A stretch of DNA of 64,000 nt from Mobula hypostoma (taxonomy: Eukaryota), in contig NC_086097.1 of assembly GCF_963921235.1 (NCBI RefSeq), positions 66,962,001-67,026,000 on the forward strand, read 5' to 3'. The notes under the pieces were generated by a model that was not told the origin of the DNA, ran no database searches, and saw only the letters and a list, made by a program, of their open reading frames with translations. Shown piece after piece: positions 1 through 64,000 of the stretch. Each line of letters begins with the position of its first letter. The first letter of the stretch is position 1. A program made the translations under genes and the position numbers.

Positions 1-804
1 GGTCCGTAGATTTTCTGCAGTGTTTTTTTTTCCTGAAAAATCCCTGGATAACTGAGATAGTGAAGTTAAAGACCCCATAATACAATGGAAAGTGAGAGTA
101 CTGAAACGTATGCTTTGTATTTTGTTTTATTTATATTTATCCCCAAAGTCTTTATTTTACGAAGAAAATCCTTCATGAGAACTATTAGCAGTGCCTCCTG
201 CCACTTACTTCTCTTTTCTGAGCCTGAGAAAAGTTGGTTTCTTGATTGGTACCTCAAAAAGATAAAAACCATGGAGGCTCCTTTTTGGTTCAACTTGAGT
301 TATCGTACTTGAGCAAAAGAGGTAACTAGCTGCACTAATTTCAACATCTAAACGATTGAAGATACTGTAGTTCCTTTCCACTGGACTAGTAATTTGTAAC
401 CATGTGAAGAAACACTAGCGAGGGGAGTGTTGTTTTTATTTAAGCTGTTCCTGGATGATGTCAACTTTTCTGAAAACAGTTTGGAAATATTGTTCCTCTT
501 TTTGCACTTGATGCTTGTAATTCTGATAGCCCTTAAAATTCAAAGCTTTATTAAGCTAATGAGATATTTGTAATAAAAAGCAGCATGCTGTAAGAACTCA
601 AGTCAAGCAGTATCCGTGGAGGCAAACGATGAAAGTCCACAGATTCTTCTTGACTGCTAAGTTCTTCCAATATTCCGTTTTACTTTTGTTCCAGATTCCA
701 GCATCCACAATGTTTTTTTTTGTCCGACCTTGTGTTTGTAATGAATGCTACCAAGTCTGTAATATACTGCCTCAGCTGATTATAGTTTCTGCTAGCCAAG
801 AAAG

Positions 805-1240
805 TCATAGAGTTATACAGCATGGAAACAGGCTGTTTAGTCCAACTCATTCATGCCAATCAGTTACCAACCTGAGCTAGTTCCATTTGCCTGTTTTTGG
901 CCTATATCCTCTAAACCATCGGTCGGCAACCTTTTTGCCTCTGTGGGCCAGATCGCATATTAATGAGCGGATGGTGGGCTAGATAAACGCCATAAAAACT
1001 TGAAATATGGGAATTATCCATTTAAGTGCATCGAGTTATGTTTTGCCTCAAATTAATGAATAACACCTGCTAGAAAATCATTTGTGCTTAAGGTTGCCTA
1101 CCCCTGCTCTAAACCTTTTCTATTTGTGTACCTGGCTAAATGTCTTTTAATCTATAATTGTACTCACCTCTACCACTTCCTCTTGCAGTTTGTCCCAAAT
1201 ACCAACCATTCTCTCTGTGAAAAACTTACCTGTCAAAACT
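805..1240 (-). mobile_element. CR1-type 3' end / SINE tail fragment hosting the MITE
   Basis: CATAGAGTTATACAGCATGGAAACAGGC... is the reverse complement of the CR1 3' ends seen at ~41.6 kb and ~61.7 kb. Confidence 0.55.
917..1106. mobile_element. hAT (Charlie/Buster-type) MITE
   Basis: TIRs CATCGGTCGGCAACCTT / AAGGTTGCCTACCCCTG; perfect 8-bp TSD CTCTAAAC at 909-916 and 1107-1114. Confidence 0.9.
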
Positions 1241-1548
1241 CGTACAACTTTTGTAAAATGAGCGATAAATAGGAGTTAGTAAAGAGCCTTGACCTTTATT
1301 TTTCTGTAGTTGTTGCATGTAATGCCATATCAGCTTTCACGCAATTTCTGTGAACAAGTCTTTATTAATCTGTTCCCAGAACATTATGTAAAGGATTTAA
1401 GAGAGACTTGAAGGTTTATGCAAGGCTACATGAGGTAAATGGCATCTTGATTGTAAAAGGTCATACCCATTATTTACAAGTAAACAAGTTCAGTTTTGAA
1501 TTTCAGGTGAGAGTCGCAATCAAACTAAAACCAATTGGCTTTACAATG

Positions 1549-1736
1549 ATCTCTAGGAAGAGGTACAGTCGATGTTTCAGGCTGGGACCCTTCGGCAGGA
1601 CTGTCCTGACGAAGGGTCCCGGCCTGAAACGTTGACTGTACCTCTTCCTAGAGATGCTGCCTGACCTGCTGTGTTCACCAGCAACTTTGATGTGTGTTGC
1701 TTGAATTTCCAGCATCTGCAGAATTCCTCGTGTTTG
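1549..1736. mobile_element. Penelope-derived short element with head-to-head inverted repeat and hammerhead motif
   Basis: Arms 1549-1601 and 1603-1655 are inverted repeats about T1602; 13-bp TSD TGGCTTTACAATG at 1536-1548 and 1737-1749. Confidence 0.85.
1603..1636 (+). ncRNA. minimal type-I hammerhead ribozyme motif
   Basis: GTC-CTGACGA-AGG(gtcccgg)CCT-GAAAC-GTT-GAC: stem I, conserved core, stem II, GUU triplet. Confidence 0.7.
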
Positions 1737-2284
1737 TGGCTTTACAATGGTCCATCTGAGCTGATGCGCACATTGCAACTTACACAGTCATATGGGGAAA
1801 TATCACCATCGCTGGAGTGGAATCAAAAAAACAATGACACTAACTTAAAGAAAATTACATTATGTTGCGGACAAAAGCTTGGTCAGGATGGTCTTAACGG
1901 CAAAAAAAAAGGGATTTGGAGCAAGTATAATCATTTTCTCCCAAAATTATAGAAACTGAAAATAAGGAGCCAATGTGTGAATATAGATGAGAACATGAAC
2001 ATAGTTCAGTTCCTTTTTTGATATTCTGGTGAGTTTAATATTTATACTGTAATGATTTTCTATCAAAATTAAGTTTCCTTCATCAAGCTAATGAATACTC
2101 TGTTTTGAAACTAAACTTGGCACCAGTCTACAGGGATAAATCGAAGAGCACATAACCAAAAGTTTGGTCAAAGAGATAGGTTTACAGTACATTTTAATGC
2201 AGGAAGGAAACCTCATGAGGTTTACATAGACATTTATTTTTGTACTTAGAAATTTATAAACCGTCATCAGTATTCTTATGGAGA

Positions 2285-3010
2285 CAGAAGAGAAAGCAGA
2301 TGCTGGAATCTGGAGCAAAACAAAACAAATTGGTGGAAACACAGCGTTAGGCAGCATTTGCAGAGGAAAATGGACAGTGAGTATTTCGATTCAAGGTCTT
2401 CACAGGGATAAAAGATAGCGGAGGGGAGATAGCCAATATCTGGAGGTGAAGGGAAGGGATAGAACAAGAACTGGCAAGCAATCAATGGATCCAGTTGAGG
2501 AGGGACGATAGGCTGATGGGAGGAGGGAAAAGTGGCAACAGTGAGAGAGACTGGGAGGTGAAGATGGAGGCAACAAAGCGCTGCAGATGATGAAAGATGA
2601 TAGGAAAGGAAAGTGGAGCATTGAACCAAATAAGAGAAATGGAATGGGTAGATGGGAACAGTAAGGGGAGGGGACCCAGTGGGATGCATGTGTGGGGAAT
2701 GGGCAGTTGGAGTAGGTGGAAGAGCATAAAGAAACAGGGTGATGGGGGCCGGATGGGAGGGGAGCAGTGATTGTAAGAGGAACTGGAAGAAAAATGATAG
2801 AGGGGGAGCTGGTTGTCTGAAATTGGGGAATTCAATATTTATTCCATTGAGTTGTGGAGTAGCCAAGTGGAATGAGAGGTACTGTTACTCAGAGGTTTCC
2901 AACCTGGGGTCTACGGATCCCTTGGTTAATGATAGGAGTCCGTGGCAGGTTGGGAACCCCTGCTCTAGATTTTTATTTAGCCTCACTCTGCCCTTGATTC
3001 CCTTGTAGTT
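2285..3010 (-). mobile_element. old Penelope-like 3' fragment
   Basis: GCAGATGCTGGAATCTGGAGCAA...GGCAGCAT terminal motif followed by a purine-rich tract; degenerate. Confidence 0.6.
2890..2962. mobile_element. tiny hAT MITE
   Basis: CAGAGGTTTCCAACC ... GGTTGGGAACCCCTG TIRs; same family as 35004-35082; TSD not preserved. Confidence 0.7.
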
Positions 3011-3077
3011 CACTATCTGTTAATCTTTGATGTAAATCTATTCAATGCCTGTGCCTCCCTGGGTTAGGAAAATCTAA

Positions 3078-3696
3078 GATCAGAATCAGGTTTATTATCA
3101 ACGGCATGTGACATGAAATTTGTTAACTTAGCAGCAGCAGTTCAATGCAATACATAATCTAGCAGAGAGAAAAAAATAATAAATAAAATAAAACATAATA
3201 AATGAACAAGTAAATTAATTACATATATTGAATAGATTATTTTTTAAAATAATCAGAAATACTGTATATTAAAAAAAGTGAGGTAGTGTCCAAAACTTCA
3301 AAGTCCATTTCAGAATCAGATGGCAGAGGGGAAGAAGCCGTTCCTGAATCGCTGAGTGTGTGCCTTCAGGCTTCTGTACCTCCTACCTGATGGTAACAGT
3401 GAGAAAAGGGCATGCCCTGAGTGCTGGAGGTCTTTAATAATGGATGCTACCTTTCTGAGACACCGCTTCCTAAAGATGTCCTGGATACTTTGTAGGCTAG
3501 TACCCAAATTGGAGCTGACTAGATTTACTACCTACTGCAGCTTTATTCGGTCCTGTGTAGTAGCCCCTCCATACCAGACAGTGATGCAGCCTGTCAGAAT
3601 GCTGTCCACAGTGCAACTGTAGAAGTTTTTGAGCGTATTTGTTGACATGCCAAATCGCTTCAAACTTCTAATAAAGTATAGCCGCTGTCTTGCCTT
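3078..3696 (-). mobile_element. LINE 3' fragment (Rex/Babar-L2 group)
   Basis: IIKDLQHSGHALFSLLPSGRRYRSLKAHTQRFRNGFFPSAI C-terminal motif; (ATTCTG)n-type tail. Confidence 0.8.
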
Positions 3697-3969
3697 ACGC
3701 AACCCTCTGCAATAAAAGCGCTTATTTGTTTTATCTTAAAGGGGTAATTCCTTACTCTGAACTCTGTCTGCTATAAACTCATACAAGCGGCAACATCCTC
3801 CTGGCATATTTCTCCTTCCACATCCTAATAAAATCATCTCTTGCCCTTCCAAACTTCATTGCATTGACACCCAACCTATTTAACATTTCCTTATAAGTCA
3901 ATCCTTTTACCCCAGTATTTAGTCTACTTAGCCTTCCCTGTGCTATGTTCAAGTACTCCCCTTAAATAT

Positions 3970-4249
3970 ATACAGGCATCCGTTAGTCTCATGAAACCAT
4001 GGATTTGAGCCTGGGCAAGGTTGTATGGAAGACCGGCAGTTGCCCATCCTGCAAGTCTCCTCTCTCCACACCACCGATGTTATCCAAGGGAAGGGCTCTA
4101 GGGCCAAAACAACTTGGCACCAGTGTCGTCACAGAGCAATGTGTGGTTAAGTGCCTTGCTCAAGGACACAACATGCTGCCTCAGTTGAGGCTCAAACTAG
4201 CAGCCTTCCGATCACCAGACCAATGTCAACCACTTGGCCACGTGCCAAC
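3970..4249 (-). mobile_element. tRNA-derived SINE
   Basis: 15-bp TSD ACTCCCCTTAAATAT at 3955-3969 and 4250-4264; A box TGGCCAAGTGG and a B-box-like motif on the minus strand; same family as 38674-38985. Confidence 0.88.
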
Positions 4250-4538
4250 ACTCCCCTTAAATATGGAAAGCAAAACTGCATGCCATACCCTACACTTCTG
4301 TGAAGCCTTCCTACCTTTATTACCAAATAGATCCCTTTATACTGTTGTGTTTTGTAATCCCGCTGCATTTAAATCAGGGGTTCTTAACCTGAGGTCCGTG
4401 AACTTGGATGGGAAAAAAGTACGTCTTTATTTTCACTAACCTCTAACTGAAATTTAGTATTTCCTTCAATTATGAATGTAGGCAACAAACTGCAGTAGCA
4501 GTACCTGTGACTTTGTCACCAATAGAAATCACAGATAT

Positions 4539-4639
4539 CATAGTCCTGACGAAGGGTCTCGGCCTGAAACGTCGACTGCGCCTCTTCCTATAGATGCTGC
4601 TTGGCCTGCTGCGTTCACCAGCAACTTTGATGTATGTTG
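4539..4639 (+). mobile_element. Penelope-derived short element inserted in a hAT transposon end
   Basis: Same family as 1603-1736; 9-bp TSD CACAGATAT at 4530-4538 and 4640-4648. Confidence 0.85.
4542..4577 (+). ncRNA. minimal type-I hammerhead ribozyme motif
   Basis: AGTC-CTGACGA-AGG(gtctcgg)CCT-GAAAC-GTC-GACT; canonical GUC triplet ending at 4573. Confidence 0.75.
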
Positions 4640-7600
4640 CACAGATATTTATGGTAGTTATTAGACCTGCCGCTAGATCAAACATGATCACAGGTTTCCT
4701 GTCTGCAAACACTCGTGCAACATAGCTAGCCAACTATCGGGCAGCCCTGGAGCTAGTAGATGTTCACAAAACAGTGACATCACGTGTTCTCAGATTTGTG
4801 TCTAAGGCATCTAGGTTGCTCTGCATTACAGTATTCCCTATCTACAGTTGATGTTGATCAATGCATAGATGGAGGTGAGTCATTGTTGTTTGTTAAAATT
4901 TTGCAAAACTGGACAGTTCAAATAAGAATTCCTATGTCTCCATAAGACCGCATGGCCCTTTGTAATACAGATAGGGGTGCAGGCTATGGTGTAGACCAAG
5001 CAAGTTCAAGTGCATCTGAAGGTTGGGATAACTGCTGAAGTGTGCCAGTTAGAGTAACATCTTATTATTGCTAATAGATTGCAAAGTCATGCACAGTGTT
5101 GTAAGTTCTGTGAGTAGCAGAGCTTCTTTCTCTCTTTTTGTTTTTCTCTTTGTACTTCCTTTTTGTACACTGTCTGTCTCTGGAAGTAAAGATGTGCACA
5201 CGCAGTAGGTTTTACAAGCGTTGTTTGTGTATTATTATTCCGTTAAAAAACCATCTTAAAAACAACTTTGTGAGAAAACTGCAAATGATATCAGAAATGA
5301 GAACCATGATTTCCAGGAAGGCACAGAAAGCCACACAACTCCATGGGCAATATTAGCCAAATTTCAGGAAGGACATGGCGCCTGAAGCCATTAAAAATGT
5401 TAAAACTTCGGGTAAATTGTAAAACCTGCCTTATTTTACTAACTTGACATACAAATTTGTTGAATATCTTACACTTTACTTAATTAACATACAGATTACT
5501 TATTTCTTTGTAGACTTATCACACAAATTACTTAACTATACAAAAATATTGAGTTTCAAAAAAGTCAACTGAATTAAATATTTTATTTTAACTTTATTTT
5601 ATTCTTTTTGCAGGCCCAATTTAAGTTGAAATGTCGAAGGAAATTGACTATGTATTTTATGGTTTCACTTTCATTGATGGATGTGATGGGACACAAAATC
5701 AACAGTGTTTTTTGTGTAGAAAAATTCTTAGTAATGAAAGTATGACGTTAGTAAAGCTGAAACAGCACCTCACGTTTGTCCATCCTGAAAATACATCTAA
5801 AGATGCGGATTTTTTTGTGCAAAGAAAGCTTAATTTGAAAAAATTGGGACACTTCCAAAACTTGGGTTTGCCATTTCACAAAAACCTTTTCTTGAAGCAT
5901 CCTATAAAGTTGCCTACCAGATTGCCAAACAAAAGAAGCACCACACTATTGGAGAAACTTTAGTAAAGCCGTGTGCATGGGATATGGCCGAGATGGTTTG
6001 TGGACAGAAACAGAGAAAAAAAACTGGAAGCAGTTCCCTAATCAAATAATGTGACACGTTCTAGATACATTCAAGATATTGCTTTTAACGGTTTGAAGCA
6101 GGTTATTGAGGAAGTGGCAAATTCCATCCAGTATGATACTGCTTAAAACTACAGACATCTCTCAATGTAGTCAGCTTCTTGTTTTTGTTCATTATGTGCA
6201 TGCTGATGCCATCAAAGAAGAATTCTTATTTTGTGAGACCCTCTTAGAAACTACAAAGATCACTGACATTTTTGAAATGGTAAAAAGTTTTTTTACCAAG
6301 TAAAATTTTGACTGGAAGGAAAAAATTCATATTCTTTGCACAGATGGAACTCCTGCAATGCTTGCTAATACATCTGGTTTTGCTACTTTAGTGAAAAAGG
6401 AAGCTCCTCATGTCATCATTACTCATTGTATTTTTACTCAGACATGCACTGGCAACAAAGACTCTTCCAACAACCCTGAAAGAAGTTTTCTCAACAGCCA
6501 TAAAAGTCATCAGCTTTATTAGAAGTAGATCTCAATCAGAATAATCACATTTTTAAGACTTTGTCAAGAAATGGGTGTAGAATATGAAGTTTCTTTACCA
6601 CACAGAAGTTCACTGGCTTTCAAGAGGACAAGTCTTGAAGCACCTGTTTGAACCAAGGACAGAAGTTTCACTCTTTCTGAAAGAAAAAGAAACTCACTCT
6701 TCAAACAGTTTTGAAAAAAAGGATTGTATCCATGGATTGGCTTTCCTGGCAGATCTGAAGTCTCCATTATGGATGCTATTGAAAAATTTAAAACTTTTTT
6801 GGGTAAGCTGCCTCTATGGAAGAAGAGAGTAGACGCTGACATCTTTGCAAATTTTCAAATGCTGCAGCAGGTGGTTTACCAAGATAGAGTTGAGATACAA
6901 AATTCTCTGTCAATTTCTTTGAAGAGAGACATCTGCGAACACTTGGAATCACCTCAAGACTCTGTCAAAAGTTATTTCCATCTTGATGGCATTAAAATTG
7001 AACCAATTGATCCACAGTCCTTTTCTTCCTGATATAAACTGTATCAAATATGTTGATCTAGCCAAAGATGAAAACTTTAGGATGAAAACTTACTACAATA
7101 TTAGTTTAACTCAAAGAACCTTGAAGAATTCTGGTGTTCCTTGAGAGAAGCCTATCCTCACCTAGTTAAATAAGCTATGGAAATTTTAATTCCATTTGCA
7201 AGAACATATCTTTGCAAATCATGATTTTAAACACTTGTGACTATTAAAACAAAAAAAATCGAAATCAATTGAATCTCCATCATGTCAGTGTAGCTTTGTC
7301 AAAGTTTGCCCCGCAGTTTAATGTTCTTATTCAAGCTAAGCAACAACAACCTTCACACTGATATGTCTTTAAAAAGTAAATATATTTTTTAACTTGCCTA
7401 TACTTTAAATATATATAAAGGTTTAGTCTTGTTATTTAATGTGTTCATAAAGAAGCACATATATAATTATATCACAAATTTGTTTTTTTTATTTTGATAA
7501 CAATTTCTATATAATTGGTTTCTTTTGTAATCCTATGTATTTTATGTTATGTATTTAAATACATTATGCTGAGAAGTGGTCTGTAGGCTTCACCGGACTG

Positions 7601-7922
7601 CCAGTTTTAACATGGATTGTAAATAGTGGAGTCTTCGCCATCTGCAAGTTGTTTTTTGATACTGATAGCATTCCATTTCCAATCTGAAAATGTCCTTTTA
7701 TTAATGCTCTGTTTTTTCTGTTAGTCAGTCAATTCCCTATCAATGCCAATATATTATCTCTAAGTATGTGCATTCAAGAAGTGTAGAAACCATTTATGTG
7801 ACAACATACTGAATATCTCTGAATACGCTACATCTACTGATGCATAAAAGAGTGGAGCAAATCCAGCCCAGATAATTACCACACAATCAGCAAAGTGAAG
7901 GAAGTTTTTATTAACAGTGCTT

Positions 7923-9243
7923 CACTCAGTAGCTACTTTATTAGGTACACCTGTACACCAATGTTTCCTCTAACTTGTAATGAACGGTGTGTGCAAAAAT
8001 CTTGTGCTGTGCAATTTTTTCCCAGTGACAAAACATGTGTGCATTGAATTTTATATACAGGGATATTAATTTTAACAGCTAACAAAACACTGTCAATAAG
8101 AATTTTGATCTCTTCTGTGCTTGATCATTTTCACCCACGTTCATCTGCACCCTCATAAAACATACGTAGCAGCCCTGTAGAGGGTAATAAAGGATTTTCT
8201 GGCCAGAGCTTTTGCACACCATCCATATGTGATATGTTTGTTAAATGATGCTTTAAAAAGTCAAGTTTCCAAATATCACTATATCACTCCACTTCTTCCC
8301 ACTTGCAAATTCACCAGTAATTTTTGCATCGTGACAGTACATGCAGGTAACACCAGTTTCTGTATTGTACATAAATATTTCTTGTAGCTGTATATCTTGG
8401 ACTCATGGGCTTTTGGTGTAGCAGTTTCTACTGTTTCATTAAGCCATTCCACTTTAAATGAACTAGCAGTACTTTGGCGATACACGCTCTTTGCTTCTCT
8501 CGAATTCAACATAGTGAATCAATAATTTCTTGAATAAAATCAGTATAAATAAGCCAGTTCTAAAATCTGCAGACAAATCATCACAAACTCCACGTTGTCA
8601 ACACCGTCTGCATCAGAAACCGGAAAAAGAAACTTACTTAACATGCCAACGAAGTAGAGGATGACAACCTTCTGTGTGCAGTTTAAATTCCTTTGTGCAT
8701 TAGTAGCAAAAGATGTGAGCACACACACATGCGCACACCTTAGAAGGAACATTACTGTACATGTGCTTGTTAATGCAAATATCCATTCAGCCAAATGTGG
8801 CAGCAACTCAATGCATAAAAATATGCAGACATGGTCAAGAGGTTCAGTTGTTCAAACTAAACATCAGAATGAGGATGAAATGTAATCTAGATGGCTTTGA
8901 TTGTTGGTTTGAATATCTTAGAAACTGCTGATCTCCTGGAATTTTCATACACAACAGTTTACAGAGTTTACAGAGAATGGTGAGAAAAACAAAAAAAAAA
9001 ATCCAGTGAGGGGCAGTTCTGTGGGTAAAAACACTTTGTTAATGAGAGAGGTCAGAGGAGAATGGCCAGAATAGTTCAAGCTGAGAAGAAGGTGACAGTA
9101 AATCAGGAAACCACAAACAGTGGTGTGTAGAAGAGCATCTCTGACCGCACAACAAGTAAAACCTTGAAATGGATGGGGTACAATAGCAGAAGACCATGAA
9201 CATACACTCAGTGGCCACTTTATTAGGTACAGGAGGTACCTAA
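7923..9243 (+). mobile_element. Tc1-like non-autonomous remnant, interrupted by a hAT element
   Basis: CACTCAGT(A/G)GC(T/C)ACTTTATTAGGTACA terminus present twice (~7923 and ~9205); Tc1 HTH-like remnant RGQRRMARIVQAEKKVT around 9050-9100. Confidence 0.65.
7959..8754 (-). mobile_element. internally deleted hAT element
   Basis: TIRs CAATGTTTCCTCTAA / TTAGAAGGAACATTA; TSD CTGTACAC/CTGTACAT; N-terminal transposase-like remnant SFKVEWLNE on the minus strand. Confidence 0.8.
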
Positions 9244-9249
9244 CCACTG

Positions 9250-9435
9250 CCTGTAAGGAGATTGTATGTTCTCCCCGTGACTGCGTGGGTTTCCTCCCAC
9301 AGTCCAAAGATGTACCGGTTGGTAGGTTAATTGATCATTGTAAATTATCCCATGATTAGGCCAGGATTAAATTGGGGGATTGCTGGGCAGCGTGGCTGGA
9401 AGGGCCTATTCTGTGCTGTATCTGAATAAAAATAA
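9250..9435 (+). mobile_element. V-SINE-like fragment
   Basis: TGTTCTCCCCGTGACTGCGTGGGTTTCCTCCCACAGTCCAAAGATGTACCGGTTGGTAGGTTAATTG conserved core; related copies at ~24.6, ~27.2 (minus) and ~37.5 kb. Confidence 0.75.
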
Positions 9436-9439
9436 GAAA

Positions 9440-9950
9440 TAGAAGCCTACAAAAGGTGGTGGATGCAGCCCAGTCCATCACAGAAAAAGCCTTCCCCACT
9501 TTTGCGTACATCTACAAGGTGTGCTGCCACAAGAAAGCAACATCCATCATCAGGATCCTCACCATCCAGGCCATCTTTGCTTCTCACTGCCGCCATCTGG
9601 ATCCAATGCCACCAGTTTCAGGAAGTTTCTGTCTCATGGACCTCTGGTTTCCTCCTCCTGTGGTCAATAATCAGCTCTTTTGTTTTACTGACATTGAGTG
9701 AAACATTGTTGTGGCACCATTCAACCAGATTTCCAATCTTCCTCCTTTATGTCAATTCATCACCACCCTTGATTCAGCCAACAATAGTGGTGTCATCAGT
9801 AAACATAAATATGACATTGGAGCTGTACTTAGTCTCACAGTCAGAAGTATAAACCAAGTAGAGTAGGGAGCTAAGCACATGGCCTTGTGGTGCATATATG
9901 GTGATTGTGGAAGAGATGTTGTTGCCAATCCGAATGGACTATGGTCATGA
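9440..9950. mobile_element. LINE (Rex/Babar-L2 group) fragments in opposite orientations
   Basis: KVVDAAQSIT on +, followed by minus-strand RT sequence homologous to ~22520-22800. Confidence 0.6.
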
Positions 9951-10254
9951 ATTGTTAAAAATTTCCACAGTACGCTCCCCAGCTATTTAATACTTGTAAT
10001 ATTCCCTGCCTTGTATCCTCCTCACCCCATCCTCTTAACATTTTATCACCTCCGCATATCCCAGTAATCTCACCTGCCTTCCTCAGTCTTTGCTTGACTT
10101 TTCCCCAATCAGCTGCCATGCACCACCCCTCTTTTCAGTGTCTTCAAGCTTGCCTATCCCCACTAGTGGTTCTCCTCTCCCGCTCACTACACGATTTTCT
10201 GCCATTTAGAAGATCTTCAATTAAAATTTATGGTTAGCATAGGTAGGCCGCAGA

Positions 10255-11735
10255 GCCTTTTGGGCATGTGTGCTTTTTAAACTTCTTCAATGTGCCTCCA
10301 ACTTCCACCCTGCCCTTGAATTCACTTGGTCTATTTCTGATACCTCGCTCACCTTTCTTGATCTCTCTGTCTCCATCTCTGGAGACAAACTGTCTACTGA
10401 TTCCCAGAGCAATCTTGACTATACTTCCTACCCTATCTCCTGTAAAAATGCTATTCCCTTTTCTCAGTCTTTTTGTCTCCGTTGCATCTGTAAGGGGTTT
10501 CTTTTTTTTATGTCACTGTGTAGTCTAATTAAAATGGCTTCTTTGTTATGTTAACTGCTGAGAAAATCCTCCCGCTAGCAGTTTGTTTGGATCATGTTAC
10601 TGATAAGAAGGTGTTACAAACCAATTGGGATAGTTGTTATGCTTTCTGTGTGTCTGTAAGATATTGTGATGTGTGGGTTTTTGGGGAGAAGGCGAGAGAG
10701 AGAGAGAGAGGATGAACCAGGTGCTGTGAGTCCGCTAACGGGGTCAAACCCCGAGCAGGAGTCCGAGGTCCAGAGTGTTCGGCGAGGAGAGGAGACGGAG
10801 AGGGACTCGTGTGGAGCGTCTGATCAACCACCGTTGTTGGTCCCAGGCGGCAGGTCGAGGTGGTCCGAGGGGATCGCAGGGTGAAGAAGGAGGGTCCTGA
10901 GCTCCAACTGTTTATGCACAAAGAGATTGAACTTTGATAAGTGTGGCACCTTTTATTTTCCTTTTATATTTTTATTCCCTATTAATTATATAGTTCCAGT
11001 AATATCCATAAACTGTAAATCATTTAATCGTATCTGGTGTATTGTCTATTATTTGGGCAGGGTGGGGTACATTACACAGCATCCACACAAACTAATTACC
11101 CAGTTTGGCGGGGCCGAGGGCTGTTTCCCTAGACAACAGTGAGCTGAGCGACCCTGAGGCCAGTCGGGGGGGCTACACATCTGTTCCCAGAATGAGGCTT
11201 TCCTTTCCAGGACATCAGAGATGTCCTTCTTCGAAGAACAGGGTTTCCGTTCCTCCATCATTAATGCTGCCTTCACTCGCATCTCTATTTCTTGGACATC
11301 CGTGCTCACCCATCTTCTTGCCACCTTAGCAGGGATAGAGTAGCCCTTGTCTTCACCTACCACTCCATGGAGCATCCGCATCTAACACGTCGTACTCCAC
11401 AATTTCCACAATCTTCAAAAAGGTCCTACCAACAAATACATCTTTACCTCTCTCCCCCAACTCTCCACTTTCCGCAGAGATTGCATCTTCCATGATTCCC
11501 GTGTCCGTTCATCCCTCCCCACTAATCTTCCTCCTGCAAGTAACAGACATATGATGCCTTCACCTATCCCCTGCTAACCTGCCCTCCTTCCCCTCCACCT
11601 ACCTTTTTTAGTCTGGTATCCCCCCTTTCTTTTCTAGTCCTGATGAAGGGTTTCACCTCGAAACACTGACTGTTTATTCATCTCCATAGATGCTGCCTGA
11701 CCAGCTGAGTTCCTCCGGCACTTTGTGTTTGTTAA
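10255..11735 (+). mobile_element. decayed Penelope-like retroelement (RT C-terminal remnant plus terminal repeat), interrupted by a solo LTR
   Basis: ASNFHPALEFTWSISDTSLTFLDLSVSISGDKLSTD is a typical PLE RT motif. The coding sequence resumes after 11181 and ends in a degenerate CTGATGA...GAAAC hammerhead-type repeat (11636-11671) of the same family as the short elements. Confidence 0.85.
10489..11177. mobile_element. solo LTR (Gypsy-like)
   Basis: Begins TGTA, ends TACA; 4-bp TSD CATC at 10485-10488 and 11178-11181; excision restores the Penelope reading ...RCICSQ. Confidence 0.85.
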
Positions 11736-14069
11736 ACTGTGATATGGGTCTGTTCTATTTAATTTTGTAACCCAAGATGACATAATTGTACAGTACCTGC
11801 CAATGAACTAGGCTGGCTAAACAGGTTTAAAAATGCACCCCTCAGAAGTGAACTACATTAAATCTGAACTCCATTGATTTTTAAAAAAGAGAGAAAAGTA
11901 GCTTAACTTTTCAAGAACTTTTTTATTTTCACTTGTGCTCTCTACAATATGCTCTGTGGGGCTATCTGAAATCTCTGCACAATTTTTGTCCCTTCAATCT
12001 CTCCCACTGTTTATTTTTCATGAAGATCCTGATAAGCCAAAAGGTCCCCCAGGCATATGATAACAAATTAGAGGTACCATACATAGCTCCAGTTTAAACC
12101 TTCTACTGTACTCCTCTTTGTAGCCTCTAAGCATAATTTTGCTAAACTGTACTGCAATTATATACTCCAGGGAAATATCCATCTGGCATTTCAAGCTTCA
12201 ACAACAGATTTAGAACCTTGAATTCAGATTCAGCTACCTCTACAGTTAATTTTGTTCATCAAATCCTTTAATTTTGTCTTACTATATCTATGCTGATTTT
12301 CTCCAATATTTTGCTTACTGGTCAATGCATAGTCAAGCTCATGTCCAGTCTTGGTAAATATTTTACATTAGATTAGATTAGATTCTTTCCAGTGTTTTCC
12401 GTGTGTCCTTTTTACATTGCCTCCATTTATCAAACACTGATTTAAGAAGATGAGCATAAATGCAAAAGACAAAGGATGTAGCAAGACTGAGAAAGACATT
12501 GATTAAGTGAATGAGGTTTAATGGTGCTTTTATAAAGGGTAAGAGGAGGAAATACCGATCCAATGAAAGCATAATTTAAGTACACTTGTTTATTTATATG
12601 CAAATTAATTATTATATAGCCATCAGAATCAATAACCTCCAACACACAAGGTGAAGTGAAGTTTCTTTTAACGTCTTCATTCTGCTGCTGTACATTTAAA
12701 AGCTAATTTAAATTGAGTATAATTAATTTTGAATTGCCAATTGTAAAATGTTGCTTTCGCTAGTTCTATTTTTAGTAAACAGAAATTCATTGAGATTTTG
12801 GTGCGCGTAGGTGGAAATACCCTCAATAATTGATAAAACTGTGATACAGTGGACTTGATTTCCTCTGTGACTCATCTGGACAACTTGAGAAGAGTCTGCA
12901 ACAGAATTTCAATACAATAAACAATAAATACAGTATTTAATTCTGTTATTTGTAGTGTTATTTCTTAGTTTTTTTTAACTTGCCATCTACATTCATGTAC
13001 AAATTTGATTTCAGAAACTAATGATCATATTAATGTTTTCCTTTCATAACTCCAGTAAACATTTTTTTAAGCTATTGTTAGGATTTGTCATGTGATACTC
13101 TCTTTTACTGGTGGGTCCCCACTGATGCTGCTTCAGAACAAGTCACAACAAAGCCCATGATGTTTGATACAGATGGCTTTCTTTAACATTGGGATTAAAG
13201 AGTAATTATAATTGTTAAAGTCTCTACCTTTGTTCCATTTTAAAGTACTGACAGTTTCCAAAATTATTATTGCTATCAAACTTATTTGATGTCTATGCAT
13301 TTTAACAAATGATGATCAATATAAGCATTTACGTCTCCTGAATTACTTCTAATGTAACTTTGATCCACTTACAAATAGGAAATTGGTCATCTTTTTATAC
13401 TATATGCAACTGGAAATAAATATTGCAAATCAGAACATTTTCTGCTGCCCTTCCCTTCTGCTTGAGTATGTGGAACAGGGTGTATAATGATTATTGATCT
13501 GATACTATTATCTGCATTTTCTACAATATTAGTACATTGCTCCTTGGCTACTCCTCCTTCCACATATACCAAAATTGGGAATCAATTGTGATGCTTCAGA
13601 TCCCTGTGTACAGTATCAACATAAAAAGCTGATTACTGAAAAGTTGAGTTCTGCTGTCTGGACATGTAGGTTTTAAAGTTTCTGTCAGTTGTAATCATAC
13701 AGTCCAACAGATCTATGATTCATTTTTCTGTGTATTCCATCAGATAAATTGAAAGAGTATCAAGCAAACACCCACACATAACAAATACTTTGCGTGCCAA
13801 ATTGCATTGTTTTATGCTGAATGGATTGCACATAACAAGAGAAACCGCTCCATGAATTTCAAGCACTCTGATATGTAAATTAGATTTTAAAATACAAATA
13901 ATGAAGAACTTGCTCTGCTGTGCTCTTCCTGGAAGCTGAATACAGGGACAAACCACTGATGCCTTTCTAAAAAAATTGTGTGTTTTGTCTCGTGGTATTG
14001 TAAAGATAACATTTGAGAAAACAAACTTTACATTCATCTCTGGATTACAGGAATGGGACTGAAGCATTG

Positions 14070-15370
14070 GAGGGCTAATGCTGCACTGTTATTACAAAGG
14101 GAGGAAGGGAATAAACTGACTCATTTCAAGCCAACATGTTTAATTTCAGTGGCTCACAAACAATAGGAAATTCATTACTTACTTAGAAAGACATAGATTA
14201 AGGACAGCCAGCATGGATTTACAGAAACATCATGTCTGATAAATTGAATTGCATGAGATGATGATAGCAAAACTTTTGAAGTCTTCTATATAAATTGCAG
14301 CAAGATCTTTAACGAGATCCAGTGAAGTGGACTGGTCAAAAACAGGTACTGTAAGACGGGCAAAACTGACTGTGAAGGAAAGCAGAAAGGAATAATTAAC
14401 ATTAACTTTTATGACTGAAAGGCCATGACCATAAAATTCTATAAGATTCCATTTTTAGCAGCTTGCTTTTTATTGTAAAGATTAATAGAGTTAATTTTAA
14501 GATGTATGATAGAGAAGTGTGTTGACAGGGAGAAGGAATGCTTTCAATTTTGGGAGTCAGCTAAGCAAAAAAGTAGTAAGTGTGATTTAACCCGGAGAAG
14601 AGCAAGATAATATTTGGGGAAGTGTAACAAAGAAAAGGCATAGACAATAAGTAAGAGGGTATTCAGTGGTGTGAAAGGACTGAGAAGTATTAAAGTGTAT
14701 GTTCACAGATTGTTAAGGAAACCATGACAGACAGAGACACAAGAACCTTTAACATATGCAGTAATTTTTGCTCCAGATTCCAATATCTGTAGTCACCTTC
14801 ATAAATGCTGCTTGACCTGCTGAGCTCCTTCAGCAGAGTGTTTTTAGAACAGGCAGAGAAGGAGGCTAAAAGGCTAAAAAGGATCCCTCCCTTTATTAAC
14901 TGAGACAGCACAAAGATTATTTTAGAATTATGTACACTTGTTAGATCACAAGTGTGTTTGAACTGGAGAACACGCATAGAAAATTTATAAGAATGGTGCT
15001 AGGGCTAGAAAATTATAGCCACATACAAAGAATGAACAGGCTATTTTTTGTTTAGTTGGAACAGAAAAGACTAAGAAGACTTAATTAAGCTGTATAAGAT
15101 CATGAAGCATATAGAAAAAGTAAAATACAAATAACTTATTTTGTTTAGCTGAGAGTCCAAACTTTGAAGCATTGATTTCAAGAATTGGCAGGACTGTACT
15201 GAAGTTGAGAGAAATTGTTTTCACCATTAAAGTTTTAGAAGAATCCCTAAATGCCTAAAAAGTACCTAATGTGTTCTTCAACAGCTGTAAACTGCTGGGT
15301 TACAGATCAAATTCTGGAAGCCAGGGTTAAATTAGGTATCTCTCTTTCAACCAGTACAGATAAAACGAAC
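14070..15370 (+). mobile_element. ancient, heavily decayed CR1 LINE
   Basis: Residual SQHGF...CL motif (14205-14240) and RMVLGLENYS-like 3' region; no open frame. Confidence 0.55.
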
Positions 15371-15415
15371 TAGTGGACTGTCCCCAATACATTTTTGGCA
15401 GATCCCTTTCACTAC

Positions 15416-16075
15416 TATTGAATTGAATTGAATTGACTTTATTTCTTACATCCTTCACATACATGAGGAGTAAAAATCTTTATGTTACGTCTCTGTCTAA
15501 ATGACCAATGTGCAATCATAGTAATTTATAATAATTTATAATAAATAGAACAGTCAATGTAATATACAGAACACTCAAATCAGTGTGAGTTCATCAACCT
15601 GATGGCCCGGTGGAAGAAGCTGTCCTGGAGCCTGTTGGTCCTGGTTTTTATGCTGCGGTACCGTTTCCCAGTTGGTAGCAGCTGGAACAGTTTGTGGTTG
15701 GGGTGACTTGGGTCCTCAATGATCCTATGGGACCTTTTTACACACCTGTCTTTGTAAATGTCCTGAAGCATGGGAAGTTCACAACTGCAGATGCGCTGGG
15801 CAGAAGCCTGTGATTAAGGGAGGTATAATTACCATACCAGGCAGTCATGCAGCCAGTCAGGATGCTCTCAATTGTGACCCTGTAGAAAGTTCTTAGGATT
15901 TGGGAGCCCATACCAAACTTCCTCAACTGTCTGAGGTGAAAGAGGCGCTGTCGTGCCTTTTTCAGCACACAGCTGGGGTACAGACCAAGTGAGGTCCTCA
16001 GTGATGTGAATGCCGAGGAACTTGAAGCTGTTTACCCTCTCAACCCCAGATCCATTGATGTCAATAGGGATCACC
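15416..16075 (-). mobile_element. LINE 3' fragment (Rex/Babar-L2 group)
   Basis: VERVNSFKFLGIHITEDLTWS, KKARQRLFHLRQLRKFG, FQLLPTGKRYRS; (CAATT)n tail. Confidence 0.85.
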
Positions 16076-16209
16076 CCAGATCCAGTGATATCAACTTGAG
16101 GCACTATTTCAAGAAAGCAACATCTATCATCAAAGATCCATCAGGGCCATGCCACCTTTTGAGCTACCATTGGGCATGAGGTACAGAAGCCTGAGGTACA
16201 AAACACAGT

Positions 16210-18000
16210 AAGATGGTGACTCTTTGCATGCAGCTCTGATCGGAATCATCAGTTTTCACCTTTAAGCCTATTACAGCCGAAATTCACAGTCACAGCCATG
16301 AGTACTTCAATAAGCAGCATCATTTTAAGAACTTTAAAAAAAAATCTATCATTACTCAAAATCAATGAATCTCAGAAGGCAGACTCGGGTTGGGAGTGCT
16401 GTTCCCCTATAAGAAAACAGAAGAGGGGACACCACACTGGTCTACAGGTACAATTGAAGAGCAGCGGCCTTAGTCTTCGACTTCCAACTATCCTTCTGGC
16501 GAACGTACAGTCTCTGGAAAATAACACTGAAGACCACAGAGCAAGATTGCAGTACCAGAGGGACATCAGTGTCTGCTGTGTACTTTGATTCATGGAAATA
16601 CAGTTATCCCCCATCAATTCGGATGTAGCGCTGCAGCTCAATGACTCCACCATTCTCTGCAAAGACAGGACAGCTCACTTTTTTAAAGGCAGAGGAAGTG
16701 AAGTACACCTCATGATTAACTCATTGTGGCAGTTTTGTCTCAGTCCTGCTCACCCAACCTGAAACATCTAGCAGTCAAATGTCATCCATTTTATCCGCCG
16801 AGGGAGTTTTTCACCATCATCCCAGTAGCGGTGTACATTCCACCTCAGGCCAATGTCAGAGAGGCACTGGAGGGGCTAAGTACTGTGATCAGCAGTCACA
16901 AAATGGTGCACCCTAATGTCTTCCCCGTCATTGTGGGGGATTTCAACCAGGCCAGCTTGAAGAAGTCTCTGAAACAATTACAACCAACATAACACCTGTG
17001 GGACCATCAAGAATGCTTACCATGCCATTCCACACTCACACTTTGGAAAGTCCAATCAGCTGACTGTACTTCTACTCCAAATCCATAGGCAGAGACTAAA
17101 GACCACCGCACCAGTAGTGAGGGCAAAAAGGTATGATCAAGGGAGGCGGAGGAACACTTACAGGACTGCTTTGAGTCAGTGAACGGACAATATTCAGGGA
17201 TTCATCTTAAAGTCTGAATGAATATGCTACAGTTGTCATCAAGATGTGTGGATGAGTGTATGCTTTCAAGAATATACCGGGCATACCCTAACCAAACTCT
17301 GTGGATGAATCAGGAGATTCGTAGTCTTCTGAAGGCTAGATCTGTGGCATTCAAAACCAGTGTTCCAGAACTATACAAGACCACATATGACCTACAGAAG
17401 GCTATTTTAAGGCAAAGAAGCAATTCCAGTTGAAGTTAGGGATGGAATTGGATACACATCAGCTCTGGCAGGTTTGCAGGCCATTAATTCCTACAAAGCA
17501 AAACCTAACATACGGAATGGCTGTGTTGCTTCACTGCCAGATGAGCTTTTATGCATTTTATGCCTTTTATGCATGCTCCGAAAGGGCGACAATCATATCA
17601 GTGCCCAAGAACAGCAGGGTGAGCTGCCTCAACAACTATTGCCCAGTAGCACTCCAATCTCCTGTGATGAAGTATGTTGATCATGGCTAGAATCAACTCT
17701 TGCCTAAGCAAGGACCTGGACCTGCAGCAATGTGCCTATCACTACAATAGGTCTACAGTGGATGCAATCTCACCAGCTCTCCACGCGGCCTTGGATCATC
17801 TGGACAATAGAAATACCTAGGTCAGGCACAACAAACTTTACGAGAAGCTTACATAGATTCAGCATGTCATCTAAAACTTTGACAAACTTCTGTAGATGCA
17901 CAGAGAAGAGTATCCTGTCTACTTGCATGATTGCCTGGAATGGAAACACCAATGCCAAAGAACAGAAAAGTCTACAAAAAGTGATGGACACAGTCCACCA
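16210..18000 (+). mobile_element. decayed LINE (Rex/Babar-L2 group), endonuclease plus partial RT, internally deleted
   Basis: LPTILLANVQSLEN, AVYIPP...IVGDFNQASL, IISVPK...CLNNYCPVAL fragments with frameshifts. Confidence 0.85.
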
Positions 18001-19173
18001 GTCTTGGTTTGTAAGTCTTTATTTATGTATAGTTTTCATAGTTTATTTTGTACATGTTATTAAGAACCTAGTTATTGGGAAATACTACATGATAATGTGG
18101 TTCAGTGTAAAGTTTGTACAAAAATTTCAGCATTTGATGCTTTTATAATAATAAACATTAATTTGTGGTAATACATACATAATGATGAGGAAATCAGTAC
18201 TCTTAAAATGGAGGAAATTTGACAAAAACTTGTGAAAAGCATATATTCACAGTTAAATGCCAGAATCAGAATCAGGTTTATTATCACTTACATATATCAT
18301 GAAATGTGTTTCTTCAGGCTGCTGGTGGTAATGAGTTGAGGGCATGTCCTGAACGGTGGAGGTCCTTCATGCTGAATGCCGCCTTTCTGAGGCATCACTT
18401 TTTGAACAGGTTCTGGATGGTGGGCAGCTGGCCGAGTTTACAACCCGCTGCAGCTTTTTCCCATCCTATGCTGTGGCCCAGCCACACTAGATTGTGAGAT
18501 AACCAGTTAGATTCTATAGAAATATGCTAGAATCAGAAGTTTTCATCAGCAAGCTCTTTATGATATATGACATGCACTATTGCAGCCTCCATTCATATGA
18601 AAGAAGTTGCTGTTTCAATCCTCCAACTACTAACTATTTTCAGCAAAATAGTCACAAACACCTGTCAGGCAGTTTTGGATTTCTATATCCATACAATCTG
18701 CATATCCATTTCATGTTCCAAATGGAAACGAGCTTTGTGTCATTTATCCTGGAGTGGAAAAGGAAGTTGGTAAAACATTGGCAATTATGAATAGTTCATT
18801 GGGCAGGGTGGAAGTGGTATGCCTGGAAACTAAACACAATTGAAAATTAGCTCTTGTATTCAAAAATATAACAAAGCAGTGACAAGTGCTTCAAACACAA
18901 AAGAATTGTTTATAATAAACCTGACAAATACCTGCATAACAATAATTCAATTATTTCATGGATCCAAGATGGAAAGATCAAACTCCTTGACTTTTTTAAA
19001 GTGAGACCAAAGAACAATGTGTAAGTTGTGCAATAGCTTGAATCACTTAAAAGACAATCAATATATTCACATAGACATAGTCTGGTATACATTAATAGTT
19101 TGTCATAATAAGAAATCCAGTATAGAAATTCACAACTAGATGTTCAATGTCCAGAAGTTAAGAGATCCCATAT

Positions 19174-19725
19174 ACAGTGGATTCCAATTAATCGGGGCAG
19201 TTGCTTATTTGGGACAACTCTAATGGAAGAAAACCTAATCCTGAAAATAGCCAGGATCCATTTATTTGGACACTATGCCACTTAATTCAGACTGGAGACT
19301 GGTGCCAAAAAGTTTCTAACTAGTGTTGGTCGTGTGCATTTGTATGGCCATTAAGACACTACATCGTACTTAGAAGAAACAGTTTTTAGATAGCGTCAGA
19401 TGTGTGTGTTGTTCAAAAAGCAGTGATTTTTTTCACTGGTAGTCAGCATAAAGTAAGCAGCAAGACATTTCAGAACTGTTTTGTTCACCGCAGCTTCAGA
19501 AACAACTAGGAGTGAAAATAAAATGAGTATTAACAATCATCTTGAATATTACAATGAAAATTTGGAGTATGCAAGCATCAAAAGCATTGTATGAAGGCAG
19601 TCCATTATCTGCACTATGTGCCTGTGCTGATTTTGTTCATTTACAGTCAATCTAAAGAACACTGCAGCGTACACTGGATGAGTTCCTCCGTCAAAAAACA
19701 ATAAGGAACTGATACACAGTTTTAA
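19174..19725 (+). mobile_element. Tigger/pogo-like non-autonomous element (host of the hAT fragment)
   Basis: TA-CAGTGGATTCCAATTAAT start; colinear similarity with 45623-46387. Confidence 0.7.
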
Positions 19726-19729
19726 AGTC

Positions 19730-20465
19730 TTGCTAAGCCAACAACGTGAAGAAAACGTCATAGTAAATACAAGTTCACTGTTGACTTTTATAAATAGTCT
19801 TCGTGTTCATTTAGAAGAAAGGTTTCCTGAAGATGAGGTACAAGAATGGTCAGTTTTCATTTCTCTGCAATTGCAGATTGTGACTTCACATTTGGCGATG
19901 AGCAAGTTAATGCCTAATGACTAAAATATCATGATTTTCTAGCTGAAAATACTGTAATAGTTAGGCAGTTTAATGATTTCAAATTTTCCGTGCAAGAAAA
20001 AATTAAATCCAAACTGATTTCAAACTTTGCTCAAATGGTGGCATTTATACTTCAAAATGAACAGTTTTGCGACCTTGCACAGTTGATGGACATTGGGGGA
20101 ACCTTTCTTGCGTCTAGTGCGGACTGTGAGCGGGGTTTTAGCCTAACGAATCAACTCAAAAACAAGCTGAGAAACTGTTTAGGTGAATGTCATTTGGATA
20201 TGTTAATGAGAATCAAAAGCTATCAATTGGATGGAAGTTCTATTAGTCTAGATAGAGTACAGGAGAGAGAAAAAATAACTGAGTGACTTAAATATGTATG
20301 TTATTTTGTTGTTATTCTGTGCCGTTTTATGTCAAATATTTTGTAAATCTACATAAACTGTGCCATGTGTGCATTCAGTGCACACATACTTTTGTCACAG
20401 GACAAAAAATTTACACAACAGAAGATTTTTGCGCACACTGACTACTAAAAATTAGAGGGAACTTG
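19730..20465 (+). mobile_element. hAT transposon 3' part (dimerisation domain remnant plus right TIR)
   Basis: ASSADCERGFSLTNQLKNKLRNCLGECHLDMLMRIK; ends TTAGAGGGAACTTG; subterminal sequence matches the reverse complement of ~7960-8050. Confidence 0.85.
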
Positions 20466-20751
20466 GTTGGTAGTGTTCTGATTTGATCTGTATTTCATTT
20501 AAATACATAAATTGTTACTCAGTTAAACAATAATTTGTATTTTATGAGATAATTGTCAATACTGTACCTTCACTTAGTTCACTCCCAGCCATTTCTGGCA
20601 TTTCCAACCCTGAATGCTTAAAACCTCTGAGTAAAAAGTTCCCAATTGTTTTAATGCTTACTTCTTGGCAACTATCAGTGACATAAGTTGCTGCTTTTGA
20701 ACACAAAGACGCACAACTGATGCCTTTTAAAAACAGTACGGTATAGTATCT

Positions 20752-20904
20752 CACATCAAAGTTGCTGGTGAACGCAGCAGGCCAGGCAGCATCTCTAGGA
20801 AGAGGTGCAGTCGACGTTTCAGGCCGAGACCCTTCGTCAGGACTAACTGAAGGAAGAGTGAGTAAGGGATTTGAAAGTTGGAGGGGGAGGGGGAGATCCA
20901 AAAT
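20752..20904 (-). mobile_element. Penelope-derived short element
   Basis: Reverse complement of the 4541-4639 family plus a purine-rich extension; near-identical to 31697-31844; no TSD found. Confidence 0.8.
20809..20844 (-). ncRNA. minimal type-I hammerhead ribozyme motif
   Basis: Minus strand reads AGTC-CTGACGA-AGG(gtctcgg)CCT-GAAAC-GTC-GACT. Confidence 0.75.
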
Positions 20905-21757
20905 CATTTTTTCCTGCTAACACAGTGCGTTCTGTTTGTTAAGCTTCGTAGGCAAGTGTTTTGGCTTTGGCTGCTCAGCCTAGGAATGTTGTGCCAACCA
21001 GTGGGGTTTGTCTGGTATCATGCTGTAACATTCTGTCCAGTGGGATGCCATGGAACATTTCGAGAGAGCTGGGTGGGATCAGACTTCTGAAGGACAATAG
21101 TCTGTTTTGTTTTTGATTGACAGGGGTTTGGAAGATGAAGGTGATGCAGAGTGGAGCACCAGGGAAGATGCTTGCAGAATCCCACTTTAAGGAGAGAGCC
21201 CACTGTAAGAAGTGCTTTGTGCAGACAAATGGTTCCAAGGAGAAAGTGCCAATGCTTCTGAGCTAGCCAGTCCATCTGAAATGACCTTTGAGGGTTCAAA
21301 CAGTGGCTGGTGTCTTTCATGCAGGATGTGGGTTCAGCACTTGAATAATCAAAGTGCAGCATCCTGACTACTTCAGAAACGAGCTCCAACGTTTATGTGC
21401 ACATTTAGACTGGTTTAACTGTACTGGACTCCCCCTCACCCCCATTAACTGTTTGTTAAAGTCAGAATACCTGTAAATATACTTCCACTTTAATTTTACG
21501 CTGGTGTGAGGTCTGTTATTTCCTGTCGAGTGATAACTTTGTATGGGGCAGCATTCACCACAATTTTCATTCCCTCATTGGACTATCCCAACTTTCCTGT
21601 TAGGTTGAACCCAAATCATACTGACCCAAGACGCGTGTTGCTTATTGACAGTGACTTTATTACCGTTACCCGTGCACTGCTGAGTCACATGGCTGTTAGC
21701 CATAGTTACTGTAGCTAATGAACCAAGCTTGCTACGAGCCACAGTGAGAGGGTTACA
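20905..21757. mobile_element. probable 5'-truncated LTR
   Basis: Compositionally distinct non-coding block ending GAGGGTTACA, like the 10489-11177 LTR end; no TG start or TSD found. Confidence 0.45.
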
Positions 21758-22860
21758 CATATATTTTGCTATTTACTACCCTGAGATTCATTTCCTGTGT
21801 GCATTCAAAGAAATCAGAATCAATGAAAAACTGCACACAAGAAAGACAGACAAACAACCAATGTGCAAAATTGTGCAAATACAAAAAAGAGAAACAAAAT
21901 AAAATAATAATAATGAATAAATAAGTAATAAATATCAAGAACATAAGTTGTGGAGTCCTTGAAAGTGTGTCTATAATGTGTGGAATCAGTTGTGTTGGAG
22001 TAAGTGAAGTTATCCCCGCTAGTTCAAGAGCCAGAAGGTTGAGGGTTAATAACTTCCTGAACCTGGTAGCTTGGGACCTGGGACTGCTGTACATAGTTCC
22101 CGCTGGCAACTGTGAGAAGAGGGCATGTCGTGGATTGTGAAGGTGTTGATGATGGATGCTGCTTTCCTGCATCAGTGTTCTTTGTAGATGTGCTCAGTGG
22201 TGGGGAGGGTTTTACCTCTGATGAACCAGGCCACACATACTACGTTTTGTAGGCTTTTCCATTCAAGGACATGTGGTGTTTCCATATCAGGCCATGATGC
22301 AACCAGTCAATGTACTCTCCACTGCACATCAATAGAAGTTTGGCAAAGTTTTAGATGACATGTTAAATCTTTGCAGACTTCTAGGGAAGTATGGATGCTT
22401 CTGTGCCTTCCTGTAGTGGTACTTACATGCTGGACCAGGATAGATCCTTTGAAATGATAATACCAAGGAATTTGAAGTTGCTGACTCTTTCCACCTTTGA
22501 GCCTCTGATGAGGACTGGTTATGGACCTCCAGTTTCCTCCTCACCTCTTTGGTTTTGCTGTCATTGAATGAGAGATTGTTGTGGCACCATTCAGTCTCTG
22601 TCCTACTTGCTGATTCACCATCACTTTTGATTCAGCCAACAACAGTGGTGTGGTCAGCAAACTTATATATGGCATTGGTGCTGTACTTAGCCTCACAATC
22701 ATTAGTGTTGAGTGAGTGAGTAGAGCAGGGGGCTAAGCACACAGCCTTGTAGTGTACCTGTGCTGATGGATTGTGAAGGAGATGTTGTTAATCCAATCTG
22801 GACTGGGGTCTGCAAGAGAAGAAACCGAGGATTCAGTCACACAAAGAGGCACTGAGGCCT
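21758..22860 (-). mobile_element. LINE 3' fragment (Rex/Babar-L2 group)
   Basis: Homologous to 33725-34445 and 3078-3696; RSLQRFNMSSKTL motif. Confidence 0.8.
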
Positions 22861-22899
22861 TGCCCTACTGTAACTTTTATACTTAGAGCAAAAATATTT

Positions 22900-24060
22900 G
22901 ATGGATTTTGAGTTTGGGAATCTCTACTGAGAAGGTCTCAAACAGAACACCTGCTTGTCATGATAAATAAAGACTTCCCTTCCATCAGTTTCTCCAGTTA
23001 CTTTGTCACAGTCACAACAGTATGATGCAGCTCAAATTAGAGTGCTCATTTCAGGATTCTGATATCAGACACTGTGGCTGACACATCAGGGCTCACTGAA
23101 TATAATCAGAGCCTCAGTGCTGGGTATGTTGGCCAGTAAAAGAGCATTAATGCTGGTTTGCTAATCTTTCTAATGACGTGGAGCATTTTGTGATGGTACC
23201 TCACCTGTGCTTCGAGGTGACTGCCAGAGGGCTGTGTCTCACAGATATATGGGAGCATGGGGAGCACTACTGCTTAACTGGCTGTGAGCTTTGTGCTAGT
23301 TTTGAAGTATGAGAAATGCTCTACATTTTGCAGATTTTCATTGTTTGATTTTATTATCTAGGAGTAATATTGTACAGCAAAGCCAGTTTGGTAGACCTAT
23401 GTTGCACAGCTTTTGTGCTGCAAATAGAGTGCAGGAGCTATTTCATATGCTTCAGGTAACATATTGAGAATGATTTGAAGCTCAGACTCCAAAATCCATA
23501 TAATGCTCATTTGCAAATTTGTGGTGAAGAAGATTGCAAAATACGCTGGGGTGATGATGCAATCTTTATTATACCAGCCATATTAATATGCATCCTGTGG
23601 ATTGATTGCAACATGTATACTGTCATGCAACAGATGGGAGATAAAGATGAATTTCAAATTTGAGAAGGGTAATCCATAGTTCCTCTTGATTCAAAAGCTT
23701 TTGCAAGATTACAAAAAAACATGTTTAGTGGTTTGCGCTGCTTCTTGCATTTTTCATGAAGTTGGCATGTGGTGAGGATCTTGATGTGCTTCTGCTTAGA
23801 TGAAATCTAACGTAATTCAGGGAGAGGCTTTTTGGCCATCACCTGAGGAGGATTTCAGTGGCAACTTTGGCTGTTGCAAACTGCAGTGAATCCTCTCCTA
23901 GCATTGAATCAGATTTGTCTTTCCTGAAGTTCATAATTATTGCATCTCTGAGAACCCCTGACACCCTTTTTTGCCAGACTTAAGAAATGAGTTTGCAAAC
24001 TTGTAACTGAAGTTCCTTTCTGCCAAGTAGCACGGAAGAGTCATTGTTGTTTTTCAGATG
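22900..24060 (-). mobile_element. ancient RTE-like LINE RT remnant
   Basis: Minus-strand translation QLHEKCKKQRKPLNMFFCNLAKAFES resembles the RTE motif QLQEKCREQ..PLY..F.DL.KAFDS. Confidence 0.65.
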
Positions 24061-24676
24061 GCATTTTCTCTCCCCTCCCCCCCAACACACACCACCATCA
24101 CCCACAACTTCTTGTCTGGGATGGTGGCAAGGCTGGACAGATAATTTCCTGTTAAATGCTGTCCTTTCAGTACATGGAATTCACCACTTCCATTTCATAA
24201 TGTGTAATTTCTTATGCTTCCCAAAAGCCACACACACTCAACTGATTTGCCTTCCGCAAAATTACATAGAAACCACATCAGTAGAAGAGGTCATTTAACC
24301 CAATCAGTCCATAATTATAGTTATTTTCCTTGTATATTCTTGAGCCATTGAACAAATTGTAGAAAAGCACTCCAATGTTCTCAATATAAACTTCTCATTC
24401 CAGTACTATGCCTCACACTTACAGCTCTTTGTAATTCTGTTTTCTGACAATTTAACTCTTGCCAGTTAAGTGTACATAAAACAATCCCTAATAGTTAAGA
24501 AGGCCCCTTGGGAATAATCTTGAAAAAATTATTGAGGTCTGTGTGCATTGCTGTTACAAGTCAATTTTAGAGTCATACTCCAGGGTAACGTGACTGAGAA
24601 CTCACTAACAACCCACAGTCCAAATATGTACCAGTTGGTAAGCTAATTGGTTATTATAAATTGTCCTGTGATTATT

Positions 24677-26098
24677 AACACACAAAAAATGCTGGAGGAA
24701 GTCAGCAGGCCAGGCAGCATCTATGGAAAAGAGTACAGTTGTGTCATAAGGGGGACGTTAGTGGCAGACTCAAATGCAAGACACAGACACTGAAGTACTA
24801 GGAACAGGACTAGGTTTGTCAAGAAAGCAAGGGAAGAAACAATGCTGGACATCGACGCAGGCCCTGGACAAGACTAGGATTCAGGGTCTGGGCTAGGACT
24901 TGGACTAGAGACATGGGACCTGGATGGGAAACTAGGGACAAGGAGCCTGGACTAGGAACTCAGAACTCTGGAACCAGAGTCTGGACAAGGACCCGGAACC
25001 TGGGTCTAGGTTGGGACTCGGGACTAGGATCTTGGCAAGGACAAGACGTGGCTACAGGACAGGACAAGGCACCCCAGCACAGGATGAGGAATCTCCAGCA
25101 GGGGCTGAGCACCAGAACTGGATTGGGACACGAAGCCCAGATTTGGACAGGGCTGGAAAACAATGCCTGGACTTGGTCTTGGAACACAGGAACACAGAGC
25201 CTTGGATGTGGACTGGACGAGGTACTCCAGGGCAGGACGAGGCTCTTGGACTAAGTTTGGACTCGGCTGGGTTAGACTCTCAGATACGGAGCCGGGTCTC
25301 GTCCTTGGAACACAGGGCCGGGATGCTATCGCAGGGCCGGGACCCTTTCTTGGACGCAGAGCCGGGATGACTGCCAAGAACACTTGCTGAGGGAACTGCC
25401 GAGGTAAACTGCCAAGGGACTCCTGGACTGGACGAGGTACATGGACAGGATGAGAACATGAAGCCTTGACTTGGGACAGGATTGGAACACGGCGCCTGGA
25501 ACTTGGAACACAGGGACACAGAACACAGAGCCGGGACCTCTCCTTGGGAACAGGACTTAGGGCCGAGACTCTAGAGTCAGGACCCCTCCTTGAGAACAGG
25601 ACCTAGGGCTGGGGCTCTTCTTTGACACGTACACTAAACAGAGGGACACAAAGAGGCAGTTCCAAACTCAATGATAGGTAGTTCCTTATCTTGGTGCGGC
25701 AAGGCTCCAGTCTCACTCCAGCGGTTGAACTAGATGGCGATACAGGTGAGGATGCAGGCAAGGTAGCAGGCTAAAGTAACAGACCAAGATTACAGATGAA
25801 GGTTAGTGCCAAAGTAACTGTTGAGATAAACAGCCAAAGTAACTGCCAGGGATTCAGATGGAGAGGGGAAGGGAACAGTCCTGCCCAAAACGAGAATCAG
25901 GTGCCTCAATTAAGGCACCCAATGGAACAAGGGCAAACAGGAAAACCCGGAATAAGGAATCAATGGACTGGACCGTGAACCGGAATGCAGACGTCATGGA
26001 CTGGACCACGACAAGTTGACGTTTTCTGCTGAGACCTTTCAGGATTTTTTTTGGGGTGTTTTGCTTGGATTTCCAGCATCTGCAGATTTTCTCTTGCT
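24677..26098 (-). mobile_element. Penelope-derived short element split by the LTR (pieces 24677-24741 and 26014-26098), itself inside a V-SINE-like element
   Basis: TGCTGGAGGAAGTCAGCAGGCCAGGCAGCATCTATGG...CAGTTG | AGTTGACGTTT...GAGACC; SINE sequence on both outer flanks (~24590-24675, ~26105-26170). Confidence 0.75.
24742..26013. mobile_element. 1272-bp solo LTR-like element with internal degenerate tandem repeats
   Basis: TGTC...GACA termini; 5-bp TSD AGTTG at 24737-24741 and 26014-26018; recurring GGACTAGG / GGAACACAGG / GGACTGGACGAGGTAC units; splits a Penelope-derived element. Confidence 0.85.
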
Positions 26099-26175
26099 TG
26101 TGATTGTCCCAATTAGGCTAGGTAAGTTAAATTGGGGGAGTGCTGGGTGGCACAGCTTGAAGGGCTGATTGTTTG

Positions 26176-26226
26176 ATGGATGTATCTATGTACGTATGTA
26201 TGTTGGTTGGTAGGTAGGTATGTAGA
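26176..26226. repeat. compound (TATG)/(TTGG)/(TAGG) microsatellite
   Basis: Visible degenerate tetranucleotide run. Confidence 0.7.
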
Positions 26227-26404
26227 TCCATTTATTCTTCCAACCTTTTCTTCAACACCCAATGGGGTGGTAGAGGCAAGTACTCTCACAACATCTAAAT
26301 GAGCACTTGAAATGGCAGTGCATGAAGGCCACTGACTAAATGTCCGTAAATGGGATTAGGTATATGAATGCTTGGTGTTTGGCATGGACACGGAGGGCTG
26401 AGGT

Positions 26405-27170
26405 CCTTGGTTCTTGGTTCTTGATCCTCCAAAATATTCCACATGGAATTTAAACTGGATGTGGTGGAGGGTGGGCTTAAGGAGGAGATTTTTGAAGAAG
26501 AAAAGCTGCCTTAAATTTAATTGGGTTTGGTTGTGTGACTGTAGTAAGAAGATTATTCCACACTTTAATTGTGCGGGGGGGGGGGGGAATGAATTGCTGT
26601 ATACATCTGACCTGGTAGTCAGTATTTCAAATTGAGTTGAGTGCCCTCGTCTGCTCCTAATAGGTTGGGGTTTGATGTGAGATTGGTAGTCTATGCCGAG
26701 TTGACCATTTAACATTTTGTAAAAACAGGTCAGGTGGTGTGCTTCAGATCTATCTTGGAGAGAGTTCCACTTTAATGAATTTAAAAGTTGAGTAACTCTC
26801 TCATAGGTATTTGTGACAAATCGGGCTGCCTGTCTTTGGACTCGCTCGATGGAAGTAGTGTTTTTGTTTGCGTATGGGTCCCATGCAGCAACTGCATTTT
26901 CCAAATGAGGCCTAACAATGGTGAGGTACAACTTCTCCTTAACTGAAACTGAACAATGATGAAAATTGCGTCTCAAAAATTTAGGACTCCTGTTGAATGA
27001 TGGGTCTGACTATTCCAGCATAGATCATTCTGGATTTTGATATCAAGATACTAGATATGTTTGGTTTCTTCAAGGGCAACACCTAGGATTTTATATGATG
27101 TTTTTTTACCTGGTTTTCTCTGCCTGTGACACGCATGGTTTCACATTTGGAAGGACTGAACGTCCGGTTC
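26405..27170 (-). mobile_element. LINE 3' fragment (CR1 group, Crack/Daphne-like)
   Basis: KEKLYLTIVRPHLENAVAAWDPY...IERVQRQAARFV; (AAGAACC)n tail. Confidence 0.8.
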
Positions 27171-27328
27171 CTTTGAATACTTCAAGATCTGCCAGGTTTT
27201 GCCACTCACCTACAGAGCCGGGATAATTTACAGTGGCAAATTAACCCATCGACCCGCACGTCTTTGAGGTATGTAAGGAAGTTGGGAACCCTGTGGTCAA
27301 AGCTACATTAGTTGCAGAGTGAATGAGA

Positions 27329-27481
27329 CTTTTTTCCCCCCAAAAATGTACTTTATTCAGAAATATTACAAAATAAAGTTATTTACAAAAAAAAAACATT
27401 CGTTGACTCTGAGTCCTTATTCAATAAATAAAGTTATTTACAATAAATCATGCGTTGACTCTCAGTCCTTATTCAAAATAA
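27329..27481 (-). mobile_element. short A-tailed retro-insertion with ~50-bp tandem units
   Basis: 11-bp TSD AGTGAATGAGA at 27318-27328 and 27482-27492; repeated AATAAAGTTATTTACAA...CGTTGACTCT(G/C)AGTCCTTATTCAA. Confidence 0.75.
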
Positions 27482-28319
27482 AGTGAATGAGAATAACAAC
27501 AGAAGATAGTATTGAACGCGGGTCTCTCGAACTGTCAAGCAAGCAGCTTTACTGGCATTGTGTAAATATAATGAAACGTCACAAAACGATATACTGATCT
27601 GATTACCTATTTTAATCACGTTGGTTTAGTGAACTCTTCTCAACTTTGAATAACACAAAGAGATATTTGATATTCACTCCAATTTAACCTTTCATCTGAA
27701 GACAGCACCTCTGCCAACGAAGGTAAATATGGCCAGGTCCAGTACTGGAATGTTATCTTCTGACTCGGACAACCGCACAACGGCTTGAGCTTCTGCAAAC
27801 AAAGTCTGTTTTCTATTGAGTAGGTTAGACAATAATTTAGAATGGTAGGCAGCAACTGGTCTTCTACCCCACTTGTTTTCCAAATCGCAACACAGTCGTG
27901 GTCAGGAAACCACCTCTGCGAAATCATCAACTCATTCTCCCCATTCCGGCGGCAGGTTGAATGGAAAAAAACAGTTCGAGCAAGGCTCGCGCTGTAATTG
28001 GATCCGTCACAGCTGAAGAAGGCTCCAAGCGGCAGCAATTCAAAGTGCGCACAATGTGAAAAGACCACGTTGGAAGGAAGGAACGAAGTGAGCAGCGAAC
28101 ACTTGGCCGAGCGCACAGCCCCCGGCGACCAGTGCAGATCCCAGTCACACGCGACGTCACAGCGCGAGACAGCGAGCTGTACTCGTTCCTCTTCACCGGC
28201 GCGGCGCGGCCAATGGGAGGAGAAGTATTTGTGTGTGGGTTCTGCCCCCTTTGTGACGTACGTGCGCAGGCGGCGTTACGGGAGGGGAGGGGGTTGGGTC
28301 GGGTTGGGTAGGGAAGCGA

Positions 28320-28400
28320 ACGTCGGAGTGAGTGAAGGAGGCGGCAGAGGCTGCGGCTCGGCGGGCGGGGAAGGAAAGGAAGCGCTTGGCAACTGAGCAG
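28320..28400 (+). other. BAZ1A: probable non-coding first exon (5' UTR) of BAZ1A; start approximate
   Basis: CAG|GTACGG donor at 28400/28401 downstream of the promoter motifs. A polypyrimidine tract plus AG (28831, or 28847) precedes the ATG-containing exon. TSS cannot be fixed from sequence. Confidence 0.5.
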
Positions 28401-28852
28401 GTACGGCGAGCGCTGACCAGGCAGCCGGTGGTGGTCACTGAGTCGGTCACCACCAACTCCTGTAAGTCGGACGGCGGTGAAACGTCCGGCACCGGCCAGG
28501 TGTTCGTTGGGAGACACTTGGCGCGACTTGTTCCGCGTTTGGTGCGGCCGTGCCGACACCGCGGAACCGCGACTGCCAAGCACATTGTCGGCCTCGCTTG
28601 ACTCCGGATTCGGCCGTGCTGCCGGCGACAGGGAGCCGCGGCGCCCCAGTGGTGGATCGAACGGCGCCGGCGGCGATTAAGTTTGGTGGTGAAGTTTCCT
28701 GGCCGGTTAGACGTTGCCGGCCGGGTGCGGGCTCCCCGCTCTCGGGCTGCGGCTCCGGGCGCCGATTTTATTTTGTGTTTCCCCCCCTCTCTATATTATT
28801 CTCTCTTTGTTCTTCCCTCCTTCTCTGACAGCTCTGCCTGTCTAAAGAGGAG

Positions 28853-28965
28853 ATGCCGCTCCTCCACCGTAAGCCGTTCGTCAGACGAAAGCCGCCGTCC
28901 GACCTGAAGCCGGACGAAGAAGTTTTCTACTGTCGGGTGACCAGGGAAATCTTCAGGAGTTACGA
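28853..28965 (+). CDS. BAZ1A: BAZ1A coding exon 1 (start of WAC domain)
   Basis: ATG 28853; MPLLHRKPFVRRKPPSDLKPDEEVFYCRVTREIFRSY, recognisable BAZ1A N-terminus; 113 nt; donor GA|GTGAGT. Confidence 0.97.
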
Positions 28966-30339
28966 GTGAGTTGCGATTTCACCTCGTCAACCGGTCGCTA
29001 AACTTTCTTCCGCGCCGATGCTCTGGCTGATAACCGCGGGTCGGATGGCTGGGGATACTAGCGCTGCCTTTCTAGCCCCTTACGCGGCCGTACTTATTAT
29101 TATTGTTTAAATCAACAAATAATGGTTCGAAATGTACGTTAACGGCACGGGGTTTAGTGAGCAACCCCTCCCACGGCCGCCGTGTCCTAGGCTCGACAAA
29201 ACCCGGGTGTTTCTTAAGTGGTAATAAACTCGTGTCGGTTGTGAGTAGGCCTTGTACTGTCGGATCATGTAAATTTATTCATATACCATGATGTCTGCTT
29301 TTTTTTCCCCTCTCTATATGCGCGCATTCACTGAGTTCTGAACGAATTTGCGCCAAGCCAAACGTGGCTTGGTCCTCAATTCTCTGGTTTACATGTGCCA
29401 GGTCAGAGCTTCATTTTGGATAATCCTCTAACGCGGAGGGACAACTTGAGTTTCTGGGCGACATGTGGAGAGCGTGGGTTGTTTTGGTGGTTATCCGAAT
29501 TGCCTCTTTTGTACAAGGAGTCAGTAATGGGCCTAGTTTAGAGAGCCAGAGACTGCTCATCTCTATGCAGCAATACTGAAAGTTATTTTCATAGTGTCAT
29601 TTTAAAATGTCGAAGACCTAGTTCGTGAATTTTTTTTAAAGACAATATAACAACCACGATTTGTTTGCCTTAAAAATGATTCACTTATTACCGCTAAGAT
29701 AGACGATAGAAGAGGAAAGGCTAATTGAAATGGTCACAAAATGGTATATTAAAAGACTTGATCTAAAATATCCTCTTGGAGTGACTAGATTTTTTTAAAA
29801 AGCCTAGGAGTTCCCTAATTGGAATCTTGTCTTTTCTAAGTTTTGCAAGTTGTTTTTTATATTTAGTGGGCAGCACCACTGACAATTCTGTATTCATCGC
29901 ATTGAAGGCTTAATTGTTGTATGGATGCTGATAAACTTTGAGATTACTGCCCATTTATGTCGAAATTTGCTTTATTTAAGTAGTTAAGAAGGTTCTTTTT
30001 AGAAAATGTGTTTCAGTTTGACCTGTTGACATTTGTAGATGGGAATCAAATGATCACTTTTCAAGGAATGAACTTGATAGAGTATGTGAAGATTAACACC
30101 TGCAAAATTTAAAAACAAGTAATATGGATTATTTGTTGATACCAGTTTCTTGCCATCATGTAAGCAGATTGTTGCCCCCCAGTTAATGATGAATTTAATG
30201 GTCAACCACACTTTAAATTATAAATATTTAATGAATATTGTACCGTATCCACCCTGGTGTGCAATTGCACTGTTCCACAATCTGTGCCGGGTGATTGTCC
30301 ATCCAAAGACTAGGAAATCTCATCCATTAACTTGTAAGA

Positions 30340-31660
30340 AATGGAAGTAGGAGCTGCTTATTTGACTCTGCCTTTTCCATTCTCTAAGCTTAAGACTGTT
30401 CTGTACCTCCACACAGTTTTCCTACCGACCCCTTAATCCTTTGATTCACTTGTATCTTCAAAACATAATGATCTTTTGAACGTACTTTGCACTGAATCGT
30501 GGGCCTCCTAAAATTTGTTCCCTTTATGAATGGCTATTGCTTATTTTGAGTGTTACCATGATTCTAAACTTGCTCTATCAAGAGAAACATCAACATCAAA
30601 GACATCAAATCAACATTAACCTTCTGAAATCCGAAAAGAATCCCTCTTGTTTTATTAAACTCAGAATATACTGTACTGCAGTCAGTTAAATCTCTGTGCA
30701 ACAAACCTACAATCTCTTAAATCAATATGGTGAATTTCAGTTGCACTCATTCAATCACAAGTAAACAGATGAGGATGTCAGACCTTCATTTTTGGATAGA
30801 GTTGTATGAAAAACTTGCATTAAAAAGAGATGAGACATCTGTTCTTGTACTGAAAGTCTTTTGCAATATTAACAAACATACCATTTGTCTTACTAATTAC
30901 TTGCTCTGTCTACATGTTAAATTTCAGTGATTCCTGTAGAGATGCCAGGTCTATTTAAAGGTAATACCTTTTACTCTCGCACTTTCATAAGATCTTTTTT
31001 CTCTATTAGAATGGGTGACATTCAACTTTTCCACATTTTACTTGTCATTTACTTGCTCTTCAACTGCCTATATCCCTTCAACACATTTTAACATTGTGCT
31101 AATAGTCCATTCTTCCAGCTGGCTTTATATCTTCTGTGTTATGAGTAGTAGTCCAGATTAGATCCCAATAGTACCCCACTGATCATAGCCTTCCAATCTA
31201 GAAATGATTCAGTTATTCCTTCAAGAATGACTAATTAAGACAGGGTTGGCAAGATGGCCCTATTTGAACATTAAATAATTTGTCATTAAAGCACCCAAGA
31301 TTAGGGGATGTGGGGAGGCCAGATTTTTCCATTAACCTAGCCTCAGTCCATGCCAGTATATTACCCCCAAAATTGTGCTCTAGTTTTGTTTAATAATCTA
31401 ATGTTCATCACCTTATTCATTTTTTTCCTGGTGGTCGAAATGCCATTTCAACTGGTTCACTCTGAACAATTCTGTTAATTGCAATCTCAAAACAAATCAA
31501 CATGTGTATAGTTCCATCAATGCCTGTCTCACCTTAACACTTCTATAGTTGCCTGTTTTCTTTTCCTTCTATAACTCTAGAGGATGTATTTGCTTCCTTC
31601 ATCTTGGTGAGAACCATTCTTGAATTTGTGTAATTTTGGTAGGTGATAATTAGTGGATCC
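30340..31660 (-). mobile_element. ancient decayed CR1 LINE
   Basis: Weak residual similarity to CR1 RT and 3' end on the minus strand; no ORF. Confidence 0.45.
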
Positions 31661-31692
31661 ACTTTAAGCACTAGGATACTAGTTATCAAGTC

Positions 31693-31909
31693 CTCACACA
31701 TCAAAGTTGCTGGTGAACGCAGCAGTCCAGGCAGCATCTCTAGAAAGAGGTACAGTCAACGTTTCAGGCCGAGACCCTTCGTCAGGACTAACTGAAGGAA
31801 GAGTTAGTAAGAGATTTGAGAGGGGGAGGGGGAGATCCAAAATGATAGGAGAAGACAGGAGGGGGAGGGATGGAGCCAAGAGCTGGACAGGTGATTGGCA
31901 AAGGGGATA
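31693..31909 (-). mobile_element. Penelope-derived short element in a BAZ1A intron (antisense)
   Basis: Family match; 10-bp TSD TTATCAAGTC at 31683-31692 and 31910-31919. Confidence 0.85.
31754..31789 (-). ncRNA. minimal type-I hammerhead ribozyme motif
   Basis: Minus strand reads AGTC-CTGACGA-AGG(gtctcgg)CCT-GAAAC-GTT-GACT. Confidence 0.7.
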
Positions 31910-33724
31910 TTATCAAGTCTTGTTTGTTTTTTCCCTTTTACTCTCATTTGTTTCATTGATGCCAAATTTTTGGGATTGCCTTGGTCCTCGGTTGAATTCT
32001 GATTCTTTTTCTCTCATAATTCTCAGGAGATGGGTCTCTTTGTGCAGCAGTATAAGCCTTTCACTTGATTTTGTATCATTTTTAACCCCTGTTGATGGCT
32101 TCAGATGTTCCCTGACAGTCCTTTAGGAAGTATCTGTGCTGGTGATCTTTCTATCGAATGAGAGTGAGTCACACCCTTGTCATTGTTGGCAAGCACTAAA
32201 AATGGAGGCCAAGTTCCCTTTCACAGAAAAAGGGTTGCTCTTCTGTTGTTAATTTTCATCCCCTTGATATCATTGATAGTGAATACAACATGTGACAAAA
32301 ATTTCAAATATTTGTACTAACAAATTGTCTGTGGACCTCCGTTTAAATCTTAAAACTGTCTTGAAGGATTCCTTTCGTTTACTGTTGCTGAGACTTGTAA
32401 TCTTTTGTACAGTGCAAAAAAAACTTAAACTGAATATCATTTGCATTCCTGCAGATTCTATACTAAAAGTGATCTGCAGTTAAATGTGACAATATTTTTG
32501 CTTTATTTTGGGTTGCAATTTCATTGGCTGTCTGTTAGTTGCTTATTATAGAAATAATAAGATGTCACTGCATAAAAGCATCTTCATAAAAGGGTGTGTG
32601 TTTAATGTGGAAGTGTGCTTTATACTTTTAGTGGAGAAAACTATATTTTTGCAATTCAGGATGAATTTTAAATATATCTGAGATTGTCAGAAATTGCTTG
32701 CATCAATTTTTCAATTAATGACATCACTTGTGTATTTGTCTGGTCCCATCTAATTAGCATCTACATCATAAACTACTTGTAACAGATTAAAGTTCATTCC
32801 ATTCCTCTAATATGAAATGAAACTAAGATGCCATTTATACTAATCTAAAATTTAGAACGAACATGCTAGATACTCAGCAGGTCATGTGCATCTTTAGATA
32901 AATTGTTTCAATTTTAGATGGGTGTATTTTCATTAGAACTGGGGATAATTGCAGATTTGTGGAAGAGTTTGTGAAATGGTGAGAGACAGTAAATGACCAA
33001 TTTGAATGAAATTAAGCAGTAATAGCACAAAAGAGGAAAGAAAAGGTTAGTTTGAAGGAGTTAGATGTAGACTGGCCATTTCCATGATTAAAAGGAATTC
33101 TGGATGTGATTATTGAACTTCTACTGGGTCCTGAAGCTTTTAGATATTTTTTGGAAGAAATCGTGCTGGTCCACAAATTTGCATTGAAATTTGTAGAACT
33201 GTATCAGAACTCAGAGAGATTGGACTGTAATCTAAAGGAGAATCGTAACAATGAGCCTGCGATCATATTTGAGGTATTTAAAGTGCACTTACTTTTCCCA
33301 TAGTTACGAGCTATATTAAATCAGAAGTGAAAATTGCTACTTCCCGTAAAAATACTTGGTGCTGGATGTGTAAGAAGGGAAGATTTAAAAGGGTAGCATT
33401 GTATCTCCTATGCCTGCGTAATGAGATGTTTTAGGAAATGCCATACATATTGATAGTGAAGGAAGAGTAAACTAGAGCAACTGAGGGGATGATACTTCAG
33501 GATGCTGAAAGGATGTGAAGATGTCACAGACAACAAATTTTACGACATACGTTAGTGATATTAAACATGATTCTAAGATGTTGGAAATTGTAAATGTCGT
33601 TGTAATAATTGTGAGCCTTTGTGGGTAGAAATGTGAACAAAGGGACTCCCTTAGTTCTGGGGTTTGTAAGTGGGGAGAAAAGTAAGAGCAGAAGTGTAAC
33701 TAAATTCACTGTATTTTATACCTC

Positions 33725-34445
33725 GAAATTCAAAGTAAATTTATTATGAAAATATGAATATGTCACAATATACAAACCTGAGATTCATTTTCTTGTGGAC
33801 TATTCACGGTAGATACAAAGAAACACAATAGGATCAATGAAAAACTGTACCCAAAGAAAGATGGACAAAAAACCAATGTGCAAAAGGCAAAAAAAAATTC
33901 CAAGTACATAAGAGAAAATTAAAATAATACTGAGTCCTTGAAAGTGAGTCCATAGTTTGTGGGATCAGTTCAGTGTTGGAGTGAGTGAAGTTATCCATTC
34001 TTGTTAAGAGCCTGATTGCGGGGTAATAATTGTTCCTGAACTTGTGGGTCCTGAGTCTTCTGTAACACCTCCCTAATGGCTGCAGTGAGAAGAGAGCATA
34101 AACTGGATGGTGGGGATCCTTGAGGGATGCCTCTTTCCTGCAACAGTTCTCCTTGTAGGTGTGGTCTGTGGTGGGAATTGTCTTTACCCATGATGGACTG
34201 GGCTGTATCTACTACATTTTGTAGGCTTTTCTGGTCTTGGGCATTAATATTTCACTACCAGGCAGTGATGCAACAGGTCAGGATACTCTCCACTGTGCAT
34301 CTATGGGAGTTTGCCAAAGTTTTAGATGACATGCCGAATCTGCACAAACTTCTAAGAAAGTGAGGTGCTATAGTGCCATCCTGGTAATGGGACTTGTGTG
34401 TGGTCCCAAGATAGGTCCACTGAAAGGATAACGCCAAGGAACTTG
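33725..34445 (-). mobile_element. LINE 3' fragment (Rex/Babar-L2 group) abutting the BAZ1A exon 2 acceptor
   Basis: HFLRSLCRFGMSSKTLANSHRCTVESILTCCITAW. Confidence 0.82.
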
Positions 34446-34477
34446 CCTACTTAACACCGCTTTTTTTTTCTTTGCAG

Positions 34478-34756
34478 TGACTTTTTTGAAAGAACCATAC
34501 TTTGCAACAGTCTGGTCTGGAGCTGTGCCATTACAGGAAAGCCAGGGCTAACTTACCAGGAAGCAGTTGAGTCGGAAGCCAAGGCCAGACAGAATCTTCA
34601 AAATTTCCCTGAGCCACTGGTGATGCCCATCCTTTACTTAGCGTCACTTTCTTATTGCTCACGACTCCATGAGCTCTGTGAAGATCTCTACGTGTATACG
34701 CAACATCGATACTTTGCAGGAGAGATAGTAGAAGTAACTGGTCTTAATGGTCTCAG
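34478..34756 (+). CDS. BAZ1A: BAZ1A coding exon 2 (WAC domain)
   Basis: TTTGCAG| acceptor; DFFERTILCNSLVWSCAITGKPGLTYQEAVESE...HRYFAGEIVEV; 279 nt; donor AG|GTATTG; phase-compatible with neighbours. Confidence 0.97.
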
Positions 34757-35003
34757 GTATTGATGTAATATAAAATATTAGCACTTCGAAAGGGATAACT
34801 CTTTGCATTCCTCTGCCATCTTACATTGTGGTCCACTGAATATTTTTTCTTTAACGTCCTCAAAACTGCACATTTTTTCCAATACTTGTCGCAAAAGCAC
34901 TTGGGATGGATTTGTATTTCTAAGTGGTGTGTCACAAGTTAACTTTTCCTGTTTTTACTCCCAATTCTCAATGTATTACTTCCTGCACTGTGATGCTACA
35001 GAC

Positions 35004-35082
35004 CGGGGTTCCCAGCCTTTTGTGGGCCATGGACCTATACCATTAAGCAAGGAGTCCATGGACCCCGGGTTGGGAATCCCTG
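35004..35082. mobile_element. tiny hAT MITE
   Basis: CGGGGTTCCCAGCC ... GGTTGGGAATCCCTG; imperfect 8-bp TSD CTACAGAC/CTATAGAT. Confidence 0.75.
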
Positions 35083-36406
35083 CTATAGATGTTACCTTGA
35101 TCAATTTAACGATGTTTACATATGAATTTGACAACATTGCTTTTTCATTAAGCTTGATTGCACAGTAGTGTATCCTTTTACCTGCTGGCAATTTTCAACA
35201 AAGCATAGTGCTGTTTTTTTTTAATATTACTTGCTACAGATTCTTTTTGCCCTTTGCTACCACAATTAAAGTATGTTAACTTGTACGCATAGTGAAGTGA
35301 ATGACAGTACAAATGGATCTGCAATGTCAAGGGATCAGGGTGCTGTTTTGCTTTACTGAGTAAGAAAGTCAGAAGTTCAAGTCCCACTCCAAAATGATTC
35401 CATGAGTTATTTTGATACCATACTGAATGAGTGCGGCTTTTTAAGGCTTTAACTTTGCATTTGAAAGTGATACTTTGCTAGTTTCAGTCAAATAAAAACA
35501 AGTTGTACCTTGCCTAGCATTTGATCTACCACCAAAGCAAATTAATTGGTTACAGGTCTCATTGCAAGTCCCAGAGTCACTCAAGTGAGTTAGTTGCTGT
35601 ATTGTCATGCCAATATTTAAGTAGCATACTAGCTGTAAATGTGAGCGGGCATCCTACAGATGTGAAAGATGCTTTTTTTTTAAAAATGCAAGTTTGCATT
35701 TTTGTATACTCTTCATCCCAGAAATAAGAACATGATTTTGAAGTTGGTTTCCCCATTTTCTCAGATATTTGACCATTTTTTCCCTTACAGTCTTAAAGGG
35801 CGAAAGCAATGGAACATAAATATTTAGTTTACATTGATTATAATGTATTTATTAAGTCAGACTTTAATCAGACATACAGTAAATGCAGACTTTGAAGTTA
35901 ATGTCTATATTCTCAGTAGTAAATGAAAACAGTAATTTTCAGATTAAGTAGATGGAACTTTTTTTTAACAACCCCATCCCAATAGAAGGAAAGGGTTTGG
36001 GGTGGTGTGTTCCAACACATGTGCAGAACTGCACATTTTCCCTGTGAGTATATTGTTGAAGATTTAAGAGCACCTGCATTTTGATGTTGAGATTGTAGTG
36101 TTTGACAGTTTGTGTTTAGAGCACACTTACACAAGTAATGAATGTACATTGTATGCCATTGACAGAATCGAGATGTATAAGCTTAAATGGTTCCTCATGA
36201 AAATGACTCGAACATTTTCTTTAAAAGAACTGCATATGTTTGGAGTACCATTTAAAATTTGTATTTCTGGATTCAAAAACAAATGAAGTGCCAAATATTT
36301 GGGCAGTTATTCAAATCCAGCTAGCCTATGTTAAGTTTTCATTAGCTGTATTTGATGAAAAGTTTCTCTTTTTTTTTGGATTCAATTGAAATCTTTTTTT
36401 TTGTAG

Positions 36407-36565
36407 GCAAACATGTAAGGTTTTGGAAGTTCTGACCCCACCGATGCTAAATGGGACTGCTAATGGACACATAAGTAGCAGAAGTGAAGATGTTGTAATT
36501 GTCATTAGTGATGAAAGTGACATTGAGGAACAATCCAAAGTCTCGACAGCTTCTCCATCAATTGG
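36407..36565 (+). CDS. BAZ1A: BAZ1A coding exon 3
   Basis: TTGTAG| acceptor; QTCKVLEVLTPPMLNGTANGHISSRSEDVVIVISDESD...; 159 nt, phase 2-2; donor GG|GTAAAT. Confidence 0.92.
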
Positions 36566-38360
36566 GTAAATCTTTACATTGCACCTAGATAGACTAATTT
36601 GTGTTTTTAGTCTGTTCTACTGGCACTGCTAGGTTATAAATAAGATAGTTGAGAAGCATCATAATGTGGTGAGAGATTAGAATAATTACTAATCTCTTGT
36701 GTGGAAACAGCAATGGTTTGATGTGAACAATTTAAACCAATTGAATAGCCCACTTTCTTTCAACTCTTTACTTCTTTTTTTTTCTATTAATTTCATTCAT
36801 TTATTTTTAGTTTGGCCATTTAATTCCACAATCTTGCAGCTGAAATTTCTTTTCTCCCCACTTTATGTAGAGATTCTTGTTGCTTTAAGTTATGTTTTTG
36901 AAGCTGTTTCTCATTTTTTTTCTTTTTAAATTTTAAATTGGCTGTCTTAACTACATGTGCCATTTCCTTGAACAGGTGATAAGTGGAACAGTTAGAATTT
37001 ACAGCAAATGCCTTTTTACAAGTTAAAACTTGTCTGATCTGTTACCTTGAAAATCAAAATTATGGTTTAGTGAAACAGTTTTTTGCGAAGTAAACTGATT
37101 AGCAGAATATTAGAGCTTTTGGAGTGGGTTATCCATCAGAAGTAATAGATGAGCTGAGCTGTTAACATTGCTGTTGGAATGGCACATATTGCGTTCCAGT
37201 ATTGGATGTGATGATGAGCTTGGAAATTTGATGAAAAACATATTTGGAAATGGCAGTAAGCTCTAACTGTAGACTTGTTTTTGTATTTGACAACAATTTT
37301 TGTCAGACTAATTGGATGTGCAGACTCATTTCTAAAGTTTTTTTTCTTTTGGCAAAACCAGTGTGTTAACAAGATCGAAGATTTATAGCACAAAATATCA
37401 AATCAAGCATAATATAATGTTGCCTGTTGTGATCTATAAATTAACAAAGCAGCAACATTGGCCTTAAAGATTTTGCGCATCCCACCTGTGATTGTTGGAT
37501 TCCTCCCACATCCCAAGTTAATTGCCCATAATGTACATGGGTAGTCATATAACTGGGAGGAATTGATAGGCTCATGAGTGAAAATACATTACAGGGAATT
37601 AAGTAGATGAATATGCCTGATAAATATGCTATGACGGCTGGCATAGGCTTAATAAGTGGTCTCCCATGCCATAAGAAAATGAAACAGCAGTGAGTAAACA
37701 TTTTGGGCAAATTTATATTTGACTATGAACATGGAAAAGTTATGAGTATTTCTTATTTGGAGAAAGTGAATTGTGCACCTTTGCTTTCTAGGAAATTGGG
37801 TTTCTTCTGATATTTGTTCATGGGCATCCTAATGGATGTTTATGCTGAAAAATTAAAACTCTTTCTCTTTGGAGTGCAGCAAAAACAATTACAGAGGCAA
37901 TTACAGTATTTGCCCAGTTATCTAGTATCTTGAATTAAGCAATTCATGTTTCTCATAGTAGTCACCCTATAGTTTCTGTTTGTCAGTTAGGTGTAATCTT
38001 GTATCATAGGTCCAAACCTACTTCAATTCAGTTGACAGAAATGTATAAAACATTAAATTTATTTAAGTACTTGAGAGTCTGGAGTAAAGCTAAGGGAAGA
38101 ACTACAGAGCTTGGATAGAAACTAAGTCTGGTAACTGCTTAAGTTTCTTTTCGAAATCCCTACACAAATCATTTGAGAAGGTGGATAACGGTGTGGCTCA
38201 GCAGTCCACTTTAGAAAAGAAATTCAAAAAGGCTTGTACTTGCATTTTATAACAGTGGTGTATTTAATTTAACAAAAAACGATGAAAGCTTGCCAAGTTA
38301 AGCAGCACAATATTGTTAAAATTTGATATTGATATTTGAAATTTGATATTGTTTTTGCAG

Positions 38361-38456
38361 GGAAAAAAGCAAGATTGATGTATCTTTATTTAAGTACAAG
38401 GTGAAACCACTTAAAACTGAAGGAAATGAAATCATAATTAAAGCTGCCCAGATGAA
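38361..38456 (+). CDS. BAZ1A: BAZ1A coding exon 4
   Basis: TTTTGCAG|; EKSKIDVSLFKYKVKPLKTEGNEIIIKAAQM; 96 nt; donor AA|GTGAGT. Confidence 0.93.
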
Positions 38457-38673
38457 GTGAGTATCTGGGATGTTTCACTAGAAGTTTAAAATCTACATGA
38501 ATATTGAAATATTTGCTGAAAGATGTATCTTTTGGAAATCCTATTGTCTTTTGGTGCCTTGATGGTGATTCACAGTGACCAAGACTGGTTCCTCAATACT
38601 CCTAATTATTCAATAATCCAAAGGGAAAGTTGGTGAGATTACATTATTAATCAGGCAAGGTAACAGTGCAGTG

Positions 38674-38985
38674 TTGGTGCGTGGCCAAGTGGTTAAGGCG
38701 TTTGTCTAGTGACTTGAAGATCGCTAGTTCAAGCCTTGGCTGAGGCAGTGTGAGTGTCCTTGAGCAAGGCACTTAACCAACCACACATTGCTCTGCGACG
38801 ACACTGGTGCCGAGCTGTGTGGGTCCTAATGCCCTTCCCATGGACAACATCGGTGGTGTGGAGAGGGGAGACTTGCAGCATGGGCAACTGCTGGTCTTCA
38901 ATACAACCTTGCCCAGGCCTGTGCCCTGGAAACCTTCCAAGGTGCAAATCTATGGTCTCATGAGACTAATGGATGCCTATAATAT
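38674..38985 (+). mobile_element. tRNA-derived SINE
   Basis: A box TGGCCAAGTGG, B box GTTCAAGCC; 10-bp TSD CAGTGCAGTG at 38664-38673 and 38986-38995. Confidence 0.88.
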
Positions 38986-39229
38986 CAGTGCAGTGGTGAG
39001 TGCTGTGCTGTGGGATGTAATGAAAGTAAGCTTTGGGAGCGTTAAAAAAAGGCAAGGGTGGGGGGTGGTGTTTAAAGACCCTGATGTGTTCTTGTAGAAT
39101 AGGAAGCAAATTGGGGAAATATTGGCAGTGTTGATTATATTGATAATCAATATTGATTAGACTCATCAAGTTATCAAGGTCACTGGGGAAGAAAAATGAT
39201 ATAATGCAGCAAGGATTCTTTGTGTGTTA

Positions 39230-39760
39230 TTGCATTTGTGGAGCATGCTGGCAAGGCCATACCTGAAATACTGTGGACAGTTTTAGTCTTTAAGAATACT
39301 TAAGTATTGGAGGAAATCTACAATGCTAATCCCTGGGATGAGAGTGTTGCTCTGTCATAAGCAGCAAAGTGAAAAGTTGAGGTGGAAACACAAAATTGAA
39401 TAGATCATGACCATGCCCTCTGAGAATGTCTCAATCAAGGACATAAGTACAAGATTAGAGGTAGTCTGTGCCAGGGGACATGGCCTCAGAATAGAAGGGC
39501 ATCCCTTTAGAACAGAGATGAGGAGGAAATTCTTCAGCTGGGAAGTGGTGAATCTGTGTAAGACATTTCCACAGGTGACTGTGGGAGCCAGGTCATTGGG
39601 TATATTTAGAATGGAGGTTGACAAATTCTTGATTAGTATCAAAAATTATGGGGAGAAGGCAGGAAAATGGGGTGAGAGGGAAAGTAAATCAGCTATGATC
39701 AAATGGCAGTGAATACCCAGTGGGCCGAATGGCCTGATTCTGTTTTTGTTTTATGGACTT
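39230..39760 (+). mobile_element. CR1 3' fragment
   Basis: RGHGLRIEGHPFRTEMRRKFFSWEVVNL; ends GGGCCGAATGGCCT. Confidence 0.8.
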
Positions 39761-40135
39761 GGAGCACAGAAACAGGCTCTTTGGCCCATCTAGTTTATGC
39801 CAAATTTATTCTGCCTAGTCCCATCAACCCATACCTTGGCTATAATCGTCCAAATACCTCCCAGCCATGTTCTAACTGAAATTTCCCTTAAATGTTGAAA
39901 TTGAACATAACTTTGGGAATTTCTTGCAGGGGTTTGCTATTCTCTAGAATTCTGAGGATTGAAGGCTAGATCGAACATTTTTTTGAGATGAGATGATTAA
40001 TTTTGAAAAATTGTTGAATTGAAAGAAATAGAGTGAAATTTAAGGAACTTGGAATTAATCTGCCATGATGGGATTTCAGAAATTGAAGAGATACAAAGGA
40101 TGGGTGGTGGGCAGGTGTCTACTCCCACTGGGTGT

Positions 40136-40137
<2 letters not shown>

Positions 40138-40179
<42 letters not shown>
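40138..40179. repeat. (GT)n microsatellite
   Basis: About 21 perfect GT units. Confidence 0.97.
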
Positions 40180-40183
<4 letters not shown>

Positions 40184-40222
40184 CTAAGTAGCTATGATTT
40201 AGATTTTCTTTTCTTTTAACAG

Positions 40223-40310
40223 TCGCAAGAAAAATCAATATTCGCGGGATAAACTAAAGCTCTTCCTCAAACAGCATTGTGAATTGCGGCATGGCAGACT
40301 TAAGGTTAAG
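40223..40310 (+). CDS. BAZ1A: BAZ1A coding exon 5
   Basis: TTTTAACAG|; RKKNQYSRDKLKLFLKQHCELRHGRLKVK; 88 nt; donor AAG|GTAAGA. Confidence 0.95.
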
Positions 40311-40394
40311 GTAAGATTGATCAAGTTGGTGTACTGGATGATCATGGATTTTCAAGGCAATATTTGTATTATTAAAGCCTTACGTCTGTGGTGG

Positions 40395-41712
40395 GAAAGT
40401 GTTGAAAAAGGATCTATGGGCATTTAGAGAGTCATGGTCTGATCAGGGACAGTCAGCATGGGTTTGTGAAGGGCAGATTGTGTCTAACAAGCCTGATAGA
40501 GTTCTTTGAGGAGGTGACCAGGCGTATAGATGAGGGTAGTGCAGTGGATGTGATCTATATTGATTTTAGTAAGACATTTGACAAGGTTCCACACGGTAGG
40601 CTTATTCAGAATGTCAGAAGGCATGGGATCCAGGGAAGTTTGGCCAGGTGGATTCAGAATTGGCTTGCCTGCAGAAGGTAGAGGATCATGGTGGAGGGAG
40701 TACATTCGGATTGGAGGGTTGTGACTAGTGATATCCCACAAGGATCAGTTCTAGGACCTCTACTTTTCGTGATTTTTATTAACGACCTGGATGTGGGGGT
40801 AGAAGGGTGGGTTGGCAAGTTTGCAGACGACACAAAGGTTGGTGGTGTTGTAGATAATGTAGAGGAATGTCGAAGATTGCAGAGAGACATTGATAGGATG
40901 CAGAAGTGGGCTGAGAAGTGGCAGATGGAGTTCAACATGGAGAAGTGTGAGGTGGTACACTTTGGAAGGGCAAACTCCAAGGCAGAGTACAAAGTAAATG
41001 GCAGGATACTTGGTAGTGTGGAGGAGCAGAGGGATCTCGGGGTACATGTCCACAAATCCCTGAAAGTTGCCTTACAGGTAGATAGGGTAGTTATAGAAAG
41101 CTTATGGGGTGTTAGCTTTCACAAGTTGAGGGAGAGAGTTTAAGAGTGGCGAGGTAATGATGCAGCTCTATAAAACTCTGGTTAGGCCACATTTGGAGTA
41201 CTGTGTCCAGTTCTGGTCGCGTCACTATAGGAAGAATGTGGAAGCATTGGAACGGATACAGAGGAGCTCTACCAGGATGCTGCCTGGTTTAGAGAGTATG
41301 CATTATGATCAGAGATTAAGGGAGCTAGGGCTTTACTCTTTGGAGAGAAAGAGGATGAGAGGAGACATAATAGAGGTATACAAGATATTAAGAGGAATAG
41401 ATAGAGTGGATAGCCAGCGCCTCTTCCCCAGGGCTCCACTGCTCAATACAATGGGGACATGGCTTTAAGGTAAGGGGTGGGAAGTTCAAGGGGGATATTA
41501 GAGGAAGGTTTTTTACTCAGAGATTGGTTGGTGCGTGGAATACACTGCCTGAGTCAGTGGTGGAGGCAGATACACTAGTGAAATTTAAGAGACTACTAGA
41601 CAGGTATATGGAGGAATTTAAGGTGGGGGCTTATATGGGAGGCAGGGTTTGAGGGTTGGCACAACAATGTGGGCCGAAGGGCCTGTACTGTGCTGTACTA
41701 TTCATGTTCTGT
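40395..41712 (+). mobile_element. 5'-truncated CR1 LINE (RT plus 3' end)
   Basis: SQHGFVKGRLCLTSLIEFFEEV, PQGSVLGPLLFVIFINDL, KFADDTK, LYKTLVRPHLEYCVQFW; few disablements; tail GGGCCGAAGGGCCTGTACTGTGCTGT. Confidence 0.95.
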
Positions 41713-42641
41713 TAACATAATTGTTGGCGAATGAGTGCAGGCTTTGCGCTTGTATCCACTGGTGGCTTTCTTTCTAATCAGTTTTTACATTGAACTGTAT
41801 GTATCTTGAAATGATACCAAGTATGCTGCATTAAATCTTGAAGAAAACCTACAATAGCCTTCCGTTTCTCATTGCAGTTTATTTCCACTAGAACTATCCT
41901 GCTTAAGTTAGGCCCATGAACTCTCCGTGCTGATATAAATACAGTTTTAAAGAATCCTATATTTTAAAAATGGTAAATTCAAATGTTGAACATTTGGATA
42001 CTGATTTGGTTTATATTGCTCCAATGCTGAGGATAAAGAATAAACTGAGATGTGATCCATGGTGTCCTATAACATTCATTTTCACTTTGCTTTTCTTATT
42101 AGATTTTTGTTTTTGCTGCTTTTGACTTCCCTTTTGACCTGCCACTAGAGGGTGCAGGAGTTGTATCCTTGTAAGTGGTAGTTAAGTAATATCTAATTTT
42201 ATAATTTCAAAATGGATGCTACATTGAATCATAAGTCATTTGAAAGTTTAAATACAAGAGAAAGATAGTTTTGAGGTATTACTGCTTCAAAACTAATAAC
42301 CCCATACTAGATCCACAAATTGTGAACAACTTCTTTGCCTTTCTCCAGTATCTTAGTTTTGAGTTTTCATCGTAACCCTGTTTATGAAGTGTGAGGCTAA
42401 ATACTGCAGGTAATAAAAATCTGAAGTCAGAAAATGTGGGAAATATTCAACAGATCAGACCAGCTCGTGCAGGGTGAAAAATAGGGTTAGTGCTTTTGGT
42501 TAATGACCTTGTTAAAATTTTGTTTTTATTCATATATGTGAACTATTGAGATACAAAATTCATATAATCTAGTACATGGAAGCACTATTGGGGAACTGTA
42601 TCCATTCAAACTATCTGTTTATGCCTTGCCGAATCCAAATT

Positions 42642-42852
42642 CTTTTTGCTGGTTGTTGGTATATTGGCATCTGCACCGGAATTCGAGGTGAGTGGTCTCT
42701 GGTTTGAATCCAGCCAGCTCCTTTCTCGCTTCCATCTGTGCTGGGTTGAGCATTGAGCTAGCAATTCAATCTTGTACAAGAAAACCCGACACGCTAAAGA
42801 AATGACAAAGTTGCCACCTGATACACCACAAGGTGCGGAAAGGAACAACAGC
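42642..42852 (+). mobile_element. tRNA-derived SINE (second family)
   Basis: A-box-like TGGTATATTGG, B-box-like GTTTGAATCC, (AAC)n-like tail; TSD AATCCAAATT at 42632-42641 and 42853-42862. Confidence 0.8.
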
Positions 42853-43240
42853 AATCCAAATTTATCTGCCCTTATTGCCATTGACGTGCTGTGTCTGAAC
42901 CAGCATGTATCTATGAAGATTTGGACACACTTTCCTCTGTAGAGTTACTAGTTCTATATTCTCAAGACGTTAAAAATGATCTTTATCTCTCGTTCCTAAC
43001 CATGCTAGGTCATCCTTGATTGTCAATAAGTATATTGTGCATGCTTTACCAATTCCAAGTTTTGAGGATTAATTATGTTATCCTGAAATTCTTTTTCTAA
43101 AATCCAGTTCAAATGTCTTTTCACTAAGAGCATATTTAAAATACATTTGGTTATATTCAGTTGAGAGAAAAAGGTTGCTTGTGTTGTACATGGTTCAGCT
43201 TATGGGTACATTTAATTCCAATGTCTTTGCTTTTATTCAG

Positions 43241-43375
43241 TCTACAACAATAGATAAATACAAGCTTTCAGAGCAGAACTTCTTACATTTGTTTCCGGAT
43301 GATCTATCAACATTTACCTTGGGTTCTAACAAAGGACGAGTAAGGATTCCGAAGAACTGTTCTTCATTAACAAAT
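43241..43375 (+). CDS. BAZ1A: BAZ1A coding exon 6
   Basis: TTTATTCAG|; STTIDKYKLSEQNFLHLFPDDLSTFTLGSNKGRVRIPKNCSSLTN; 135 nt; donor AAT|GTGAGT (alternative in-frame donor after 43339). Confidence 0.88.
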
Positions 43376-43395
43376 GTGAGTATCAAGGACCTTAG

Positions 43396-43521
43396 GACGA
43401 AGGGTCTCAGCGAGAAACATCGACTGTACCTCTTCCTAGAGATGCTGCCTGGCCTGCTGTGTTCACCAGCAATTTTTATGTGTTGTTTGAAATTCCAGCA
43501 TCTGTAGATTTCCTCGTTTTG
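43396..43521 (+). mobile_element. 5'-truncated Penelope-derived element with broken hammerhead core
   Basis: GACGAAGGGTCTCAGCGAGAAACATCGACTGTACCTCTTCCTAGAGATGCTGCC...; lacks the CT of the core and stem II is disrupted; starts ~20 nt after the exon 6 donor. Confidence 0.8.
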
Positions 43522-44049
43522 CATTGTTGAATGAAGTATTTGGGATTTAAAGATGCTGCTGTAGTTTCTGAAAATATATTTTTTGCTTGGTTATCTGATT
43601 TTTAAATTTCATGCTATTGAATTTTACATTGGAATTGTGTGCAAACTGGTTTCAAGTGACTTAAAACAATATTGAACATTTACAGAAGCAGGGGTGAACC
43701 ATAAGGTCCCTGCCTTAATCTTGTGTCTCTGCTTCTAGACAGCCATCTGATTCAATTTTTAAACCTTGAGGTCTGTTGATCTCAGATTTTTTACGTTCAA
43801 TGACAAAGTATTTGCAACTTTGAGATGAGGGATGCCAAAGATTTGTATCTCTGTATAAAGATATTTGTCCTAATTTCAGTAATAAATGGCAGATGCTTCT
43901 TTTGTAATTGTACCCCCTTATTATCTATTTGGAGGAAATAGCCTCCTGTTATCTGCCCTGTTAATCTCCATCATAAATTCATAGAATTAGCTGTAGTAGG
44001 CCATATAGCCCTTTAACCCTAGACTGTCATTGTCCTTTTATCCCGGGAA

Positions 44050-44860
44050 TTGGTCTGGTACCAGAAATCTTGTTGGTCCCTTCTCAAGTAAGGCCATGAC
44101 ATTTGGTCTGCGGTGTTGCAATGAAGATGACTGATCGGAGCAATCTGATCCTGGAGGCTCCTTTCACACAAATGACAAAAGTGTGGGATGCTGTAGCATC
44201 AATGATTATTGTTTTCTGAGATTCTCTTTTCTGGTTTGCTTTCTTCTTCCTACTTTCCTTATATGTGCAAGCACTTTTTTATGCAGATATTCAAAAAGGG
44301 CAATCCAGTGCTGCTTGTTCTCAGTGGTATATGACAGTGTTGAAATTCTTCCAAGAGAGTCTTTGAATCTTTTTGTCTACCACTTGATTGTTCGCTCTCA
44401 GTCAGCACTCCGTAAAGTAGTTTCTTTGATATTCTGTCATCAGCCATTCTTCTGACTATTTGATCTGTGATTCTTTCTGTAGTGTGTATATTGTGGTGAG
44501 CATTGTTCAGAATCTACCTGATACCTTGTTTTGTCACTTGATGTGAAGTATTCTAAGTAGAGGTTTCATATGTTTAAGCTGTCATGCAAGCTTGTTTCAT
44601 GTCATTGGTGACCAGAACTGGGTCTGAAGACTCAATCATCCAGTACTCTGGCCATTATTTGTCATGACGTTGTCGGACAATTGTCAGTATTTCAGGACAA
44701 CCTTGCAGTGACCTTCCATAGGACCTCAAACAAACCATATCAAAAGGTTTAGTGATGTCAACAAAGATGGTGAACAAATTGCAATAATGTTAGCATCTCC
44801 TTTGACTCACTGCAGGGATGTCTACTGTTCCATACTCTTCATGAAATCATCTGCAGGAGA
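44050..44860 (-). mobile_element. ancient RTE-like LINE remnant
   Basis: MADDRISKKLLYGVL...SSGRQK resembles the RTE C-terminal motif. Confidence 0.6.
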
Positions 44861-45622
44861 TAGCCTCCCATTCTTTCATCTCCCTTGACGTAATAGCCGA
44901 TCTTCTCACATCTTAGACCATTGATCCTTGATCCTTAATTCTCATGTATTTCTTAGACTAATTCTAATTCTTTGGGTGTTTAAACTCCAAAGTGCAGAGA
45001 CAAAAATTGAAAGTGTATCCTACTGATCTTTGTGTCTCAGTGGCATAAGCTACTCTGGTTTTCACGTATATTGTGTCTTGACTGACTACTTTTTGCAGAT
45101 TATCCACCTGTTGTCCTTCATTCTTATCTTTGTGCTGACTTTGATGCAGATAACTGTTGCTATATTCAGTTGGGTTTTGAGTCCTGTCTGGTCAGGGTTG
45201 CTGATCCTTTCTGTCTCTGGACTCTTTCTTAGTTTTGGTCAAGTGTTTCCAAATTGCATGATAATTAAGTAGCATGCATAGTTAATTGTGGAATATAAAT
45301 TTAAGACTGACATTTTTATATCTTAAATTCATTTCTGTGAATTGAATTGACTTTGTTTCTTACATCCTTCACATGAGGTGTAAAAATCCTTATGTTGCAT
45401 GTCGGTCTGAATGTGCAAATTACAGTAATTTGTAATCAATATTGTGTATAGTAAGATATACAACAGAACAGTCAATATAGCTTAAAAATATGATTGTGTC
45501 AGTGTGAATTAATCAGTCTGATGGCCTGGTAGAAGAAGCTGTCCTGGAGCCTGTTGGTCTTTTTATGCTACGGTAGAAGTTAGTGTTTGATATTGTTTTT
45601 AATGACTCCCCACTAATCAATA

Positions 45623-46387
45623 CAGTGAATTCTAGTTAATAGGCCATTGGTTAATTGGAGCAGCTGCTTATTTGGAACAACTTTTAAAGAGCAAAAACTA
45701 ATTGGGGGAAAAATACCTGGGATTCCCTTTATTTGGGACACTGTATTGCTTAATTAAGACTGGAGACTGTTGCAGAAAAGTTTCTAACTAGCTTCATTAA
45801 ATACTGCACCATGCTGAGAGCGAACAGTTTTTAAATAATTGTCACTAATAGTTGGTGAGAAGTAACCAATAAAATAATTCGAAACTGTTTTGCTCGCTGT
45901 GGTTTAAAGTATTCAGGCTTGGATATGCCAGCAATGGCTGGGAATGAAAGGAAAACAATTTCACTACTTCGTTAGGAACCATAAAAATATTTGAAGGTAT
46001 TGATGATTATCTTGAATGTTACAATGAAAATGAAGATTTGGACAAAGCAATCAACAAAAGCATTGTATGAAGGTGTTCCATTATCTGCACTAGGTATCTG
46101 CATTGGTTTTGTTTGTTTACAGTCAATCAAAGGAACACAGCAGTATACACTGGATGAATTCCTCCAATAACAATTAGGAACTAATATACACATTAAAGTA
46201 CTGTACTCTACTAGTCTAATTTGTTTTTTGTTATTTAAATATTCAATTTATTATCTAGTTTGAAATTAGTTTGTCTTTTTTAATACCTTTTTAACTATTT
46301 CCATGAGCTTCGGCTAATTGAGGTAACCGCTTAGTTGGACCAAAATGTACTGGTCCCGAATGTGGTCCAATTAACTGGAATCCACTA
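45623..46387. mobile_element. Tigger/pogo-like non-autonomous element
   Basis: TA + CAGTGAATTCTAGTTAAT ... ATTAACTGGAATCCACTA inverted termini. Confidence 0.78.
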
Positions 46388-47686
46388 TTTACAAACTACA
46401 TCTGCCCATAATGCCTTCATTATTCCACCTGCCACCATCTTATATACTCAGCTGGTGTAAAACTACCCCTTTGCTAACTGTCAACTCGCTTTCCTGCCCA
46501 ACTTTGTTTTGTTAGTATGTCAAATGCTTTGCACTGTCTATTTACCTGGCAATTAATATTGATTAGCTGATCAAATTTTTCATCAATCATAAATTAATTT
46601 TGTCGTCAAAAATTTGATTCTAGTGCAAACTTAACTTCTTCTGGTTGTAATAAACAATAATCTGTCCTGTGCTGTACTTTACTGTAATTGGGTGTTTTGG
46701 TTTGGAAGTTGGGCTCCCTGCATCCCTCCCTCCCTCCCTTTTCTTTCGCTCTACCCCAAAAAGTAGGTAGCTGATTTTTTTTTTAATGAAACTGATGGAT
46801 GTAAGAGTTGTGAATAGATTGTAGCTGTCTTTGTCATTTGTCAGGGAAGACTGTAAGGAGATTCTGTATTCCTGTTTAGCTTATCTGGTTGGTTGAAAAA
46901 GGGCACAGCAGTTTGTAGCTATTGGAGGCATGACTTTACTTCTGTTCTTATGGTCTTTTTCCAATCAACCATTCTTTATCCATCATAACATTTGCTTGTT
47001 CTGGTGTCCAAATTTGTGTGCTGTTCAGGAGTAGGTATAAAAATTGAGAAATGCACTTTTTATCCCTCTCACTTTTTTCCGTAGAAAATCCTGTCACCTT
47101 TCGTTAAGACCACTGAAGGGGCCAAAATCAGTTTTTTGAAAACTCATTAGAAACGTTTAAAATATCAGTACAATGCCTTATACAATTTCAACATTACATC
47201 CCAACTCCTATACTCAATGCTCTGATTAATAAAGGCCAGTATACCAAAAGCTTTCTTCACCACCCTATCTACATGAGATTCCACCTTCAGGGAACTACGC
47301 ACCATTATTCCTAGATCCCTCTTTTCTACAGCATTCTTCAATGCCCTACCATTTACCATGTATGTCCTGTTTTGATTAGTCCTACCAAAATGTAGCACCT
47401 CACATTTTTCAGCATTAAACTCCATCCGCCATCTTTCAGCCCACTCTTCTGACTGGCCTAAGTCTCTCTGCAGGCTTTGAAAACCTACTTCATTATCCAC
47501 AACGCCACCTATCTTAGTATCATCTGCATACTTACTAATCCAATTTACCACCCCTTCATCCAGATCATTAATATATATGACAAACAACATTGAACCCAGT
47601 ACAGATCCCTGAGGCACGCTGCTACACACCGTCCTCCAATCTGACACACAGTTATCCACCACTACTCTCTGGTGTCTCCCATCCAG

Positions 47687-47888
47687 CTCACAGGCGCGTG
47701 TTAAAGCAATGCCGTTCCGAATCCGGGGAGAGCGGCTGCTCAGGGCGCGCGCTGCCTTTTATCGCGTGCTGATTTTTTTTCGTAACAGTGAAAGCACCTT
47801 CTGAAAGCGAAAAGAGGGTACTAATGTAGGTCTTTCATAACACTGAGGTTTCGTAAAGCGAATGTTTGAAAAGTGGGGGAGACACCTG
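47687..47888. mobile_element. single end of a TA-targeting (Tc1/mariner/pogo) DNA transposon inside CR1
   Basis: CpG-rich non-CR1 block ending GAAAAGTGGGGGAGACACCTG-TA; no partner end. Confidence 0.6.
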
Positions 47889-48533
47889 TATACTGAAACT
47901 AATGGTATTGTGATCACTGGACCCGAAGTGCTCCCCAACACATACCTCTGTCACCTGCCCTATCTCATTCCCTAACAGGAGATCCAACACTGCCCCTTCT
48001 CTAGTTGGTACCTCTATGTATTGCTGCAAAAAACTATCTTGCACACATTTGACAAACTCCAAACCATCCAGCCCTTTAACAGAATGGGCTTCCCAGTCTA
48101 TGTGTAGAAAATTAAAATCTCCCACAATCACAACCTTGTGCTTACTACAAATATCTGCTATCTCCTTACAAATTTGCTCCTCCAGTTCTCGATCCCCATT
48201 AGGTGGTCTATAATACACCCCTATAAGCGTCACAACACCTTTCCTATTCCTCAGTTCCACCCAAATAGCCTCCTTAGATGAGTCCACTAATCTATCCTGC
48301 CAGAGGACCGCTGTTATATTTTCTCTGACAAGCAATGCAACACCTTCCCCTCTTGCCCCTCCTATTCTATCACACCTGAAGCAACGAAATCCTGGAATAT
48401 TTAGTTGCCAATCACACCCCTCCTGCAACCACGTTTCACTAATAGCTACAACATCATATTTCCAGGTATCAATCCATGCTCTAAGCTCATCCACCTTTCT
48501 TACAATGCTCCTAGCATTAAAATGGATGCATTT

Positions 48534-49606
48534 CTTTCTTTCTTTCTTTTTAAATCTTTTTATTGAGTAAGTATACAAAAAAGGTAAGCCATATAAACAT
48601 TAATACAATGTTAAAGTATAATAAAATTCCAAAAGATAACAATACCAAAAAGAAAATACTACAAACAATGTAATTTAAGCATAAGAAACCAAGATAACAT
48701 AATAGTATACTAGATTTTATATATATCAATGGAAAAAAAAAGAAAAAAAAAACCCCCAAAAAAAAAACCCACCGTGCAACTAACTAAAAGCAAAGCAAAG
48801 CAATGGGCTAACTTGAAACCAAACAGAGTTAAACTTAAAATCACGTCCTCAATCCCGACCTCCATTAAAACAGTGAAGAAAAAACAAGAAGGGTAAATAT
48901 TACATTAAATGAAAATATCGAATAAAAGGTCCCCAAATCTGTTCAAATTTAAATGAAGAATCATAAAGGTTACTTCTAATTTTCTCCAGATTCAAACATA
49001 AAATCGTCTGAGAAAACCAAAAAAAGGTAGTTGGAGCATTAAGCTCTTTCCAATGTTGTAAAATACATCTTTTCGCCATTAAAGTAAGAAATGCAATCAT
49101 TCTACGGGCTGAAGGGGAAAGATTACTAGAAATTTTAGGTAGTCCAAAGATAGCAGTAATAGGGTGAGGAGAGATATCTATATTTAATACCTTAGAAATA
49201 ATATTGAAAATATCTCTCCAAAAAGTTTCCAAAGTAGGGCAAGACCAAAACATATGAGTTAAAGAGGCTATCTGCCCCGAACATCTATCACAGAAAGGAT
49301 TAATATGCGAGTAAAAACGCGCTAACTTATCTTTGGACATATGTGCTCTATGAACCACTTTAAATTGAATTAGGGAATGTTTAGCACAAATAGAGGAAGT
49401 ATTAACTAATTGTAAAATCTGCCCCCAATCATCCACAGAAATGGTAAGCCCCAATTCCTGTTCCCAATCTACCCTAATCTTATCAAATGGAGCTTTCCTA
49501 AGTTTCATAATAATATTATAAATCATAGCCGATGCACCTTTCTGACATGGATTAAGGTTAATTATCGAATCTAAAATATATATAGGAGGAAGCATTGGAA
49601 AGGAAG
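48534..49606 (-). mobile_element. 5'-truncated L1-clade LINE inserted in CR1
   Basis: 15-bp TSD AAAATGGATGCATTT at 48519-48533 and 49607-49621; ORF2 C-terminus CDRC...HMFWSCP open for 239 codons; AATAAA plus A-rich tail. Confidence 0.92.
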
Positions 49607-49836
49607 AAAATGGATGCATTTAAGAAACTCTCCACCTCTTACTCTCTTTTTATCCTTAATGGAGCAAACAACTTTGTTATCTTTTTCTTCCTTGTCCCCT
49701 ACATCTTTGGTCTGAGTGCTCCTGATCTCTGTCTCCTGCCTATCCTCCCTCACACATTGTCTACTAGCTTTCTCTATTTGTGAACTAACCTCCTCTCTCC
49801 TAGTCTCTTTAATTTGATTCCCACCCCCCAACCATT

Positions 49837-50772
49837 CTAGTTTAAAGTCACCTCAGTAGCCCTCGCAAATCTACCCGCCAGGATATTGGTCCCCCTAGGA
49901 TTCAAGTGTAACCCGTCCTTTTTGTACAGGTCATACCTGCGCCAAAAGAGGTCCCAGTGATCCAAAAACTTGAATCCCTGCCCCCTGCTCCAATCCCTCA
50001 GCCACGCATTTATCCTCCACCTCATTGCATTCCTACTCTCACTGTCGCGTAGCACAGGCAGTAATCCCGAGATTACTACCTTTGCGGTCCTTTTTCTCAA
50101 CTCCCTTCCTAACTCCCTATATTCTCCTTTCAAGACCTCTCCCCTTTTCCTACCTAAGTCATTGGTACCTATATGTACCACGACCTCTGGCTCCTCTCCC
50201 TCCCACTTCAGGATATCTTGAACACGATCAGAAATATCCCGGACCCTGGCACCAGGGAGGCAAACTACCATCTGGGTCTCTGGACTGCTTACACAGAATC
50301 GCCTATCTGACCCCCTTACTATCGAGTCCCCTATTACTACTGCCCTCCTCTTCCTTTCCCTATCCTTCTGAGCTACAGGGCCGGACTCTGTGCCAGAGGC
50401 ACAGCCGCTGTTGCTTCCCCCAGGTAAGCTGTCCCCCCCAACAGTACTCAAACAGGAGTACCTATTGTCAAGGGGCACAGCCACCGGGGTACTCTCTATT
50501 ACCTGACTCTTCCCCTTCCCCCTCCTAGCCGTGACCCACTTGTCTGCCTCCTGTGGCCCCAGTGTGACCACCTGCCTGTAACTCCTCTCCATCAACTCCT
50601 CACTCTCCCTGACAAGACGAAGGTCATCGAGCTGCAGCTCCAGTTTCCTAACGCAGTCTCTTAGGAGCTGCATCTCGGCGCACCTGGTGCAGATGTGGAC
50701 GTCCGGAAGACTTGGAGACTCCACGACCTCCCACATCTGGCACCGAGAACAACAAGCTGCCCTCACACTCAT
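49837..50772 (-). CDS. CR1 ORF1 protein (zinc finger/leucine zipper plus SGNH esterase), uninterrupted, 311 aa from the first ATG
   Basis: CCSRCQMW...ICTRC zinc finger; VVIGDSIVRG, CLPGARV, VVHIGTND and DGLHLN SGNH motifs. Confidence 0.9.
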   Translation of the reverse strand: MSVRAACCSRCQMWEVVESPSLPDVHICTRCAEMQLLRDCVRKLELQLDDLRLVRESEELMERSYRQVVTLGPQEADKWVTARRGKGKSQVIESTPVAVPLDNRYSCLSTVGGDSLPGGSNSGCASGTESGPVAQKDRERKRRAVVIGDSIVRGSDRRFCVSSPETQMVVCLPGARVRDISDRVQDILKWEGEEPEVVVHIGTNDLGRKRGEVLKGEYRELGRELRKRTAKVVISGLLPVLRDSESRNAMRWRINAWLRDWSRGQGFKFLDHWDLFWRRYDLYKKDGLHLNPRGTNILAGRFARATEVTLN

Positions 50773-50900
50773 ACTTCCCCTCTCCTCAAATAACAACAAA
50801 AAATGAATAACCAAACCTCCTTCACCTCGCCCGTTTCCGCCTGAGCCTGTTGAGCTGAAGCCCTTAAGCCTTCACTCTGCTCCCGGCTCAATCTGCAGCC

Positions 50901-51154
50901 TGCCTCTCTGAACGCTGATGGAAAAAAACCCAGAAAATCCAAAAATGGCTTCCCCCGCACTCCCACTCCGATTCTCAGACTTCCTTCTCTGAATTACACC
51001 CGAATCAGGATTTCTGTCCTTTTAAATCTTCCACGCTTTACTGCCCGATGTCACACGCCTGCGCAGTCCCGCCTCTCTGAACGCCGATTGGGGGGGGAGG
51101 GGGATTCAAAACTGGCTTCCTCCGCACTCCCGCTCTGATTCTCAGACTTCCTTC
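50901..51154. repeat. direct repeat in the CR1 5' region
   Basis: GCCTCTCTGAACGC...TGGCTTCC...CGCACTCCC...GATTCTCAGACTTCCTTCT at ~50902-50987 and ~51071-51154. Confidence 0.8.
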
Positions 51155-51534
51155 TAGGGTGTAAGTGGCAACATAATCATTTTTGAAATTGCACGTGGTT
51201 TTTGTGTCCAGAAGGGTGGTTGGAAGATAAAATGCTGTTTATCAAGTTATATGTTGTGTCAACATGGCAGGCTGAGGACTTAAGTCAGTATGGAAGTGGA
51301 ACGGGGAAGTTGATCAACATTTAGGTCATATTTCCTGATGCACTGAAAGCATTCTCCAAAATGCTGCTTTCCAGTTTAAAGAAAACCACGTTATATATGG
51401 TGAAATTTGTATTAATGTGTGAGATATGGATAAGTTTGTGTTGTACTTGAAAAGGGTGTGGGAATCTGGGTGGTGAAAAGAAGGAAAATAACTAAGTATA
51501 TTGAAATACTGACTAACCTACTTTCATTCTCTAG

Positions 51535-51640
51535 TCACGGTCTGATAGTGCTACTGATGGGGAGGATGCATCGAGGCACAAAACCAAACCTGCACAAGAA
51601 ATTGAAAAGTTGCACAGGCAAAAAGAAATGAGAGCACTAG
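51535..51640 (+). CDS. BAZ1A: BAZ1A coding exon 7
   Basis: Branch-like GACTAAC plus TTCTCTAG|; SRSDSATDGEDASRHKTKPAQEIEKLHRQKEMRAL; 106 nt, phase 0-1, bridging the flanking exons; donor G|GTAAAC. Confidence 0.85.
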
Positions 51641-52298
51641 GTAAACCATGTTTCGTTTTCCATCCTGAAGAGCAGTCAATGACGGTCAATTTCCAAGCTT
51701 CCTTTTATTGCCAGATTGTAAAAGGAAAGGGGATTATTTGTGTAGTTTTTGGGTTCCATTTTCATTTTCCCGCCTTAATGCAGTTGCTACATGCTTGAAA
51801 TTCAAATATAGGTAATCATGGTTGATGGATGTGGGGCTTGAATGTTAATCTGAGTGCATCATTTGAAAAGCGTATAGAATTGGAAATTATAATGGTATAC
51901 AAGAGAAGGTGTTGCAGTTTATTTGCTGGCAATGTTGCACCTGCTAACAGTGAGACAGAAGAGACAAAATATAGATCAATTAAAGAAAACAGCATTGTTT
52001 CATGTGATAATGCTTTTGAACAATTGAAATGTTTGGTAAGCTTGTCATGGACAATAGTGCCCAGAAACATTGGAAAGGTGGTTTCAGAAAGTTAGTTTGT
52101 TGTATTTGGGATCTTTTGAGAACTTAAAAGGGTCAGAATCTGCTAAGTAGCTTCAGTGAGGGGTTAAAAACAATCTGGAAAATAAAAATTGGTGCATTCC
52201 ATAAATAGTCAAGATTATTGCCAAAGTTATGTTTTTGTTAACTTGCATTTTCAGAATACTTTCCAGCTTGATTAATTAATTTCTTATTCCTCTGAAAG

Positions 52299-52480
52299 CC
52301 AAAAGGAGGAAAGAGGAGGAACTAGCAAATGAGTTAAAGAAAAGAAAGGAGATTTTGGAAGCTAAAAAGAAAGAAAAAGAGGACAAAGAAAAGAAAAAAG
52401 AAGAATTAAAGAAAATATTAGAACAAGAGAAAATGAAAAGGAAAGAAGAAAAGGAACGCTTAAAATTGGAGAAAGAGAAG
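52299..52480 (+). CDS. BAZ1A: BAZ1A coding exon 8 (K/E-rich coiled coil)
   Basis: AAG| acceptor; ...EAKKKEKEDKEKKKEELKKILEQEKMKRKEEKERLKLEKEK; 182 nt, phase 1-0; donor AAG|GTAATG. Confidence 0.92.
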
Positions 52481-52863
52481 GTAATGAATAATAGTTTGAC
52501 TCAATTAAAATCCAGACTAGTTTTCAATATAGTGTATTCATTGCTTATAACTTGATTTATTTTCAGTTGAATGATACATGCTGTTATTGCAAAACTGCAC
52601 ATGGTTTTATCACCTATATCTTAACTATTTTTAAACTGCCTATTCTTTCTTTTTCCCTTGTCTTCCCACCTACATGTCACTCAGCTGATTCCTTTGTATC
52701 ATCAGAGGAAATTGAAACCTGAAGTTTCTTAATTTACCTTAACTATCTTGATTTTGGCTTCTGTTTCACCAGAGATGTTGCCATTAAAATTAATTTCCAC
52801 TTATGTAATTATTGAAGACTGATTTTAGGTGTGCATAATTAAAATTTAGTCTCCTTAAAACAG

Positions 52864-52959
52864 GAAAGAGAGAAACTACGAGAAGAAAAGAAAAAGTATG
52901 CTGAATATCTTAAAGAATGGAATAAACCCCGAGAAGATATGGAATGTGAGGACTTAAAG
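52864..52959 (+). CDS. BAZ1A: BAZ1A coding exon 9
   Basis: CAG|; EREKLREEKKKYAEYLKEWNKPREDMECEDLK; 96 nt; donor AAG|GTAGCT. Confidence 0.96.
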
Positions 52960-53415
52960 GTAGCTGTGCAGTTTTTAAAGTTTATGTACTTTCTATGAAG
53001 AACTTCTTGAAATCCATGTGTGTTATTAACAGCCATTTAGAAAATGCAATAATAATGGATGTAATTCTTGAGTCCTTCCACAAGATGGTGGTATACTTTT
53101 ACTTCTGCCACTTCAAATGCTGTTTCTTCTGACTAATCGTGAGCCATGCCATTAGAAATTGTCGTAACAGTTTTGGCACATAATGTTCAACTGCGTCGTT
53201 TTCTTCCTGTGTTATGATTTTCTCAGGTCTATCTTTTAAATTACATCTGGTAATAACATTTGCAAAAATTGCTGTCAAAACCATAGCCATAATTGATTCT
53301 TCCTTTTTATACGGCCATTTTTATTTATTTTCTCTACGGTTCATTATTGCCCTCCTCTTGAAAGTATTGCTTTTTCAATGGCCGTGGGCAGAGCAAGCAA
53401 AACATTTTTTAATGC

Positions 53416-54038
53416 CAGCCATTCCACCTCTCCCGGAAGTTCTGGGAGTCTCCCGCATGTTGATGGCAGCTCCCTGACGCCTTCAAATTACATACAATGT
53501 CCCAGAAATCGATTTTTGTTTTTTTTTAAGAGGAAGAGTGAGATCGAGCATCCTGATTGGTCTCTCTTCGTGCTAAAGTAGACCTATCAATTTCCTGTGG
53601 GCGAGCTTTACAGTCAACCTCAAAAAATAATGACAGTGTTGCTCACTGCACCGTTTGCAACAGTGACTTTTCTATTGCTCATGGTGGGTTTAAATGTAAA
53701 AGACATGTTGAGGTGAGTTTAACAGGTGTCATTCATTCATTAGCATAGCTGACGTTATTTAAACTAGCTGGCTAGCTGCTGAGGAGCTACTCTTGATGTC
53801 CTACGTGATGAGGTCAAACTCCCTGTAGACTTGCTTAAAGTTGTAATAGAATTTTAAAAAAAAACGACTCCATGATAATATAAGTACATATTTTAATGTC
53901 ACATTTTCTGCATATACCCAACTTTGTTTACAGATTAGACAAAAATCACTAAACAAAGTATTACATTCACCCTTGGAGGTCGACTGGGGGGGGGGGGGTG
54001 CTATCTCCCTGAAATGAGTTTTTGCGGGGTAGGATGTC
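53416..54038. mobile_element. hAT-like non-autonomous element
   Basis: Termini CAGCCATTCCACC / GGTAGGATGTC; imperfect TSD TTTAATGC/TATAATGC; zinc-finger remnant AHCTVCNSDFSIAHGG...CKRH. Confidence 0.7.
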
Positions 54039-55206
54039 TATAATGCGTCCATAATTGCAATTGATAAATTGATCTAATTGCTTGAATCTTTTAAGTACAA
54101 AGTTCAAGGATTTCAACCAAAGATACAGTAATCAGTGATTAGCAACAATACAGGGTTTTGTGCGAATTGAAGGGGTCTCCTAAAGTGGTTGTATTTCCAT
54201 GGACCCGTTGATCTTGTCCTTGTCCTGTGCTGAGATTTGGCGATTTGTTTCAGTGCACTTCGTGGGTAATATAAAGGTTGAATGAGTAGAATTGGCTGAG
54301 GGTAAGGGGACGAAGAAGCATTGGTTGGGTATGAAATGCAAGACTGATGTATCAAGAATAGGCCTATCAACGTAGTGGTTTGTGATTGTGTTAGATGGAT
54401 GTACTGAAGAGAGTTAAATGGAATGGATCTGCAAACTGGGAACCTAGAGTAATGGGCATATGACTCAATGAGGCAATAATGAGAAGAAGCCAGTTGAATT
54501 TTAAACTGCAGTTTCCCCACTCTAGATGCTCAGAGATTGGTTCTGTATCATGACATCTCTCAAGGAAAGGAGACCAGAAGGGTACAGAAGAGAAACTGGA
54601 TAAAGATCAATTTGCTGTACAAAGATGGTATAACTAAGAGACCATGTGCTTTGATTTAACTAGAAGCAGTTGCACAGGAAATCCACATGGAATATGCTGC
54701 GCGTGCATGTCACAGCAAACACTTAAATTAGTTAGCATCTGGATTAGAAAATGGCACTCTCTCCTGCATCTGTGAGCACTCCAATAATGTACTATACATT
54801 ATCTCAGTACCTCTGTCGTTACTAATTTTCTGTTTGCGTTATCTAATTTATGTGCAACTATCTGAAGGTCCAGTGATAATATATTGGCTGGTTGTATAAG
54901 AAATCTAAAATGCCTGACTTCAAGAATCACAAAACTGCTGCTGACTGTCTTGGGCTGATGTTTTTCATATTGTCAATTCACAATGTTTAATGTTAATGTA
55001 TGATCCTAAATTCTGAGCTGTAGGTGCTAAAAATGCTAAGGAGTGTTTTAAATTGATATGTGATTAGATAACCATCTGATCTGATTACTTGCACATGCAC
55101 TAAGAACTCTTACTTTGATAAATAAGTTCGCAATATTAAAATAATTTGTAATTGTTTTTGAATAAATATTGCATAATGTCCATTGCCAATATTTTTTAAT
55201 CCATAG

Positions 55207-55345
55207 GAGCTTCCTTCTCCAACACCTGTGAAGACCAGATTACCATCAGAACTGTTTGGTGATGCATTGATGGTTCTAGAGTTTTTGCATGCATTTGGAG
55301 AGCTATTTGACCTCCAGGATGAGTTTCCAGATGGTGTGAGTCTAG
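55207..55345 (+). CDS. BAZ1A: BAZ1A coding exon 10 (DDT domain)
   Basis: CCATAG|; ELPSPTPVKTRLPSELFGDALMVLEFLHAFGELFDLQDEFPDGVSL; 139 nt; donor G|GTAATT. Confidence 0.97.
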
Positions 55346-56509
55346 GTAATTATTTTGAATTGTAAAACTAGATGTTTGTGCAAGTAAAATAATGATTAGT
55401 GAATTCAAGTATAGATAAATTTACATTGGGACCCGGGATATGCTACTGACACTCTTGCTATCTTTAATAGACTTCATGACAGAGTATTACTTACACTGTT
55501 GTTTCCATGTTATTGTTAGATGGAGAATTCTAAAATACAAGTTTAGTGATGTCATTATCATAAGTCCAAGAAGCTGGACTTCCACAAGATCTTGAGTATG
55601 TAGTGTGTTGCTGCAAATAGTGTACTTTTTAAAAAAAAAGTCGAGGCGAGTTGCTCATCATAATACCTGAACTTCTTCCCTAGCTCTTGCACTCAACAAT
55701 AATATAATAACATCTTGAAGATTTCTTTTATTAACCATCATTGTACCTATTTATGATCTGTATGTCATCCCATACTAAACAAATATTACTGTTGGTCATG
55801 AACCAAAGAATGTCATGCCTGCCTTTCTATCTATTTTGGGTCTTGTTCTACCTACAACTAGAGAAATGCTACCAAATAGTCTCTAAATATGCCAGATGCA
55901 AAGGCAACTTAACAGTGTCCTGTCCCAGACAAAATCCCTAGCTTTGAGAATCTAATCACACTTAGTTCAATCTATTGATACGGAAATATACTTTGCTTGC
56001 CCGGAATTAGATTCCTGAAATGGAGATACAAGTGATCTTCTCAGAGCCACCTTGAAATCCAATATTCCCACTCATTCCTGTAGATCTGATTCATTTCTAC
56101 TCAGGAGTGGAGAACTAGTATTTTGGATGGTACTGAACATGAAAGAAGGAGCACGTCTCTTGCAAAACTGCCTGATCACTGCTTCCATCAGACTAGGGCC
56201 TGTTGTGTAGAAGAATTTGCGGTTTCACATTGGCTTTCCCAGTAACCTCGGGACCACAAAAATGCACAAAGGCAAGTTTCCCACTTTCTCAAGGGAGCAC
56301 TTAAGACGATGGAGGACTTTAAATTGGAACTGAGGCAGCTTAATAGGTGGCAACAAATGTATTTTATTGCTCTCATTTAAAAGACTATAACTTAAAATGA
56401 AACTGATCTGCAGGTGTTAATTGCCTAATTGTTTGAAGTAAACCAGAATTTTTCTACTATTTTAGATGTGCAATAATATTCTCAGAATATTTAAGATTTT
56501 AAAATTTAT

Positions 56510-57585
56510 TGTTGAGAAATTGCTACCTTCCCAACCTCGTACCCTACTGATATCATTGATAAAATTTTAGGTTTAAATCCCTTTCAGAAGGGAATAATTT
56601 ATGATATAATTATGAAATTACAGCGAGGTATATCTGATAAAATTAAAAATGAATAGGAAAGGGAACTTCAACTTTCCCTACCTATAGAGAAATGGGATAA
56701 AAATTTTCAATTAGTTCTTCCTCTATATGTGCTAAACATACACTAATACAATTTAAAGTAGTGCATAGGGCCCATATGTCTGAAGAAAAATTAGCCCATT
56801 TTTATTCCCATATAAACCCTATTTGTGACGGATGTCACTCTGAGGTGGCTTCTTTAACTCGTATGTTTTGGTCCTGTCCTCTTTTGTAAAAATTCTGGAA
56901 AGATATTTTTGATATTACTCAACAGTTTTGCATTTTGATTTACAACCCCATCCTATTACGGCAATTTTTGGCTTGCCAAGGGCAGAACATAGATTTTTAT
57001 CCTCTTCAGCCTGTCGGATGATTGCATTTGATACTTTAATGGCCAGAAGATCCATTTTATTTAACTGGAAGGAGACCAATCCTCCTACTACATTTCAATG
57101 GTTTTCCCAAACTATATTATGTTTAAATCTAGAAAAAATCAGAAGTGACATTTTTGATCCTTCAGTTAAATTTGAAGAGACTTGGAAACCATTTATTCAA
57201 CATTTTCATATGATGTAATTTCACCTTTCCGAATCCTTCTTATTAACTTAAAATATATGAATAGAGGAGCAGAGTTGGCAACATTACTGAACGTGTTCGA
57301 TTTAAGATAATGGTCTAGCCTTGTTTTGTTCCGTTTGCTTTTCTTTTGGGTTTAGTGTTTAGTTTTTTTGGGGGGGGGCGGTTCTTTGTATTTTTTCTTT
57401 TTATTTCTTTTTTCTCTATGATTAATTATATCAAGAGTTTGGAAGTTCAAATAATACTGGTATTATTTGAAATCTTTTTTTGTACATGCTTATCAACAAT
57501 AAGATTATTCCAATCTCTCTGTATCAACATTGTTATACTGTTTATAATTTTGGAAAATTAATAAAAAAATGTAAAAAGAGAAATT
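56510..57585 (+). mobile_element. 5'-truncated L1-clade LINE (related to 48534-49606, more decayed)
   Basis: PHPITAIFGLP...QTILCLNLEKIRS; AATAAA and A-rich tail ending ~35 nt before the exon 11 acceptor. Confidence 0.88.
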
Positions 57586-57620
57586 GCTGATCTGATGGAA
57601 TGATTCTGATTAATTCACAG

Positions 57621-57767
57621 AAAGTCTAGAGGAAGCACTTGTTGGAAATGACACGGAAGGGCCACTCTGTGAATTGCTATTTTTTTTCCTAACTGCAATC
57701 TTCCAGGCACATGCAGAGGAAGAGGAAGAAGTAGCCAAAGAACAATTAAAGGAACCAGATCCAAAAG
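57621..57767 (+). CDS. BAZ1A: BAZ1A coding exon 11 (DDT domain)
   Basis: TTCACAG|; SLEEALVGNDTEGPLCELLFFFLTAIFQAHAEEEEEVAKEQLKEPDPK; 147 nt; donor G|GTTAGA. Confidence 0.96.
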
Positions 57768-58848
57768 GTTAGAGATTGGTTTGAAGATATAGATTAGTGG
57801 TGTAATCAGCAAGTTATACTTGTTATTGCTAAACTTCCTGAATAAGTTAAGACAAAATCTCTTGACCTATATCTTACTAACATACAAGCTGGTGATTTTA
57901 AACAAGAAATACATTCCAGGGAATACTAAGATTGAAATGTATATAGGAATGATGAGTTTTTTTTTACTTTAACTTGCAATCTACTTGGCTTTTTTTCTTT
58001 TGCACTGTTAAAACCTAATTAGCATTGTTTTATAATATCACCCTGTAATTCAGTTTATAGCTGTCAAATACTGTATAAACAGTTGATCAATTGCATTTGT
58101 GCATTAACAATGTGCATCACAAGGGAGGGATAAAAGGTAGATAACTAATTTTGTTTATTTGTTGTCATGACTGATTTAGTTGTAATTTTTTATGGAAACT
58201 GGAAGTTGATGCTTTTTCCTGTAGTTATAATAAACCCCTGAGCTGAACCTAAAAAGGTTCAACCCATAATCATTTTTCTTCTGAAGTGTTTCTTCACAAG
58301 CTCAGAAATATGCACATTAGATGCAGCTTTAATAAAATATGAAATGTGTGTTTTTATTCTTAATGAATTATGTTATGAAGGTACAGAAAATGTGTTGTAG
58401 GTGTGGAAAGTATAAAATTAAAGTCACCAAAAGCACAAGAAGCCCTTGGTCAAATTACACATTTCTAGTGTAATCCACTGGCCGTGTAAAACTGAAAATT
58501 TACGAGTTGCAATGCTGCATGGAGGGTGGGGGACCTAAAATTGTTTAATAGCGAACGTTTCAGTAGTTTATTTTGGTGGCCGTGGCTGAATTAAATTCAA
58601 AGAAATGTGGTTATTATTTTTCCCAATACTGATTCCAATCCTGGTGCTTGGCAGATTCTATGTTTTTAATGGGGAAAGTGGACAGTATTGAAATACAATC
58701 TAACAAATACTTTGCAAAACTGAGCAGTCATTTTAGAGAGTTAATACTTTAAATGTGCTGCTTTTAATTGGAAGCTGTCCTTGAGGTATCTTTAATACAT
58801 TGTTTCTGTGTTTAACAACAAGCCTCTGACTTTTTATTCAATTCACAG

Positions 58849-58935
58849 ATGCTTTGGATGAAGATCTAGATTCCTCCAAATGTGCAGTCTCTGCCGTTGC
58901 AGCTTTTGCAGCTGCATGGCCCCAGCTCTACCAAG
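58849..58935 (+). CDS. BAZ1A: BAZ1A coding exon 12
   Basis: TTCACAG|; ALDEDLDSSKCAVSAVAAFAAAWPQLYQ; 87 nt, phase 1-1; weak donor G|GTCCTT. Confidence 0.92.
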
Positions 58936-59032
58936 GTCCTTTACTTATAATTGCAGTTTGAATTTTCATTGGGGGAAAACTTGCTTTACTAGCCTAATGA
59001 TCATTAAATGTTTACCTGCTTATTTGTTGAAG

Positions 59033-59257
59033 GCTGTTCATTGCGTAATTTGGATCTCGATAGCTGCACACTGTCTGAAATCCTCCGGCTTCACATCTTG
59101 GCAGCGGGGACAGACGTAACACCAGCAAATGCAAAGTATCGATACCAGCAGCAAGGTGGATTTGATGCTTCTGATGATGCCTGTGTTGAATTCAGAATGA
59201 ATAATCCAGAACTTCTGAAAAAACTAACGAATATCCCAGTGTATGATTTGACATCAG
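59033..59257 (+). CDS. BAZ1A: BAZ1A coding exon 13
   Basis: CSLRNLDLDSCTLSEILRLHILAAGTDVTPANAKYRYQQQGGFDASDDACVEFRMNNPELLKKLTNIPVYDLTS; 225 nt; donor G|GTAACG. Confidence 0.97.
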
Positions 59258-59582
59258 GTAACGATGTATACATTTTTTAAAAAAAACTTTTGCTCCTATA
59301 GCAGTTTAGTCATTATCAGTCCTCCTAAAGGAGAAAGTTTATTCAATGATTGCATGTTTTTTTAAAAAGATTTTTATAATAAACATTTGACTATTTTATT
59401 TTGACCACAAATCAAATGTTGGCAATTCAGTAAAAGTTTCAAAGAAACTGAAGTGTACAAATTGGACCACAACTTCTCAGTATGCATCATCACTGAAACA
59501 ATTAACAAGTAAAGAATAAATTAGTCTTGGCGCACGACTTGCTGCACATGCATTCATAATCCCTTTGCTTGCTTTTTGCCAG

Positions 59583-59748
59583 CGGAAAAACTGAAGGTAC
59601 TGCATGCTCTGTGTGGACAGCTACTAACTCTGGTTTCCACAAGGGACTTCATTGAAGATAATGTAGAGATTCTGAAACAGACTAGGCAAGAATTTAGAGA
59701 ACTAAAAGCTGAGCAGCACCGCAGAGGGCGAGAGGAAGCTGCAGCAAG
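59583..59748 (+). CDS. BAZ1A: BAZ1A coding exon 14 (WHIM1 region)
   Basis: TTTGCCAG|; EKLKVLHALCGQLLTLVSTRDFIEDNVEILKQTRQEFRELKAEQHRRGREEAAA; 166 nt; donor AG|GTATGG. Confidence 0.97.
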
Positions 59749-60081
59749 GTATGGACTGAGTAGACAATGATAATTTATCATAGAACTGTGCCTACAGATG
59801 TGTTGGAACGGTTGCAAGAACTTGGAAACTGGACTAACAGTTCTGTGCTATAGCCTTCAAGGATTTGGAGGGAATAGATATCAGTGGTCCACTTCAGGTA
59901 GAATATTTAAGAGCAGGCAGGGCAGATATTGAGGGGTCAATTAATGATCAATACTTTGTGTCACATGGCGTCATCAGTATATCAACGGTTAGGGTGGGAA
60001 TGCATTAAACTTAACGTCATTATTTGCAGGTTTCATTAAGACTATATGCCAAAGTGGGAAATGACATGGGAGCAACTGCAG

Positions 60082-60139
60082 TTTGGAACACTGCAGGAGA
60101 ACTTGACATATGGTTTAAGTTCTCCTGCAGTGTTTCAAA
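60082..60139. repeat. inverted repeat / hairpin
   Basis: AACACTGCAGGAGAACTT (60087-60104) is the perfect reverse complement of 60117-60134; 12-nt spacer. Confidence 0.9.
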
Positions 60140-60271
60140 AAGCATTGTATGGGGAATGAAATAATCCTATATGCATCTGACATGGGAATGGCATCGTGGC
60201 TACAACTATAATTGAAACCAAAATGTTCTTCTCAAATTTCTAGAATGATGCAGAAGGGCCTATAAATGATA

Positions 60272-61125
60272 CAGTTAGCCCTGCTTATCCGCATGCGTGA
60301 ATTCAACCAACCACAAATCGAGAAAACCCAGAAGTGCTCTTCCAGCACTTGTTGTTCGAGCATGTACAGACTTTTTTTTTCTTGTCATTATTCCTTAAAC
60401 AATGCAGTATAACAACTATTTTACACAGCATTTACATTGTATTAGGTATTAGGAGTAACCTAGAGATGATTTAAAGTATACGGGAGAATGTGCGTAGGTT
60501 ATCATGGATCAGGATCGGGAAAAAAACAGAAGTTCTCTTACTAAGTAAGTCGGAACAGGTACATCTGGTATTATTTAGCGTCAGTTATATTTTACCTTTC
60601 TATGCATATAAAACACTTAAGAAATGTATGTTTCAGTGCCGGGTTTGGGAACAGAAGTTCCCGAGTTCAATCCAGTGACGGACCACTCCTGAGTGTGCTG
60701 TCCATCCGTGTCAGGTTGATGTGGAGGATCAAAAACCCAAAACCCAATAATTAAACCACTGCTTAGTAATAATTGTAGCTTTCATCAGGGCAGGGCCTTT
60801 CTCACTTTATCCTTTAAAATTGCTCTGATCGTTGGCCGACTGTAGCCTAATGCTTTTCCAATGACCGATGGCGTTTCACCTCTTTCCGATTGCTTTATTA
60901 TTTCCACTTTATTTTCAATCATGATTATTTTCGTGAACAGAAACACTGCAGATTCAGGTCCTAATGTCCACCGCACTGAGACAAGGTAAATAAGGTCTGG
61001 GGTTCCGCTGGGTCCTAAGGTCCATTTCATTGAGACAGGTTGAATAAGGGACTTGAGCATCCGCGTTTTTTGGTATCTACAAGGAGTCCCGGAACCAATC
61101 CCTCGTGGATAAGGAGGACCAACTG
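60272..61125 (-). mobile_element. Tigger/pogo-like element
   Basis: TA-flanked TIRs CAGTTAGCCCTGCTTATCC / GGATAAGGAGGACCAACTG; CENP-B-type HTH remnant ENKVEIIKQSERGETPSVIGKALGYSRPTIRAILKDK. Confidence 0.88.
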
Positions 61126-61299
61126 TATTATCATATCTCATTCAAAGCTTCAATTCCATAGTTGAGGGATAAAATTCACTTACATTTCTGTGAGTGTTTT
61201 GTTTTTTTAAAAAAAAATGTGCTGCAGCTATGCAAGCATATACAAGTTACCCTTTTGGAGCAAATTTATGCCACTTATGTTAGCAGCATAACATAATGG

Positions 61300-61810
61300 T
61301 TAGGGCCTCGTGAAAATGTGCTGGCCCTGGAAAGAGTGTAAAGGAAGTTTGAGGATGATCCTGGGAATAAAAGGTTAATGTTTAAGGAGCGTTTGACTCT
61401 GGACTGGAGCTGTTGGAGTTTAGAAGAATGAAGTGGGGGTGGATTTAATTTAAACCTACCAAATATTGAAAAGCCCAGATGAGTGGATCTGGAGAGGGTA
61501 TTTCCAGTAGCGAGAGAATCTAAGACCAGAGGGCACAGCTTCAGAATAGAAAGATGCCCCTTTAGAACAGACCTGAGGAATTTCTTTAGCCTGAGGGGTG
61601 TGAATTTGTGAATTCATTGCCATTGGCAGTGTGGCAGCCAATTATTGTGTATATTTAAAGCAGAGGTTGATTGGTACTTAATTAGTAAGGGCGTTAGAGG
61701 TTATAGGGAGGAGGCAGGAAAATGGAAAAATAAATTGGCCACAATCAAATGGTGAAGCAGACTTGATGGGAGAAATAGCTTAATTCTGCTCCCATGACTT
61801 ATGGTCTTGT
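61300..61810 (+). mobile_element. CR1 3' fragment
   Basis: Homologous to 39230-39760; ends CTTATGGTCTT. Confidence 0.75.
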
Positions 61811-62444
61811 CTTCCAGGTAACAAGCTCTAGTTTCATTTTTGTTGTATTTATTTAAGGAACCAAATTTGACAAAAATCCCTCTCTTCAGTGGAAAAATCC
61901 CAGCCTAGCAGACAGGTTTCATCCACAATGCACCATCGTGGTATCTTAAGTAATGCAAGTCTGCTTTGAAGCATGTGTTATGACAGCTGAGCTATGCCAG
62001 ACAAGCAAATTGTGCTGTCATCGTTTTACATAAATGCCCATAAGACCTTGGCTGTGAAACTGAAGCCTGCCTAGTTCCAGTGGTATCATTGATTTTTATC
62101 AAATTATATCCACTAATCTAGTTTTCACAATCATTGCTTACTAAGGATAGCCTTAAATAAGGTGTTTTTAAGAATGCCACCATTGAATTTCACTCTGTTG
62201 ATTATACTGCAGGAATAGAAATTTGCTTTGAGTAAAATTAATGTGCTTGCATCATGCAGTATGTTACTTTGGAGGATAGTCACATAGTTCAAAAAACGTG
62301 TATGCTACAGGGTTGGTTTCTATGGCCCAGATTGTAGTTAGCTAGGATTTTTATATCTATTATGTCTTGAGAGCTAAATTGCATACTACTATTGATATTC
62401 TTGTACACTTAATGTTGTTATTTAATGTTCACATTACCTGGCAG

Positions 62445-62549
62445 ATATCGCAAGAGAAAAGAAGAACGACTAAGAGAGCAAGAACAAAGGTTCAAGGAGA
62501 GGCATGATCAGCTGAAAGAAGAACAGAGAAATTCAAAGGGAAATTCAGT
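62445..62549 (+). CDS. BAZ1A: BAZ1A coding exon 15 (gene continues beyond window)
   Basis: GGCAG|; YRKRKEERLREQEQRFKERHDQLKEEQRNSKGNS; 105 nt, phase 2-2; donor GT|GTAAGT; no stop reached. Confidence 0.93.
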
Positions 62550-62789
62550 GTAAGTTTTTAGTGACGGCTCAGTGAAGTCATTTCATGCTTTTAAAAAGTC
62601 CAAATTTGAAAGCCTTGAGTTCTGATATGTAAAGAATGGTTCAAAAGCAACTTGGCGCAACTAATTTTTTTTATGGCTGTGGGTACAATGTTAAATGTTT
62701 CATGTAGCAACAGCAGGGCCTAGACCATATTTTTGGTTCTGCCGTACAAAAATATACATGAATACTGCTTTATTTCATATTAACCCAAT

Positions 62790-64000
62790 TTTAAACTAAT
62801 TTGGCAGGAGTTTGGGAACCGGAATGATAGGGCGGAGGATGGGCAGTGGGTATACAAGTAGATGCAGAGTGTAGTGAGACTGTGAAGAAGGACAGGCAGT
62901 TGATTGGGCAAAATTGCAGTCTGTGGGATGAGTTGGAGTGTAAAATAGGGGCAAAATCAAAAAGGGTGAAGAATACAGCACTGCAGGTGTTATATTTGAA
63001 TATACGCAGTACTGAATAAGGTAGATAATCTTGTAGTGCAGTTAGAGATTGAGGGATTTGAATATGCAGGTAGATTGGGAAGATAAGGTTGGTGCTGGAT
63101 CCCAAGGGAGGAAATTTGTAGAATGCCTATGAGATGGCATTTTAGAGTGGTTGAGCCCACTTGGGAAAAGACAATTCTGGTTCAGGTATTGTGTAATGAG
63201 CCAGATTTAAGGTAAAGGAACCCTTGGGAGACAGTGATCATAATATGATAAAATTTGCCTTCAGTTTGATAGGCAGAAGATAGTCAGATATATCAGTGAA
63301 GTAAAGGGAATTGGAGGCATGAGAGAGGAGCTTGCCAAAGTTGATTGAAATAGGGCACAAGCAAGGATGATAGCAGAACAACAATGGCTGGAGTTTCTGG
63401 AGGCAGCTTGGAAAGTGCAGAATAGATAGATCCCAAAGAAAATGTAATATTCTAAAGGCAGGATGAGGCAACCTGTGGCTGATAAGGAAGTCAAAGACAG
63501 CATAAAAGAAAGAGAGGGCATTTAATACAGCAGATTAGTGGATAGTTAGATGATTGGGAAGTTTTTAAAACCAATAGAAGGCATCTTTTAAAAAAAAAAG
63601 AAGCCAAAAGGAGAGAAACGATGAAATATCAAGGTCAGCTAGCCAATGATATCAGGATATCAAAATATACATATGAAGGGTAAAAGAGAGGCAAGAGTGG
63701 ATATCAGACTACTGGAAAATGATGTTGGAGAGGTAGTAATGGAAGACAAAGAAATGGCATCAGTCTTCACTGTGGAAGACGCTAGCAGTATGCCAGAAAT
63801 TTGAGTGTGTTGGGGGCAGAAGTGAGTGTTGTTGTGAAGGTGCTTGGCAAGCTGAAGGTAGATAAATTGCGGGAAAGATATTAGCATGGATAGAAAACTG
63901 ACTGGCAGGAGGCAAAGAGTGGGAATAAAAGGGGCCTTTTCTGGCGAGCTACCCATGACTAGTCATGTTACACAGCAGTCTGTGTTGGGATGACTTCTTG
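62790..64000 (+). mobile_element. decayed CR1 (ORF1 end, endonuclease and RT pieces with deletions)
   Basis: LYLNIRS and DSDHNMIKF remnants; runs off the window end. Confidence 0.75.

What the first reader, a model, noticed from the sequence alone, without database searches (positions are those of the whole stretch)
1549..31909. Dispersed family of short Penelope-derived retro-insertions carrying minimal hammerhead ribozymes
Seen: four copies keep a complete hammerhead core with the same layout, stem I (A)GTC/GAC(T), CUGACGA, stem II AGG/CCU, GAAAC and GUC or GUU: 1603-1636 (+), 4542-4577 (+), 20809-20844 (-) and 31754-31789 (-). Three have their own TSDs (13, 9, 10 bp), indicating independent insertions of only ~100-220 bp. 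A degenerate copy of the same repeat ends an RT-bearing Penelope remnant at 11636-11735. Established: Penelope-like elements are known to carry minimal type-I hammerheads with a near-absent, self-complementary stem III, thought to act as dimers. Inference: this is a young, high-copy, non-autonomous ribozyme-bearing (retrozyme-like) family in this lineage. I cannot tell whether it has been described for this taxon.
Basis: partly seen in the sequence, partly recalled or inferred. Interest (0 to 1): 0.8.

Follow-up and report, generated by a model that had tools for sequence, protein, structure and literature searches.

The report
Truncated Penelope ends carrying minimal hammerheads
These short repeats are real insertions that carry a small hammerhead-ribozyme motif, and they are most likely cut-short ends of a very abundant Penelope-like jumping gene of a ray, a kind of element already described, rather than a new independent ribozyme element.

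Summary
Four complete minimal type-I hammerhead motifs lie at the stated coordinates (4 in the window, 1 in 300 shuffles). The three target-site duplications (13, 9, 10 bp) are exact, and a related organism has the empty site of the 31.7-kb copy. One correction: helix II most likely starts one base later (G-U or G-C pair, unpaired A). The 'retrozyme-like non-autonomous family' reading is not supported. The copies have variable 5' ends, two 3' ends about 40 nt apart (the Penelope 'tail'), inverted arms and no tandem arrays, and they keep the cleavage site uncut. Upstream, the family runs into sequence matching the ends of ray RT + GIY-YIG proteins. They are most likely 5'-truncated 3' ends of a high-copy, probably Neptune-type Penelope-like element; single dispersed motifs of this kind were described in 2014. 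I found no paper on this ray family. The scan has noted it many times in this genome and in sharks. One part remains unexplained: 4 of 9 copies start at the 5' edge of helix I, not at the cut site, and rare junctions suggest head-to-tail ribozyme duplications.

The parts
1549..1736 (+). Copy 1, 188 bp: inverted arm (1549-1602) joined head-to-head to a forward copy (1603-1736) that has the hammerhead (1603-1636) and the ~40-nt tail (~1697-1736)
   Evidence: 13-bp TSD 1536-1548/1737-1749; arms share a loop-II variant that copies 2, 3, 4 and 6 lack; folds as one long hairpin, -122 kcal/mol
2271..2944 (-). Older Penelope-like remnant: end of the GIY-YIG region, pyrimidine-rich 3' UTR, decayed hammerhead, tail
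   Evidence: tblastn P0002 residues 331-385 to 2944-2780, E 8e-5; blastn to copy 1, E 4.5e-5
4539..4639 (+). Copy 2, 101 bp, starts 1-2 nt before helix I; intact hammerhead 4542-4577 with GUC; short 3' end
   Evidence: 9-bp TSD 4530-4538/4640-4648
10243..11735 (+). Penelope-like remnant of a sister subfamily: post-YIDD RT and thumb (10243-10491, 11179-11541), GIY-YIG missing, decayed hammerhead 11636-11671, short 3' end
   Evidence: 60-68% identity to best hits, among them Mobula and Hypanus proteins; tblastn
10489..11177 (.). LTR-like insertion (TG...CA) interrupting the remnant, 4-bp duplication CATC
   Evidence: sequence read directly
14765..14845 (+). Old fragment: tail-like piece followed by a 3' piece that starts downstream of the hammerhead
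   Evidence: nhmmer E 2.6e-5 for 14788-14837
20749..20907 (-). Copy 3, about 160 bp, about 63 nt of 3' UTR, intact hammerhead 20809-20844 with GUC, short 3' end, no TSD found
   Evidence: 91% identical to copy 4 over 159 bp
24674..26098 (-). One sister-subfamily copy: inverted tail piece (26045-26098), forward copy starting at +3 of helix I (26044), decayed hammerhead, split by a 1272-bp LTR-like insertion (24742-26013) with a 5-bp duplication that spans the predicted cut site
   Evidence: 7-bp TSD 24667-24673/26099-26105 and 5-bp duplication 24737-24741/26014-26018
31693..31909 (-). Copy 4, 217 bp, 120 nt of 3' UTR, hammerhead 31754-31789 with GUU, short 3' end
   Evidence: 10-bp TSD; empty site in organism D, present in organism B
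43396..43522 (+). Copy 6, young family, starts in or just before helix I, decayed core, carries the tail
   Evidence: 87% identical to copy 1 over 127 bp

Best explanation
The short repeats are real insertions carrying a minimal hammerhead motif, and they are most likely 5'-truncated 3' ends (pseudo-LTR with optional tail) of a very abundant, endonuclease-bearing, probably Neptune-type Penelope-like retrotransposon of a ray. Inferred cycle: a full-length element makes RNA and an RT + GIY-YIG protein; the protein nicks AT-rich DNA; reverse transcription starts inside the RNA at one of two sites about 40 nt apart, giving the short end or the tailed end; it usually stops early, often at the 5' edge of the hammerhead; second-strand steps leave 7-13 bp duplications and sometimes an inverted arm. 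The template was uncleaved RNA, because the intact copies span the cut site. The motif is kept in source elements and would cut only as a dimer, likely with protein help. Single inserted copies are predicted to be inert and show CpG decay at catalytic and free positions alike.
For: Shown here: variable 5' ends, two 3' ends, head-to-head inverted arms, TSDs; empty orthologous site; two remnants in the window place the same repeat 3' of RT-thumb or GIY-YIG coding sequence; loose ends behind 31910 agree at 0.82 and 0.76 in two runs and, read by eye, encode the last six residues and a stop matching P0003 and P0002; 7 of 16 homologs longer than 280 aa have a C-x4-C-x2-C linker, the Neptune/Nematis mark in PMC8557442. 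Likeness between subfamilies appears confined to the hammerhead: loose ends pile up just outside both helix-I strands (31789 behind 632, 31752 before 529, of 4417 partly laid contigs in X1). CpG decay reaches catalytic positions (G8 2.9-7.6%, G12 4.7-9.3% of depth in the three non-RNA runs). Published: 5' truncation, inverted arm and 30-40 bp tail are typical of these elements (PMC8557442, PMC3846280); internal RT initiation at two sites and uncleaved RNA as substrate (PMC11167929); mostly single dispersed minimal hammerheads from truncated elements (PMC4209133).
Against: No full-length element of the young subfamily was seen; the link to the ORF rests on a 30-nt loose-end consensus translated by eye. 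GIY-YIG and RT matches of the homologs are below Pfam's cut-offs. No tree was built, so the clade is inferred from the linker. 4 of 9 copies start within about ten bases of helix I, which plain random truncation does not predict (toy model P 2e-5 to 2.4e-4, or 4e-4 to 5e-3 over 20 windows). The mechanism is carried over from an anole Poseidon element, a different clade. Cleavage was not tested.
Confidence: 0.8

Rival explanations
1. A SINE-like non-autonomous subfamily: one or more short master copies that begin at helix I are transcribed and mobilised in trans by the Penelope protein.
For: 4 of 9 copies start within about -2 to +7 of helix I; 248 contigs in X1 leave the reference at 31788 with long, low-agreement ends (median 205, agreement 0.33); pLTR sequence alone can be mobilised in trans in rotifers (PMC3846280, passages).
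Against: The four starts differ by several bases and belong to two subfamilies; copies 2 and 3 differ at only 4 of 92 positions yet differ by about 60 nt at the 5' end; contig depth upstream of the hammerhead stays within the range seen downstream (summed depth is a poor measure); ARAGORN finds no tRNA gene in the window.
Confidence: 0.13
2. A retrozyme: tandem units self-cleave, circularise and are reinserted, so that copies are bounded by the cleavage site.
For: Animal non-LTR retrozymes are related to Penelope pLTRs and were found in the one chondrichthyan sampled (10.64898/2026.07.22.740005, parts 1-3); rare contig joints from 31788-31789 back to 31751-31753 may be tandem hammerheads (table 5c).
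Against: None of the 5 tandem repeats in the window overlaps a hammerhead-bearing part; the intact copies span the cut site uncut; no loose-end row at 31757 among the 24 shown (936 hidden); retrozymes are described as tandem repeats with canonical hammerheads, and minimal ones are assigned to Penelope elements (PMC7229834, passages).
Confidence: 0.04
3. Individual copies are kept by the host as working ribozymes that process transcripts.
For: Four copies have an intact core; catalytic CpG changes are rarer in a run guessed to be RNA (G8 1.8% vs 6.2%).
Against: The loop CpG change is rarer there too (3.2% vs 8.9%), so this looks like younger copies, and the RNA label is a guess; monomer folds bury the core, and the active dimer (-9.5 kcal/mol) is far above two monomers (-20.0) or an inactive duplex (-28.3); copy 1 is locked in a 54-bp hairpin; copy 4 is absent in a close relative.
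Confidence: 0.03

Closest known systems
Minimal hammerheads (min-HHR) in pLTRs of metazoan Penelope-like elements (Cervera and de la Pena 2014, PMC4209133)
   Same: CUGANGA-H, helix II opened by G10.1, GAAA, palindromic two-base helix III, NUH, short helix I, U-rich upstream; mostly single dispersed motifs and close pairs on opposite strands, attributed to truncated elements.
   Different: No cartilaginous fish in the part of the supplementary alignment I saw (0 hits for shark, Callorhinchus, Leucoraja, skate in 2 files; file 1 not searched). Helix II here is short (4 bp, two G-U pairs). Copy number looks far above the 4,000-9,000 motifs reported for coelacanth and Xenopus (rough estimate).
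EN+ Penelope-like elements, Neptune/Nematis-type linker (PMC8557442; PMC3846280)
   Same: RT followed by C-terminal GIY-YIG in homologs, cysteine linker, 5' truncation, inverted 5' arm, optional 30-40 bp tail, TSDs of 7-13 bp.
   Different: No microsatellite targeting seen at the four TSD-bearing sites; clustering of 5' ends at helix I is not described in the passages I read.
Poseidon element PAc of Anolis carolinensis (Frangieh et al. 2024, PMC11167929)
   Same: Two 3' ends defining a tail downstream of a hammerhead; AT-rich targets; insertions keep the uncleaved ribozyme.
   Different: In PAc the start codon lies at the hammerhead; the four young copies have CUGACGA and no AUG in the core. 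Homologs here carry a cysteine linker that marks other clades.
Animal non-LTR retrozymes (PMC7229834; 10.64898/2026.07.22.740005)
   Same: Short, non-coding, type-I hammerhead, related to Penelope pLTRs.
   Different: Retrozymes are tandem repeats, mostly with canonical hammerheads, processed into circles; these copies are single, minimal and not bounded by the cut site.

Membership tests
Metazoan PLE min-HHR | Conserved core CUGANGA...GAAA...NUH closed by helix I | tested here: met
   4 of 4 named copies
Metazoan PLE min-HHR | Unpaired base after A9 and helix II opened by G10.1-C11.1 | tested here: met
   G-U in the window's four copies, G-C in 21-76% of laid depth; G-U also occurs in published examples
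Metazoan PLE min-HHR | Helix III reduced to a palindrome | tested here: met
   ACGU in 4 of 4
Metazoan PLE min-HHR | Located in the terminal repeat of a Penelope-like element | tested here: met
   3' of RT-thumb and GIY-YIG remnants; upstream continuation matches ends of P0002/P0003 (read by eye)
Metazoan PLE min-HHR | Self-cleavage as a dimer | not testable with these tools
   Active dimer is topologically possible but not favoured by nearest-neighbour energies
EN+ Penelope-like element | Single ORF with telomerase-like RT and C-terminal GIY-YIG | tested here: inconclusive
   Only fragments in the window; homologs show YIDD, thumb and a GIY-YIG-like motif, Pfam scores below cut-off; no full-length copy seen
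EN+ Penelope-like element | 5' truncation, inverted pLTR, optional 30-40 bp tail, variable TSD | tested here: met
Neptune clade | Cysteine (CX2-5CxxC) linker between RT and EN | tested here: met
   7 of 16 homologs over 280 aa; lost from the window's remnant; also marks Nematis
Neptune clade | Placement in the RT phylogeny | not tested
   No named reference sequences were at hand
Non-LTR retrozyme | At least two tandem units each with a complete hammerhead | tested here: not met
   No array in the window; only rare possible tandem joints elsewhere
Non-LTR retrozyme | Units defined by the cleavage site and expressed as circular RNA | tested here: inconclusive
   Insertion boundaries in the window are not at the cut site; circles cannot be seen in contigs
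Rfam hammerhead families | Covariance-model match | tested here: not met
   5 matches at E up to 1, none a hammerhead; a motif without helix III is not expected to fit (my inference)

The most novel reading that the evidence does not exclude
The 5' edge of the hammerhead, not its cut site, is a preferred stop and template-jump point for Penelope reverse transcription. It produces huge numbers of 100-140 bp ribozyme-first mini-insertions, inverted arms that start at helix I, and occasional head-to-tail 38-nt hammerhead duplications that could cleave in cis and seed retrozyme satellites. The cause could be the RNA fold, an RNA 5' end, or the pyrimidine tract plus AG that sits at this edge, where an intron ends in Drosophila virilis Penelope.
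Probability: 0.3. Interest if true: 0.5.

Novelty: new member of a known kind. Interest (0 to 1): 0.22.

Why it matters
As filed it is ordinary: another Penelope-like family with the known minimal hammerhead, here in rays, where I found no published description. Its use is as a natural experiment. Very many dated insertions with exact 5' and 3' breakpoints allow a direct test of whether the hammerhead cuts during Penelope transposition, which is still open, and of why truncations gather at helix I. The copies are also presence/absence markers for ray phylogeny.

Tried and rejected
No whole genome was held, so no genome-wide count or breakpoint histogram could be made. A 30-nt degenerate pattern found 0 matches in viral and 0 in metagenome contigs. 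Rfam gave no hammerhead; the mir-789 match (50 bits, threshold 100) is the hairpin of copy 1. Folding z-scores of the four motifs were -0.15 to -0.61, so stability is no evidence. The idea that the new cDNA forms a terminating hairpin on completing helix I was tested with DNA parameters and not supported (-1 to -5 kcal/mol, helix I not formed). No RNA holder was listed among the runs; X17 is only guessed to be RNA and is contigs, so its higher depth 3' of the cut site is not used as evidence. Summed contig depth (4-13 million against 12-15 in the flanks, X1) is not a copy number. A protein search with the translated copy 4, meant to find a read-through link to the ORF, gave one hit, a Mobula birostris gene model containing the repeat, and no link. 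No host exon was recognised by Pfam among 119 of 180 minus-strand ORFs of 40 aa or more in 1-28.5 kb, so sense or antisense position of copies 1-3 is unknown. Reading the 24.7-kb piece as an insertion that starts at the cleavage site was rejected: it is half of a copy split by an LTR-like insertion. Lunse et al. 2017 was not held. A look-up of earlier scan notes by sequence returned nothing.
Full report
Observation. The four motifs lie at the stated coordinates. A descriptor for a minimal type-I hammerhead (3-bp helix I, CUGANGA, GAAA, self-complementary two bases, UH) finds these 4 in the window and 1 in 300 shuffled windows. The four copies differ at 4-9 of 92 positions. The TSDs are exact and abut the repeat: 13, 9 and 10 bp, giving insertions of 188, 101 and 217 bp; copy 3 has none. 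Laid contigs confirm one insertion independently: one contig of organism D covers 31520-31693 and 31921-32079 contiguously, so it lacks the 217 bp and one TSD copy, while organism B has contigs running from both flanks into the element (table 8). D differs from the window at 15 letters and one gap in about 333 flank bases, B at 5 of 401.

Corrections to the motif. Helix II is better read as G-U, G-C, G-C, U-G closing CUCG, with an unpaired A after A9: -6.0 against -4.6 kcal/mol. The base before GAAA is C in 26%, 30%, 76% and 21% of depth in the four runs, and C pairs only in this register, which is also the published consensus (PMC4209133). GUU is most likely decayed GUC. Rfam has no hammerhead match.

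More copies. Self-comparison and a profile search (10 hits at E below 1e-4, against 2 hits at E 5.9 and 7.5 in three shuffles) add a tailed young copy at 43396, an older remnant at 2271-2944, a fragment at 14765 and one copy at 24674-26098 that is split by an LTR-like insertion and has its own 7-bp TSD. I count nine elements; weaker fragments (637-713, E 0.015; 63679-63716, E 0.44) were left out. Two 3' ends occur, about 40 nt apart. Two elements have an inverted piece at the 5' end. The two arms of copy 1 share a loop variant that copies 2, 3, 4 and 6 lack, which suggests copying from one template.

Coding context. The remnant at 10243-11541 finds 42 proteins; 5 of the 7 best named hits are Hypanus sabinus and 2 Mobula hypostoma proteins at 63-68% identity, so the window is most likely from a myliobatiform ray. 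It aligns from just after YIDD through the thumb and lacks the endonuclease; the remnant at 2944-2780 matches the end of the GIY-YIG region. GIY-YIG matches in 5 of 13 homologs scanned are below Pfam's cut-off. A C-x4-C-x2-C linker is present in 7 of 16 homologs over 280 aa, the mark of Neptune and Nematis elements (PMC8557442); no tree was built. For the young subfamily, contigs that run past the 5' end of copy 4 agree at 0.82 (X1, 175 contigs) and 0.76 (X5, 101). Reverse-complemented by eye they read P-R-P-P-V-P-stop and P-G-P-P-V-P-stop, the last residues of P0003 and P0002. The short copies therefore appear to be the end of the 3' UTR of a coding element.

Conservation. Loose ends pile up just outside both strands of helix I (31789: 632; 31752: 529; of 4417 partly laid contigs in X1), with consensus letters resembling the sister subfamily at 11636, so the hammerhead looks like the part that subfamilies share. 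Within it the frequent changes fall at tolerated positions (N7 about 16%, H17, the 11.1 pair). Changes at catalytic positions are CpG transitions (G8 6.2%, G12 4.7% in X1), and the helix III CpG decays on both strands alike (10.9% and 11.8%), as expected for unselected copies. Twelve variant rows and 936 loose-end rows were hidden, X1 was not fully counted, and depths are sums over contigs. Five young copies in 64 kb would extrapolate to the order of 100,000 per genome; that is a rough inference, not a count.

How it most likely works. Published work gives each structural feature. 5' truncation, an inverted 5' copy and an optional 30-40 bp tail are typical of these elements (PMC8557442; PMC3846280). 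In an anole element, reverse transcription starts at two internal sites that define the tail, targets are AT-rich, the ribozyme cuts only with protein, and uncleaved RNA is the main substrate (PMC11167929). Minimal hammerheads occur mostly as single dispersed motifs, probably from truncated elements, with no activity as monomers and low activity as dimers (PMC4209133). Here the monomer folds into an inactive form that pairs the core with the cleavage triplet, and the active dimer is not favoured by nearest-neighbour energies, which omit tertiary and magnesium terms. Shown: the anatomy, the insertion, the decay. Inferred: the source element, the enzymatic steps, the inactivity of single copies.

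Against the retrozyme reading. Non-LTR retrozymes are defined as tandem repeats with a hammerhead in at least two consecutive units (10.64898/2026.07.22.740005) and mostly carry canonical motifs (PMC7229834). No copy here is tandem and none is bounded by the cut site.

What is not explained. Four of nine elements begin within about -2 to +7 of helix I (copy 1 at +2, copy 2 at -1 or -2, the split copy at +3, copy 6 ambiguous); the inverted arm of copy 1 starts there too. A toy truncation model gives P of 2e-5 to 2.4e-4, or 4e-4 to 5e-3 across 20 possible windows. At 31788, 248 contigs (X1), 249 (X5) and 160 (X10) leave the reference with long, low-agreement ends like unique flanks, though sister subfamilies confound this pile. 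Table 5c lists joints from 31788-31789 to 31751-31753 (summed depth about 290 in X1, flank depth 12-15); the letters between mostly match natural variants downstream of helix I, which fits head-to-tail duplication of about 38 nt, but the table does not state the kind of joint. A pyrimidine tract and AG sit at this edge in both subfamilies; in Drosophila virilis an intron ends at helix I (PMC4209133; PMC2377424). A cDNA hairpin does not explain the stop. I had noted the pile at 31788-31789 before seeing that an earlier scan note reports the same clustering; that note is unchecked and is not counted as support.

Literature seen. PMC4209133: parts 1-2 of 4, a term search of 2 supplementary files (file 1 not searched) and part 2 of 3 of file 2. 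10.64898/2026.07.22.740005: parts 1-3 of 5; its supplementary tables, which list the retrozyme families of one chondrichthyan, were not seen and may bear on novelty. PMC11167929: parts 1-2 of 4. PMC8557442: passages and sections 3 and 15. PMC7229834, PMC3846280, PMC6765202, PMC2377424 and 10.1101/2025.06.08.657570: passages. Lunse et al. 2017: title in a reference list only. Searches for a description in rays: Penelope with Mobula, 0 papers; Penelope, Chondrichthyes and hammerhead ribozyme, 3 papers, two seen as listings only; further listings showed none. Repbase and Dfam could not be searched, so the family may be catalogued there.

Verdict. A correct catch of a known kind: new member, interest 0.22. 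The clustering of 5' ends at helix I is the only part worth a follow-up.

Noticed in passing
window 34455-34760 (+) and 28000-30000: Exon-like ORF with a WAC_Acf1 domain (Pfam E 1.9e-25), probably BAZ1A (name recalled), downstream of a GC-rich stretch; copy 4 would lie antisense and copy 6 sense in its introns (inferred).
   Followed up: partly
window 24742-26013: LTR-like insertion (TG...CA, 5-bp duplication) placed across the predicted cleavage site of a decayed hammerhead; probably coincidence.
   Followed up: partly
window 10489-11177: LTR-like insertion of 689 bp with a 4-bp duplication inside the Penelope remnant.
   Followed up: no
window 31751-31789 (table 5c): Contig joints that may be head-to-tail hammerhead duplications of about 38 nt in organisms A and B; kind of joint not stated by the tool.
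   Followed up: partly
P0043 residues 149-183 (Mobula birostris gene model): A predicted host protein contains the repeat in frame, starting next to the pyrimidine tract and AG; either exonisation or an annotation artefact.
   Followed up: partly
window 31766: The G-U form of the helix II closing pair dominates in organisms A and B (about 70-74%) and the G-C form in organism D (76%), which suggests a lineage-specific subfamily burst.
   Followed up: no
window 60082-60139: Short near-perfect palindrome of about 58 bp, MITE-like.
   Followed up: no
window 40682-41468, 47165-50871: LINE fragments with RT, AP-endonuclease and an SGNH/GDSL esterase ORF1, likely CR1/L2-type (label recalled).
   Followed up: no
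window 637-713 (+): Weak, old fragment of the same terminal repeat with a tail-like end (nhmmer E 0.015).
   Followed up: no
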